A stretch of DNA of 63,952 bases, filler included, from Octopus bimaculoides (lineage: Eukaryota), in assembly GCF_001194135.2 (NCBI RefSeq). It is 8 parts of 7 records of this genome, joined end to end, with 100 filler letters (N's around TTAATTAATTAA, not from the genome) between each part and the next. Parts side by side here need not be neighbours in the genome. Positions count along the whole stretch, not along the records: positions 15,665 to 28,006 come from NC_068994.1; positions 28,107 to 35,109 come from NC_068982.1; positions 35,210 to 39,303 come from NC_068988.1; positions 39,404 to 56,134 come from NC_068991.1; positions 56,235 to 59,914 come from NW_026349347.1; positions 60,015 to 62,581 come from NC_068985.1; positions 62,682 to 63,952 come from NC_069004.1; 1 more part is not named here. One strand, given 5' to 3'. The notes beneath the pieces were generated by a model that had not been told where the DNA came from, searched no databases, and was given only the letters and a program-made list of their open reading frames with translations. Positions within the stretch are counted from its first letter, which is position 1, and each line of letters begins with the position of its first letter. Positions 1 to 63,952 of this stretch are shown here, piece by piece. The translations under genes were made by a program, and so were the position numbers.

Positions 1-53
<53 letters not shown>

Positions 54-110
54 TATATACATATATATATATACATACATACATACATACATACATACAT
101 ACATACATAC
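1..110. repeat. (TA)n/(CATA)n microsatellite
   Basis: Direct reading. Confidence 0.97.
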
Positions 111-377
111 ATGCGTACATACAAGTGTCTATATTAAATTAATGTAATGTTTCCGACATATATCAATAAACCAGTCGTCTGTTTATGAAAGGTTTTGAAC
201 GAAAGAATTGTCTTCCATCAGCAAATATTTTGTTATTGGAGTCGAAACTGGAGCCTCCTTCTGGGTAGGCTCTGTTGTTCTGGAAATGAAGAGCATAACT
301 GCAAGTGTGTGTGTGGGGGGGTGTTTGTTAGATACGCTTAGACAGTTGTTCGGAAACACAATATAGACTAGTGAATA

Positions 378-381
378 GATG

Positions 382-479
<98 letters not shown>

Positions 480-485
480 TAGATG

Positions 486-547
<62 letters not shown>
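378..547. repeat. (GATA)n/(GACA)n compound microsatellite
   Basis: Direct reading; source of the spurious YLSI-repeat ORF 183..593. Confidence 0.97.
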
Positions 548-548
<1 letters not shown>

Positions 549-666
549 TTTATATTTACAAATATATACCAGTATGTGTCTAATTAGATACACTTACAGA
601 TTTGCAGAGAAACACACATACACACTACACACACACAATTAATATTTATATGCACNNNNNNNNNNG

Positions 667-679
<13 letters not shown>

Positions 680-697
<18 letters not shown>

Positions 698-900
698 CTC
701 GTCTCAGCCTTTTGAAGAGTTTTTTGTCGAACAAATCAATCCCAGTACTTTTTTTATCTTTTATTATTTTATTTATTCATTTTTTTTTTAAGTGTGGTAT
801 TGGTTCGATCGGCACCCTTCGCCGAACCGCTGGTTAACGCCGACGTAAACAAACTGACACCGGTTTTCTTGCGGTATTGGGGAAGACTAATAGAACACGA
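680..900 (-). mobile_element. Degenerate 3' half of tRNA-derived SINE family A
   Basis: gtcgaacaaatcaatcccagtactt...gccgaaccgc...gacgtaaacaaactgacaccggtt resembles the reverse complement of the 3' half of the copy at 14777-15158. Confidence 0.6.
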
Positions 901-901
901 A

Positions 902-964
<63 letters not shown>

Positions 965-1008
965 GCATACACACGGATGGATGGATGGATGGATAGATGG
1001 ATGGATGG

Positions 1009-1074
<66 letters not shown>
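901..1074. repeat. (CA)n, (GGAT)n and (TTA)n microsatellites
   Basis: Direct reading. Confidence 0.95.
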
Positions 1075-1075
<1 letters not shown>

Positions 1076-1187
1076 GTTTATTTGACAGAGTTCCTTCATC
1101 ACACATTCTGGGAGCTCTTCAATCACTATCTGTTCTTCGTGTGTTCTCTTCGCCCTGATCTTGTCCTGTCTATTCCATCTTGTTTTT
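1073..1187 (-). CDS. Candidate coding exon (a)KTRWNRQDKIRAKRTHEEQIVIEELPECVMKELCQIN*
   Basis: Unique non-repeat sequence; minus-strand acceptor ttatttatttgatctgacacAG at 1189-1188; one frame open for 37 codons to TAA at 1075-1073. No homologue recognised. Confidence 0.25.
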
Positions 1188-2544
1188 CTGTGTCAGATCA
1201 AATAAATAATGCGTGTGTTCCTTGGCAAATTGACCAGACCCAAATATATCAAAATATATATATATAATGTATGTATATATGTATATGCGTATTATATATA
1301 TATAAATACATATGTATGTATGTATATATGTGCATANNNNNNNNNNNNNNNNNNNNNNNNNNNNNNNNNNNNNNNNNNNNNNNNNNNNNNNNNNNNNNNN
1401 NNNNNNNNNNNNNNNNNNNNNNNNNNNNNNNNNNNNNNNNNNNNNNNNNNNNNNNNNNNNNNNNNNNNNNNNNNNNNNNNNNNNNNNNNNNNNNNNNNNN
1501 NNNNNNNNNNNNNNNNNNNNNNNNNNNNNNNNNNNNNNNNNNNNNNNNNNNNNNNNNNNNNNNNNNNNNNNNNNNNNNNNNNNNNNNNNNNNNNNNNNNN
1601 NNNNNNNNNNNNNNNNNNNNNNNNNNNNNNNNNNNNNNNNNNNNNNNNNNNNNNNNNNNNNNNNNNNNNNNNNNNNNNNNNNNNNNNNNNNNNNNNNNNN
1701 NNNNNNNNNNNNNNNNNNNNNNNNNNNNNNNNNNNNNNNNNNNNNNNNNNNNNNNNNNNNNNNNNNNNNNNNNNNNNNNNNNNNNNNNNNNNNNNNNNNN
1801 NNNNNNNNNNNNNNNNNNNNNNNNNNNNNNNNNNNNNNNNNNNNNNNNNNNNNNNNNNNNNNNNNNNNNNNNNNNNNNNNNNNNNNNNNNNNNNNNNNNN
1901 NNNNNNNNNNNNNNNNNNNNNNNNNNNNNNNNNNNNNNNNNNNNNNNNNNNNNNNNNNNNNNNNNNNNNNNNNNNNNNNNNNNNNNNNNNNNNNNNNNNN
2001 NNNNNNNNNNNNNNNNNNNNNNNNNNNNNNNNNNNNNNNNNNNNNNNNNNNNNNNNNNNNNNNNNNNNNNNNNNNNNNNNNNNNNNNNNNNNNNNNNNNN
2101 NNNNNNNNNNNNNNNNNNNNNNNNNNNNNNNNNNNNNNNNNNNNNNNNNNNNNNNNNNNNNNNNNNNNNNNNNNNNNNNNNNNNNNNNNNNNNNNNNNNN
2201 NNNNNNNNNNNNNNNNNNNNNNNNNNNNNNNNNNNNNNNNNNNNNNNNNNNNNNNNNNNNNNNNNNNNNNNNNNNNNNNNNNNNNNNNNNATATATATAT
2301 ATACATACATACCTACAGAGAGAGGTGCATATATACATAAATATTATGTATGTGTGTGAGTGTGTATGAATTGATATCTGTATATGTATGTGTGTACGTG
2401 TATGTATATATGCATGCATGCATGTATATGTATATGTACGTATGACACGGATGAGGAGGTCATTGTTTGTTGTAGATAATCCTGATAGCTAGGCAGTGGA
2501 CGATATGCTCTCCATAATGACCAATCTCCACACGCTCACACGTC

Positions 2545-2583
<39 letters not shown>

Positions 2584-2673
2584 GAACACACACTCATACG
2601 CATACATCTTGCATTTCAGCTAAGATATTGTATATGGACTAATTACATATCCGTCCAGCAACAAGTGTCTTAC

Positions 2674-2866
2674 GCAGACTAAACACTTGAATTATATTGG
2701 AAAAGATCGTTGGCAATAACATCAGCTAAAGACTTGATTAAACAGTAAACTTGAAGCAAATCTAGTCTGCAGTCTGTATTAAACAGATTCTGTTTAGCTT
2801 TGCCAAATATCTCCATATAAACTACAAAGTCTTTTGACATCCGATAGGAAAGGAAGAGGGGAGTTG
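2674..2866 (-). CDS. Candidate exon: MSKDFVVYMEIFGKAKQNLFNTDCRLDLLQVYCLIKSLADVIANDLFQYNSSV*, C22orf15/CXorf65-like N-terminus
   Basis: Acceptor ttttattatttatcatcAG (2868-2867), ATG 2840-2838, TAG 2681-2679, donor GTAAGA at 2673. Motif FG-x5-LFNTDCRL has the same spacing as FG-x5-LVNTSCRL that I recall in human C22orf15; not database-verified. Confidence 0.4.
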
Positions 2867-2887
2867 CTGATGATAAATAATAAAAGT

Positions 2888-3039
2888 TGTGGCTGCGTGG
2901 TAAGACGCTTGTCCCCACAACCACATGGTTCTGGGTTCAGTCCCATTGCGTGACACCTTGGGCAAGTGTCTTCTACTATAGCCTTGGGCCGACCAAAGCC
3001 TTGTGAGTGGATTTAGTTGAGGGAAATGAAAGAAGCCAG

Positions 3040-3042
<3 letters not shown>
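2888..3042 (+). mobile_element. SINE family A, 5' half
   Basis: gtggctgcgtggtaag (A-box-like)...gggttcagtccc (B-box-like)...ccttgggcaagtgtcttctactatagcc; repeated many times in the window. Confidence 0.9.
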
Positions 3043-3070
<28 letters not shown>

Positions 3071-3723
3071 NNNNNNNNNNNNNNNNNNNNNNNNNNNNNN
3101 NNNNNNNNNNNNNNNNNNNNNNNNNNNNNNNNNNNNNNNNNNNNNNNNNNNNNNNNNNNNNNNNNNNNNNNNNNNNNNNNNNNNNNNNNNNNNNNNNNNN
3201 NNNNNNNNNNNNNNNNNNNNNNNNNNNNNNNNNNNNNNNNNNNNNNNNNNNNNNNNNNNNNNNNNNNNNNNNNNNNNNNNNNNNNNNNNNNNNNNNNNNN
3301 NNNNNNNNNNNNNNNNNNNNNNNNNNNNNNNNNNNNNNNNNNNNNNNNNNNNNNNNNNNNNNNNNNNNNNNNNNNNNNNNNNNNNNNNNNNNNNNNNNNN
3401 NNNNNNNNNNNNNNNNNNNNNNNNNNNNNNNNNNNNNNNNNNNNNNNNNNNNNNNNNNNNNNNNNNNNNNNNNNNNNNNNNNNNNNNNNNNNNNNNNNNN
3501 NNNNNNNNNNNNNNNNNNNNNNNNNNNNNNNNNNNNNNNNNNNNNNNNNNNNNNNNNNNNNNNNNNNNNNNNNNNNNNNNNNNNNNNNNNNNNNNNNNNN
3601 NNNNNNNNNNNNNNNNNNNNNNNNNNNNNNNNNNNNNNNNNNNNNNNNNNNNNNNNNNNNNNNNNNNNNNNNNNNNNNNNNNNNNNNNNNNNNNNNNNNN
3701 NNNNNNNNNNNNNNNNNNNNNNN

Positions 3724-3760
<37 letters not shown>

Positions 3761-3769
3761 TTTATCGTT

Positions 3770-3992
3770 TATTTCTTACTTATTTTAGTCATTAGACTGC
3801 GGCCGTGCTGGAGCACCGCCTTCAATAATTTTAGCTGAACGAATAGTCCCCGGTAATTATCCATTCACAAGGCTTTAGTCAGCCTGCGACTATAGTAGAA
3901 GACACTAGTACAAGGGTGCCACGCAGTGGGACTGAACCCGGAACCATGTGGTTTGAAGGTAAAATTCTTACCACACAGCCACTCCTGCGCTC
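3770..3992 (-). mobile_element. SINE family A (head and tail, middle deleted)
   Basis: Reverse complement of head (gcgcaggagtggctgtgtggtaag) at about 3960-3992 and of tail (ggtgctccagcacggccgcagtc) at about 3785-3820. Confidence 0.85.
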
Positions 3993-4624
3993 TCCAAAAC
4001 AGCATACCACGTGTAAACTTCCAGAAACCAAAACCCAAACGAAGCCAGCTTTCTCATTGCTATGAAATTGGTTCATCATAAGACTTTCGAATTTTTGCAA
4101 TTTTTCGCGCCAAATGGTTAAATATGTCTTCTTTTCGTATTAATATATTATTCTTGTTGTTTTTGTCATTGTTGTTGTCTTCTGATTATTGTTATAACGT
4201 TCAAGTTATTTATTTACTAATTTACTACAATTTTTTTGTATTTTTTTTCGACGTTATATTTCACATCAATATAATTTTTCTCACTCGAAGGGCAAAAAAA
4301 AAATGTATATATAATTAATCACAAAGTTAAATAGTAAAATACAACGAAAAATTTATGGAATCATGCAAAAAAAAATATGTAAAATATAAAATGAAATGTA
4401 AAAAGAATATCTTCCGTTTTTGGGGTTTTTTTTATGTTTTCTGGTTTTTTTTTTGGTTTTTTTTTTCATTTACATCGTTGTTGTCTCTAATTACACTAAT
4501 GGACAATTAACAATGTTTGATTGTGAAAGAGACCTCAAATAAATGTGGGCAACTCTTTTGTGCCTGAAAATAAAATATGTGACTGAAACAATCACTTTCT
4601 CAATTAACTGTGACGTTATTTAAC

Positions 4625-5490
<866 letters not shown>

Positions 5491-6138
5491 TTGAGAAAGA
5501 AAGAGTTATGAAGCGAGAAAGAAAGAGTTCGAGGTAAAGTAAAAACTGAAAATAATTTATATTAGTATAGTTATCAAATGTCTGTCTTTTCCGAGGAAAA
5601 AAAAATTGGAATGAATAAACGAACGATCAAAGTAGAACATAAAAGAACAAAAGAATGCCTACACCCTTGAGGGAAAGAAAAGGAAATAAAAATATTTTGT
5701 GATTTCATGATGCTTGTAAGTGTAGGGAGGGAGGTGATTGTGCAGTGAAAACTAATCGAGCATCTCATCACGACAATTTAAATAATAGTTCATCTGATTC
5801 GGCTTGTTTTCTGTATTGTCCAGACGAATTTATTGAATTGCTGATAGTGTCTAGGTGTGTAAGAGAGGAGTGGGGTATGAGGTAGGTTTCGGTTGAAGAA
5901 GAGAGGAAATATTGGTGATGATAGTGTGTAGCCATGTGTATATGTAGCGATGGTGGTGGTGGTGGTGGCACTGATTCCATTGTGGTTGTGTGGTGGGATG
6001 GAGCTTGTCATGGCCTTCTGTAGCAATGCTGTTTAGCCCCAGGTCAGGCCTGACTGAGTTGATCTAAGACACGTAGCTAATTGTCACAATGACTAGATGT
6101 AAGCCTTATATATATATATATATATATNNNNNNNNNNG

Positions 6139-6294
6139 ATTAGATCGACCCCACTACGCAACTGGCGCTTAATTTATCGAAAGGATGATAGTCAAAGTCG
6201 AGCTCGGCGGAATTTGAACTCAGAACGTAAAGACTGACGAAATACCGCTAAGCATTTCGCCCGGCGTGCTAACCACTCTGCCAGCTCGCCGCCG
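6139..6294 (-). mobile_element. tRNA-derived SINE family B
   Basis: Reverse complement reads ggcggcgagctggcagagtggttagcacgccgggcgaaatgcttagcggtatttcg...tgagttcaaattccgccgag; same family at 35850-36270, 38955-39168, 41708-41917, 52630-53050. Confidence 0.9.
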
Positions 6295-6503
6295 TAAGTA
6301 CAAACAACAACGTCTGTCACACCCGCACCACCATCATCATCATTATGTCTAACAACAACAACAGCAATAACAACAACAATAACACAATCGAAAACTAGAA
6401 AAACAATGTTGATCACAGAAATAACATGGACGACGGTGACCACGAGATTAAAACCACTGCAACCAACATAACAGCATCCCATAAGATTAATTGCAGCAAC
6501 AAT

Positions 6504-6534
<31 letters not shown>

Positions 6535-7024
6535 ACTACTACTACTACTACCACCACTACTACTACTAAACAGTCGCAAAATCTATCTCTAACATAAGAA
6601 GCATAAAAGGAATAAGACAAAAATCCTAAAAAATAAACAAATTTTTTAATTATATAATTACAGACACACACAGACTCATGTGAGCGCGCACACACACACA
6701 CACACACATACACATACACACAAACGTTTAGCGCGCACACAGAAACACTCACACAGATACAGACACACACGCACGCACGCACGCACACACATACACACAC
6801 ACGAAGACACACACTCAATCAGAAGTAGAGCATTTCACACATGCACAGACGTACGAGCGCCGACAAAAATACACACATACATACACACACACACACACAA
6901 ATACACACACACACACCTATAGAAACATACATACTCACACAAACCCAGGAGCACGCATACACACACTCATGAACATATAACACTTCCAGAATTAACGCAC
7001 ACATATATACACATATATACATAT

Positions 7025-7186
7025 AGGCGCAGACGTGGCTGTGTGGTAAAAAGTTTGCTTCCCAAGCAGATGGTTCCGAGTTCAGTCCTACTGCATGGCA
7101 TCTTGGGCGAGTGCCTTCCACTTAGCCGTGGACCAATTAACGCCTTGTCAGTGAATTTGGTAGACGGGCACTTAAAGAAACCTGTC
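7025..7186 (+). mobile_element. SINE family A, 5' half, followed by (GATA)n
   Basis: ggcgcagacgtggctgtgtggtaaaaag...gagttcagtcc...tcttgggcgagtg. Confidence 0.85.
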
Positions 7187-7188
7187 CT

Positions 7189-7273
<85 letters not shown>

Positions 7274-7501
7274 CAGACAAATAGATACATACATACACAG
7301 ACAGACAGTTAGAGAGAGAGATAGACACCCAGAATCCACCCAGCCTTTTGGCTGTGAACCTCAAGACAAGAAACAATACAACGATCGCCCATGTCCAATT
7401 TATATTATATATATNNNNNNNNNNNNNNNNNNNNNNNNNNNNNNNNNNNNNNNNNNNNNNNNNNNNNNNNNNNNNNNNTATATATATATATATAATGATA
7501 A

Positions 7502-7680
7502 TTTTATATAAGCTTAAAGCTTATAGTGATCACCGTGCAATGACCAAGGAAAATAGTCTAATAAAGGGGCATATAAGCCCTCGACAGATAAAAAGAAGGC
7601 TGGGTTTATATGCCCCTTTCTTGGACTATTTTCCTTAGTCATTGTACATTGATCGCCATAAGCTTTAAGCTTATATAAAA
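7502..7680. mobile_element. Foldback MITE-like element (about 79-bp imperfect inverted arms)
   Basis: ttttatataagcttaaagcttat...ggaaaatagtc...aggggcatataa versus ttatatgccccttt...gactattttcc...ataagctttaagcttatataaaa. Confidence 0.75.
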
Positions 7681-8109
7681 AATACCATTATTATTATTTA
7701 AAGGATTGTAAAACACGGCGCCGTAATAAATAACCATTCGTACCGAAACCATATATATGTGTGTGTGTGGATGTATGTATGTACAGTTGTAAATTTGTAG
7801 ACGCCCGAACAGCAATAATATTGAAAACCTCGGTAGCCAACCTCTGTCAGTCACATCTGATAACACTTGAGCTCTGCAAATGTCTCTATTGCAGACTCTT
7901 TGCCAGTCAAAAATAATTTCGAGAACCTAATTACTTTCTTTTTCATTTCCTTTTTTTTTTTCTTCTGATTTCTTTATTGTTTTTTTTTTAATGTCACTAG
8001 ACAAGGATGTACTGGGTATTATTTTTTTTTTTTTTATTTAACGTAAATGAAAGAAAAAAAGGACATTTACTTATTTTCAGCACGCGTACGAACGTATAGG
8101 AGCTCAATG

Positions 8110-8595
8110 TATCATCATCGTCGTCATCATCATTAGTAGAAGCAGAAGAGGTATTAATGGCGTCGTCGTCATTATCACCATCATCATATATCATCATCAA
8201 TAACATCATCATCACCATCATCATCATCACCATCGTCATTATTATCATCATCATCATCGTCAGCATCATCGTCATCATCCACACACAACCGTGATCAACA
8301 TCAACGCCACTAACATCACCACATCCACCACAAATATCATTTCACTACCACTGTCAACCATCACCACCATCAACATCACCGTCATCACCACTGCCACCGT
8401 CATCATCATCACCATCATCATCATTGTCATCACCATCATCACTATTGTCATCATCATCATCATCGTCGTCGTCATTCATATTGCTTTCTTTATTTTCTTC
8501 GGCTAATTAGCTCAATTTCTGGCGCTTACTTTACATGTTATCTATATATATATGGGGGGGGGTATATATAAATACACACACACACACACACACAT

Positions 8596-8688
<93 letters not shown>

Positions 8689-8719
8689 TACATATATATG
8701 TATATATATACATATATAG

Positions 8720-8766
<47 letters not shown>

Positions 8767-8980
8767 CTATGTGGATATATTTTGTATATACATATATATA
8801 TGTATGAATATATAAATATATACATACATACATATATAAATATATGTATACACATATATATATATATACATAGATACATGTGCGTGTGTGCGTGTGTGCG
8901 TGTGTGCGTGTGTGCGTGTGTGTCCGTCTGTCACTGAGCGTGTGTGTGTGCGTGTGCGTGCGTGTGTGTGTGTGTGCGTG
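8110..8980. repeat. Cryptic (CAT/CAC)n tract followed by (CA)/(TA)/(TG) microsatellites
   Basis: Direct reading. Confidence 0.92.
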
Positions 8981-9031
8981 TGTGTGTGTGTACGGTTACA
9001 TTTCTCTACTTTTTCCAAAATCCCGCTGCAG

Positions 9032-9097
9032 ACGTGAAGTAAAACTGAGAATGAAAAAACTTCTATGGCTACCTGTGTGGATTCACTGACAAATTGC
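9032..9097 (+). other. Candidate exon with in-exon start, MATCVDSLTNC
   Basis: Acceptor tttctctactttttccaaaatcccgctgcAG (9030-9031), donor GTAAGC at 9098; all three frames from the exon start hit stops; ATG at 9065 stays open to the donor. Confidence 0.3.
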
Positions 9098-9367
9098 GTA
9101 AGCAACCATTGAGAATGTAAAAACCACATTACTGACATATCCATTTTCTATATCCTCTCATTTATTTATTTAATGTTTTTCTTTCGAAGTGTGTATTCCT
9201 TTTTTATTATTATTATTATTGTTATTATTTACGTATGGCGTCATTTAATATTCCAATATTTCATAGAGATGTCAGCAATTGGAAGGCGGCATGATTCTAT
9301 TTCAAATAACTTAATACATTAATAAACTTATGTACAAGGACGCACACCTACATAGATAGATAGATAA

Positions 9368-9434
<67 letters not shown>

Positions 9435-9680
9435 TACATATATATATACATATATTATATATATACATATATATATATATANNNNNNNNNNNNNNNNNNN
9501 NNNNNNNNNNNNNNNNNNNNNNNNNNNNNNNNNNNNNNNNNNNNNNNNNNNNNNNNNNNNNNNNNNNNNNNNNNNNNNNNNNNNNNNNNNNNNNNNNNNN
9601 NNNNNNNNNNNNNNNNNNNNNNNNNNNNNNNNNNNNNNNNNNNNNNNNNNNNNNNNNNNNNNNNNNNNNNNNNNNNNNNN

Positions 9681-9977
9681 GGTGAAGGTGTTGCTGTGTG
9701 GTAAGAAGCTTGTTTCCCTACCACATAGTTCTGGGTTCAGTCCCACGAAGTAACACCTTGGGCAAGTGTCTTCTACCATAACCTTGGGCAGACCAAAGCC
9801 TTGTAAGTGGATTTGGTAGATGGAAACTGAAAGACACCCGTCGTATACATACATATATATATATACATATATATATATACATATATATACATATATATAT
9901 GTATCTGTGTGTCTGTGTTTGTCCTCCCACCATCGCTTGACAACCGATGTTGGTGTGTTTGCGTCCCCGTAAATTAG
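9681..9977 (+). mobile_element. SINE family A with internal (TA)n, 3'-truncated
   Basis: Head 9681-9842, microsatellite, then ctgtgtttgtcctcccaccatcgcttgacaaccgatg. Confidence 0.9.
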
Positions 9978-9981
9978 TGCC

Positions 9982-10135
9982 TTCGGTGGCGCTGGAGGAA
10001 GCGAAGTTTGAGGAATTCATCCAGGAATCGTTTGAAAGTTATGAGAGCTTTTCCTTCCTTTATGTGTCTTGGCGTAATGCTAAAGAAAGCAGGACAGATT
10101 AAGTGGAATAGTTATGTCTTAATGTTGTAATGTGA
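9982..10135 (-). mobile_element. LINE (CR1/L2-like) ORF2 C-terminal remnant, copy 1
   Basis: With frameshifts reads HITTLRHNYST*..PAFFSITPRHIKEGKALITFKRFLDEFL, matching the G-P-x-L-F-N...F-K-R-x-L-D-x-F-L terminal motif of CR1/L2-type ORF2. Confidence 0.65.
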
Positions 10136-10219
10136 CACGAGTTCCTTTGTTTTTATAGAACGGGTGACAAGTGGGGACCAAGCTCTTGATGAATTTTAAA
10201 GTCGATGCCAATATTATAT

Positions 10220-10367
10220 GAGCAATGAAAATTCCAAAAAGGTCGACTTTGCCTTTCATCCTTTGGAGTTGATAAAATATGTCCCACTCGAGCACTGGGG
10301 TCGATGTAATGGATTTATCCCCTCCCTCGAACTTCTTGGCCTTGTGCCAAAATGTGAAACCAATATC
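10220..10367 (+). mobile_element. SINE family B, 3' part
   Basis: aggtcgactttgcctttcatcctttggag...cactggggtcgatgtaat...ggccttgtgccaaaatgtgaaacc. Confidence 0.85.
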
Positions 10368-10416
10368 ATATGAACAATGTTGGTGGAATAATTTCCACGT
10401 CAAATAATATAGCGCA

Positions 10417-10625
10417 TTCGGTGGCGCTGGAGGAAGCGAAGTTTGAGGAATTCATCCAGGTATCTTTTGAAGGTTATGGGATCGTTTTTCTTCCCTTCGG
10501 TGCTTTGCCCATGATATTAAAGAGAGCAGAACCAGTTGAGGTGAAATATTTTGTCTTAGTTTTGTGATGTGATGCGAGCATGATTCTCGTTGAGGACGGA
10601 TGGTTCGGGAAGCAGACCTTGGCTG
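10417..10625 (-). mobile_element. LINE (CR1/L2-like) ORF2 C-terminal remnant, copy 2
   Basis: With frameshifts reads HHITKLRQN/YFTSTGSALFNI...PITFKRYLDEFL. Confidence 0.65.
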
Positions 10626-11464
10626 TATGAGTTATAGTAGTATAATAAAAAATAATAAAAATTGACAGATGGAGACGGAAACTTCTAGAAGGCAATTCAA
10701 TGGAAGATTTAATTCTTTGCTTTTAAGCAGACTCTCTCAGCAATTTCTAACGTTTTACTATAAACAATCGCTATTTAGCATTGGTTATTGATTTCTAGTC
10801 TTTTCGAATAAAAACTGACTGAAATTAAAAGAAAAATTATGTATGTAATTATTTTTACCTACATACTTTATACAAACACACACACACACACACACACACA
10901 TACANNNNNNNNNNNNNNNNNNNNNNNNNNNNNNNNNNNNNNNNNNNNNNNNNNNNNNNNNNNNNNNNNNNNNNNNNNNNNNNNNNNNNNNNNNNNNNNN
11001 NNNNNNNNNNNNNNNNNNNNNNNNNNNNNNNNNNNNNNNNNNNNNNNNNNNNNNNNNNNNNNNNNNNNNNNNNNNNNNNNNNNNNNNNNNNNNNNNNNNN
11101 NNNNNNNNNNNNNNNNNNNNNNNNNNNNNNNNNNNNNNNNNNNNNNNNNNNNNNNNNNNNNNNNNNNNNNNNNNNNNNNNNNNNNNNNNNNNNNNNNNNN
11201 NNNNNNNNNNNNNNNNNNNNNNNNNNNNNNNNNNNNNNNNNNNNNNNNNNNNNNNNNNNNNNNNNNNNNNNNNNNNNNNNNNNNNTACATATGCACATAC
11301 ACATATACATACATACATGCATACATACATACATACATACGTGCATACCTTTGAATGCATAGATATATGTGAGGGCGTGCGTGTATTTTTGTTTTCGGCA
11401 AAACAAGTATGCATTGTGTTAGGACGAATGCATTAATAATCACATAAACATAGACACGACACAA

Positions 11465-11468
11465 CTAC

Positions 11469-11520
<52 letters not shown>

Positions 11521-11722
11521 ACACACACACACACACAATCACAATATATATAATTGTGTGTGCGTGTATGAATGTGTACATGCATATATATACATGGATA
11601 TATACTTGTGCGTGTGTATGCATGTGCACAAGCATATATACGTGTGTGTGTGTCAGTATGTGTACATGCATATATATATATATGTGTGTGTGTGTGCGTG
11701 TGTCTGTGTGTGTATGTATACA

Positions 11723-11768
<46 letters not shown>

Positions 11769-11868
11769 TATACATATACACACATATATATGTACATACA
11801 TATACACACATACATATATAAATATATATATGTACATACACATATATATATGTACATGTGCATATATA

Positions 11869-11913
<45 letters not shown>

Positions 11914-12987
11914 NNNNNNNNNNNNNNNNNNNNNNNNNNNNNNNNNNNNNNNNNNNNNNNNNNNNNNNNNNNNNNNNNNNNNNNNNNNNNNNNNNNNNNN
12001 NNNNNNNNNNNNNNNNNNNNNNNNNNNNNNNNNNNNNNNNNNNNNNNNNNNNNNNNNNNNNNNNNNNNNNNNNNNNNNNNNNNNNNNNNNNNNNNNNNNN
12101 NNNNNNNNNNNNNNNNNNNNNNNNNNNNNNNNNNNNNNNNNNNNNNNNNNNNNNNNNNNNNNNNNNNNNNNNNNNNNNNNNNNNNNNNNNNNNNNNNNNN
12201 NNNNNNNNNNNNNNNNNNNNNNNNNNNNNNNNNNNNNNNNNNNNNNNNNNNNNNNNNNNNNNNNNNNNNNNNNNNNNNNNNNNNNNNNNNNNNNNNNNNN
12301 NNNNNNNNNNNNNNNNNNNNNNNNNNNNNNNNNNNNNNNNNNNNNNNNNNNNNNNNNNNNNNNNNNNNNNNNNNNNNNNNNNNNNNNNNNNNNNNNNNNN
12401 NNNNNNNNNNNNNNNNNNNNNNNNNNNNNNNNNNNNNNNNNNNNNNNNNNNNNNNNNNNNNNNNNNNNNNNNNNNNNNNNNNNNNNNNNNNNNNNNNNNN
12501 NNNNNNNNNNNNNNNNNNNNNNNNNNNNNNNNNNNNNNNNNNNNNNNNNNNNNNNNNNNNNNNNNNNNNNNNNNNNNNNNNNNNNNNNNNNNNNNNNNNN
12601 NNNNNNNNNNNNNNNNNNNNNNNNNNNNNNNNNNNNNNNNNNNNNNNNNNNNNNNNNNNNNNNNNNNNNNNNNNNNNNNNNNNNNNNNNNNNNNNNNNNN
12701 NNNNNNNNNNNNNNNNNNNNNNNNNNNNNNNNNNNNNNNNNNNNNNNNNNNNNNNNNNNNNNNNNNNNNNNNNNNNNNNNNNNNNNNNNNNNNNNNTATA
12801 TATATATATATATATATTTACATGCACAAACGTACTTATATGCATGATATATCCATTTATGTTGATGTGTGTATGTATGACATGTCTATATATAATATAT
12901 ATTTTATATATGTGTGTGTGTGTGTGCGTATAATATGTCTATATATAATATATATATTTCATGTGTGTGTGTGTGTAATATATATCT

Positions 12988-13031
<44 letters not shown>

Positions 13032-13113
13032 GTGTGTGTGTGTGTATAATATGTCTATATATAACATGTATATTTTATGTATGTGTGTATATGTCTGTGT
13101 ATAATATATATAT

Positions 13114-13151
<38 letters not shown>

Positions 13152-13162
13152 GTCTATATATA

Positions 13163-13209
<47 letters not shown>

Positions 13210-13277
13210 TGTGTCTGTGTGTATAGTGTCTATATATAATATATATATATATTTCATGTGTATGTGTATAATATATG

Positions 13278-13308
<31 letters not shown>

Positions 13309-13333
13309 GTGTGTGTGTGTTTGTGTGTGTGTG

Positions 13334-13377
<44 letters not shown>

Positions 13378-13565
13378 TTATCTGTCTATATATGAAATAT
13401 ATTTTATGTGTGTGTGTATAAGTCTGTGTATAATATATATTATATATATATGTGTGTGTGTGTGTAAAAAGTCTATATATCAGATATATATTTTATATAT
13501 GTGTGTGTGTGTGTGTATGTGTGTGTGTGTGTGTGTGTGCATGTGTGCGTGCGTGTGTGTGTGTG
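11465..13565. repeat. Compound (CA)/(TA)/(TG) microsatellite and cryptic minisatellite spanning a gap
   Basis: Direct reading; recurring unit (tg)n-tataatatgtctatatataa in 12870-13500. Confidence 0.92.
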
Positions 13566-13730
13566 TGGCATTGTCTTTCATTCATTTGAAATAAATTATT
13601 TTTCGACCATTCAATTATCATCATTGGGATATATGGTATTTATTAATTTCATCCCAGTCGTCTTCATCATCGCCATGCCTTGCATCTCCTACACTATGGT
13701 CATCATCATCATCACCACCACCTCTACCAC

Positions 13731-13774
<44 letters not shown>

Positions 13775-13907
13775 ACATCATCGTTTTAAATTGTTGTGGC
13801 ATCAGCAATAACAGCGACCGTAGCAGAATCGCCATTATCCTCAAAGTTGCTGATAACAATAGCAATGTAAACTATATAAATATTATTGCCAAAAAATCAA
13901 CACCGCA

Positions 13908-13994
<87 letters not shown>

Positions 13995-14776
13995 NNNNNN
14001 NNNNNNNNNNNNNNNNNNNNNNNNNNNNNNNNNNNNNNNNNNNNNNNNNNNNNNNNNNNNNNNNNNNNNNNNNNNNNNNNNNNNNNNNNNNNNNNNNNNN
14101 NNNNNNNNNNNNNNNNNNNNNNNNNNNNNNNNNNNNNNNNNNNNNNNNNNNNNNNNNNNNNNNNNNNNNNNNNNNNNNNNNNNNNNNNNNNNNNNNNNNN
14201 NNNNNNNNNNNNNNNNNNNNNNNNNNNNNNNNNNNNNNNNNNNNNNNNNNNNNNNNNNNNNNNNNNNNNNNNNNNNNNNNNNNNNNNNNNNNNNNNNNNN
14301 NNNNNNNNNNNNNNNNNNNNNNNNNNNNNNNNNNNNNNNNNNNNNNNNNNNNNNNNNNNNNNNNNNNNNNNNNNNNNNNNNNNNNNNNNNNNNNNNNNNN
14401 NNNNNNNNNNNNNNNNNNNNNNNNNNNNNNNNNNNNNNNNNNNNNNNNNNNNNNNNNNNNNNNNNNNNNNNNNNNNNNNNNNNNNNNNNNNNNNNNNNNN
14501 NNNNNNNNNNNNNNNNNNNNNNNNNNNNNNNNNNNNNNNNNNNNNNNNNNNNNNNNNNNNNNNNNNNNNNNNNNNNNNNNNNNNNNNNNNNNNNNNNNNN
14601 NNNNNNNNNNNNNNNNNNNNNNNNNNNNNNNNNNNNNNNNNNNNNNNNNNNNNNNNNNNNNNNNNNNNNNNNNNNNNNNNNNNNNNNNNNNNNNNNNNNN
14701 NNNNNNNNNNNNNNNNNNNNNNNNNNNNNNNNNNNNNNNNNNNNNNNNNNNNNNNNNNNNNNNNNNNNNNNNNATA

Positions 14777-15158
14777 GGCGCAGGAGTGGCTGTGTGGTAA
14801 GTAGCTTGCTTTCCAACCACATGGTTCCGGGGTCAGTCCCACTGTGTGTCTTCTACTATAGCCTCATGCTGACCAAAGTCTTGTGAGTGGATTTGGTAAA
14901 GGGAAACTGAAAGAAGCTCGTTGTATATGTGTGTCTGTCCGTCTGTCTGTCTGTGTCTGTGTTTGTCCCTCCAACATCGCGTGACGACCGATGGTAGTGT
15001 GTTTATATCCCCGTAACTTAGCTGTTCGGTAAAAGGGACCCATAGAATAAGTACTAGGCTTACAAAGAATAAGTTCTGGAGTCGATTTCCTCGACTAAAG
15101 ACGGTGCTCCAGCATGGCCGCAGTCAAATGTCTGAAACAAGTAAAAGAATAAAAGAAT
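14777..15158 (+). mobile_element. Near full-length SINE family A
   Basis: tRNA-like head, internal (TCTG)n, tail ggtgctccagcatggccgcagtcaaatgtctgaaacaag(taaaagaa)n. Confidence 0.93.
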
Positions 15159-15413
15159 ATGTGTGTGAGAGACTGTGTGTGCGCGCACACACACACACAA
15201 ACACACTTCAAGTCGTAGAATAGGATTTTTGAGGTATTAAATCTATTCTTTAGTTACGTGCGTTTCAACAATACATGGCAGATATAAATTTTTTCATGAA
15301 TATAAATATCAATAAAAGTATAAATTGTTTCTAATATTTCAACATATTTCATGTGATCCGTGCGCATGTCACCAGACGAGGTTAAATAATAATAGGCGTA
15401 TGTGCATGTGTGT

Positions 15414-15448
<35 letters not shown>

Positions 15449-15519
15449 AATGTGTATGGATGTGTGTATGTACATATATATGCGTACCTACGTATTATCT
15501 AAGAATGTATTCTTATATT

Positions 15520-15564
<45 letters not shown>

Positions 15565-15664
15565 NNNNNNNNNNNNNNNNNNNNNNNNNNNNNNNNNNNN
15601 NNNNNNNNTTAATTAATTAANNNNNNNNNNNNNNNNNNNNNNNNNNNNNNNNNNNNNNNNNNNN
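15565..15664. other. Assembly join marker 44N-TTAATTAATTAA-44N (also at 28007, 35110, 39304, 56135, 59915, 62582)
   Basis: Identical 100-bp structure seven times; the 12-mer has stops in all six frames. Confidence 0.95.
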
Positions 15665-18492
15665 TATATATATAGTTATATATTTTATATACTCATACCT
15701 ATGTAAATGAAAATGTGTGTGTGTATATATATATATATACACATTTGTTTGAGAATATGTACGTCTCTGATTTCTTTTAAGTTTTTGACATACGTACCTC
15801 CAGACACGTAAGTGTGATGGAAGGGAAAGAGAAAAGAAATTGACAGAACAGTGTGCTGGGCAGAGTTGAATCTTATTTATGCCATCATTTCAGTTTCATG
15901 TGTGTTCTGGTTAAAATCTACACATTAGCTCACACAAATGAAATGTTTGTGAACACACTGATGCCCGAATAGTTAACGTGTCTGTAGACACGATTGACAA
16001 GATCAGCCCTTATCTGGCAAGCTATGTTGAAATACATACACATAGTGATATATATATATATATATATANNNNNNNNNNNNNNNNNNNNNNNNNNNNNNNN
16101 NNNNNNNNNNNNNNNNNNNNNNNNNNNNNNNNNNNNNNNNNNNNNNNNNNNNNNNNNNNNNNNNNNNNNNNNNNNNNNNNNNNNNNNNNNNNNNNNNNNN
16201 NNNNNNNNNNNNNNNNNNNNNNNNNNNNNNNNNNNNNNNNNNNNNNNNNNNNNNNNNNNNNNNNNNNNNNNNNNNNNNNNNNNNNNNNNNNNNNNNNNNN
16301 NNNNNNNNNNNNNNNNNNNNNNNNNNNNNNNNNNNNNNNNNNNNNNNNNNNNNNNNNNNNNNNNNNNNNNNNNNNNNNNNNNNNNNNNNNNNNNNNNNNN
16401 NNNNNNNNNNNNNNNNNNNNNNNNNNNNNNNNNNNNNNNNNNNNNNNNNNNNNNNNNNNNNNNNNNNNNNNNNNNNNNNNNNNNNNNNNNNNNNNNNNNN
16501 NNNNNNNNNNNNNNNNNNNNNNNNNNNNNNNNNNNNNNNNNNNNNNNNNNNNNNNNNNNNNNNNNNNNNNNNNNNNNNNNNNNNNNNNNNNNNNNNNNNN
16601 NNNNNNNNNNNNNNNNNNNNNNNNNNNNNNNNNNNNNNNNNNNNNNNNNNNNNNNNNNNNNNNNNNNNAAGCATGAGTGAGAGATCCAGACACTTGCCTT
16701 CTTCTGTCCTGGCGACACCTTTCTCTGATTCCTTTGTTGTTGTTATTTACTCTGTCGTTTTGTTCTGGTTACTGCAGGTGCGGGATAATTTTTCGCCGAA
16801 ATTCTGGTCTAGTTTGGATGCTTTGCCTGTATCTGTAGTTGTATGTACTCACAGCAGTGTTTGATGTCTAAAAAATGTACTGGTCTATAACTGTGGAGGA
16901 TGAAAAAAATAGCTTTTATATATTGATCCTGTTAAGTGTGAGTGTGTTGGAAAGAGAAAGAGAAAGAGTATTATGATCACTTGAGTAAAAATGTCTCTGA
17001 GACAGTGATAGAGGAAAGTCTGTGAATGTTTGTCCTGTTTAACTACAAGAACATGGAGTGAAAAAGAGGTGAAATGTCTATTAGTTTTTTTTTGAAAAAA
17101 AAAACGATGCTGCATTTAAGAATAGTTAGAGATTCCAGGATTGATATACATATTTAAACATGTAAGGAAGAATATCTGGAGATGTTGTTCAGAAGAGAAA
17201 ACAGATCAGTCGCTGCAATATTTTCCTCCGTCCGACAGGCCGGTGTGAGTCTGTATGTGTGTGTGAGAAAGTGAGAAAAAAGACAAGCAAGTAAGAGAGA
17301 GAACTTTTTGTGTGTGTGTGAGCGAGGTCGACAGACATATGTAAGGCTGGTCCAGATTACAGCACCATAGTTTTTTAGCAAATAAATTATGTTGTCTGTG
17401 TGTCGCCGCTTCCGTGTTTGCTTAGTGTGTGTGTACGTGTACATTGATGGACGTACACTGTATGTGTACATACATACATACATACAGACAGACATACAGA
17501 TATTTCGGTGTAAAATATTCTGTCTTTGACAGGCGACGTTGTGCTTAATAGCATATTTTTTAAAACTGTCTCCTCTTGTAGACAGTATGAATTTGAAACC
17601 TAATCATAAAGAATTATGGTTACAAAAGCATTTCATACACGCACGTATAGATATATTTATATACGTGTGAAATATTTTCCATATGTAAAATGAGTGCGTA
17701 TATATATATTTTTTAGAAGAGTACAGATCTTAAGTGAAATACTATATTTCTGCATGTACTATATGTATGTATGTACACAACGTGTGTGCGCGTCTGATAT
17801 ATAAGCCAAACTTAAAAGGAAGTGACTTTTACTAAAGGTGTGGTACTTATTATCTCAAGGAAAAGTGGTGATGGTGACTTCGAAGTTTTGTCGATCGTGA
17901 TCTTGTCATGTACACATACATACATACATACTTACATATATATATGTGTGTACACACACACACACACACACACACANNNNNNNNNNNNNNNNNNNNNNNN
18001 NNNNNNNNNNNNNNNNNNNNNNNNNNNNNNNNNNNNNNNNNNNNNNNNNNNNNNNNNNNNNNNNNNNNNNNNNNNNNNNNNNNNNNNNNNNNNNNNNNNN
18101 NNNNNNNNNNNNNNNNNNNNNNNNNNNNNNNNNNNNNNNNNNNNNNNNNNNNNNNNNNNNNNNNNNNNNNNNNNNNNNNNNNNNNNNNNNNNNNNNNNNN
18201 NNNNNNNNNNNNNNNNNNNNNNNNNNNNNNNNNNNNNNNNNNNNNNNNNNNNNNNNNNNNNNNNNNNNNNNNNNNNNNNNNNNNNNNNNNNNNNNNNNNN
18301 NNNNNNNNNNNNNNNNNNNNNNNNNNNNNNNNNNNNNNNNNNNNNNNNNNNNNNNNNNNNNNNNNNNNNNNNNNNNNNNNNNNNNNNNNNNNNNNNNNNN
18401 NNNNNNNNNNNNNNNNNNNNATATATATATATATATATATATACATACACACACATACATACACACATACATACATATATACATACATACAT

Positions 18493-18684
18493 AGTTTTTC
18501 ATACATCATCCTGTGATGCACCTGAACACATCAGTTATTTTTCCTGGGGTCAGCATGATCCACACCCTTCTGCGGTCTAGACAGCCAACCTGACTGCTTT
18601 TCGACAATTGGTCCCTGTAGTGCGAAACATATTTGTAAGTTCTGCAGAAGACTGGCTTGCCGACCCTCTGCACATAACTTTGAT
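18493..18684 (-). mobile_element. Internally deleted duplicate of the HERO-like element 3' end
   Basis: Repeats the 'CRG...ELTN...TGTN' coding segment and the ...ggatgatgtatg(g/a)aaaac terminus of 18685-19159. Confidence 0.8.
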
Positions 18685-19159
18685 GGTTTTCCATACATCA
18701 TCCTGTAATGCACCTAGACACATCATCAGTGATGTTGACTGGGGTCAAGTGGGCGAATTAGGTGTTTCAGGTAGGTCTTTCAATATCAGACACCCTCGCC
18801 CAGGTAACCCAGCTGGGTTTGATCAAGCCCCATTTTGTTTCCAGCCAGCACTTCCTCTGATAGCACTGTTCCTTCCAATGCTCGCTCTTCTCGATCCACG
18901 GCCGTCTTGAGATAACCCTTTTGTTGCTCTCACAGCCATCCTGACTGCTCTCCGCCAATTGGTCCCTGTGATGTGAAGCACGTTTGTAAGTTCTGCAGAG
19001 GAACAGGCCTGCAACCCTCTGCACCCGACTTTGATGACATCATACTTTGCTTGCCAACCATTGCTTTGGTATAACTCCACCAGCCCAGCTTTTCTTTTCT
19101 CTTACTCTCAGCTGCCTCCTTGATGCGGTCCTCACAGGTAATGGAAGACCACCTGCTTG
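18685..19159 (-). mobile_element. HERO-like (R2-superfamily, REL endonuclease) non-LTR retrotransposon, 3' part and 3' UTR
   Basis: With frameshifts: KQVV..EDRIKEAAE..K..ELYQSNGWQAKYDVIKVGCRG; tail gggcgagggtgtctgatattgaaagacc...catcactgatgatgtgtc resembles HERO 3' UTRs as I recall them. Confidence 0.85.
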
Positions 19160-19163
19160 CATT

Positions 19164-21991
19164 TGTAGCGAACTCTAGTGGACTTCCTCTCTCTATTATA
19201 TATACATACATACACGAACGTAACAGGCAACAGCTAACCTTTGGGCGCTGTTTTGGACCTCGTTGGTATTGGCGCAATTTGTCTCTTACTCTATCGCGCG
19301 CCAATATGCAACCCAACCAATCGCAGCCTCCAAATAAATCACGTGAGACAGTCTGTTTTAAACTGCATTTGAGCCTACCGTTAGCTATAAAAACTCACCT
19401 CCTTCTAGTCTCGGAGTTTGTTGGTTTCAGACCTTCTAAGGTCTAACCACTAACCACATTACAGCGACCTCCATCCTCGTCGCTACCATCATGTCTCTCA
19501 TCAACGTCGTCAACAACATCTATACAGCACCGAGAACACTGCACAGGTCCTAACATATCGCTGTTCGTGAGCTTCTCACCAGGGTTAACAGCAAATATAC
19601 AACCCACGCAGATGCATATATATATATGTATAAATGTCCATCAACCACTTCCATTGATCATTCAGCTTGTGTATATATACGTGTGGCCGGCATTAAAGAC
19701 ATTTGAAGTTACCATCTTGTTCCATGTATTTCTTTATACCAGATTTCCTGTCAAATGATATTACGGCCTTCTGAGTGAGTCACATTAGATGGCTCAACAG
19801 CCTATCACTAACTAAAATGGTGAACCTCGGACGAATTATGACTAGTGAATACGTATTCCTTTTTTCTCCTTCGCGACTTCGTTTACGCAACCAAACCGCC
19901 ACTCATCGCATGGGAAAATACCACTGATATCCCTCGTATCCATATTGTCTTCTTCACCAGAAAATTTTAATGCCATTTTATAGCGGGAAACTGCAAATCA
20001 TTTTTCCTCGGGTTGTAACCGAATTTACAACTTTGTCTTTGCAGACACAGCGTTCTAGGGGAATATTCTTCTTGCTTGTAAAAAAGGAAAAAAAATTTCT
20101 CCTGAATTCACATGGACAACAAATTTTTTCCTACGTGACAGGTATGAGTTTCTTTCTCTCAACCACCCGGATTATCCACGTGTTGATCATATTTTTTCTT
20201 TATTTGTTAGCAAGGATTCCTATTTTCATCCTCTGCTACAGAAAAAAAAAATCCTTCTTCGCTGCTCGTCGTGTCTTCTTTCAGATAAGGTGTTTGAATG
20301 CTATTTCTAACGGCAGTTCTTTCAACCAGATTGTTCTTCGCGGCGTTCCGTTCCTATTATCGTCAAAATGAGTCCCTTTTCCTTTGCCTCAATGCGCTTC
20401 TTCGTCTTTCTCACGAGCTTGTATTTCTTCTGCTCCAGGCAACATTGCATCAGACACAGGAAGCGCTGCTGTTATTTCTCTCTCTCAGCCACGCGAATGA
20501 CACTTTGAGACATATTGGCCACTTCGGAATTAATTGAACTCTGCTTTAAAGACTAGGACTTTTCCTTGCCTGCACATTGTATTGTATTTCAGTAGTCTGT
20601 TTTTTTTTTTTTCATTTTTCTTTGCATATCACTTCCTTTTTCAGGACCTTACCTATGTATGTATGTACATATTCTTTAATATGTATGTATGTACATATTC
20701 TTTAATATGTATGCATGTACATATTCTTTAATATTGTGTAGATTATATGTTAACTTGTTTCAATGTTAATACACGCATGATTTTTTAATATTATGTATAT
20801 TATATGTTAACTTGTTTCAATGTTCATGCACCACATTCTATGGTTTTAGTTGTTTTTCTCATTGCTCCAGCATGCTAGCACCTCCAGCCTCTGCAAGAGA
20901 CCCACTGCTCTTGCAACACTAGCCTCTGCAAGTGACCTACCAAACTAACAACACTTTTTTCCACTACAAGCGACTCACTGGTCTTGCAGACAAAGTCTTG
21001 GCACTGCTCATGTCTCAGCAGCCAACATTGCATCTCAAACACTTCGACTTTTGCATCCTGTGATTTCCAGTATCCTGGACAGTTATCTCGTTTGCATTTC
21101 AGACGTTCTGTCTCAGACTATTTACATATCTTAACTTTGCCTCGCCAATGACTGTTCCGGAGAATAGACGTATGTTGTTATAGACACCGCATTCATATTT
21201 TCTCTCTTTCTGTATCATTATACCTAAGCCTTGTTCTATTTGATTGGACACCTTTCTTTGCTGCTACAGAAATCTTCCTTTTATCGTCTATTTTGTCTCC
21301 CACGAAATGATTTGTGGGAGTGGAGGCGCTGTCTGTAGCGAACTCTAGTGAACTTCCTCTCTCTATTATATTTACATACATACGAACGTAGCAGGCAACA
21401 GCTAACCTTTGGGCGCTGTTTTAGACCCCATTGTGTCTAACACTCTGATTAGTTGGTATTGGCGTAATTTGTCTCTTACACTATCGCGCGCCAATATGCA
21501 ACCCAACCAATCGCAGCCTCCAAATAAATCACGTGAGACAGTCTGTTCTAAACTGCATTTGAGCCTACCGTTAGCTATAAAAACTCACCTCCTTCTAGTC
21601 TCGGAGTTTGTTGGTTTCAGACCTTCTAAGGTCTAACCACTAACCACATTACAGCGACCGCCATCTTCGTCGCCACCATCATGTCTCTCATCAACAACAT
21701 CTACACAGCACCGACAACACTGCACAGGTCCTAACATATCGCTGTTCGTGAGCTTTTCACCAGGGTTAACAACGAATATACAACCTACGCAGATGCATGT
21801 AGATATATGTATAAATGCCCATCAACCATTAACATTCAGCTTGTGAATATATACGTGTGGCCGGCATTAAATACATTTAAAGTTACCATCTTGTTCCATG
21901 TATTTCTTTATACCGGATTTCCTGTCAAATGATATTACAGCCTTCTGAGTGAGTCACATTAGGCGGTTCAACAACAACCTACTCATCTATA
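19164..21991 (+). mobile_element. Internally deleted Gypsy-type LTR retrotransposon (two about 655-bp LTRs, gag remnant, no pol)
   Basis: Direct repeats 19164-19816 and 21334-21991 starting TGTAG; PBS-like tggtgaacctcggacg at 19818 (degenerate complement of a tRNA-Trp 3' end); PPT-like gggagtggagg at 21316-21326; gag-like motifs PSSLL.RR near 20250 and ALATLASASDLP...LTGLADKVL near 20915-21010. Confidence 0.85.
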
Positions 21992-21995
21992 CATT

Positions 21996-22532
21996 TTTCG
22001 CGCTGTTGTTTGGCCGTACAGTAGTCATGGTAGCTGCTGGTAAAAAAAAGAGTGTTTTGGGACTGCGTGAAAAAGTAATTAACAACACTTACGACAATTA
22101 ACAGAAGATTTTATTACTGGACATAGAGTTTTAACTGTATTGGTCTTTTACAAATAATAACAGCAACAATTACTTACTGGTAGAGATGAAAAACCGCGCT
22201 ACGTTCAAAGAAGTTACTTATGAGAACCTGAAGATATCTGTGCAAATATCCCAAAACAAGATTGGAGATGCATTTCACTCAGCCGCTTTCAATACTCTGC
22301 CTGGCAAGAGGTGAGACGTGTGAATGAGAGGCCAGTCTCAACATTCTGCAAAGAGTTTAGACGCCAGAAAGTGGATTTTATATGGGGCACAAAACGAAAA
22401 TTCAAGAAAATTGGACTACGCAGTGGTTGGATTTTAATTGGTTGCTTAATAGAGTGATCGCGTGAAACTATTGCGGTTTATTCGTGATATCTGACAGCGT
22501 ATCCAGAGATTCGGTTTCGAATCACCACTACA
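21996..22532 (-). mobile_element. Solo LTR of a second family
   Basis: Minus strand starts TGTAG; CCAAT, then ATATAAAA (22383-22376), then AATAAA (22115-22110) in promoter-to-polyA order; CATT on both sides. Confidence 0.65.
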
Positions 22533-22536
22533 CATT

Positions 22537-24900
22537 CTTATCAGCACCATATCTAATCTGTGTAATGTTGAAGCGACAGTTTCAGGAAGCTTCAGCTGTT
22601 TCTTCTGGTTGATTTTCAACTCCCAGTTTTTTCCATGACTACTTGGCCCGAGGGGGCGGGCCTAGTAGCTGGCGCCTTCTCCATGCCAGTACTGACAACG
22701 ATGTTAAACTTCGTGGGGGGGGGACAGAGGTGGCTCCTATCGCTAATCCTGCTTCGGATAGTGTTTGCTTTAATCGTCAGAACCTGGTAATGCCTCCAGC
22801 GGTAGCATCCCTCTCTCAGGACTTTTGGACGCCTATTAGGATGTGCTCCAGGGTTCTGTTCCTCGGACACAGAGGTTAATCAGATCACTTCAGGCAGAAC
22901 AAATTGAATGGGTTCTGTTGGAAATCGTAAACCGCCTGAATTGGGGATTTTATCTGGTGGAGCTCCGTTCTCGAAGGCCATACCATGAGACTTGGCGTAC
23001 CACTGCCTGGTCCCATCTTAGCCAGGCTCCTTGGTGCCGCATCCCAGCACATTTGCTGGCTCATTCTTCCTCAATCGAAGCTCACACCTCATCATAGATC
23101 AGCAGTCTCCTATTCTTTTCTTGCACCTTGTCGTAGTGGGGTATTGTAGTACTCCTCAGGCCAGCCTTTCTACGAAGTAGTATGTCCACGAGTGTTTCAT
23201 GTCTTAACTGCGTCTCTGCAGCCTTGACAGCCTCCATTGTTCTTCACTTCCACCCTATTTTGATTTCAATACCAGTCAGAGAGACTTTAGGGTGGCAGGA
23301 GTTTTAGCATTGTGAAACCTTCTGGCATGGATCACCATGAATTTGCTGATTTCAACTTGTTTTTTCTTTTCCATACAGGACGACATGGTTCAGGCGCCGA
23401 AGAAGCTCCAACCATTTCTGCAGGCAGGGACATTGAGACCCATATACCAAAAGCAGCCAAAGAACCCATAAGAAGATCCTATGTGATAAATCTAAGACTT
23501 AAACTTGCTAGGATATCATGGCTTGTCCACTGTGGACATCCAGGTTTCCAGTATCTTGTTGGTTTCACAGAGAGAAAAAAACCTTTCCCAGGCTCTTCAC
23601 TGGTTTCTCAATGATGGATGGTATCTGAGTGCTATTGACATTCTGAACCTGATTCTAATTTTGCCTTTCTTCAGCACAAGATATCTTTACTTAGCTAGCT
23701 TGAAATTCATGTGAGCCCATGTTATCAACCTGTCAAAGCCTTTTAGGATCCTTCTGTTCTTAACGACTAATGTTGTCACAGTTAGGTTATTCATAAAGAC
23801 TCTAATATGGGGGTAGGCGAACACCAAATATGGCGAGTGGCTTTCGACGTTGCACTTCCGCCAACTTTACCAACATGTTCATTGCAAGCGCGAAAAGGGT
23901 CTTTAAATGGTATATTCAGTGATGATGTGCTTCTTGGGCTTGTGTCACTCTGATGTAGAAGCTGCAGAGATTCTCAGATTGAAAACGTTGTTGTAATCCA
24001 GAATGATACCTTTTCAGAGCCTCTTAAACCAGCTTATAGAGTATGGACCTCTAGGCATTCGCAAGAATACCTATGGGTACATAACCACAGCACTACTAGG
24101 TCTCCCTTGTTCTCTCAGGATTTTCTAATTAACCGGTTGACCACACCTAAGTACTCTAGACACCCTGAGTCCATTGAAATTCCTTCTTTCTGAACTGAAA
24201 TATAGATTTAGGAATTCCTCAGGAGGTAGTTCATCAGGCACCTGGCAACAAAATACTGGTTATCTTTTCAACACTGAAGGAAGTGATTATTCTAAACTGA
24301 CTGATGGACTTTGACTCTTCTTCTTTTGGAATCCTCATCCTTTCTACGCACTTCCACTGCCAAACCACCTTACTTTTTTCCAAATCACCCTCAAAAGCCT
24401 GCAAAGCACCGTTAGGCAATTGTTATATACTTTGTAAGGTACCCTACTCGGCCCGGGAGCTAAAACTACTCTTGGCTTTCTGACCACATTCTGGATCTCA
24501 TTCCAACTAAGCTTCCTCCCATCAAATTCTCTAGTTGGAGAAGGTGGACTAACAATGGACCTGCAGTGTCCTAGGTCTTGGTCCCTGGAATAACACTGAA
24601 GGCGACTCTGAGGTGTAAGTCAATCGCTTCCTGGCTCTCTCTTTCTCTCCTTCTGCTGTCTTCTATACTACTCAGCTCTCTTCAATGTTAAAAGCTTTTT
24701 GTGGAGTATTTTCCACTACCTCCCTCGTCCCATGGAGGTGCTGTCTCGAGCTCTTAAGCTCTTGACTGAGTTGCTGGATTCTGCTGGTGTTATTACTCAT
24801 AACATAGGGACACTTCACATTTTTCTTCTCCTCCGGTCCACACTTGCCAGCCGCTAGACTAACGATATTATGTGTGTTCTTATTCGCTTTAGGGCGCAGT
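22537..24900 (-). pseudogene. HERO-like retrotransposon ORF remnant (RT domain and linker), 5'-truncated
   Basis: RIPKEEESKSISQFRII; GVRLPPIRVFMNNLTVTT (FMDD decayed to FMNN at 23797-23786); MNFK..K.R.LVLKKGK; IPSIIEKPVKSLGK; QGAWLRWDQAV; PKVLREGCYRWRHYQVL; QLKLPETVASTLHRLDMVLI; many stops and frameshifts. Confidence 0.9.
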
Positions 24901-24999
24901 ATTTCGCCCAGGGAACGTACTTGAAAGATATATATAGTGTTAAAAGACACAATATACATGGACGCCAGGTGAAAAATTTACACACACATACATATGTAT

Positions 25000-25092
25000 T
25001 CTCTTTTACACTTTTACATGTTTCAGTCATTTGACTGGAGCCATGCTGGAGCACCGCCTTTAGTCGAACAAATCAACCACAGGACTTATTCT
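25000..25092 (-). mobile_element. SINE family A tail
   Basis: tttcagtcatttgactggagccatgctggagcaccgcctttagtcgaacaaatc. Confidence 0.85.
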
Positions 25093-25428
25093 GTCTGTCT
25101 GTATATGTGCATCACTAAAACTCGAGAACTACCCAACCAATTTCATTCAAATTTTATACATACCTAACTTATAGTCCATGAAGTGTTATGGGACACGAAG
25201 ATTTTAAACTTCATGCCGAATGTGAGCCCGGAGCAATCTCTTATCTTTTGCACTATTTCAGTATTACGTGTCGAAAGTGAAAGAATAACATCTCTATTGT
25301 AATGTGAGATACTTTCAGTTTAATAGTTTCATTATTAATAATGAAACTCTTAAAGTGAAACTACTGTCACACATATATATCGCACATATATACATATATA
25401 TTATGTATTTATGTATGTATGTATGTAT

Positions 25429-25466
<38 letters not shown>

Positions 25467-25807
25467 GAATAATAACAATAAATGGACCAAAACGCATATA
25501 AATAAAAGTTCCTTTAATTCCTACATATGTTTAAAAATATATGNNNNNNNNNNNNNNNNNNNNNNNNNNNNNNNNNNNNNNNNNNNNNNNNNNNNNNNNN
25601 NNNNNNNNNNNNNNNNNNNNNNNNNNNNNNNNNNNNNNNNNNNNNNNNNNNNNNNNNNNNNNNNNNNNNNNNNNNNNNNNNNNNNNNNNNNNNNNNNNNN
25701 NNNNNNNNNNNNNNNNNNNNNNNNNNNNNNNNNNNNNNNNNNNNNNNNNNNNNNNNNNNNNNNNNNNNNNNNNNNNNNAAAAAATTTTGTCCTTAAGGAA
25801 AAAAACT

Positions 25808-26365
25808 AATAACATACTAATATAAAGCGAAGAAAGTAAATATGAAAAATAAATAAAGCATCATAGCCTAGTAATATATTATAATATTATACGGATATTA
25901 ACGCAAGTTAATGGTAAAACAAGGTACAGGATATTTAGTTGAAAAATAATAAAAATAATAATAATAATAATGTACACGTTTACAAGGAGAAGATCGGAAA
26001 TATTTAGTTGAAGTTACCAATGGTACGAACAACAACCAATGTGGCAATACTAGGAAGAATTTACTTAACTAACTATAAAAGGAGAAAATAAAGAACAAGT
26101 GGTGATGGAGGCAGAAATATATATTGTTTAAGATTATATTAAAAATATTAGGATTAATAACATACTGATTTGAAGCGAAGAATGTAAACATGATAAATGA
26201 AATATCATTACCTTGTAATATATTAATATACGGATGCTATCGCAAATCAATGGAAGAACAAGGTACAAGATATTTTGTTGAGAAATAATAATAACAACAA
26301 AGTGCATGCTTACAAGGAGAAGATCGAGTATATTAAGACAAAGTAACTAGTGGTACAAGGCAACT
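25808..26365 (+). repeat. Diverged direct duplication, about 220-bp homologous blocks with about 350-bp period
   Basis: taataacatact...aagcgaagaa...tacggat...aacaaggtaca.gatattt.gttga...ttacaagga.aagatcg occurs at 25808 and 26156. Confidence 0.8.
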
Positions 26366-26555
26366 CAAGTAACATTGCTACTACAATTATCTCCGGAAAA
26401 TAACCACAAGGATTATTTACATGGATATACCACTGGAATGAAGCTACACTCCAAGTACTGTTTCTTCTTTCTTTTTTCAGCGCATCACACTCACTCTCAC
26501 TTCATACTATAACTCTCCTCTTATAGATATAATAATCCATTTCTCTACTATTTCT

Positions 26556-26604
26556 GTCTCCGATGAAGGGATACATTGGATTTTCCCTGAAACAGCTGGA
26601 AGAC
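26556..26604 (+). ncRNA. Type-I hammerhead-ribozyme-like motif (Penelope-type), cleavage triplet mutated
   Basis: gtct-CCGATGA-aggga...tccct-GAAA-c-agct-gGa-agac: stem I gtct/agac, 5-bp stem II, palindromic AGCT loop; GGA where GUA is expected. Confidence 0.7.
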
Positions 26605-26716
26605 TTTATCCATAAAATATATTTCTAACTTTACCATTGTTCTCTTTATCCTTTTCTCTATTTATACATATATATATATATGTAAATCAAAATAAGCAAC
26701 AGGATATCCAGAAGTA

Positions 26717-26804
26717 ATGCAGTACGATCGTTTCAAGCGTTTCCATTTAATTGAACAATGCAACCATTATATCAATTTAAATGCAGAGCAATCCTCGGCT
26801 GCAT
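26717..26804 (-). ncRNA. Type-I hammerhead-ribozyme-like motif with long imperfect stem II
   Basis: Minus strand: atgcag-CCGAGGA-(57 nt, catttaaattga pairing with tcaattaaatg)-GAAA-c-gatc-GTA-ctgcat; 6-bp stem I, palindromic GATC loop. Confidence 0.65.
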
Positions 26805-27250
26805 AAATACATAGAATTAAATTAAATTAAAACAGATGAATACATTAGTATAATTTTACCTAAAACCTCCAAGAAGGTAAGGAGATAGACAACGAACATG
26901 TCTTCATTTCAGCTTAGAAGCTACTAAGGTATCAGGAAGAAAGACTCTGGTCGAGATCTAGCTTGTCCCTGTTTTGGGGGTCAGTTTTAATTTATAGTCT
27001 TGTTTATCAAATCTTTCTATATCAAAATCTAAGGCCAAAGAACAAGGAGCAGTGTTTGTTAGGAAAGGGGCTGAGGGAGTCAACAGAAATCATAGTGGGT
27101 ATAGTCATAAAACTATCATATATATATATATATATGTGTGTGTAAGAACGACCGTGCGAACCAAAAGGAGAAATGGTGACGAATGGAAAAACAGGCTCCT
27201 TTTTTATAACGCGTCACACGGTCGAACACAAAAATATAAAATGATAAATA

Positions 27251-28006
27251 TGTTATAATTCTATAACAGAGAATTCGTAAATGCCAGTAAGATAAAAGAT
27301 AGGACTCAACCGATAGAGATGTATAACAGTAAGATTTATTGTAGCATTAAATTGTATGTCTGTGTGTATGTGAATGCGACATAATAAAACACAATATAAG
27401 ACTGGCCGTCATGTAAACAAAAGAGTGTGTGCGAGTAATACATGTATGTGTATGCGTGAGATACAGCGAATAGAAAAGAGTCAGTAACACGGATAAGAAT
27501 TTAAGATACCAGTTCTTTGTTAGAGTACACAGTGGTAAGTGTCTGTATATAAGAAGTTAAAGCGTTGGGGCAGAGCGATCACTCGTCGTGATGTTAGGGC
27601 TTCTATGCTGAGCCGGATTCTTGAATACAGATGTTCTTCGCAGGCTAAATTCTGTCTGTTAATTTTCGTGGTGAAGAAATCACACAAACAGGGCTGAAAG
27701 CTGCGGTTAGCGGTTGGTAGCTTGTGTACGTGTAGAGTCATGTTGACGCTGGCGGCGATGCTGGTAGTACGTAGAGTCGTGTTGACGCTGGCGACGTCGG
27801 GGGCGATGCCTGTAGTTCGTAGTTGAACGATGGTGTTGTTGATGTCGTCGCTGGAACTGGCTGGCTGTGTTACGCGTGTGTGTGGTCAGCGCCGGCCAGA
27901 TCTAGGATCTGAGGCTCGACGAATTTGGCGGGTATCTAACAGGCTATTTATAGCTGAAGGTAGACTCCAGAGAAGCATTAGAAGAACACTATCACGTGAC
28001 TTTATT
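27251..28006 (-). mobile_element. LTR-like sequence related to the 19164/21334 LTRs, truncated by a gap
   Basis: Minus strand aataaagtcacgtga...gagtctaccttcagctataaa matches aataaatcacgtga...gagcctaccgttagctataaa in LTR A; AATAAA about 85 nt before a taaca end at 27251. Confidence 0.55.
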
Positions 28007-28169
28007 NNNNNNNNNNNNNNNNNNNNNNNNNNNNNNNNNNNNNNNNNNNNTTAATTAATTAANNNNNNNNNNNNNNNNNNNNNNNNNNNNNNNNNNNNNN
28101 NNNNNNATATATATATATATGCGTATGTGTGTGTGCGTGTGTATGTGTGTATGTGTGTCTGTATGCAGG

Positions 28170-28760
28170 CACGGGTGAGTGGTAAGCTGTTTATTTCTCA
28201 ATCGTATGGATCCCTGATCAGACCCATTGGGTGACACCGTGGGCAAGTGCCTTCCATTACAGCCGCGGGTCGACAAAAGACTTGTGAATGGATTAAGTAG
28301 ACAGGAGTATTATGGAAGCCCATCGAACATCTATGTGCAAGGCCGGGTGAAGGTACAGGCAAGTCGGGTAGTCGCCCAGGACGCCATGTGTTAGGGGTCG
28401 CCAAGGAGGGTGTGACAAAGACAAGGACATTTCCACAACCATCAGTTTGTACACGCTGAAGTTCAGCTAGCCTTGGGCGCCAGCAATCATAGGGTCGGCC
28501 CTGTGTGTGTGTGTGTATGTGTGTGTGTGTGTGTGTATGTGTGTGTGTGTATTTGCATTTGTCCTCCGACCATTTGACAACTGTTGGTTATGTTTCCGTA
28601 CCTTAGCAGTTCTTCAATAAGAAACCTATAGAATAGGAACCAACGTTAGAAAACAGAATACTAGGATCGGTTTGTTCGACTAAGCCGTTGAAGGTGGTAA
28701 GGTAGTATGGCAGTGCCCCAGCATGACTGCAGTCAAATGGATGAAAGTAAAAGATAAAAA
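28170..28760 (+). mobile_element. Old SINE family A copy interrupted by a MITE
   Basis: Degenerate head 28170-28325; tail gtgccccagcatgactgcagtcaaat at about 28712-28738. Confidence 0.75.
28338..28503. mobile_element. Non-autonomous hAT-like MITE
   Basis: Termini caaggccgg...tcggccctg (CAGGGCCGG-type TIR); GC-rich 166 bp inserted in the SINE microsatellite. Confidence 0.6.
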
Positions 28761-29586
28761 GATGTGTGTGCGTACGTATANNNNNNNNNNNNNNNNNNNN
28801 NNNNNNNNNNNNNNNNNNNNNNNNNNNNNNNNNNNNNNNNNNNNNNNNNNNNNNNNNNNNNNNNNNNNNNNNNNNNNNNNNNNNNNNNNNNNNNNNNNNN
28901 NNNNNNNNNNNNNNNNNNNNNNNNNNNNNNNNNNNNNNNNNNNNNNNNNNNNNNNNNNNNNNNNNNNNNNNNNNNNNNNNNNNNNNNNNNNNNNNNNNNN
29001 NNNNNNNNNNNNNNNNNNNNNNNNNNNNNNNNNNNNNNNNNNNNNNNNNNNNNNNNNNNNNNNNNNNNNNNNNNNNNNNNNNNNNNNNNNNNNNNNNNNN
29101 NNNNNNNNNNNNNNNNNNNNNNNNNNNNNNNNNNNNNNNNNNNNNNNNNNNNNNNNNNNNNNNNNNNNNNNNNNNNNNNNNNNNNNNNNNNNNNNNNNNN
29201 NNNNNNNNNNNNNNNNNNNNNNNNNNNNNNNNNNNNNNNNNNNNNNNNNNNNNNNNNNNNNNNNNNNNNNNNNNNNNNNNNNNNNNNNNNNNNNNNNNNN
29301 NNNNNNNNNNNNNNNNNNNNNNNNNNNNNNNNNNNNNNNNNNNNNNNNNNNNNNNNNNNNNNNNNNNNNNNNNNNNNNNNNNNNNNNNNNNNNNNNNNNN
29401 NNNNNNNNNNNNNNNNNNNNNNNNNNNNNNNNNNNNNNNNNNNNNNNNNNNNNNNNNNNNNNNNNNNNNNNNNNNNNNNNNNNNNNNNNNNNNNNNNNNN
29501 NNNNNNNNNNNNNNNNNNNNNNNNNNNNNNNNNNNNNNNNNNNNNNNNNNNNNNNNNNNNNNNNNNNNNNNNNNNNNNNNNNNNNN

Positions 29587-29768
29587 CATCGCTTGACAAC
29601 CGATGCTGGTGTGTTTACGTCCCCGAAATTTAGCGGTTCGGCAAAAGATATAGATAGAATAAGTACTAGGTTTACAAAGAATAAGTCCTAGGGCCGATTT
29701 GTTCGACTAAAAGCGGTGCTCCAGCATGGCCGCAGTCAAATGACTGAAGCCAGTAAAAGAATAAAAGA
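29587..29768 (+). mobile_element. SINE family A, 3' half
   Basis: catcgcttgacaaccgatgctggtg...gcggtgctccagcatggccgcagtcaaatgactgaagccagtaaaagaataaaagaat. Confidence 0.92.
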
Positions 29769-30055
29769 ATATATAAGCACACAAACACTTGAATCTCTCG
29801 CTTTGCATATATATAATTCATGCACATACCCATCCCATACGCATACACACACACAATAGCAATACATACATACATATATACATACATACGTGGGGGTGAG
29901 CCGCATGTATATGGAATGTCAAAAAAGAAATGTGTGTGATGTTATAGATCGGGGGTAAAACATGAACTTGGGGTGAAAATAGAAAAATTTCTGAAATAAC
30001 AGAAAAACAAAAAAGCAGAAAAAGAATAGAGTAAGCCACGTAACTGAGAAAACAC

Positions 30056-30141
<86 letters not shown>

Positions 30142-30531
30142 ATGGTGACGCTGGTGGAGGTTGTGGCGGTAATTGATCCAGCTGATGACGTGAGGCTAGA
30201 GAGAGAATGGTTGGAGGATTATTGTAGCTTCTTATAGCAGTGGGAACCTTTAAGCGAATTAGTAATGTGCACACGGCTGCGTGTGTATATGTGTGTGTGT
30301 CGTAGTTATATAGGAGAGGAGGAGGAAGAGGAGGGGAGGGAAAGAATTGTAGATGAGTGTGTTGGTAATTGGTGAGCGCGTGTGTTTGCGTGTGTGTACT
30401 CAAGGGAAATACACCTACACACACACACACACACACAAACAGACATATACACACATGCGCGTGCGAGCGCACACACACACATGTATATAGGTGCATACAT
30501 ATTTATATGTACGTATGCATTTATGTATATG

Positions 30532-30594
<63 letters not shown>

Positions 30595-30861
30595 NNNNNN
30601 NNNNNNNNNNNNNNNNNNNNNNNNNNNNNNNNNNNNNNNNNNNNNNNNNNNNNNNNNNNNNNNNNNNNNNNNNNNNNNNNNNNNNNNNNNNNNNNNNNNN
30701 NNNNNNNNNNNNNNNNNNNNNNNNNNNNNNNNNNNNNNNNNNNNNNNNNNNNNNNNNNNNNNNNNNNNNNNNNNNNNNNNNNNNNNNNNNNNNNNNNNNN
30801 NNNNNNNNNNNNTATATCTTTAACACATGCCAAAACAGTATACGTGTGCCTATATATATAC

Positions 30862-30916
<55 letters not shown>

Positions 30917-31918
30917 TGTATATATAATTGTATATACCTGGTTATACATTTTTCACAGAATCATATACACACGTACATGCATGGAAGCCTCACACACACA
31001 CATATACAAAGAACTGCATTATTGCTTGCTTTTTCTAGTCTGTGAGGTGTATTTTGGAGGAATTAAGCTGCTATTTTTAGCGGTACTTGATGTTGCCATG
31101 GTAACTACTGTCACGATTGTTGCTATTGTTGTTGTTGGTAGTGGTGGTGATGGGAATGGCGGCGATGAAGCTGTTGATCGCGGTTGTGGTGGACAACATG
31201 CTATAACTATTCCTAGAACCACATTATCCAGTTCCTTTTTTTCTTTTTTTAAGAATGAATGGTTTGGAGCTTTGAGTAAATTTTGCCTGCTCTTTCTACC
31301 ACGTTATATGACCATTCCTCATTTCGTTTTTATTAATTAACATGTCTGAGTCATTAGATTGCGGCCATGTTGGGGCACTGCCTTGTAAAAGACCCATGTT
31401 CCGTTAAGTGAAGCACTTAACTTATAGGAATCTATTTTTGCCAAACTGCTCAGTTACAGAGACGTTAAAAAACCAACAGCGGTTGTCAAGTGATGAGAGA
31501 GGTAACAATCGCAAACTCGCACGCATACACACTCATATAAAGCAAAATAAAAAGGGATAGTTTGTTCATAAAATATGTTACGTCGTCTTACGTATCTTTC
31601 ATTAACAAAGATACCATTGATACTATGTATATCTTATAAGTAGATTGCATTGTTAACTCTTCGAAGACTGTGTAACTTTCATTTGAAATCTTTAGTAATC
31701 ATACTGGACCGCTAACATTGATATAGTATAGACTGTCATAACGACTGGTATAAGATTTTCTAATCCCTAATACATTGAAGGAACACTAAAGCAAAAATAA
31801 ATGAATAAATAAATATTAAGAACTTCTACTATCCTTGTAAATAATACAAATTAACGAAGGCAGTATGATTCTGGAACCCCTTAGGGAGAGCTCACAACTA
31901 TCGACTGTGACAAATAGG

Positions 31919-33050
31919 TACGAGGATCGGCTAAAAAGTTCATAGGCTCACCAAGACACTCTTATGGAATGTGAGCAAATGAGGTCTATTTTTTGACGTA
32001 GACCCCCACCCCTCTGCAGGTCAGGTCACACATTTTCTCCATCAGTATTCCAGTGCTTGGATCCCATTGGTAAAGAAACTCTCATTCTGTTGCTCAGAAA
32101 AATCATGAACTTCGGATATGACGTCATCACTGAGATACTGGTTCTCAGCCAAGTGGTTTTACATGTTGAAATACAGATGATAGATGGAGCCAAATCAGAA
32201 AGATAGGAAAAGTGATCAACCAGTTTAAAGCCACAATCACGCATAGCAGCTATTGAAACCAAAGACTTTTGTGCTGGAGCATTGTCCTGATGAAACAAGG
32301 CCCCTTCCTCAGTATTCCTGGGCGTTTGGTACTGTTAGCCTTTCCATTGGTGGTGTGTCCTTTTGAAGATAGTAAAATACACAATGTCTTTTGCATTCCA
32401 AAACCTGAGCCCATGATCTTCCCCTGCAGGTGATGATGGACAAAGAACTTTGCTTTCTTTGGAACAGGTGAAGAGGAGTGTTTCTGCTGCATGGATTGTC
32501 CCTGTCTCTGCTTCAAAATAATGAAAACAACACTCATTTCTGGATTAGGAAACATTCAGGGAAACCAACTGGATCTGCCTGGAACAATGTAAAAATTTTC
32601 CCATAATGTGACCAGCCTGGTGTGCTTTTGATCAGGTGTCAGAAGACGTGGCACTCACCGAGCAGAAACGTTCGTCATGCCAAATTCGCTATGCAGAAAA
32701 TTCTTAATTCCCTCACGGGACATGCTAATAGTATTGGCTTTTTGATTTATACCCAATCGCTTGTCATCTTCATGATTCTCCCTTCCCCAGCTAAATTCAG
32801 CAGCCCATTTTTGCGCTGTTGATAGAACTGGAGCCTCATCTCCTAATATAGCAACTATGTCGGCAGGAATATCCTTGCGGGGCTAAACCCTTTTTCTGCA
32901 GGAACCCGTTAACAAGACGATACCAGATTTTGTCTTTTTCAAGTGAAGTCGCTCTTAGTTAGTTACTTTTGAAGTCTTCTTTGAACAGTAAGATATCAAT
33001 TTACCTGGAAAAAAACAATGCTGTTATTAATAAGGAGGGCTCTAGTACCA
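31919..33050 (-). mobile_element. Decayed mariner (Tc1/mariner) transposon
   Basis: KHSSSPVPKKAK..GKIMGS.F; FHQDNAPAQKSLVSIAAMRDCGFKLVDH.SYLSDLAPS; terminus tacgaggatcggctaaaaagttc at 31919. Confidence 0.9.
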
Positions 33051-33670
33051 CTATTTCATAGTCAGTCTATTTATATGTATATACATATAAATAGACACTG
33101 TTTATAAGATATTTAGTTACACCATCTTACGTATATTTCATTAATTACTAATTACATAATGTAAATTGTACAGTCAAGACTTCTTGCCAAATCGTCAGAG
33201 ACCTAACATTTATACGTAAACATTATTGGAGTGCAGAAATGTTGAGAGAAGTAACTGCATAGTTTGGTAGAAGACAAATAGGACTTTGCACATTTCATAT
33301 ATATGTGTGTATGCAACAACGTATATATATATATATATATATGTGTGTGCGTGTGTGTGAGCGTGCATGCATGTATATATGTATGCATGTATGTATGCAT
33401 GTATGTATGCATGCATGTATGCATGTATGTGTGCATGTGTACATTTTTTATGTTTTGAATCGGTAGAAAGTTATGTAAGTGACACAAGGGCTAAAAATTT
33501 CGTATGTGACACTTATGAAACATGATGAATACCAGCCACAAAACTCTCCGCCCCTTTGACTTTTGCAATTTTCTGCTGGTAGAAAATAACAAAAGTATTT
33601 ATATAACGTATATATACACAGACATATATATCAGACATTATATTTAGTCATGTGTGTATGCGTATATATG

Positions 33671-33701
<31 letters not shown>

Positions 33702-34593
33702 NNNNNNNNNNNNNNNNNNNNNNNNNNNNNNNNNNNNNNNNNNNNNNNNNNNNNNNNNNNNNNNNNNNNNNNNNNNNNNNNNNNNNNNNNNNNNNNNNNN
33801 NNNNNNNNNNNNNNNNNNNNNNNNNNNNNNNNNNNNNNNNNNNNNNNNNNNNNNNNNNNNNNNNNNNNNNNNNNNNNNNNNNNNNNNNNNNNNNNNNNNN
33901 NNNNNNNNNNNNNNNNNNNNNNNNNNNNNNNNNNNNNNNNNNNNNNNNNNNNNNNNNNNNNNNNNNNNNNNNNNNNNNNNNNNNNNNNNNNNNNNNNNNN
34001 NNNNNNNNNNNNNNNNNNNNNNNNNNNNNNNNNNNNNNNNNNNNNNNNNNNNNNNNNNNNNNNNNNNNNNNNNNNNNNNNNNNNNNNNNNNNNNNNNNNN
34101 NNNNNNNNNNNNNNNNNNNNNNNNNNNNNNNNNNNNNNNNNNNNNNNNNNNNNNNNNNNNNNNNNNNNNNNNNNNNNNNNNNNNNNNNNNNNNNNNNNNN
34201 NNNNNNNNNNNNNNNNNNNNNNNNNNNNNNNNNNNNNNNNNNNNNNNNNNNNNNNNNNNNNNNNNNNNNNNNNNNNNNNNNNNNNNNNNNNNNNNNNNNN
34301 NNNNNNNNNNNNNNNNNNNNNNNNNNNNNNNNNNNNNNNNNNNNNNNNNNNNNNNNNNNNNNNNNNNNNNNNNNNNNNNNNNNNNNNNNNNNNNNNNNNN
34401 NNNNNNNNNNNNNNNNNNNNNNNNNNNNNNNNNNNNNNNNNNNNNNNNNNNNNNNNNNNNNNNNNNNNNNNNNNNNNNNNNNNNNNNNNNNNNNNNNNNN
34501 NNNNNNNNNNNNNNNNNNNNNNNNNNNNNNNNNNNNNNNNNNNNNNNNNNNNNNNNNNNNNNNNNNNNNNNNNNNNNNNNNNNNNNNNNNNNN

Positions 34594-34648
<55 letters not shown>

Positions 34649-35058
34649 TAGGCACTGGGAGTGGGGTGGGGTGATGTACGGCACATAAATATCTCGTAAT
34701 AGACGTAGCTCTTCAAAGTCAGCTTGTTATAGTTGTTAGCGGCGGCGGTAGTGGTGGTAGGGTTGGCGGTGGTGGTGGCGATGGCGATGGCGATGGAATT
34801 GATGGAGTTGGTGGTGGTTCAGTGGGTAGCGGTGATAGTTCTGCTATGGAACAGATTTCTTGATCACAGGCGCTCCATCTATGACCATCCTGTCGCTGTC
34901 CATACACACCAATCCCTCTATGCAGCTTTCTCTATGTGGATATATGTGTGTGTGTGTCTATGTATAGATACATTAATGCGCATGCATGCACATACATGTA
35001 CACACATAAATATATATGCATATATATATGTATGTATATATATATGTAAATATATATG

Positions 35059-35109
<51 letters not shown>

Positions 35110-35209
35110 NNNNNNNNNNNNNNNNNNNNNNNNNNNNNNNNNNNNNNNNNNNNTTAATTAATTAANNNNNNNNNNNNNNNNNNNNNNNNNNNNNNNNNNN
35201 NNNNNNNNN

Positions 35210-35282
<73 letters not shown>

Positions 35283-35849
35283 ATGTTTTCGAATCCCAGA
35301 CAGGGAATACGATATACGAGTGAGTGGAGAAACGAAAGAGAAAGGCACCACATTTAGGAGGTGAGATAGATGCATATATGCGTATATATGAGTGTGTGTA
35401 TGTGTGTGTGTGTGATGTGCATGTGTTTATATGTATGTGCATGTATGTGTGTTTGTGTACGCGTGAGAGTGTCTTTCTATGTGTATGTATGTATGTGTGT
35501 TTGTGTGCGCGTGTGTGTTTATGTATGTATATGTGTGTGTGCATGTGTGTGTATGCATGTATATATGCAGGAAAATATATGTAAACAGATATTGTCTGAG
35601 CAAAAGCATACAATGAAATAAAAATAACAACGGAGCTGAGTTATACTAAAAGATGTTTAATAATCGCTTTTCTTTATCTGGCTGGTTAGATTTTTCTGCT
35701 GCTTGGATTAAAGATCGAGCTTTGTCTTATATTGGCAACTCATTAAAATCCACTTATCTCTTCATTGAGCCGTTACTTTTACGACGAGACTATATATGTG
35801 TTTCAAGATAAAAATTATATCGTATAGCTACGAAAATATGCTTAGCCAT

Positions 35850-36270
35850 CAAGGCAGCGAGCTGGCAGAAACGTTAGCAGACCGGACGAAATGCATAGCA
35901 GTATTTCGTCTGCCATTACATTCTGAGTTCATATTCCGCTAAGGTCGACTTTGCCTTTCATCCTATCGGGATCGATAAATTAAGCACCAGTCACGCACTG
36001 GGGTCGATGTAATCGACTTAATCCCTTTGTCCTTGTTTGTCCTCTGTGTTTAGCCCATTGTGGGTAATAAAGAAATAAGAAACGTTAGCACGCCGGGCGA
36101 AATGCTTAGCAGTATTTCGTCTGTCTTTACGTTCTGAGTTCAAATTCCACCGAGAGCGACTTTGCTTAACATCTTTCGGGTTCGATAAATTAAGTACCAG
36201 TTGCATACTGGGGTCGATCTAATCGACTGGCCAGCTTCCCCAAAAATTTCGGGCATTGTGCCTATAGTAG
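35850..36270 (+). mobile_element. Two tandem SINE family B copies with different tails
   Basis: ggcagcgagctggcagaaacgttagc at about 35853 and agaaacgttagcacgccgggcg at about 36079; the tails diverge after ggggtcgat.taatcgact. Confidence 0.9.
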
Positions 36271-38399
36271 AAAAGAATATGCTTGGTCATGAGATTTGAG
36301 GTGTTTGAAATTGACTTTGCATTATAAATGTATTAGTGAGTTTTAAATTTAAATGCATTTTTAGTTAAATAAGTTAGTAGGGTATTTGGAGTTTTAAGTA
36401 CTTGATAAGTGGTTTGTGCATGAAGGTAGATTGGGTGTTTAAGAGATTCTTAAGAACAAAAATGGAAATATATAACATATTATGCTAATGGTTTGAATCA
36501 GATAGTTTTGTTATTGCAGTGATACTGAAGTGTGATCGTAAGTGCTGATCACATATATTTTCATATTTACCCAATGAGAAGGGCTACCTCCATTTCACTC
36601 TGTGACTACAGTCTGTCATTTCTGCGGACTGAGTAGCCGGAGATATGGTTGTTTGTGTTTTCCTGTTATTATTTTTTGTTACTAGAAAAGTTGGCTGCGT
36701 CGCCAGCGGATATCATTAGCTTGCTATATTTTCTCATTCTGGTCGCTTTTCTTATAACTTAGGTATTACATTTACAGCTAAAATCAGACGTATTATATTT
36801 GTCTTGCAGCATATTCAACTTGAAGAGATTTTTGTATATAAACATTGCTTCTTCATTATAACTGTCATTTTCCCTTTCTGTCTTATGTTTACCTATTTTA
36901 TATTTTTAATAAAATATTTCCATATGTTTTATTCTATTTTGCTTTAAGTTTTTAGTTTATTAGTAACTTATATGCAGAAAACAATTTATTTTCAGTTTCT
37001 ATTATAATATCTTATGGCACTATATTTCTTAATAAATATTTTCACTAAGTGGTTCTTTTAAATTGCAGCATTTTACATGCTAAAGATGAAACAGTCATAG
37101 TCGTCCAGCATAATTAGTATACTACATTGCCACTAAGTCGTCCAGCATAATTAGTATACTACATTGCCACATTCTATGTCTTATGACTAAAGACGGTGGT
37201 AAACGTGTTTGTACTTTTAACTTATGATTCAAAGTTAGGTTTTTGTCTATCTTTAATCTGACTTTATTGTATGGCTTACCTAGAAATATTTTCTCTTCTG
37301 CTTTACATCAACTTGAATAATTCATAATTACATCATAGTGTATATTTATATACACACATACATATGACGCCATATTAACATAATACTGGGTCCCTCGATT
37401 ACTAAAACTTCTGTTGTTATTTCTCTGAAATAGTAACCGGAAAATCAGTTTACATATGTATAACATGCATAGATACATACTTACAAGCAAATGCATACAT
37501 ACACACGCCTGCATACAAAAGCTGGTAATCAGTGAGGAAATTGATATCGCGTTACAGGATCTTACGTTATGACAAGTTTTACAGTATTACTGAAGCAAAT
37601 GAAAGAATAAAAGAATAAAAGAATAAAAGAATACTGACCACTAAATGGTAAAACCAAGAATATTGTTTATCCTGCAACTTTACAGTGATTTCCATATATC
37701 ACAGTGGTACAAATTTCTCCGAATGAGGTACTCTATGGTATAAATCTGAAATGGTAGGAAGCCATTAAATACTTCATTATTATCTATCACTTTAGTTTTG
37801 GGCCCCAGAGCCAACTAGCCCTCCGCATGATCTTGTCCAAAAGTCCGCATGTAGTGCGGCTTTTAAGCTAGTTTATGAATATTTTTCAAATCTTTGTATA
37901 ATTCCTTGGTTATCAGAAATATAACTTCTATTACTAATCGTGTAATTTTCCGGGAGCAGTGTCATATTTAGGCGAAATGACCAACAATTCCTACCTTGTG
38001 TAGTTTAGTACCGTGTGGTGTAGTTCAATGCACTTGCTCTTTGTTTCTCTTTTATACATTTTCCTCTTCAAATGGTGCTTTTGAAACTACAAGTCCAGAA
38101 TATAAAACTGTCACTAATCAACAAAGGATATTCCAGCAAAGTAGTGCACTAAGTCAGAGTAATATAAGAGGAAATACTACACTACAAATGTATCAGATAC
38201 TATACGTATTCAAAATATACAAACTGCATAAACAGAATTCATCAAATGCATATCGAAAGCCTCATGGAAGAGAACAAATCAAAATGAATTACACAAACTA
38301 TAAACTAACACGAATATTATTCGCTCCAAATCTTAAAATTTAAAAGCCTTTCCCATTAATAACAAACTGTTAGCATGTAAACCAGTCAAGCTACTAATT

Positions 38400-38935
38400 A
38401 TCAATGGAAATACTAACGTGATTCATGACTTCACTTACGTATAAGAACATTGCAAATTTTACGATATGTGAGTGGGTATATGACAGATTATCGCATCTTA
38501 CTTCTTCGCTTTCTCCACAAAAAAAGCAAAGCATACTGTCTGACACACTGTGTCCTACATAATCGCTATCCCGATCGATAGACAACATATCTTTCCATAA
38601 ATTGGTCCGTTCCACCTCGCGTCTTTCTCTTAAAACGATAACGAAATCTGTTTTGATCTTAGTGATGCAGTAAACGTTGAGATTCTTCTCCGGCGATTGG
38701 ATGAAATGCTTTAAGGTACACTCTACCTTGTCAAAAATCTGCTAATTTTTTTCGCAGAAATAGCTTCATATTTAGCTCTTGTTTGATCTGCCAGCGTTAA
38801 AGAAGCGACAATTGATTTGGTTTCCGGTTAGCATACAATACTTGTGCGCGTGATGCGTGGGCGTATTGTCGTTTAAAGGTTTGAACTGACGTTAATATTG
38901 ACTTCAAATGTTGGTAACATGCCAGAAATTTCGGG
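38400..38935 (+). mobile_element. Possible highly decayed Tc1/mariner-family fragment
   Basis: Only weak motifs (GP..PR..; VKNL; AEI.....SVK); low certainty. Confidence 0.3.
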
Positions 38936-38954
38936 GAAAATGGGTAAGTTCATT

Positions 38955-39168
38955 ATATTGACCTCAATGCTCAACTGGTACTTATTTTAATCGACCCCGA
39001 AAGGGAACTAGTAGATTACATTGACACCACCACCCCGTCCCCCCGTGTACTTACTTTATCGATCCCAAAAAGATGAAAGGGAGAATTTGAACTCAGAATG
39101 TAAAGACGGACGAAATATCACTAAGCATTTTGACCGGCTCGATAACGATTCCGCCAGCTCGGCGCCTT
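38955..39168 (-). mobile_element. SINE family B fragments
   Basis: aatttgaactcagaatgtaaagacggacgaaat...gattccgccagctcggcgcc. Confidence 0.85.
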
Positions 39169-39239
39169 TAAATTCATAATAAAAAAATAGAAGAGTAATA
39201 AAGAACGGCATACTATTGAAATACCATTCAATAAAACTC

Positions 39240-39303
<64 letters not shown>

Positions 39304-39544
39304 NNNNNNNNNNNNNNNNNNNNNNNNNNNNNNNNNNNNNNNNNNNNTTAATTAATTAANNNNNNNNNNNNNNNNNNNNNNNNNNNNNNNNNNNNNNNNN
39401 NNNACCCGCACAAGAGCCAGCCCAGGGGCACCGGCAACGATCCCGCTCGGAAGATTTCATGTGTCGCCCGCACATGAGCCAATCCAGGGGTACTGACAAC
39501 GATCCCGTATATTTATATATATACATATATATATATGTATATGC

Positions 39545-39604
<60 letters not shown>

Positions 39605-39639
39605 ACGTGTGTGTGTGTGCACATGCACGTGTGTGAGTT

Positions 39640-40275
39640 GGGTGCTTTTAACATGTTGCCAGTATGAATGCTTATTATGTGGCACCAGCACAAGACTCTT
39701 GCAGGCAAATCCTCTCCACCAAGAGGAGCAGCTTTAACACTTCTGCTGTAGGGCATGGGTCTTCTTGAGTACAGCAAGGCACCAGGCATCTTGGTCCTTT
39801 TTCATCTCATCTAAAAGGCTCAGCATCCTGAGGTTGTCCTTCAGTACTTCATCCCATGTCTTCCTTGGTCTCTCTCTTCCATATGCTCCATCTACTTTGA
39901 GAGAGTAGCACTTCTTTGTTGGCATCCAGTCACATCACATGACCAAACCAGTGCAGTTTTCGCACTTGCACACTGCACACTCTTTACCTAACTTCTCTCT
40001 CAATACGCTAGCACATCAAACAGAGCATACCAGCCCCATTCCTCTCTAGCCTTTGCATGTCTTCTACATTGAGGCCCCATGTCTCACTACTATTTAAAAT
40101 TGTTATCTGTATACATGCATCATACAATCTTCCTTTCACTCAGTGAGAGAAACCTGTGGTTGCCAACAGAGGTAAAAGCTTTTTGAATTACCTCCATTCC
40201 ATTCTTATTCTAGCTATCACACTTTCTGTACATCCTCCTCCACTATTAATTCATTCCCAAGGTAGCAGAAATTAT
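39640..40275 (-). mobile_element. RTE-clade LINE 3' fragment
   Basis: GGCTESVIARIR; KKCYSLKVDGAYGRERPRKTWDEVLKDNLRMLSL...DQDAW. Confidence 0.88.
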
Positions 40276-40551
40276 CCAGTGGTGTATTCTATAAATATGC
40301 CTAGTAAAAGAATCATGAAAGCATGAAATTATTAGTAGCTCTTTTGGTATGTGGGGACACGGACACACACGCATACGCACGCACACACACACACACACAC
40401 GCACGCACACACACACACGGACACACACACACACACACGCACGCACATACACACACGCATACGCACACACGCACGCACACACATACACATACATACAGGC
40501 ACATACAATGTTCAGCACTCATTCTCATTGTTTGATATTAACATTTATATA

Positions 40552-40772
40552 TACAATGGGGTACTGAAAATTTCCTGGCTTTAAGAGTATTGCAAAAGGC
40601 CTGGCTGGAAGCTCAACCTCATGAGTTCTTTTACAGGGCTTGGAAAAACTGAAAGACCACTGCAGTAAATGTGTAACTCTGAGAGAGGAATACTTTGAAT
40701 AAAATCATAATTAATTGATCCTCTTATATTTTCTTTTACCCAAAGCCAGGAACTTTTCAGCACCCCTGAATA
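40552..40772. mobile_element. Mariner-derived MITE
   Basis: TIRs ggggtactgaaaatttcctggcttt / aaagccaggaacttttcagcacccc with TA at the ends. Confidence 0.85.
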
Positions 40773-41398
40773 TACATACATACATGCATGCATACATACA
40801 TACATACATACATACATACATACATACATACATACATACAGAGTGAGTGAAAGAGAGAGTCTTGTAACTCTTCTGCAGCAATAAACCAGTTTTGTTCTTG
40901 CTCTTTCCTTCAAGCATAAAGTCACCTCGCTTCTATAGTCTTACTCAGTCAAATCAGATCTTAGTCTTGAAATCTGTATGGTGATCTCACTAGTACTGGT
41001 GCCAAGAAAAAGCACCCAGTACATTCTGTAAAGTGGTTGACATTAGGAAGGAAACCCAGCTATAGGAACCAAACTAAAGGTAGCTCACTCAATAAACTCA
41101 GTTTTGCTTGGTTCAATTATACAGGAAAAATGGAACTCAAAACATATTATTTGTGAAAACTATATATTTGTGAAAAGAGCAAACGTTGTCTCATAAGCAG
41201 TTGTGCAGGCAAAAGTGTTTGTAAATGTCCTCAGATTGACCTGAAAATTTTCACACCTATGTTAAAAGTGCTGGGGAGCTTCCATGGCAACTTTGAGTTT
41301 GCTGAATTGAAAGGCATGGCCTCTAGGGCAAAATTCCTCATCTTTAAAATGTTGCCCAAGTAGACCCGAATGAAAGCAGGTTATAATACTAGTATATA

Positions 41399-41664
41399 AT
41401 AATAATGATAAATAAATGTGCCCTTTTAAAGCCTAGCCAGGCTCATGGGCCCAGTTTCCCGGTTTCAATGGCGTATGTGTTCCCCAGCTGGACGGGACGC
41501 CAGTCCATCGCAGCGTTACTCCTTTTTGTCAGCTGAGTGGACTGGAGCAACATGAAATGAAATGTTTTGCTCAAGAATACAATGCAACGCCCGGTCCAGG
41601 AATCAAAACCACAATCTTGCGATCATGGTGCTGACACCCTAACCACTAAGCCACGTGCCTCCAC
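41399..41664 (-). mobile_element. SINE family C with 14-bp TSD
   Basis: Head gtggaggcacgtggcttagtggttagggtg; identical aatactagtatata at 41385-41398 and 41665-41678. Confidence 0.93.
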
Positions 41665-41707
41665 AATACTAGTATATACATATTTTTATTAATATTTATC
41701 AGAAGCA

Positions 41708-41917
41708 AGGTGGTGAGCTGGCAGAACCATTAACATTCCAGGCAAAATGCTTAGCAGCATCTTGTCCATCTTTGCATTCAGAGTTCAAGTTCTGCCAAAG
41801 TTGACTTTGCCTTTCATCCGCTCAGGGTTAAAATTAGTACCATTTGAGCACTGGAGTCAATGTAACTGACTTCATCCCTTTCCCCAAATTTTTGGCCTTG
41901 TGCCAAAATTTGAAACC
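41708..41917 (+). mobile_element. SINE family B
   Basis: aggtggtgagctggcagaacc...gagttcaagttc...ggccttgtgccaaaatttgaaacc. Confidence 0.88.
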
Positions 41918-41920
41918 GGT

Positions 41921-42055
41921 ATTTAGCAGATGCAACAGAATGACTCAGAGTTTCAAGATTTTTGGGCATTAGCACTTATAAAACTTCTCAAACTTTGATA
42001 AGTGCTGGTGCAGGAAACTCTTAGCCTTTGAGTCATTCTGTTGCTTCTGCTAAAT
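41921..42055. mobile_element. 135-bp foldback (MITE-like)
   Basis: 27-bp arms 41921-41947 and 42029-42055 with one mismatch, plus inner paired segments gagtttc/gaaactc and gcattagcacttat/ataagtgctggtgc. Confidence 0.7.
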
Positions 42056-42085
42056 TTTAATACATATATAAATGCATATTTATAT

Positions 42086-42241
42086 AGGTGTGGCTGTGTG
42101 GTAAGTAGCTTGTTTACCAACTATATAGTTCCGGGTTCATCCTACTGTGTAGCACCTTGGGCAAGTGTCTTCTACTATAGCCTCAGGCAGACCAAATCTT
42201 TGTGAGTGGATTTGATAGATGGAAACTGAAAGAAGCCTGTC
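42086..42241 (+). mobile_element. SINE family A, 5' half
   Basis: gtgtggctgtgtggtaagtagcttg...ccttgggcaagtgtcttctactatagcc. Confidence 0.92.
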
Positions 42242-42288
<47 letters not shown>

Positions 42289-42298
42289 TGTATGTATG

Positions 42299-42354
<56 letters not shown>

Positions 42355-42464
42355 CGTTGTCTCATAAGCAGTTGGTATCCTTCTGGATCAAGCCAGAAGG
42401 ATACCAAGAAGCAGACCAATCCCAAAAGAAGGATTTGGAAGCTAAAGAACTCTTCACATGGTCA

Positions 42465-43335
42465 GAGATTTAGGGACATCCTCTTCCACAGGTTCCCTCA
42501 ACCGCTAAAATGTGACACTTTTTCCACACACCTATCCTCATCCATTCTCACCACATGACCATACCAGTGCAGTCATCTCTCTTGCACACCACATCTGATG
42601 CTTCCTAGGTCCAACGTTTCTCTCAAAGCACATACACTCTGTCGTGTATGCACACTGACATTACACATCTAGCGGAGTATACTGGCTTCATTCCTTGCAA
42701 GCTTACACATGTCCTCAGCAGTCATAACCCATGTTTCACTGCCATGTAGCATGGCTGTTCGTACACATGTGTCATACAGTCTACCTTTTACTCTGAGTGA
42801 GAGGTCCTTTGTCACCAGCAGAGATAGGAACTCTCTGAACTTTACCCAGGCTATTCTTATTCTAGCAGCTACACTTTCAGAGCATCCACCCCTGCTACTG
42901 ACTTGGTCACCTAGGTAACGGAAGCTGTCAACTACTTCTTGTAGTTTTTCTCCTTGGAATGTGGCAGAAGTTGTTCTCTGCACATTTTCAGTGTTTATTG
43001 CTCCTGAGATCTGCCACATACAAAAACTATCTTCCCAGTTAGCCTTCCTATGATATTGCTGCACCTCTTATGTGTCCATAGCTTACACTGGCTACGTCTT
43101 ATAAAGTTTCTACCTATGCCTTTTCTACAGATCGAGCAGGGCCATCTACCTGAAGGGATTTGTGGTTTGTCTACCTTCCTACTTATTAAGACTTTGGTTT
43201 TAGCTAGGTTGACTCTTAGGCCCTTCGATTCTAATCCTTGCTTCCACACCTGAAACTTCTCCTCTAGTTCTGATAGTGACTCAGCAATTAGAGCAAGGTC
43301 ATCAGCATCAGCTCCCAGGGGCATCCTGTCTTATA
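42465..43335 (-). pseudogene. RTE-clade LINE reverse transcriptase remnant
   Basis: GCPWEL/ADDLALIAESLSELEEKFQVWKQGLESKGLRVNLAKTKVL; PCSICRKGIG zinc motif; VVDSFRYLGD; KGRLYDTCVRTAMLHGSETW. Confidence 0.95.
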
Positions 43336-44215
43336 TNNNNNNNNNNNNNNNNNNNNNNNNNNNNNNNNNNNNNNNNNNNNNNNNNNNNNNNNNNNNNNNN
43401 NNNNNNNNNNNNNNNNNNNNNNNNNNNNNNNNNNNNNNNNNNNNNNNNNNNNNNNNNNNNNNNNNNNNNNNNNNNNNNNNNNNNNNNNNNNNNNNNNNNN
43501 NNNNNNNNNNNNNNNNNNNNNNNNNNNNNNNNNNNNNNNNNNNNNNNNNNNNNNNNNNNNNNNNNNNNNNNNNNNNNNNNNNNNNNNNNNNNNNNNNNNN
43601 NNNNNNNNNNNNNNNNNNNNNNNNNNNNNNNNNNNNNNNNNNNNNNNNNNNNNNNNNNNNNNNNNNNNNNNNNNNNNNNNNNNNNNNNNNNNNNNNNNNN
43701 NNNNNNNNNNNNNNNNNNNNNNNNNNNNNNNNNNNNNNNNNNNNNNNNNNNNNNNNNNNNNNNNNNNNNNNNNNNNNNNNNNNNNNNNNNNNNNNNNNNN
43801 NNNNNNNNNNNNNNNNNNNNNNNNNNNNNNNNNNNNNNNNNNNNNNNNNNNNNNNNNNNNNNNNNNNNNNNNNNNNNNNNNNNNNNNNNNNNNNNNNNNN
43901 NNNNNNNNNNNNNNNNNNNNNNNNNNNNNNNNNNNNNNNNNNNNNNNNNNNNNNNNNNNNNNNNNNNNNNNNNNNNNNNNNNNNNNNNNNNNNNNNNNNN
44001 NNNNNNNNNNNNNNNNNNNNNNNNNNNNNNNNNNNNNNNNNNNNNNNNNNNNNNNNNNNNNNNNNNNNNNNNNNNNNNNNNNNNNNNNNNNNNNNNNNNN
44101 NNNNNNNNNNNNNNNNNNNNNNNNNNNNNNNNNNNNNNNNNNNNNNNNNNNNNNNNNNNNNNNNNNNNNNNNNNNNNNNNNNNNNNNNNNNNNNNNNNNN
44201 NNNNNNNNNNNNNNN

Positions 44216-44259
<44 letters not shown>

Positions 44260-45717
44260 GTATGCATCTGCACCACCGGATGCTCCTGAACCAGTAGTTG
44301 AGTGTCCCACCCATGTGGATGTGTCAAAACAGTTGTCGTGATTAATAATAAATTTCTCGTATATTCCATCTTCTGTCTTTCATTTGCCACAAATATATAC
44401 ATATATATGTATATGTATGTATATATGTATGTATATATGTATGTATGTATATATGTATGTATGTATGTATGTATGTACATGTGCACATGTGTGTATGTGT
44501 GTGTGTGTGTCTGTGTGTGTCTGTGTATGAGTGTGTATGTATGAGTGTGGGGGCACATAATTACAAAATATTTTTTAAAGTTTTGTCACAAACAGGTTAC
44601 AAAATGTCAAAATATTTCTTCAATTTATTTCATTTTAATAAGGCCGTTCATCAATAATTATGTTTATTTATAGCTATTACAGAGCAGTACAAACTTTATA
44701 TATACATATATGTACACACACACACACAACACACACACACACACACAACACACACACACACACACACTCACACGCACACTCACACACACACATACACACA
44801 CACACTCACACACACACACACACACACACTCACACACACACACTCACACACAAATATATAATACATATCATGAGAGTTGGGGGCCTTGTGTCTATTTTAG
44901 AAATAATTATTATCTCTTTGACTTTTTACATGCGTTCACTGTGACATCAGATACCCTGCTATGCCAAGCAAATAGGGTATCTGATGTCACAGATATTATT
45001 GCTACTTAGGTTGACTGCTAATCTTAATAAAGCTGATATTTATTATCAATTATTAGTAAGCAGTCATTTATCTGTTGCGTAATTTATGGGTAATCAAGGT
45101 TGTAGTCCACCCTTTCAAATATGGGGCCCTATGTCTCTGAAAGAAGTTATGGGTGTATCTATATTGACTCTCTCTGGAGACAAGTTTAATACTGAAGGAT
45201 TCCTGCTTTAAACCATTTATAATTAAATATCAGAATTTCAAAAAAGAATTAAATCATTTGTACCATCTGGAATTAGTTCACAATTAGCTGAAGTAAAAGA
45301 CTGCCTTTTCCTTAAAAGCATATTCAGGAGAATTGTTGACTCTTTGAGGGTATTCCCCTTTCCAACTTGAGTTGGTTGCAATTGTTACTAGGTGTTTATT
45401 TATCTCTTTTGAAGCAAACTTAGTTTCCATACATGTATTTACTATAGTTTTCCTGTCTTTGTTATCCAAATTCATGCCACCAACCACTCTAAGTCATTTC
45501 TCTTAACTCATGTACATTATATGTATTATTATATATATATNNNNNNNNNNNNNNNNNNNNNNNNNNNNNNNNNNNNNNNNNNNNNNNNNNNNNNNNNNNN
45601 NNNNNNNNNNNNNNNNNNNNNNNNNNNNNNNNNNNNNNNNNNNNNNNNNNNNNNNNNNNNNNNNNNNNNNNNNNNNNNNNNNNNNNNNNNNNNNNNNTGT
45701 GTGTGTGTGTGTGTGTA

Positions 45718-46160
45718 TCATCATCATCGTTTAACGTCCGCTTTTCACGCTAGCATGGGTTGGACAATTTGACTGAGGACTGGTGAAACCAGATGGCTAC
45801 ACCAGGCTCCAATCTGATCTGGCAGAGTTTCTACAGCTGGATGCCCTTCCTAATGCCAACCACTCTGAGAGTGTAGTGGGTGTTTTTACGTGGCACCAGC
45901 ATGAGGGCCAGTCATGCGGTACTGGCAACGGCCACGCTCAAAAAGTGCCAGTAAGGCGACGCTGGTAACGATCATGCTCGAATGGTGCTATTTACGTGCC
46001 ATTAGCATGGAAGCCAGACAGCTGCTCTGGCAATGATCACGCTTGGACGGTGCTGTTAGTGCTCCACTGGCACAGGTGCTAGTCATCGAATATGGTTCAA
46101 TTACGATTTCGATTTCACTTGCCCCAACAGGTCTTCGCAAGCAGAGTTTAGTGTCCAATG
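45718..46160 (-). mobile_element. RTE-type 3' UTR/tail with (CAT)n end
   Basis: catcatcatcgtttaacgtccgc...tggatgcccttcctaatgccaaccac; related sequence on + at about 40990-41070. Confidence 0.7.
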
Positions 46161-46163
46161 AAG

Positions 46164-46480
46164 GAGAGGTGCAATGGCCCAGTGGTTAGGGCAGCGGACT
46201 CACAGTTGGAGGATCACGGTTTCGATTCCCAGTCTGGGCGTTGTGTGTGTTTATTGAGTGAAAACACCTAAAAGCTCCACGAGGCTCTAGCAGGGGGTGG
46301 TGGCGACCCCTGTTGTACTCTTTCGCCCCAACTTTCTCTCACTCTTTCTTCCTGTTTCTTGAGTAACGCTGCAATGGACTGGTGTCCCGTCCAGCTGGTG
46401 GGGAACACATACACCATAGAAACCAGGAAACTGGGCCCATGAGCCTGACTAGACTATGAAAGGGCACATAAATAAATAAA
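46164..46480 (+). mobile_element. SINE family C
   Basis: A-box tggcccagtggttagg, B-box ggtttcgattccc; tail gaaactgggcccatgagcctg shared with 41399-41664. Confidence 0.9.
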
Positions 46481-46850
46481 TATATATATATACACACACA
46501 TATATATATATATATTAATATTTAGTAGAAGTAACAACGTGACTCATATGCATGTGTACATGCATGCATGTATGTGTGTGTGTACGTATGTATGTGTGTA
46601 TGCATGTGTGTGTGTATGTATGTATGTATGTATGTATGTATGGGTATATGTATGTACATATTTATGTATGCATGCATGTATGTATGCATGCATGTATGTA
46701 TGCATGTACGTATGCATGTATGTAAATATGTAAGTAAATATGTATGTATATGTGTATGTATGTATGTATGTATGGATGGATGGATGGATGTATTTATGTA
46801 TGTATGTATGTATGTATGTATGTATGTACGTATGTATGCATGTATGCATG

Positions 46851-47882
46851 TGTTATATCCTTTCAACTCCAATATCGTAGTACAGGTGATATCATCAATG
46901 ATAAAAAAAGAATACAGTGACCGTGTTATAACAATACAAAACAGAAACAGCATAGTAACAAACATGTAATGAACCAACAATCAATATTTCCAACACACTA
47001 ACTCGAACTGTAAACTGTATCTGGACTTCGCGGACCAAACAATGAACTGCCTATGTCAGAACGCTAGTATTTATATATACAAAGGTCTTGTGTATTCTCA
47101 TCAGAGGGTGTTGTACTCTCACCACAACATCTCCCCTTTTGAGATTTCGAGTTCTGAAGGAATAAAGAAGACTTAGGCCTTATCTGAAGGTGTTCAGTTT
47201 GCTTCCATTTTCTCATGCTGGTTCTACAGGACTCCATTACTTTCAGTGCTGGGATATCAAAGACATCAAAAAATACTTCCATAAGAATTTCTCTCCGTTC
47301 TTCAATATGTCTCTTCTTTAGCTGATTTATGTGTCTCCTATGTTCCTTTAATTTGATGCATCATGCTTCCTATTCTTTTGGTTACAAGGCCATCCTCTCA
47401 GACTTTTTTTACTATTTATGCTGGTTTTAAAATGCACTTTATCTCCTACTTCAAAATATTTCATCACATCTTTCATATTTCCTTTACACCTTTTTTTCTT
47501 TGGCAATAACTTACCAAAAATCAATATTATTCTTCTCACAAACATCAACTCTACGGGTGACTTTCTTGAATTTGTTCTTGGATTGGGGGTTAAGAATTTT
47601 GTTAATGCTTCATCATTACTTAATTCATTCCTAGCTTTTCTTAACGCTATTTTGAACATGTCTATGAATCTTTCTACCTGCCCATTTGACCTTGTGTGGT
47701 AGGGTGAAGTGAAAATATGCTTTATCACATTTTACAGAAGTTCTTGAATTCATACCCCAAGAATTGCATTCCATCATATTGAATGGTGGTTCGTCAAAGA
47801 CCTTAATGTGGCATTATTACCATGCTGAGACTCTACCACACGAGCCCATCTCATCAGAGGTTGTCGTACTCTTGCCACAACA
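46851..47882 (-). mobile_element. Deleted Gypsy LTR element with integrase remnant
   Basis: HIFTSPYHTRSNGQVERFIDMFK..TPNPRT..KSPVELMF (47348-47728); PPT aaaaggggaga (47140-47130) directly before LTR TGTTGTGG...TAACA (47129-46851); a second LTR start at 47882. Confidence 0.9.
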
Positions 47883-48272
47883 GTATGTATGCATGTGTGT
47901 GTGTGTGTGTATGTGTGTGTGTGCATATGTACAGCTGTGTGAGTATGTACTTTATCTTCATGTCATGCAATCTTTGTAAACAAAACACTCATTCAGATAA
48001 TATTGTTTTGTTTCCAGCTCTCTGCATATCAGAGACATCTGTCGTTTGATAGATTAAGGGATTATTACCTTGCTTGGAAACAGTTGAGTGTTGATATCAG
48101 GAAGGATATCTGACCAAAGAAAACTTCGTCCCAACATAATCTCATCTATTCGATTAAATCAGGAAAAAAGGACATGAAAACAATGACAAGGATTATGATA
48201 ATGATGATAAGGATTATGATGATGATGTTATACATACATGCATGTGTGTGTGTGTGTATCTGTGTGTGTGTG

Positions 48273-48323
<51 letters not shown>

Positions 48324-48589
48324 CAATTTTATTTCAAGATTTCTTGCCAATAGAGAAAGAGCCAGTTTCTAACTTAGATCCATGGCTCCTTTATTGGAAT
48401 TTCAACATCTACAGGGTATATTTGTATGTATGTATGTATGTATGTATGTATGTATGTATGTATGTATGTATGTATGTGTGCAGGTTTGCATGTCTTGATT
48501 TATGTATGTATTCTCATGCATGTCTAGATATGTATGTATTTCTTGCATGTCTAGATATGCTCATATATATGTAAACGATAAACAGTTGG

Positions 48590-49350
48590 AAAGTACAGAT
48601 TTTTACAGTTCCAGTGATGGCTTGGATCTATAGTTTTCAAATCAGCTTTCTCCTTTCTGACGCCTAATTTCTCAAGATTGGTATTTAGGCAGTGTGTTAC
48701 ATATCCCAGTGGATAGAATAGCTGTAGATTCCTCAATAGTTCAGCATAGGTATTTTCTTTTTTAGCTGATCTTTAGCTTTATGTTAACTTCTGTTGGGCA
48801 GCTGATTTCCACAACTATACACAGTTTCTCTTCTCTATCCCAAATTACTATGTCAGGTCTATTATTTTTACACTTTATTGAGGTTTCCACTGGGACATTC
48901 CACTAGTACTCTTTTTTTTATTATGAGTGGCTATGACTTCTACCATACTGTAGGTTCTTATTTCTTTGATCTTGAAGTTATCCTTCTGACAGATCTCATT
49001 ATACAGTGTCCTAACTACATCATGCGTCATTGATAGATAATACCATGGTAACATTTTCAGACAACTGCTTATGATGTGAGTGATATCACTGGTGTTAATC
49101 CACAAGGTCTGCATTGGTTATCACATTTTGCTGCACTTCCTGCATCTCTGTCCCTTTTGTGCATCAGGTATTTGGTTGATATTTCTTGTTCTTGGATTGC
49201 AAACACATACCTTTCAAAGTGAGAGTTAGTGATTTGGTTGTCGGTCTATGATAAACTGCTTTGATGATCAATGTTACTATCATCCTGGAGCTTCCTAACA
49301 TATCCATGTTCTGATGATATACGCTCATCCTTTCATCTGATGATACATTG
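48590..49350 (-). pseudogene. R4/Dong-like REL non-LTR retrotransposon 3' remnant
   Basis: SHFERYVFAIQEQEISTKYL..KRDRDAG...CDNQCRPCG...DITHIISSC (CCHC knuckle)...THDVV...RNLQLFYP/LGYVTHCLNTNLEKLG. Confidence 0.85.
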
Positions 49351-49789
49351 CAGTAGAGTCATGTGACTTCTTTGGGCGTGTGTGTGTATGTGTTACATAT
49401 ATATACATAAATATATACAAAGAGAGAGAGGAAGGGAGAGAGAGGGTGGGAGGGAGAGAGAGCAATACATATATATTTCTCTTTTACTGGTTTTAGCCAT
49501 GCAACTCTGGCATGCTGGAGAACCTCCCTTGATATAATCCATCGAAATTACTGAATTAACTGTTGTTATTTATCTCCAGTGCAACCTTGATCATGCAAAC
49601 CTGTGATCAAAGGCATTATTTAAGATGGTTCTGTGCTATTTGGAATTTTGCTGCTATTTCTAGCATGTCAAACAATTACATTGAGCCAAAACGTGTTAAC
49701 AACAAACAAGATGAGGACAAATATCTGTCAAATGTAAATAATGTAAATAATGTAAATAATGTTCATCATTTATATAATTCTTCTAAGAA

Positions 49790-50230
49790 TATTGTCTAAT
49801 TGCTTGTAGTACCAACAGATTTTCATCCAGAGAAATATAGTAGTATTGGTACAACTACCAATGTGTAAGCTTGAAATTTTTGACCAATGTGCTCTTGTTA
49901 CATTTGCTTCCAGTCTCTCAAATACAGAACTCAATTTGTACAAATGGCTCTTGATTTTTGGTCTAATATGTTGTTTTCTTTATAAATCACAGTAAAATCT
50001 CCCAATATTTCTACTAAATAAGTATAAAAAATTTTCAGACACTATAATGTTGATTTATAGAAATATAGGGTTCTAGATGCTGCTTCTAGTTCAAGTGGAA
50101 AGAAAACTTGTCTTTGATGTATTTATAATTAGTCCCAAACCTTGACATGCTGTGAAAAACCTGTATATTTTTAATTGTGTATCAATTTCAGTTCTGGTAA
50201 CAAATGCACAGTCACCAAATGTGCAGATAG
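49790..50230 (-). pseudogene. Old RTE-clade RT fragment
   Basis: FGDCAFVTRTEIDTQ...FFTACQGLGLIINTSKT (FADD region), followed by a decayed thumb-domain segment. Confidence 0.7.
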
Positions 50231-50353
50231 ATAAATATACATATATATGTACATATGTACATGTAAAATAGATAGGCATATATACATACAGATTAATATT
50301 TCATATTGTATGTATATGAATGAGTATGAGTCAAAGTAGTGTGTATGCTTGTA

Positions 50354-50405
<52 letters not shown>

Positions 50406-50752
50406 AGCATGGGAACAAATAAGCACATACCTGCATCTAAATATAGGATATATACATATGTATGTATATACTTACGTGTATGCACATACTCTGTCTATAT
50501 AAATTGATTATAACCAAATCAAGAAACCAACTAAGCATGAGAAATATCGGCTGGGACATTAATGTCTTTTTATCAAGCAAAAAAAAGAACATTTCATTCA
50601 ATCATGCGACCAGTTGAAGCATCAGACCATTGTAGTGTGTATGACATAAATTATTTGCTTTATATGTATCAATCAAAACACAGGCATATATATGTGTGTA
50701 TATTTTTATATACATATATATCTATACATGTATATCCACACACACATATATA

Positions 50753-50790
<38 letters not shown>

Positions 50791-51360
50791 NNNNNNNNNN
50801 ATATACATACATATATACATATATATACATATATATACATACATGCATACATATATACATACATACATACATATGTATATATATATATATGATTGTGTGT
50901 GTGTGAGCATACTATGTTTGTATTATCATTGACGTCATCATCATCATCATCATCGTCATCGTCATCGTTATCTTCATTATCGCTTTTACCACAACAATCA
51001 TCATCACCATCATTTTGACATGTTTTTTCCCATGTTGCCATGGGTTGAAAAGATCTCAAGGCATTTCGCCACCCACTGTGGTCCTTCATCAAATGGAATA
51101 CACATCAATAGAGAAAATAGCAGCCAATTCTGCTGCTGTGCATGTAATTATTGGAATGGGTGCATTTTGTCATGTCACTGACACCAAAGAAATTGTCTTT
51201 ACATTGTTTCCGTTATTTTTTTTCCTTTTAGTGCACTTTTAGAGATGAATGTCCTTCCTAACACAGTCCATATCATGATATCTAGTTGCTGACTTGATAA
51301 AAACACCCACATGATTATCCACCAGCTTTCCAACAACTTTGGCCACCTTTCTGACTTTAA

Positions 51361-52625
51361 CCCTTTTAAAACAGTTAACGTAAATTTACGCACACAATGT
51401 ACATGCCTTAAATCGGTTGACGTAATTATACACCACCTGTCACCTGAGTTAGTATCGGTCGACCTGCCATCTGACAGGCTGATTAGATGTTTCATGCAAA
51501 TATTTACAACCCGATAGGCTGGTCCTGCCACTCCAGCTCTGTCAATTTCATCATTGCATCTTGTTTCATCAAATTTATGATCGTCGCGTCCTACCACTCC
51601 GGCTCCATCATCTTCATCATTGCATCCTGTTTTGTCAAATTTACAGTCATTATGCCAAACTACACCAAGCTCCACCACCTCACCAGTTGTTTCTTCCAGT
51701 CTGGACGATGACTCAGAGGGTGAGTATTTTCCAAGTTCAGAATCAGATGTTTCTCATAGCGATGATGATATTCCAGTGATCAAAGATACAGGTAGGCAGC
51801 AGTGAATGGCCCTGGACAAGAGAATGGCATTTGGTAAGCGAGACAATATCATCTGATGACTTGGGGCATAAAGACAAACCTTGGAAGTTTGCCATTGGAA
51901 GTCTTCCACAAGTTTTTAATGGATGAAATGTTCCAATTTATAGTAGATGAAATAAATGACTATACTCAAAACCATCCCCAGCATGCCAGACCCAGGCATG
52001 GTGGTGATTGGTTTCCAACCACAGGGGACAAAATCAAAGTTCTGCTTGCCCTACTGATATTGTTGGGCATTGTGAAGAAACCAACCCTGGTGTCATATTA
52101 GAATCAGGATCCAGCCACATCGACACCTTTCCTTGATTTGGCAGATGCTTGGAAGTGTGGGGGATGGATTTACATTCAGGAATATATTGTTCTGTGAAAT
52201 GATAGAAGTATCAGACCTGCCAAAGTACAGAATGCGTGGATGTCCTCATGCCAGATTCTCTCCTCACTGCATAGTAAAGAGACGTGGACTTTTTTCCATG
52301 ACTGTTTTCCCCCCAACACCAAGAAAACAAATATTTCAAAGAGATGCACAGTATGTAATGCAAAAGAGAAATGTAAAGAAACTAGATACCATTATTCACA
52401 ATGTGATATGCCTCTGTGTGTGGTACCCTAGTGTGAATTCTACCACGCTAAAGCCAAGTTTTGAATTCATGTGATTGTAAATACATGAAGTTGACCTGAC
52501 TTGTGCTGTTGAGTGATCTTATTCAGGAATAATACCACATGAATAATACCACAGGGATATAGTCTAAGTAAATAAACAGTACTTGCACTAAAGCAGCTGA
52601 CGTAAATATAAGGCCAACAGTTTCA
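51361..52625 (+). mobile_element. Internally deleted piggyBac (PGBD4-like) transposon
   Basis: TTAA|CCC left end at 51357-51363; acidic N-terminus; PLEVFHKFLMDEMFQFIVDEINDY..WFPTT..IKVLLALLILLGIVKKP; C-terminal RCTVC..KETRY...CDMPLCVVP; DDD core absent. Confidence 0.88.
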
Positions 52626-52629
52626 GTGG

Positions 52630-53050
52630 AGCAGCTAAGTCAATTAAATTGAGCCCAGTGCTCAACTGGTTCATATTTTATCAACCTCGAAAGAATGAAA
52701 GGCAAAGTTGATTCCAGTGGCATTTGAAAAGGGAATGTAAAACCCAGAAGAAATGCTACTAAGTACTTTGTATTTAGTATTTTGACTGGTATGCTAAGAC
52801 TTATGCAAAATTGCTGCATTAGTAATAATAAGAATAATCCTTTCTACTATAGGCACAAGGCCCAAAATTGTTGGGGAGGGGACAAATTGATTACATCAAC
52901 CCCAGTGTTTCACTGGTACTTAATTTATCAACCCCGAAAGGATGAAAGGCAAAGTCAACCTCAATGGAATTTAAACTCAGAACATAGTGATGGGCAAATT
53001 ATAGCTAAGCATTTTTCCCAGTGTGCTAACAATTCTGCCAGCTTCCCACC
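52630..53050 (-). mobile_element. Two SINE family B copies
   Basis: 52630-52770 and 52815-53050 both contain ttatcaacc.cgaaag.atgaaaggcaaagt. Confidence 0.85.
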
Positions 53051-54239
53051 TTGTTTATTATTATCTTATTCTTCTTCATATTTCTACTGACACAAGAGAA
53101 GTTATCTCTGATAAGAACAAAAAAATAGCCCCCAACATATGTTATCCCTGTGCACACCTTTCATTGCAGTGAGACTTTTGCAACTGGATGTCATTCTTAA
53201 TATAAACCATTTTACAGTATAAACTAGGTGCATTTTATTGTAGTACCAAACTTAAAGAGGTTGTCTCTGACAAGACTAAAGTCTACACTCTTCAGATTAA
53301 TTGCTGTCCAAAGTGGTTGTCTTTGTTAATAACTTTTTCACATTCTGTTGGATTTGTTTAGAATTTCCATCATTTTACTAGATGAATTACCTTTTATAGA
53401 GAAAATGTTGGTAAAGGCTCACCACTTAAGTGAAAGTGTTCGTAGAGAGGTCCTGTAAGTGAGCTTTTGATAAGTGTGTGTAATGAAAATATCAGAAGGC
53501 ATTTTATATCTTAATTTATTAAAGGATAACTAGAGATAACAAGTAATATGAGTGTAGCCAGTGTATGTGCATGAATCAAGGAAAGCTTTATAACTTACGC
53601 TTGAAAAATGGATTCAGTTGGAAGTTGTTATAAGCTAACAGGAAAAAAGCTAGCATAAACGAAAATATACTGCTCAAGATATGGCCAGAGTTGAGGGCTG
53701 ATATAATTCAGAACTAGCAGTGCAAAGTTGGTGTGAAAAACAAAGGAGCTGTTCCCATACTAGACAACTGATGTTACTGGACTGCTGTCTTTCTGTTAAC
53801 TCATTAAAACACCTGCTTAACTCTACTTGGGCAGAGAACTGCTTTTGGTATTAATATGTGCCCAGCCTTGATTGGATGGAGTTACCATAACACCACTGTG
53901 CTACAATGTGATAACTAAAATAGCTTTTCTGACTCACAACACCTTCAAATATAGTTAGGGAGTCACATCTCTCCATATAGTTAAGGAGGCTTTAAAAAAA
54001 GAGTGGTGACACTATTCCAAGGACTGAACCCTTGTTTCAATATTACAAAGTTACACCTATGTTTTATCCCCTGTCATCAAATCAAAATAAAAAACAATAT
54101 CTCTTGATTAGCTTCAAACACTTTCAGCAGATCGAAGCAGACTTCCTTGAAAATATCCATGGTCAGTTGTATGATAATGCTTACAACATGAAGGACTCGT
54201 AGAAAGGGCTGCAAGCACTTCTTAAAAACATTAACAGGT

Positions 54240-55702
54240 ATGCAGACAATGTACCATGTGCAAGCCATTCACTCAATCTTTTTTGGTAAAAGGCAGTGTC
54301 TACTGTACCTGAAGTTGTTGACTACTTTGGCATCTTGCAGCCACAGTATGTTTTCTTTTTTGAATCTCCTCAAAGATGGGAGTATTTTAAACACACGAAG
54401 CAATCTAGCCTTTTCTCTAAAGAGCTAAAGTGTAACTAGATGGTCTGCACATTATGAAGCAGTTCCAGCAAACAAAAATTGATATAAGGATATTTTACAA
54501 ACTCTCAAACATAAGTTTGAAGACTCAGAAGAGAAGCCTAAATGCAAGCAAGATGCAAAGAATTAATACCATAAGTTGGGAAGAAGTTATGGAGCATTTT
54601 AACAAAACAAGAAACTCCAAACCCCTGGTTCTGATGTATTTGAAGGATACCTTCTGCTAGCATCTTTGCTTTCATTTGTTAAAGAACTACAAGAAAATTC
54701 AGCCAACAGGATTGCAGACTATGAATCAGTAGCAAAAGGTTTATGTAAATATATCACCTCAAATTATTCTGATGTTTCCAGATGCATTGTTACAAAGAAA
54801 TTTGCAGATGGAGCAAGTGGTAGGGCTTCTTTGAAAGGGGTTGAAAAATTTAGGATAGAAGTTCTAATTCAAAGAATATTTACACCTAAAGAAATCCCGA
54901 AGAAAACACACCATCTAAAATGCAATGCACAGAAGTTCATCAGCTTATTTCTCAGCAATAATCATTTGAAATATTCCCTAATATTACCACTGCACTTCAG
55001 CTGTACTTGACAATGCCAATCACGAGCTGTGAAAAAGAAAGGAATTTCTCAAAGCTTTCCTTTATAAAGAATAAATTTCGGTCAACCATGACTGAAGAGT
55101 GCTTAAATTCCTTATGCATATTGTTTCTAGAAAATGACATTGCAAGGAAGTTGTAAGGGAATACGTTGCTACAGAGAAAAGAAAAAAATAGTATTTTGTA
55201 ATTTTCATATGTTTCTTAAATATGAGATTATTAGATTATATTAACTGTGGTACTTGTTATGTTTTATGTCTTTATTCTATGATGCATTATACATGTATAT
55301 AATGCTTCCTTAATTTTCAAGCCCCATAAACTTAAAAGTATCAGGCATAGCCTGGAAAATATTTGTTCACACCAGTAACTTTGAGAATCAGAATCTGAAA
55401 TGTACTTAAATTTGTAAAGAAAACTGTGATGATCTGCCATGAAACAACCACATTGACAAAGATATCAGTGATTACCCGCTCCTTGTTTCTGATGGAAAAT
55501 GGGCTCACTGTCAGGCTCATTCTTAAGGACTCCATATCATCACTTCACCATTTGGGCTATCAGAGCCTCAAAGCTAGAGTTCTTTGCAAAGGAACGAAAA
55601 TTCTTTGACTCTTATTGGATGTTACCTTACTATTGCTGGTTGTAAAGGGGGCCCCCATAACATTTTAAGGTTCAGGGCTCCAATATTGTAGATCTGCCAC
55701 TG
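54240..55702 (+). mobile_element. hAT transposase remnant with 3' terminus
   Basis: VPCASHSLNL (54251); TRWSA (54435); ALQLYLTMPITSCEKERNFSKLSFIKNKFRSTMTEECLNSLCILFLENDIARKL (hAT dimerisation domain); TIR-like gatctgccactg at 55691-55702. Confidence 0.88.
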
Positions 55703-56089
55703 CTGGTTACCCCTTATCTTTTTTATCCTTTAGCATTTACTTGTTTCAGTCATTAGACTGCGGCCATGCTGGGGCACTGCCTTGAAGAATTTTAGTAGAA
55801 TGCATATTTCCCAGTACTTGTATTTTTGTTTTTAAGCCTGATGCTTATTCTATCAGTCACTTTACTGCTCTGTTTAATGCAACGGTAATTATGGGTTGAT
55901 TTATGTATACCAGTGATTCTCTACATGGTATCATATGATCTCCATTGATGTGAGGGTACCCCACATTTCTAAGAATTATGTGAGAAAATGAAACATGTAG
56001 GACCCACAGTAGTTTCTGAGAAAGTCACATACAAATTTAAATACTAAACCTTCAGTCACTTTTGTCATAATCCTCTTAATCCATTATCT

Positions 56090-56134
<45 letters not shown>

Positions 56135-56340
56135 NNNNNNNNNNNNNNNNNNNNNNNNNNNNNNNNNNNNNNNNNNNNTTAATTAATTAANNNNNNNNNN
56201 NNNNNNNNNNNNNNNNNNNNNNNNNNNNNNNNNNTAGAGGTGTACTCCCGAGTGGAATCTGGATGTTACCCCACTCGGATTTACAGTTGAGAGAGGGTTT
56301 GTACAAAAAATTATAATTAAATTGAGCTTTATATATAAAA

Positions 56341-56593
56341 TATATATAAAATATATAGTTTTAGGGAAAATAACCAAGTTTCAAGAACTCATCGATGAAA
56401 ATCCACTATCACATATAGAAAAATTAACAATTAAAAGCACAATAAATGAGTAATATAAAGCAAAGTAAATATCATAAGATAAATATATATATTGTGCTTT
56501 TAATTGTTAATTTTTCTATATGTGATAGTGGATTTTCATCGATGAGTTCTTGAAACTTGGTTACTTTCCCTAAAACTATATATTTTATATATA
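56341..56593. repeat. Near-perfect inverted repeat, 104-bp arms, 45-bp spacer
   Basis: Arms 56341-56444 and 56490-56593; one mismatch seen. Confidence 0.95.
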
Positions 56594-57051
56594 TATATAC
56601 ACACATAAACACACACACATATTATATATACATAGTATATATACACATATATACGTACATGTATATATACACAGAAACATATGCAGAAATAGGCTCTTGG
56701 AACATATTTGTCAAAAGCACATTCATCACATTCATTGATTGAAAGTACATTGACCAAAAGTCATATTTGTAGAAAACAAATGGACTGAAACACATACTGA
56801 TTAAGAACACATTAGTTAAAGAAAAGGTGTAATATTCATTGAAATTTTAATACTTTTCAAAGAAATAGTTAAACAAATATACAAAACAGTGCAATTATTT
56901 ATTTATTGATATTTGAATGAAATGTAATATATTTTAATGTCTTTAACTTTGGAAATTGTTTCTATGTAAATTAGAATAAATAGATTATGTATAAACTACA
57001 AATTTGATGTCTGGCTTAGGAAGATGTTTGTGATAGCCATTAAATATAAAC

Positions 57052-57600
57052 ATTCATGTCATATAATCGTAAAAGTCTTTCAGGAAAACATGCTGGATTA
57101 ATTGATTTTGACTGTTTAAGTGTCAGTCAAGTACTGGTATCTATAAAATTATTCTGGTCTTGTACTTCTGTTGGAAACAATTATAACAAGAATGATGAGT
57201 GATGGTCAATGAAATCAGTCTGTGGGACCAAGATTTTGTGATTAAATCCAGTCATTGTTAGCTTTGCTTGTCATCTTTCATGGTTAATGAATTAAGTATC
57301 AGTCAAAGCATCAGGTAGGTCATTCACATCAATAAATCATGCGTGTCTTTCAGAAAAACATGCTGAATTAATTGATTTTGACTGCTGAAGTATCGATCAA
57401 GTACCAGTATCAATGGAACTGTTCTGGTCATGTGATTCTGTTGTAATTAATAATTCAAGATCAATGGGTGATGAACTCATAGAGCATAGAACGAAATAGT
57501 TTGTGGCATTTGATTCTGAGATCAAATCCAACCATTGTCAACAATGCCTGTCATCTTTCATGGGTCAATGAATTAAGTATCACTCAAATTATTTGGCAGG
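57052..57600 (+). repeat. Diverged about 270-bp tandem duplication containing SINE-B-like remnants
   Basis: gtctttcag.aaaacatgctg.attaattgattttgactg occurs in both copies (starting about 57052 and 57321). Confidence 0.8.
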
Positions 57601-57605
57601 TCTAG

Positions 57606-57790
57606 CCCTTTAGCATTTTAAACCAGCCATATCTGGTCCAAAAATTCTGCATGTTTTATGTTCAAACTGGCCATATCTAGCCTCTTACACCTACCCTGTA
57701 ATGTCATTCTAAAAATACAAGCTACACGATAATGCATGATTAATTCAAAACAATGTGAATAAATAACCATTACTTTTGACAGAGGGCTAT
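57606..57790. mobile_element. piggyBac-like MITE remnant
   Basis: Starts ccctttagcatt; family-typical body; degenerate right end gagggcta. Confidence 0.45.
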
Positions 57791-58233
57791 TTGATTACTC
57801 ATTGCTATAATAGTTGCGTGCCACTGTTAGCAATTATTATGGCTATGACCACTAAAGAAGTTAGAACCTTCATTTTTATTCTTTAAAATTTTGCTTGAAT
57901 TTCTAAGACAAGCAATTATCCTTATTATATACTGGCAACTTCACTGTCATGTCCTCATCTTATAATATGCTTTTGATCAATTTGTCTTTTGACCAATCTG
58001 TTTTTCTATGAATATGTATTTTGGCTAATTTGACTTTCAACAACTATATTTTGGTCAGTTTATCTTTTGAACGGTATGTTTTCAACCAGTGTGTTCTCCA
58101 TGAACGTTCTTCTGATGAATGTGTTTTATCCACCCAACTACACATGTATATACATATACATACATATATGTACATAAAGATATACATGTACATCTCTACA
58201 TATACATATTTATACATAAAACACAACCCCCCC

Positions 58234-58272
<39 letters not shown>

Positions 58273-59659
58273 CACACATACACACATATGCATACATACA
58301 TACATATGCGCATGTATGTATGAGTAAAAGAAAAATATGAAATGAAAAAAGTTGAAGATGTTTGTTATATGACAGTAGTTACCGTTCCTTCATTTGAAGA
58401 ATTGTAGTTCATTAAAATCTGTCTGCTCACATCTTTATATGTGTGTGTGTGTGTGTGTATATGTATATTAAATAAAATAGATAAATCAGGATTTAAAACT
58501 ATTGCAACATATTGGTAGAAGAGTTACTTTGACCCATTTTATTTGTCTATTTAGTTTCACATCAAAGAGTACTTGTATATTGTTAGATAGTTTTGGAACA
58601 CAGTTAATAACGTTTCATGTTAATTGATTGAAGTGATCTATTTTCCAATTTACAAACATCTTTTTTCGATATACTATAGTTTCTCTATTGATTGTAGTAG
58701 TAGTATTTCATTGAAAAGACCTCAATTTATTTACACAGGTTTTGGACAAAATCCAACTCCCAAAGAGAAAATCACTTAAGACAGGAATTTAACAACCCTT
58801 TTGTAACCAGAATTCTGTTAACATACAACACCTAGTTTTGTATGACATTGCTTCTTTTAATTACTATATATAGCTGGCTAAAACTACAACATTGTGCTTC
58901 TCTGGGATTCTTAAAGAGTATCTGATTATTCAGCTTGATCTTAAAGGGACCCTCTGTTGTGTCAACATGTTTTGTCCCATTATTATTGAGCAACACCATC
59001 TCTGCTATGTAAACTATGGCTTCTTTCTCATATTGAAGAATTTAGTAAAGTAACTGCTATTATAAATCTGGTGTTTGGAACATAAATTAATGTGAAATGT
59101 TGATGGAAGTTTTAAATTTAGATTACTTTAAAATAGGAAGTTTATATAACAGAATCAAGAATATTCTCAGGTGAGTTGGTATCAAAAGGATTAAACAGTA
59201 TGATTTCTTTTGGATGGGTACAATATGTTCAATCTCTAAATCTTTTACAACATCCAGAAAGCTATCTAAACAGACCAAACTTTCAAAGAACTTACTTCTG
59301 TTCTGTAACATTGACAAACTGTTTCTTATTTATGAATTAAACTTTATAGTTTTAGAAAGAAAGCTAGAAATTATGACATTCATATAATTTTGAAAAGCAT
59401 TTTTGTGATAGAGCCAACTTGTAGAAAACTTAACTCTATTCAAAAAAGTTCATAATAATAGTAACAATCACTATTAGCATAGGTAACCAGCAAACATCTA
59501 TGATTAAATTAAAATTTTCTACTTAAGCCTTTGTCATCAGAATATGTTGCTGTACAGATAAAAGTGGCAGAGAAAATTCAACACAATAAAGGGTTGTAGA
59601 CATGTTTTGAAAGGGTCAGTCTACAGACATTCTTTAAAATGTGGCATAGATGTTGTCGC

Positions 59660-59870
59660 TGTAATCATTATCATTTAACATCCACTTTTCCTTGCCTGCA
59701 TGGGTCCAACGAAATTTGTTGAGGCAGAGTTTTGACAATCACAAGCTCTTCCTGTCATCAACCCAAGTAAGAAAACATTTCTCATGGCCAGACATATTTT
59801 TCACTGAAGGCTGGGAATGAACAGTATATTCATTTCATGACCACCACATGATGTCAATAGAAGGATACAC
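59660..59870 (-). mobile_element. Degenerate RTE-tail-related repeat
   Basis: atcattatcatttaacatccacttttcc...gcatgggt resembles the tail at 45718. Confidence 0.5.
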
Positions 59871-60365
59871 ACAAACACACATACGTACACACATACATCT
59901 GTCTATTGATCTCTNNNNNNNNNNNNNNNNNNNNNNNNNNNNNNNNNNNNNNNNNNNNTTAATTAATTAANNNNNNNNNNNNNNNNNNNNNNNNNNNNNN
60001 NNNNNNNNNNNNNNAAATACTCATAACCCTAACCCCCTAAAGCTAAAACCAGTACAAACGCACGAACGATGTCATAAATAACAGTACCGCCGATAGTTTT
60101 TGTTGACAAACAATGGCACTAATTTTATTCAAGGGGAAAGATCCCATTACACCGCTACAACGTGTTGTTGATAAGCCACAGCAGTAATTGTGTTCACCTC
60201 AATAGACGTCAGTGATTGGTTGAAATTACCGAAATACGGCAACTTTTAACATGAAATAACTTCGAATATAAAAATTTTTCTCTGTTCTATAAGACAAAAT
60301 ATACAAGTATATGAAGTTTTAAAGCGTTTCGGTTGAAAACACACTAAATAAAAACTAAATTAAAA

Positions 60366-60986
60366 ATGGTGTCCGCTAAATCAGAAAGATCCGTAGAATG
60401 TACAACAAATCCAAGAAAAGAGCGACTAGAAAATACGGAAGAGAAGATAGAAGAGAGCTGCAGAAAGGAAGTAACCGCAAAAGAGAAAGAAGTAGTGGAA
60501 ATAGGAAAAAATAAATGGTAAAATGCAACAGGAAAAAAACGAAAAAAGGCGAGCTAAACTGTAACCCACATTCCACACCCATCCCACCCACACCCTCTCA
60601 GACCCATCCACTCCCTGCAGACACTAGGCCTATCCATTCCCATCCGACACAAAACAAGAGGCAAACACATACAAAGAAACCCAAGCCCCTCCTCCAAGTC
60701 AAAAAAGTGTAGGATTTATATGTTGCTTAGCGACGAACTGTTAAGGGATACGGCGGAATGGGACATAAAGCATATTGGAACTGCGGTGTATGATAATGTG
60801 AAGGAACATCACACGTGTGTAATACCAGACAAGAGACAGGAGAAAAAAATACAAGAGTATATGGATGGATTTTATATTTGGGAGGTGGACTGCAGCTGGA
60901 GCTCATTCCCAGAATTTACTACGTACGATAGGTGGTTGGAGGAAACAGGTATCGATGTGTTAGAAGGTTCAGGATTTAAAAGGTAG
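60366..60986 (+). pseudogene. Disrupted ORF of unknown family, probably repeat-borne
   Basis: K/E-rich segment, P-rich linker and a complex 88-aa segment (DTAEWDIKHIGTAVYD..HTCVIPD..FYIWEVDCSW..WLEETG), separated by stops and frameshifts. Confidence 0.4.
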
Positions 60987-61148
60987 AAAATAAGGCCACT
61001 CGTAAGTGGGGCGAGTGGTTCCATTTCCATTTTATCATTTTCATGTCTTCATACGTTATAACATTCATTTTATTTTTTATATATGTTTTATGTTCCACGT
61101 TTTGTTTGTCACCTCTACGGTTAGCCTCCGGTGGGCAATAAAGAAATT

Positions 61149-61548
61149 GAGATACCGAAATATCGTTCAGCAAATTTAATTATGGAACTCTTCTTTATTT
61201 ACATATTCCTTCCAGATGTGTCATAGCAGTCCTAATATTATCTATAAAAAAAATGAAGTAGACTGACATATCAAATTTTGAACCCGTTGAAGGAACACGA
61301 GATACCGAAATATCGTTCAGCAAATTTAAATATGGAACTCTTCTTCTTTATTTACATATCCCTTCCAGTGGAGTCATAGCAGTCCTAATATTATCTATAA
61401 AAAAAATGAAGTAGACTGATATATCAAATTTTGAACCCGTTGAAGGTACACGAGATATCGAAATATCGTTCAGCAAATTTAATTATGGAACTCTTCTTTA
61501 TTTACATATTCCTTCCAGACGAATCATAGCAGTTCTAATATTATCTAT
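61149..61548 (+). repeat. Tandem repeat, about 150-bp unit, about 2.7 copies
   Basis: gagataccgaaatatcgttcagcaaattt starts at 61149, 61299 and 61452. Confidence 0.95.
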
Positions 61549-61614
61549 TTAAGGTTTAGATTACTGTATCTAAATACAAACTAAATTTTTCAAAACCGTT
61601 ATTCTTGGCAAGAA

Positions 61615-62390
61615 ATTACTTTCTTGCCAAGAAAGTAATTTTTTTAGTGCTGAAATAAAAGTTGTTTTTTTTTCATACAAAGAATGAACTTTAATCAATT
61701 ATATATTTTCCATTTTGTTAGATGACTTTTTGCCATCTTTCTGGACTTCATGATTCCATGCTCATAGGACTGTTGGTCCTTATCAACCAGAAACTTACGC
61801 AAGTGCGATTTCAGGTCATCATTATTGAAAGTTTTTCCATTCAAAGAATTTTGCAAACTTCGAGATAAATGACAATCGGATGATGCAAGGTCAGGGCTAT
61901 GTGGTAAACATCTGAACTGATCGTTTGATTCCTTGGAAGCAGCTCAAAATACACACCTTTGTAATACCACCAAATTGATAGTACGACATTTTTTGATGCA
62001 ATTTAGCTTTCAGTGTAGTTTGTTCTGGTTCATTACCCTTGGACCATGATCGTTTGCGATTGATATTATTGAAGAGAATCCATTTTTCATCACCAGTGAT
62101 GATTCGTTTCAAAATAAGGTCGATTTCATTGCGCTTGAGATGCATATCGCAAATATTAATTCGTTGTGTTAAGCGAATCTCTTTCAATTTAAAGTGGAAC
62201 CCAAATATAGTGATTCTTAATGAGCTCAAGACATTTTAATTGATTTTCAATTGTTGTGTGTGATACATTCAACCTCTCTGCAATCTCTCGCACAGTTATA
62301 TGATAATCAGATTCAATTATGGCTTTGATTCGGTCATCATCAACTTTTGTAGGTCAACTTGAATGTTAGTTATCTTTGAGTGAAAAATCT
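61615..62390 (-). mobile_element. Mariner transposase remnant with internal deletion
   Basis: ICDMHLKRNEIDLILKRIITGDEKWILFNNINRKRSWSK..TTLKAKLHQK; C-terminal ERWQKVI.QNGKYIID; TIR-like caagaaagtaatt near 61625. Confidence 0.92.
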
Positions 62391-62719
62391 CCAGAACAGA
62401 AATTTTAAAACCATTTCTGACATGTGTGTTCTGTTAAGAAACCAATACCATAAACTTTGCGTTTCTCTTTGTGAGCCTCAGCAGTTTTCTTGCCTTTACA
62501 GAAATAAAAAAAAGCAAAATATGCTGAAAATGTTCGTGTTTGCACTCCATGTTAAAATTGACACTGAACTAACAGTTGTGANNNNNNNNNNNNNNNNNNN
62601 NNNNNNNNNNNNNNNNNNNNNNNNNTTAATTAATTAANNNNNNNNNNNNNNNNNNNNNNNNNNNNNNNNNNNNNNNNNNNNTGGGAGAGAGGGGGGGCGA
62701 TGAAAGGCTTTCGAAGTCA

Positions 62720-63058
62720 GCCTTATTGTCATCCATCACTTCCGCCTCCTCCTCGTCGCCATTTTCATCAACCGTTTTGCCATCATCATCATCATCGTCA
62801 TCATCATCATCATCATCACTTTTGTCAACGTCATCGACTTCGTCATCATCAGCCTCGTCATCCTCATCTTCATCAACATCATCATAAACATCATCATCAT
62901 CATCTTCGTCTCAATGTCATCGTTATCATTATCATTGTCATCACCCTCATCATCATCATCATCATAACCATCATCTTCATTATAATCGTCATCACTGTTA
63001 TTATCACCCTCGTCGTCATCAACATCATCATGATCACCATGATCATCATCATCATCAA
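62720..63058. repeat. Cryptic (CAT)n tract
   Basis: Direct reading; source of the poly-H/I ORF. Confidence 0.92.
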
Positions 63059-63548
63059 CGTACGAACAGTAGAGCCTGTCAGAAGCCCTTCTAACTACTA
63101 GAGCTTATTACCGTTGTGGAATGCTGTATGTAGTTACTGCACACGCTCTAAATAGCAGCTAAAACTCACACAATGCGTCTCCAAAGGAGAAGGCGACATT
63201 TTGACGAAATGCTTCCAAATAGAGAGTTAAGATGGATGGCCTTGATTGGAATGTCTTCAAATTTACATCTGCATCTGTTCTATTTTGTGAAAGATTGCTT
63301 ACTAACACATGACATTTTACATCAATCTGTCAAATTACTGTATTTCTAAAGCATGAAACTACTGGTAGCTCTCTTTAAAACTCAGTATGTATTAAATTAT
63401 ATACATGTATGTATGTATGTATGTATGTGTGTATGTATGTATGTGTGTATGTATGTGATTCTGATTTTAAAGATGTTACAAACATGTCTTTAAATGTAAC
63501 CTAAAATATAGCATTTGTTCATATAATTCGTATGATGTAGATAGAATT

Positions 63549-63752
63549 GGCGTGGTCGTGGTCGAGCGATTAAGAAGCTCGTTTTGCAACCACGTGGTTC
63601 CGGTTTCACTGTGAGGCTCCTTGAGCTAGTGTCGTGTACTATAACTCAGGGACGACCAACGCATTGAGACGGATTTAGTACACTTAAACTGAAAGAAGGT
63701 CGTCAGTGCTCCAGCATGGTCGCAGTCAAATAACTGAAACAAGCAAAAGAAT
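63549..63752 (+). mobile_element. Degenerate SINE family A, middle deleted
   Basis: Head remnant, then gtgctccagcatggtcgcagtcaaataactgaaacaagcaaaagaata. Confidence 0.8.
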
Positions 63753-63768
63753 ATCACAAAATATCACA

Positions 63769-63814
63769 AAAACTGTTACTCAGAGTTTCACGTTCCCGTT
63801 CGTCGGACAGTTTT
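63769..63814 (-). ncRNA. Minimal type-I hammerhead-ribozyme-like motif with intact cleavage site
   Basis: Minus strand: aaaactgt-CCGACGA-acg-ggaa-cgt-GAAA-c-tctga-GTA-acagtttt; 8-bp stem I, 3-bp stem II with tetraloop, stem III ACTCTGAGT self-complementary. Confidence 0.8.
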
Positions 63815-63952
63815 GTCTAAACTTGAAACTCTGAGTAACAGTTTTTGTGATATCTTTGCAGTTTTATTAATAAAGTATATTACTCTACCTCCGGTATTCG
63901 AGTACTATTTTTCCACCTTGTTTCGCATTTATGTGCTTACTCTGGTATATAT

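Follow-up and report, generated by a model that had tools for sequence, protein, structure and literature searches.

Does the hammerhead core of Octopus bimaculoides depart from the textbook form? The question is raised by three hammerhead-like motifs in a window of 63,952 nucleotides (eight joined parts of the assembly GCF_001194135.2), each of which carries C rather than U at core position 4 (C4 and U4 in the following). An earlier note took the three motifs for members of different repeat families and suggested a core variant common to the whole lineage.

Hammerhead-shaped motifs in the window

All three motifs are present (Table 1). Positions 26556, 26804 and 63814, by which they had been located, mark the 5' ends of stem I, and AGCT, GATC and TCTGA, the loops given in the earlier note, are those of helix III. 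A loose type I hammerhead descriptor allowing any base at position 4, composed only after the motifs had been seen, gave three matches in the window, all with C4 and none with U4. Local dinucleotide shuffles contained 0.012 C4 matches on average and none out of 500 reached three. A strict descriptor is satisfied by motif 3 alone among the three, and the heptamer CCGANGA by itself shows no enrichment in the window (9 versus 5.9 expected, with 9 reached in 16 of 100 shuffles). With Rfam, three local scans around the motifs gave no hammerhead family at E ≤10, and no hammerhead was found among the 150 of 296 matches listed for the whole window. The listed matches are mostly miRNA models over microsatellites.

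Table 1. Positions of the motifs and of neighbouring or related repeats, counted along the window
Feature	Position	Strand	Details
Motif 1, type I hammerhead-shaped	26556..26604	+	CCGATGA core; stem I 26556-26559/26601-26604; core box 26560-26566 (C3 26560, C4 26561); stem II 26567-26571/26584-26588; GAAAC 26589-26593; helix III loop palindromic AGCT; predicted cleavage after 26600
Motif 1 repeat, 3' tail	26605..26651	+	Ends just before (TA)n tract; depth falls over 26633-26658
(TA)n-type microsatellite	26660..26684		Repeats of motifs 1 and 2 meet here tail to tail
Motif 2, type I hammerhead-shaped, long helix II	26717..26804	-	CCGAGGA core; stem I 26799-26804/26717-26722; core box 26792-26798 (C3 26798, C4 26797); GAAAC 26730-26734; helix III loop palindromic GATC
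Fold-back formed by a pair of inverted 3' halves, motif related to motif 3	41921..42055		Fold z -10.6
Abundant repeat unrelated to motif 3, adjoining its tail	63571..63753	+	Presumably SINE-like; matches at 2918, 9702, 14798, 15104, 29716, 42102 and others
Motif 3, complete type I hammerhead-shaped	63769..63814	-	CCGACGA core; stem I 63807-63814/63769-63776; core box 63800-63806 (C3 63806, C4 63805); stem II 3 bp with GGAA loop; helix III 3 bp, near-palindromic, loop TCTGA; predicted cleavage after 63777
Second copy of motif 3 repeat, inverted, 5'-truncated	63824..63952	+	Self-inverted match 63758-63856

Around the core boxes, stems I, II and III form the type I three-way junction in the window copy of motif 3 and, given the U16.1 of its family, in motif 1; in motif 2 the window copy is mismatched at the base of stem II. 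Stem I comprises 4, 6 and 8 Watson-Crick pairs in motifs 1, 2 and 3, respectively. G12, A13, A14, A15.1, U16.1 and H17 are present at the family level in all three (DNA runs). U occupies 11.1 in all three motifs instead of the usual G10.1-C11.1 pair. The canonical core C3 U4 G5 A6 N7 G8 A9 is retained in family 2, and families 1 and 3 differ from it by C4. Two flaws of the window copies had gone unmentioned, namely, in motif 1, a G replacing the U of 16.1 (26599) and, in motif 2, a missing pair at the base of stem II and a spacing of 57 nt between the core boxes.

Helix III is short and of the palindromic type seen in Penelope-like terminal repeats, and its stretches are predicted to pair with themselves as dimers at -10.9, -10.0 and -7.9 kcal/mol. 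The predicted monomer folds are neither better than those of shuffled sequences nor hammerhead folds; for motif 3 the hammerhead fold is predicted at -6.0 versus a minimum of -7.0. At the sequence level, the three motifs are confirmed as true, non-chance type I hammerhead-shaped sequences, for which self-cleavage is predicted. That they are chance matches or single copies decayed independently is hardly credible. The missing Rfam matches would fit such an origin, which does apply to the C of motif 2 (see below), but the shuffles contradict it, and for motifs 1 and 3 it is refuted by the thousands of contigs sharing their C4 forms. Outside the window, a metagenome scan returned two loci, both discarded as chance matches of one kind lying in a bacterial ORF (G4, without helix III or stem I), and a viral contig collection scanned for the motif returned none.

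Position 4 in the three families

Family letters were read from contigs of public runs aligned to the window. All family percentages are shares of contig depth, not copy counts, and runs X17, X19 and X20 are RNA runs by guess only. The contigs assign the motifs to three different abundant families, in agreement with the earlier note. Motif 2 belongs to a family with U4 in 99.9% (X1), 99.7% (X14), 99.6% (X19) and 100% (X20) of the depth; the change 26797 G>A accounts for 47288 of 47346 in X1 and 121243 of 121584 in X14. The window copy differs from the X1 majority at 10 of 97 positions among the entries listed, and its C4 is, judging from these contigs, a private mutation of a diverged copy in a normal U4 family. 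Since motif 2 reads 99.9% U4 against a reference with C4, U4 at motifs 1 and 3 would have been visible as well.

In the motif 1 family C4 is the majority form. No U4 entry for 26561 is among the 40 entries listed, from which, with 30 more unlisted, the U4 share is bounded by inference; X20 gives no coverage there. G16.1 is private to the window copy (26599 G>T in 99.9% of the X1 depth), which is therefore likely dead. In X19, guessed to be RNA, C is found at 16.1 in 24% of the depth, a form likely to be inactive. Among the entries listed, variation affects 1 of 36 structurally constrained positions compared to 15 of 55 in flanks and loop (Fisher p 0.004).

The motif 3 family has about 97% C4 in organisms A and B, with U4 at 2.8% (X1) and 3.1% (X14). 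The U4 share is 1.5% in X17 and 35.7% (11 contigs) in X20, obtained from organism C. A comparison CpG in stem II varies by 2.4-2.7% and 3.9-4.4%, versus 2.8% and 3.1% for U4, so the minor U4 is at the level expected from CpG decay of an ancestral C after insertion. Between 63760 and 63812, the free core position N7 is the sole position exceeding 6% in any run, besides position 4 in X20. N7 is U in 82% of the depth in X1 and 47% in X14, and C4 is required in both N7 forms (minimum shares of about 15% and 80% of the depth in X1, 50% and 44% in X14), which makes it common to at least two source lineages of the family. Young families are uniform in any case, and the invariance of family 3 is thus weak evidence of selection.

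Taken from the contig alignments, C4 is family-specific and present in two families with differing stems. The argument that a C shared by three motifs does not result from decay holds for motifs 1 and 3, whose families have a C4 majority, and fails for motif 2, whose U4 family is the outcome that, in the proposed consensus comparison, was to speak against a lineage-wide variant. A replacement of U4 in the hammerheads of this animal as a whole is accordingly very unlikely. All three window motifs and two of the three families carry C4, as such a replacement would have it, but family 2 has 99.6-100% U4 in all four runs, covering organisms A, B and C, which is refuting unless this family entered only recently from a different lineage, and family 3 has 36% U4 in organism C.

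Nature of the carrier elements

An inverted, 5'-truncated copy lies beside the 5' end of motif 3. This copy is head to head with the motif, begins at the GAAAC box, without the first core box, and continues into the 3' tail. A similar arrangement was found at 41921-42055, where both halves have the helix III of motif 3 and a different stem I arm; without a first core box, position 4 is unreadable there. No such partner was seen at motifs 1 and 2. Near the motif 1 tail, 26652-26696 was excluded from the depth reading as repeat. As to the partial tandem copies that form pseudo-LTRs, a duplicated unit of approximately 340 bp occurs upstream of motif 1, and its matched parts exclude the hammerhead. 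Penelope-like elements have been described with inverted truncated partners and with ends at (TA)n. The repeats found here, with their palindromic helix III, truncated copies lying head to head and (TA)n ends, are likely ends of such elements, as far as sequence anatomy indicates.

No reverse transcriptase or GIY-YIG ORF remnant linked to the motifs was found when the flanks were searched by Pfam and homology, the copies being short and decayed. Protein searches for element ORFs were negative for all 6 frames and for two sets of candidates (0 of 441, 0 of 61), while 18 long frames gave only a Mariner remnant, a reverse transcriptase fragment near 43300 and low-complexity matches, none linked to the motifs. 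The Penelope label consequently rests on anatomy. Five short helix III motifs were also compared as text with the supplement of Craig 2021 in search of missed Naiad hammerheads, with 0 matches to the published Naiad, Chlamys and Hydra consensus sequences; line breaks may hide a match.

The lack of a linked ORF, and the collapse of family 3 depth just beyond the 5' arm of stem I (from approximately 103,000 at 63812-63815 to 1,400 at 63820-63823 in X1), would also suit non-autonomous retrozyme-like or fold-back carriers of the same C4 pattern, and retrozymes, too, have hammerheads of type I that possess a helix III. Such carriers are nevertheless improbable, because head-to-tail tandem units of 170-400 nt containing the motifs are absent from the window, and both the truncated partner lying head to head and the (TA)n ends agree with insertions of Penelope-like elements. 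Moreover, a preprint, in the part available, derives animal retrozymes from Penelope-like elements in any case (bioRxiv 10.64898/2026.07.22.740005). Non-LTR retrozymes of animals share with the present families a type I hammerhead, a short helix III and a high copy number (PMC7229834 and the same preprint, available parts), but are head-to-tail tandem units, whereas the copies found here occur singly or in head-to-head arrangement.

Comparison with known hammerheads

The closest known system, according to the available parts of Cervera and de la Pena 2014 (PMC4209133), is formed by the type I hammerheads in pLTRs of metazoan Penelope-like elements. Shared features are the type I topology, the short helix III with a palindromic loop needing dimers, and the dispersed, truncated copies with close opposite-strand pairs. 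The motifs described here differ by U11.1 in place of the usual G10.1-C11.1, and no ORF link was found for them. Their Fig. S3 has U4 in 56 of 56 metazoan motifs, compared to C4 here, with the listing of Lunse et al. (PMC5785218) lying outside this comparison; the core variant reported is U3-A8. The printed search descriptor has a fixed cuganga, as do the animal-retroelement hammerhead surveys whose methods were compared, this one among them (available text).

U4C itself is in print. It occurs as a natural viroid hammerhead variant with reduced activity in vitro that yet sustains infectivity (Ambros and Flores 1998, via the accessible part of Perreault 2011, PMC3088659). A CYGANGA descriptor is in use for type I-III hammerheads of deep-sea RNA viromes (PMC13481778, text in part); these natural motifs likewise have C or U at position 4, but are viral or metagenomic, with G10.1-C11.1 required and no animal retroelement link in the text available. 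The viroid substitution affects the same position in a variant of an RNA pathogen, whereas C4 is here the majority form of two high-copy animal DNA families.

Possible function of the C4 core

With moderate probability, motifs 1 and 3 derive from two abundant C4-majority families that are likely Penelope-like terminal repeats, and motif 2 from a U4 family with a private C. Family letters, conservation pattern and insertion anatomy were observed. In the RNA, the palindromic helix III would pair two copies, and since dimer pairing through helix III is described for Penelope-like hammerheads, it supports the Penelope-like reading. The paired copies might be cut after position 17, slowly and perhaps aided by the element's protein, with protonated C4 supplying the U-turn hydrogen bond normally given by U4; protonated C is able to substitute for U in a U-turn (PMC4105743, available part). 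C4 might persist through source lineages if slow or conditional cutting suffices, or is not rate-limiting, for retrotransposition. The absence of Rfam hammerhead matches, the unsupportive monomer folds, the low activity of CUGA-turn mutants and the 24% of likely inactive C16.1 at motif 1 in X19 count against this explanation.

A possible, if less probable, alternative is that C4 killed the ribozyme in the source elements, which then amplified without cleavage, the fold being kept for protein binding or priming or the families being merely young. U-turn mutants are weakly active (PMC3088659, PMC9901934), all CUGA-turn mutants except a C3-G8 swap being low-active in a mutational scan of another hammerhead (PMC9901934). 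One Penelope-like hammerhead is protein-dependent, and insertion in vitro does not require this hammerhead (PMC11167929; these three sources in part). Naiad elements multiply without canonical hammerheads, and the C16.1 form is common in X19. On the other hand, subfamily-level changes in the DNA runs affect N7, flanks and loop II but none of G5, A6, G8, G12-A14, U16.1 or the stems, and the viroid U4C retained enough activity (PMC3088659, available part).

The favoured reading, C4-majority families of Penelope-like type, could be extended, though this is speculative: C4 may be an active, selected core, fixed at least twice in animal Penelope-like elements with unrelated stems, perhaps together with A10.1-U11.1, as a switch that is slowed or is gated by pH or protein. 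In each genome, copies numbering from thousands to tens of thousands would then be invisible to cuganga surveys, and some elements called hammerhead-less may have them.

A descriptor fixed on cuganga would miss the C4 families 1 and 3, as the earlier note had anticipated for strict searches. With two of three families in one window being C4, surveys of such genomes may have counted too few hammerheads or wrongly reported none. Family 3 provides a natural experiment on the role of these ribozymes. Its C4 belongs to a CpG, and the mutation most easily reached is therefore the one back to the textbook U; in organisms A and B this reversion does not rise above background, whereas N7 has switched freely, and organism C has both forms. 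U4 and C4 can be compared directly within a single natural motif.

Hammerhead-like motifs in the window

The window is AT-rich, gapped, and strewn with microsatellites and repeat fragments of an animal-type genome. Repeats of a similar kind occur in octopus. Three hammerhead-like motifs, each with C at core position 4 (C4, CCGANGA), are present where an earlier note had placed them (26556, 26804 and 63814, the 5' ends of stem I). A loose type I descriptor allowing any base at position 4, composed after the motifs were known, matched exactly these three in the window. With this post hoc descriptor, full C4 motifs seldom arose by chance (mean of 0.012 C4 matches per local dinucleotide shuffle; three matches in 0 of 500 shuffles), and the heptamer CCGANGA by itself was not enriched in the window. 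Rfam scans of the motif regions did not recognise the motifs. All three carry U at 11.1 (26588, 26735, 63790) instead of the common G10.1-C11.1 pair, with A10.1-U11.1 in motifs 1 and 3; descriptors requiring G-C at this pair would also overlook all three. Only motif 3 is complete in its window copy. The window copy of motif 1 has G at 16.1, and that of motif 2 has 57 nt separating the core boxes and lacks a pair at the foot of stem II.

Table. Motif cores and other repeats in the window
Feature	Position	Strand	Basis or details
Motif 1 core C3	26560	+	sequence inspection
Motif 2 core C3	26798	-	sequence inspection
Motif 3 core C3	63806	-	sequence inspection
Related fold-back	41921-42055		sequence self-comparison and folding
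Inverted repeats, MITE-like	56358-56431 / 56503-56576		74 bp, 98.6% identity, 71-nt spacer
Shorter self-inverted stretch	25303-25371		sequence self-comparison
Shorter self-inverted stretch	44939-44992		sequence self-comparison
Shorter self-inverted stretch	61602-61633		sequence self-comparison
Decayed Mariner transposase remnant	about 61900-62500	-	PF01359, PF17906

Position 4 in the three families

Family letters were sampled from contigs of public sequencing runs placed on the window, using five of 24 runs (X1 and X19 from organism A, X14 and X17 from B, X20 from C); depths are added contig depths and not numbers of copies. Families 1 and 2, the repeat families of motifs 1 and 2, were sampled with 1753 (X1), 2492 (X14), 245 (X19) and 17 (X20) contigs, family 3 with 2998 (X1), 3268 (X14), 370 (X17) and 93 (X20).

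The earlier note proposed a lineage-wide C4 core. This is refuted by the motif 2 family, which reads U4 nearly throughout X1 (47288/47346), X14 (121243/121584), X19 (733/736) and X20 (17.1/17.1). At the family level, C4 is the prevailing form in two of the three families. The C4 of the motif 2 window copy is one of several private changes (10 of 97 positions differ from the X1 majority among the variants listed), and the motif serves as a positive control, U4 being still visible with a C4 reference.

For motif 1, which lies outside X20 coverage, no variant at 26561 was among the 40 listed (30 further ones exist); the neighbours 26553 and 26555 vary at 60-62%. Since the weakest variant computed among those listed peaks at 8.9% in one run, the U4 share, as bounded by this ranking, is likely below about 9%. 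The window G16.1 is private, with U in 99.9% of X1. Among the variants listed, variation keeps away from structured positions (1 of 36 in stems, core and loop III vs 15 of 55 in flank and loop II; Fisher p 0.004, a post hoc test on interdependent positions), against which counts a C at 16.1 in 24% of the depth in X19.

In family 3, U4 accounts for 2.8% of the depth in X1 (6090/217276), 3.1% in X14 (13681/440264), 1.5% in X17 (105/7027) and 35.7% in X20 (815/2285; 11 contigs). C4 is here part of a CpG. A second CpG, in stem II, is decayed at a similar level (2.4-2.7% in X1, 3.9-4.4% in X14), so the small U4 share in A and B seems to have arisen when an ancestral C decayed after insertion. In X20, about 1% is changed at the stem II CpG; the U4 there must have a different origin, probably a U4 subfamily. 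N7 divides family 3 (U in 82% of X1 and 47% of X14), and as computed from the depths both N7 forms must include C4 copies; C4 therefore went through two or more source lineages. The N7 site, too, lies in a CpG and is for this reason weaker as evidence of selection. It also shows that a CpG transition could become fixed in a source element at N7, while in A and B a change of the same kind at position 4 did not.

Long family 3 contigs with unique flanks in X1 have depths of about 6-14, from which a copy number in the order of ten thousand can be roughly estimated, depth not being a copy count. At 63812-63823, just beyond the stem I 5' arm, depth falls from about 103,000 to 1,400 with mixed loose ends, as if most copies began at the edge of the ribozyme. 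Part of the fall may come from short contigs and from divergence of the window itself.

Carriers of the motifs

The helix III stretches are palindromic or nearly so. Computed dimers self-pair, and the predicted monomer folds are not hammerheads. Motif 3 stands head to head with an inverted, 5'-truncated partner copy, and motifs 1 and 2 meet tail to tail at a single (TA)n tract. Palindromic helix III, inverted truncated partner and ends at (TA)n are shared with Penelope-like elements, for which such traits are described in the available parts of Cervera 2014, Craig 2021 and Weinberg 2019. Membership in these retroelements is graded as no more than likely, because window protein searches found no RT or GIY-YIG remnant linked to a motif and a text search of five short motifs against the Craig 2021 consensus file gave no match.

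Upstream of motif 1, an A-rich partial tandem duplication of about 340 bp (25860-26550) had no protein match in the frames tested. In the loose-end consensuses, the tails downstream of motifs 2 (26697-26716) and 3 (63758-63768) have a short stretch in common, which hints that U4 family 2 and C4 family 3 may be related; the window copies of the two motifs align poorly. Loop III of motif 2 (26726-26729) shows two changes in the X19 loose-end consensus with the palindrome kept, a hint of possible selection for dimer pairing.

On the 5' side of the motif 2 core (26799-26860, minus strand), the stem I 5' arm closes with a U-rich tract and a CAG that abuts C3; roughly 45 nt farther upstream lies a heptamer resembling a branch point. 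The family-majority letters at 26804 and 26808 leave the tract U-rich. The arrangement is similar to what is described for Drosophila virilis Penelope, where an intron ends at helix I, in the available part of Cervera 2014; splicing would exchange the 5' arm of stem I.

Relation to known hammerheads

The U4C substitution itself is already known, from a viroid case and a viral descriptor. To our knowledge, Lunse et al. is the likeliest paper to list such core variants. CYGANGA is used as core descriptor for viral hammerhead motifs in the part available of PMC13481778. The animal motifs aligned in Cervera 2014 (PMC4209133) are all U4 (56/56), in contrast to families 1 and 3, and its printed descriptor fixes cuganga, the string also used in the search of Craig 2021, according to the accessible text. 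No report of C4 families in animal retroelements was found in the literature searched, whose limited reach left Lunse et al. and Ambros and Flores 1998 outside. By title and abstract, none of the papers listed on hammerhead ribozymes and octopus deals with C4 families, and in a term search the main text of the octopus genome repeat annotation (PMC13282606) does not mention ribozymes. In the Craig 2021 supplement, the 5' ends of four bivalve Naiad consensus sequences share a conserved CCGAGGA that lies between short hairpins close to where the element begins. The text shown contains no GAAA box; the feature was judged not to be a hammerhead and read as a conserved structured leader.

Possible basis of C4

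Dimers would form through helix III and cleave after position 17 at a lowered rate. In the sources as far as available, U4 makes contact with the A6-N7 phosphate (Perreault 2011, PMC3088659), and protonated C is able to substitute for U in the U-turn of another RNA (PMC4105743); by transfer, a protonated C4 may replace U4 in the hammerhead U-turn. The same partly available sources and two others describe a viroid U4C with reduced activity in vitro and infection still possible (PMC3088659), weak CUGA-turn mutants in a mutational scan of another hammerhead (PMC9901934), and a Penelope-like hammerhead that requires protein for cutting and is dispensable for insertion in vitro (PMC11167929).

With family letters, conservation pattern and insertion anatomy as observed, C4 could mean that a slow ribozyme is tolerated or that ribozyme function was lost. 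Loss of function is opposed by the conserved core and stems, and because of this conservation tolerance is preferred as the more probable explanation. C4 is thus a trait of two of the three families and not of the whole lineage, with a catalytic effect that is predicted.
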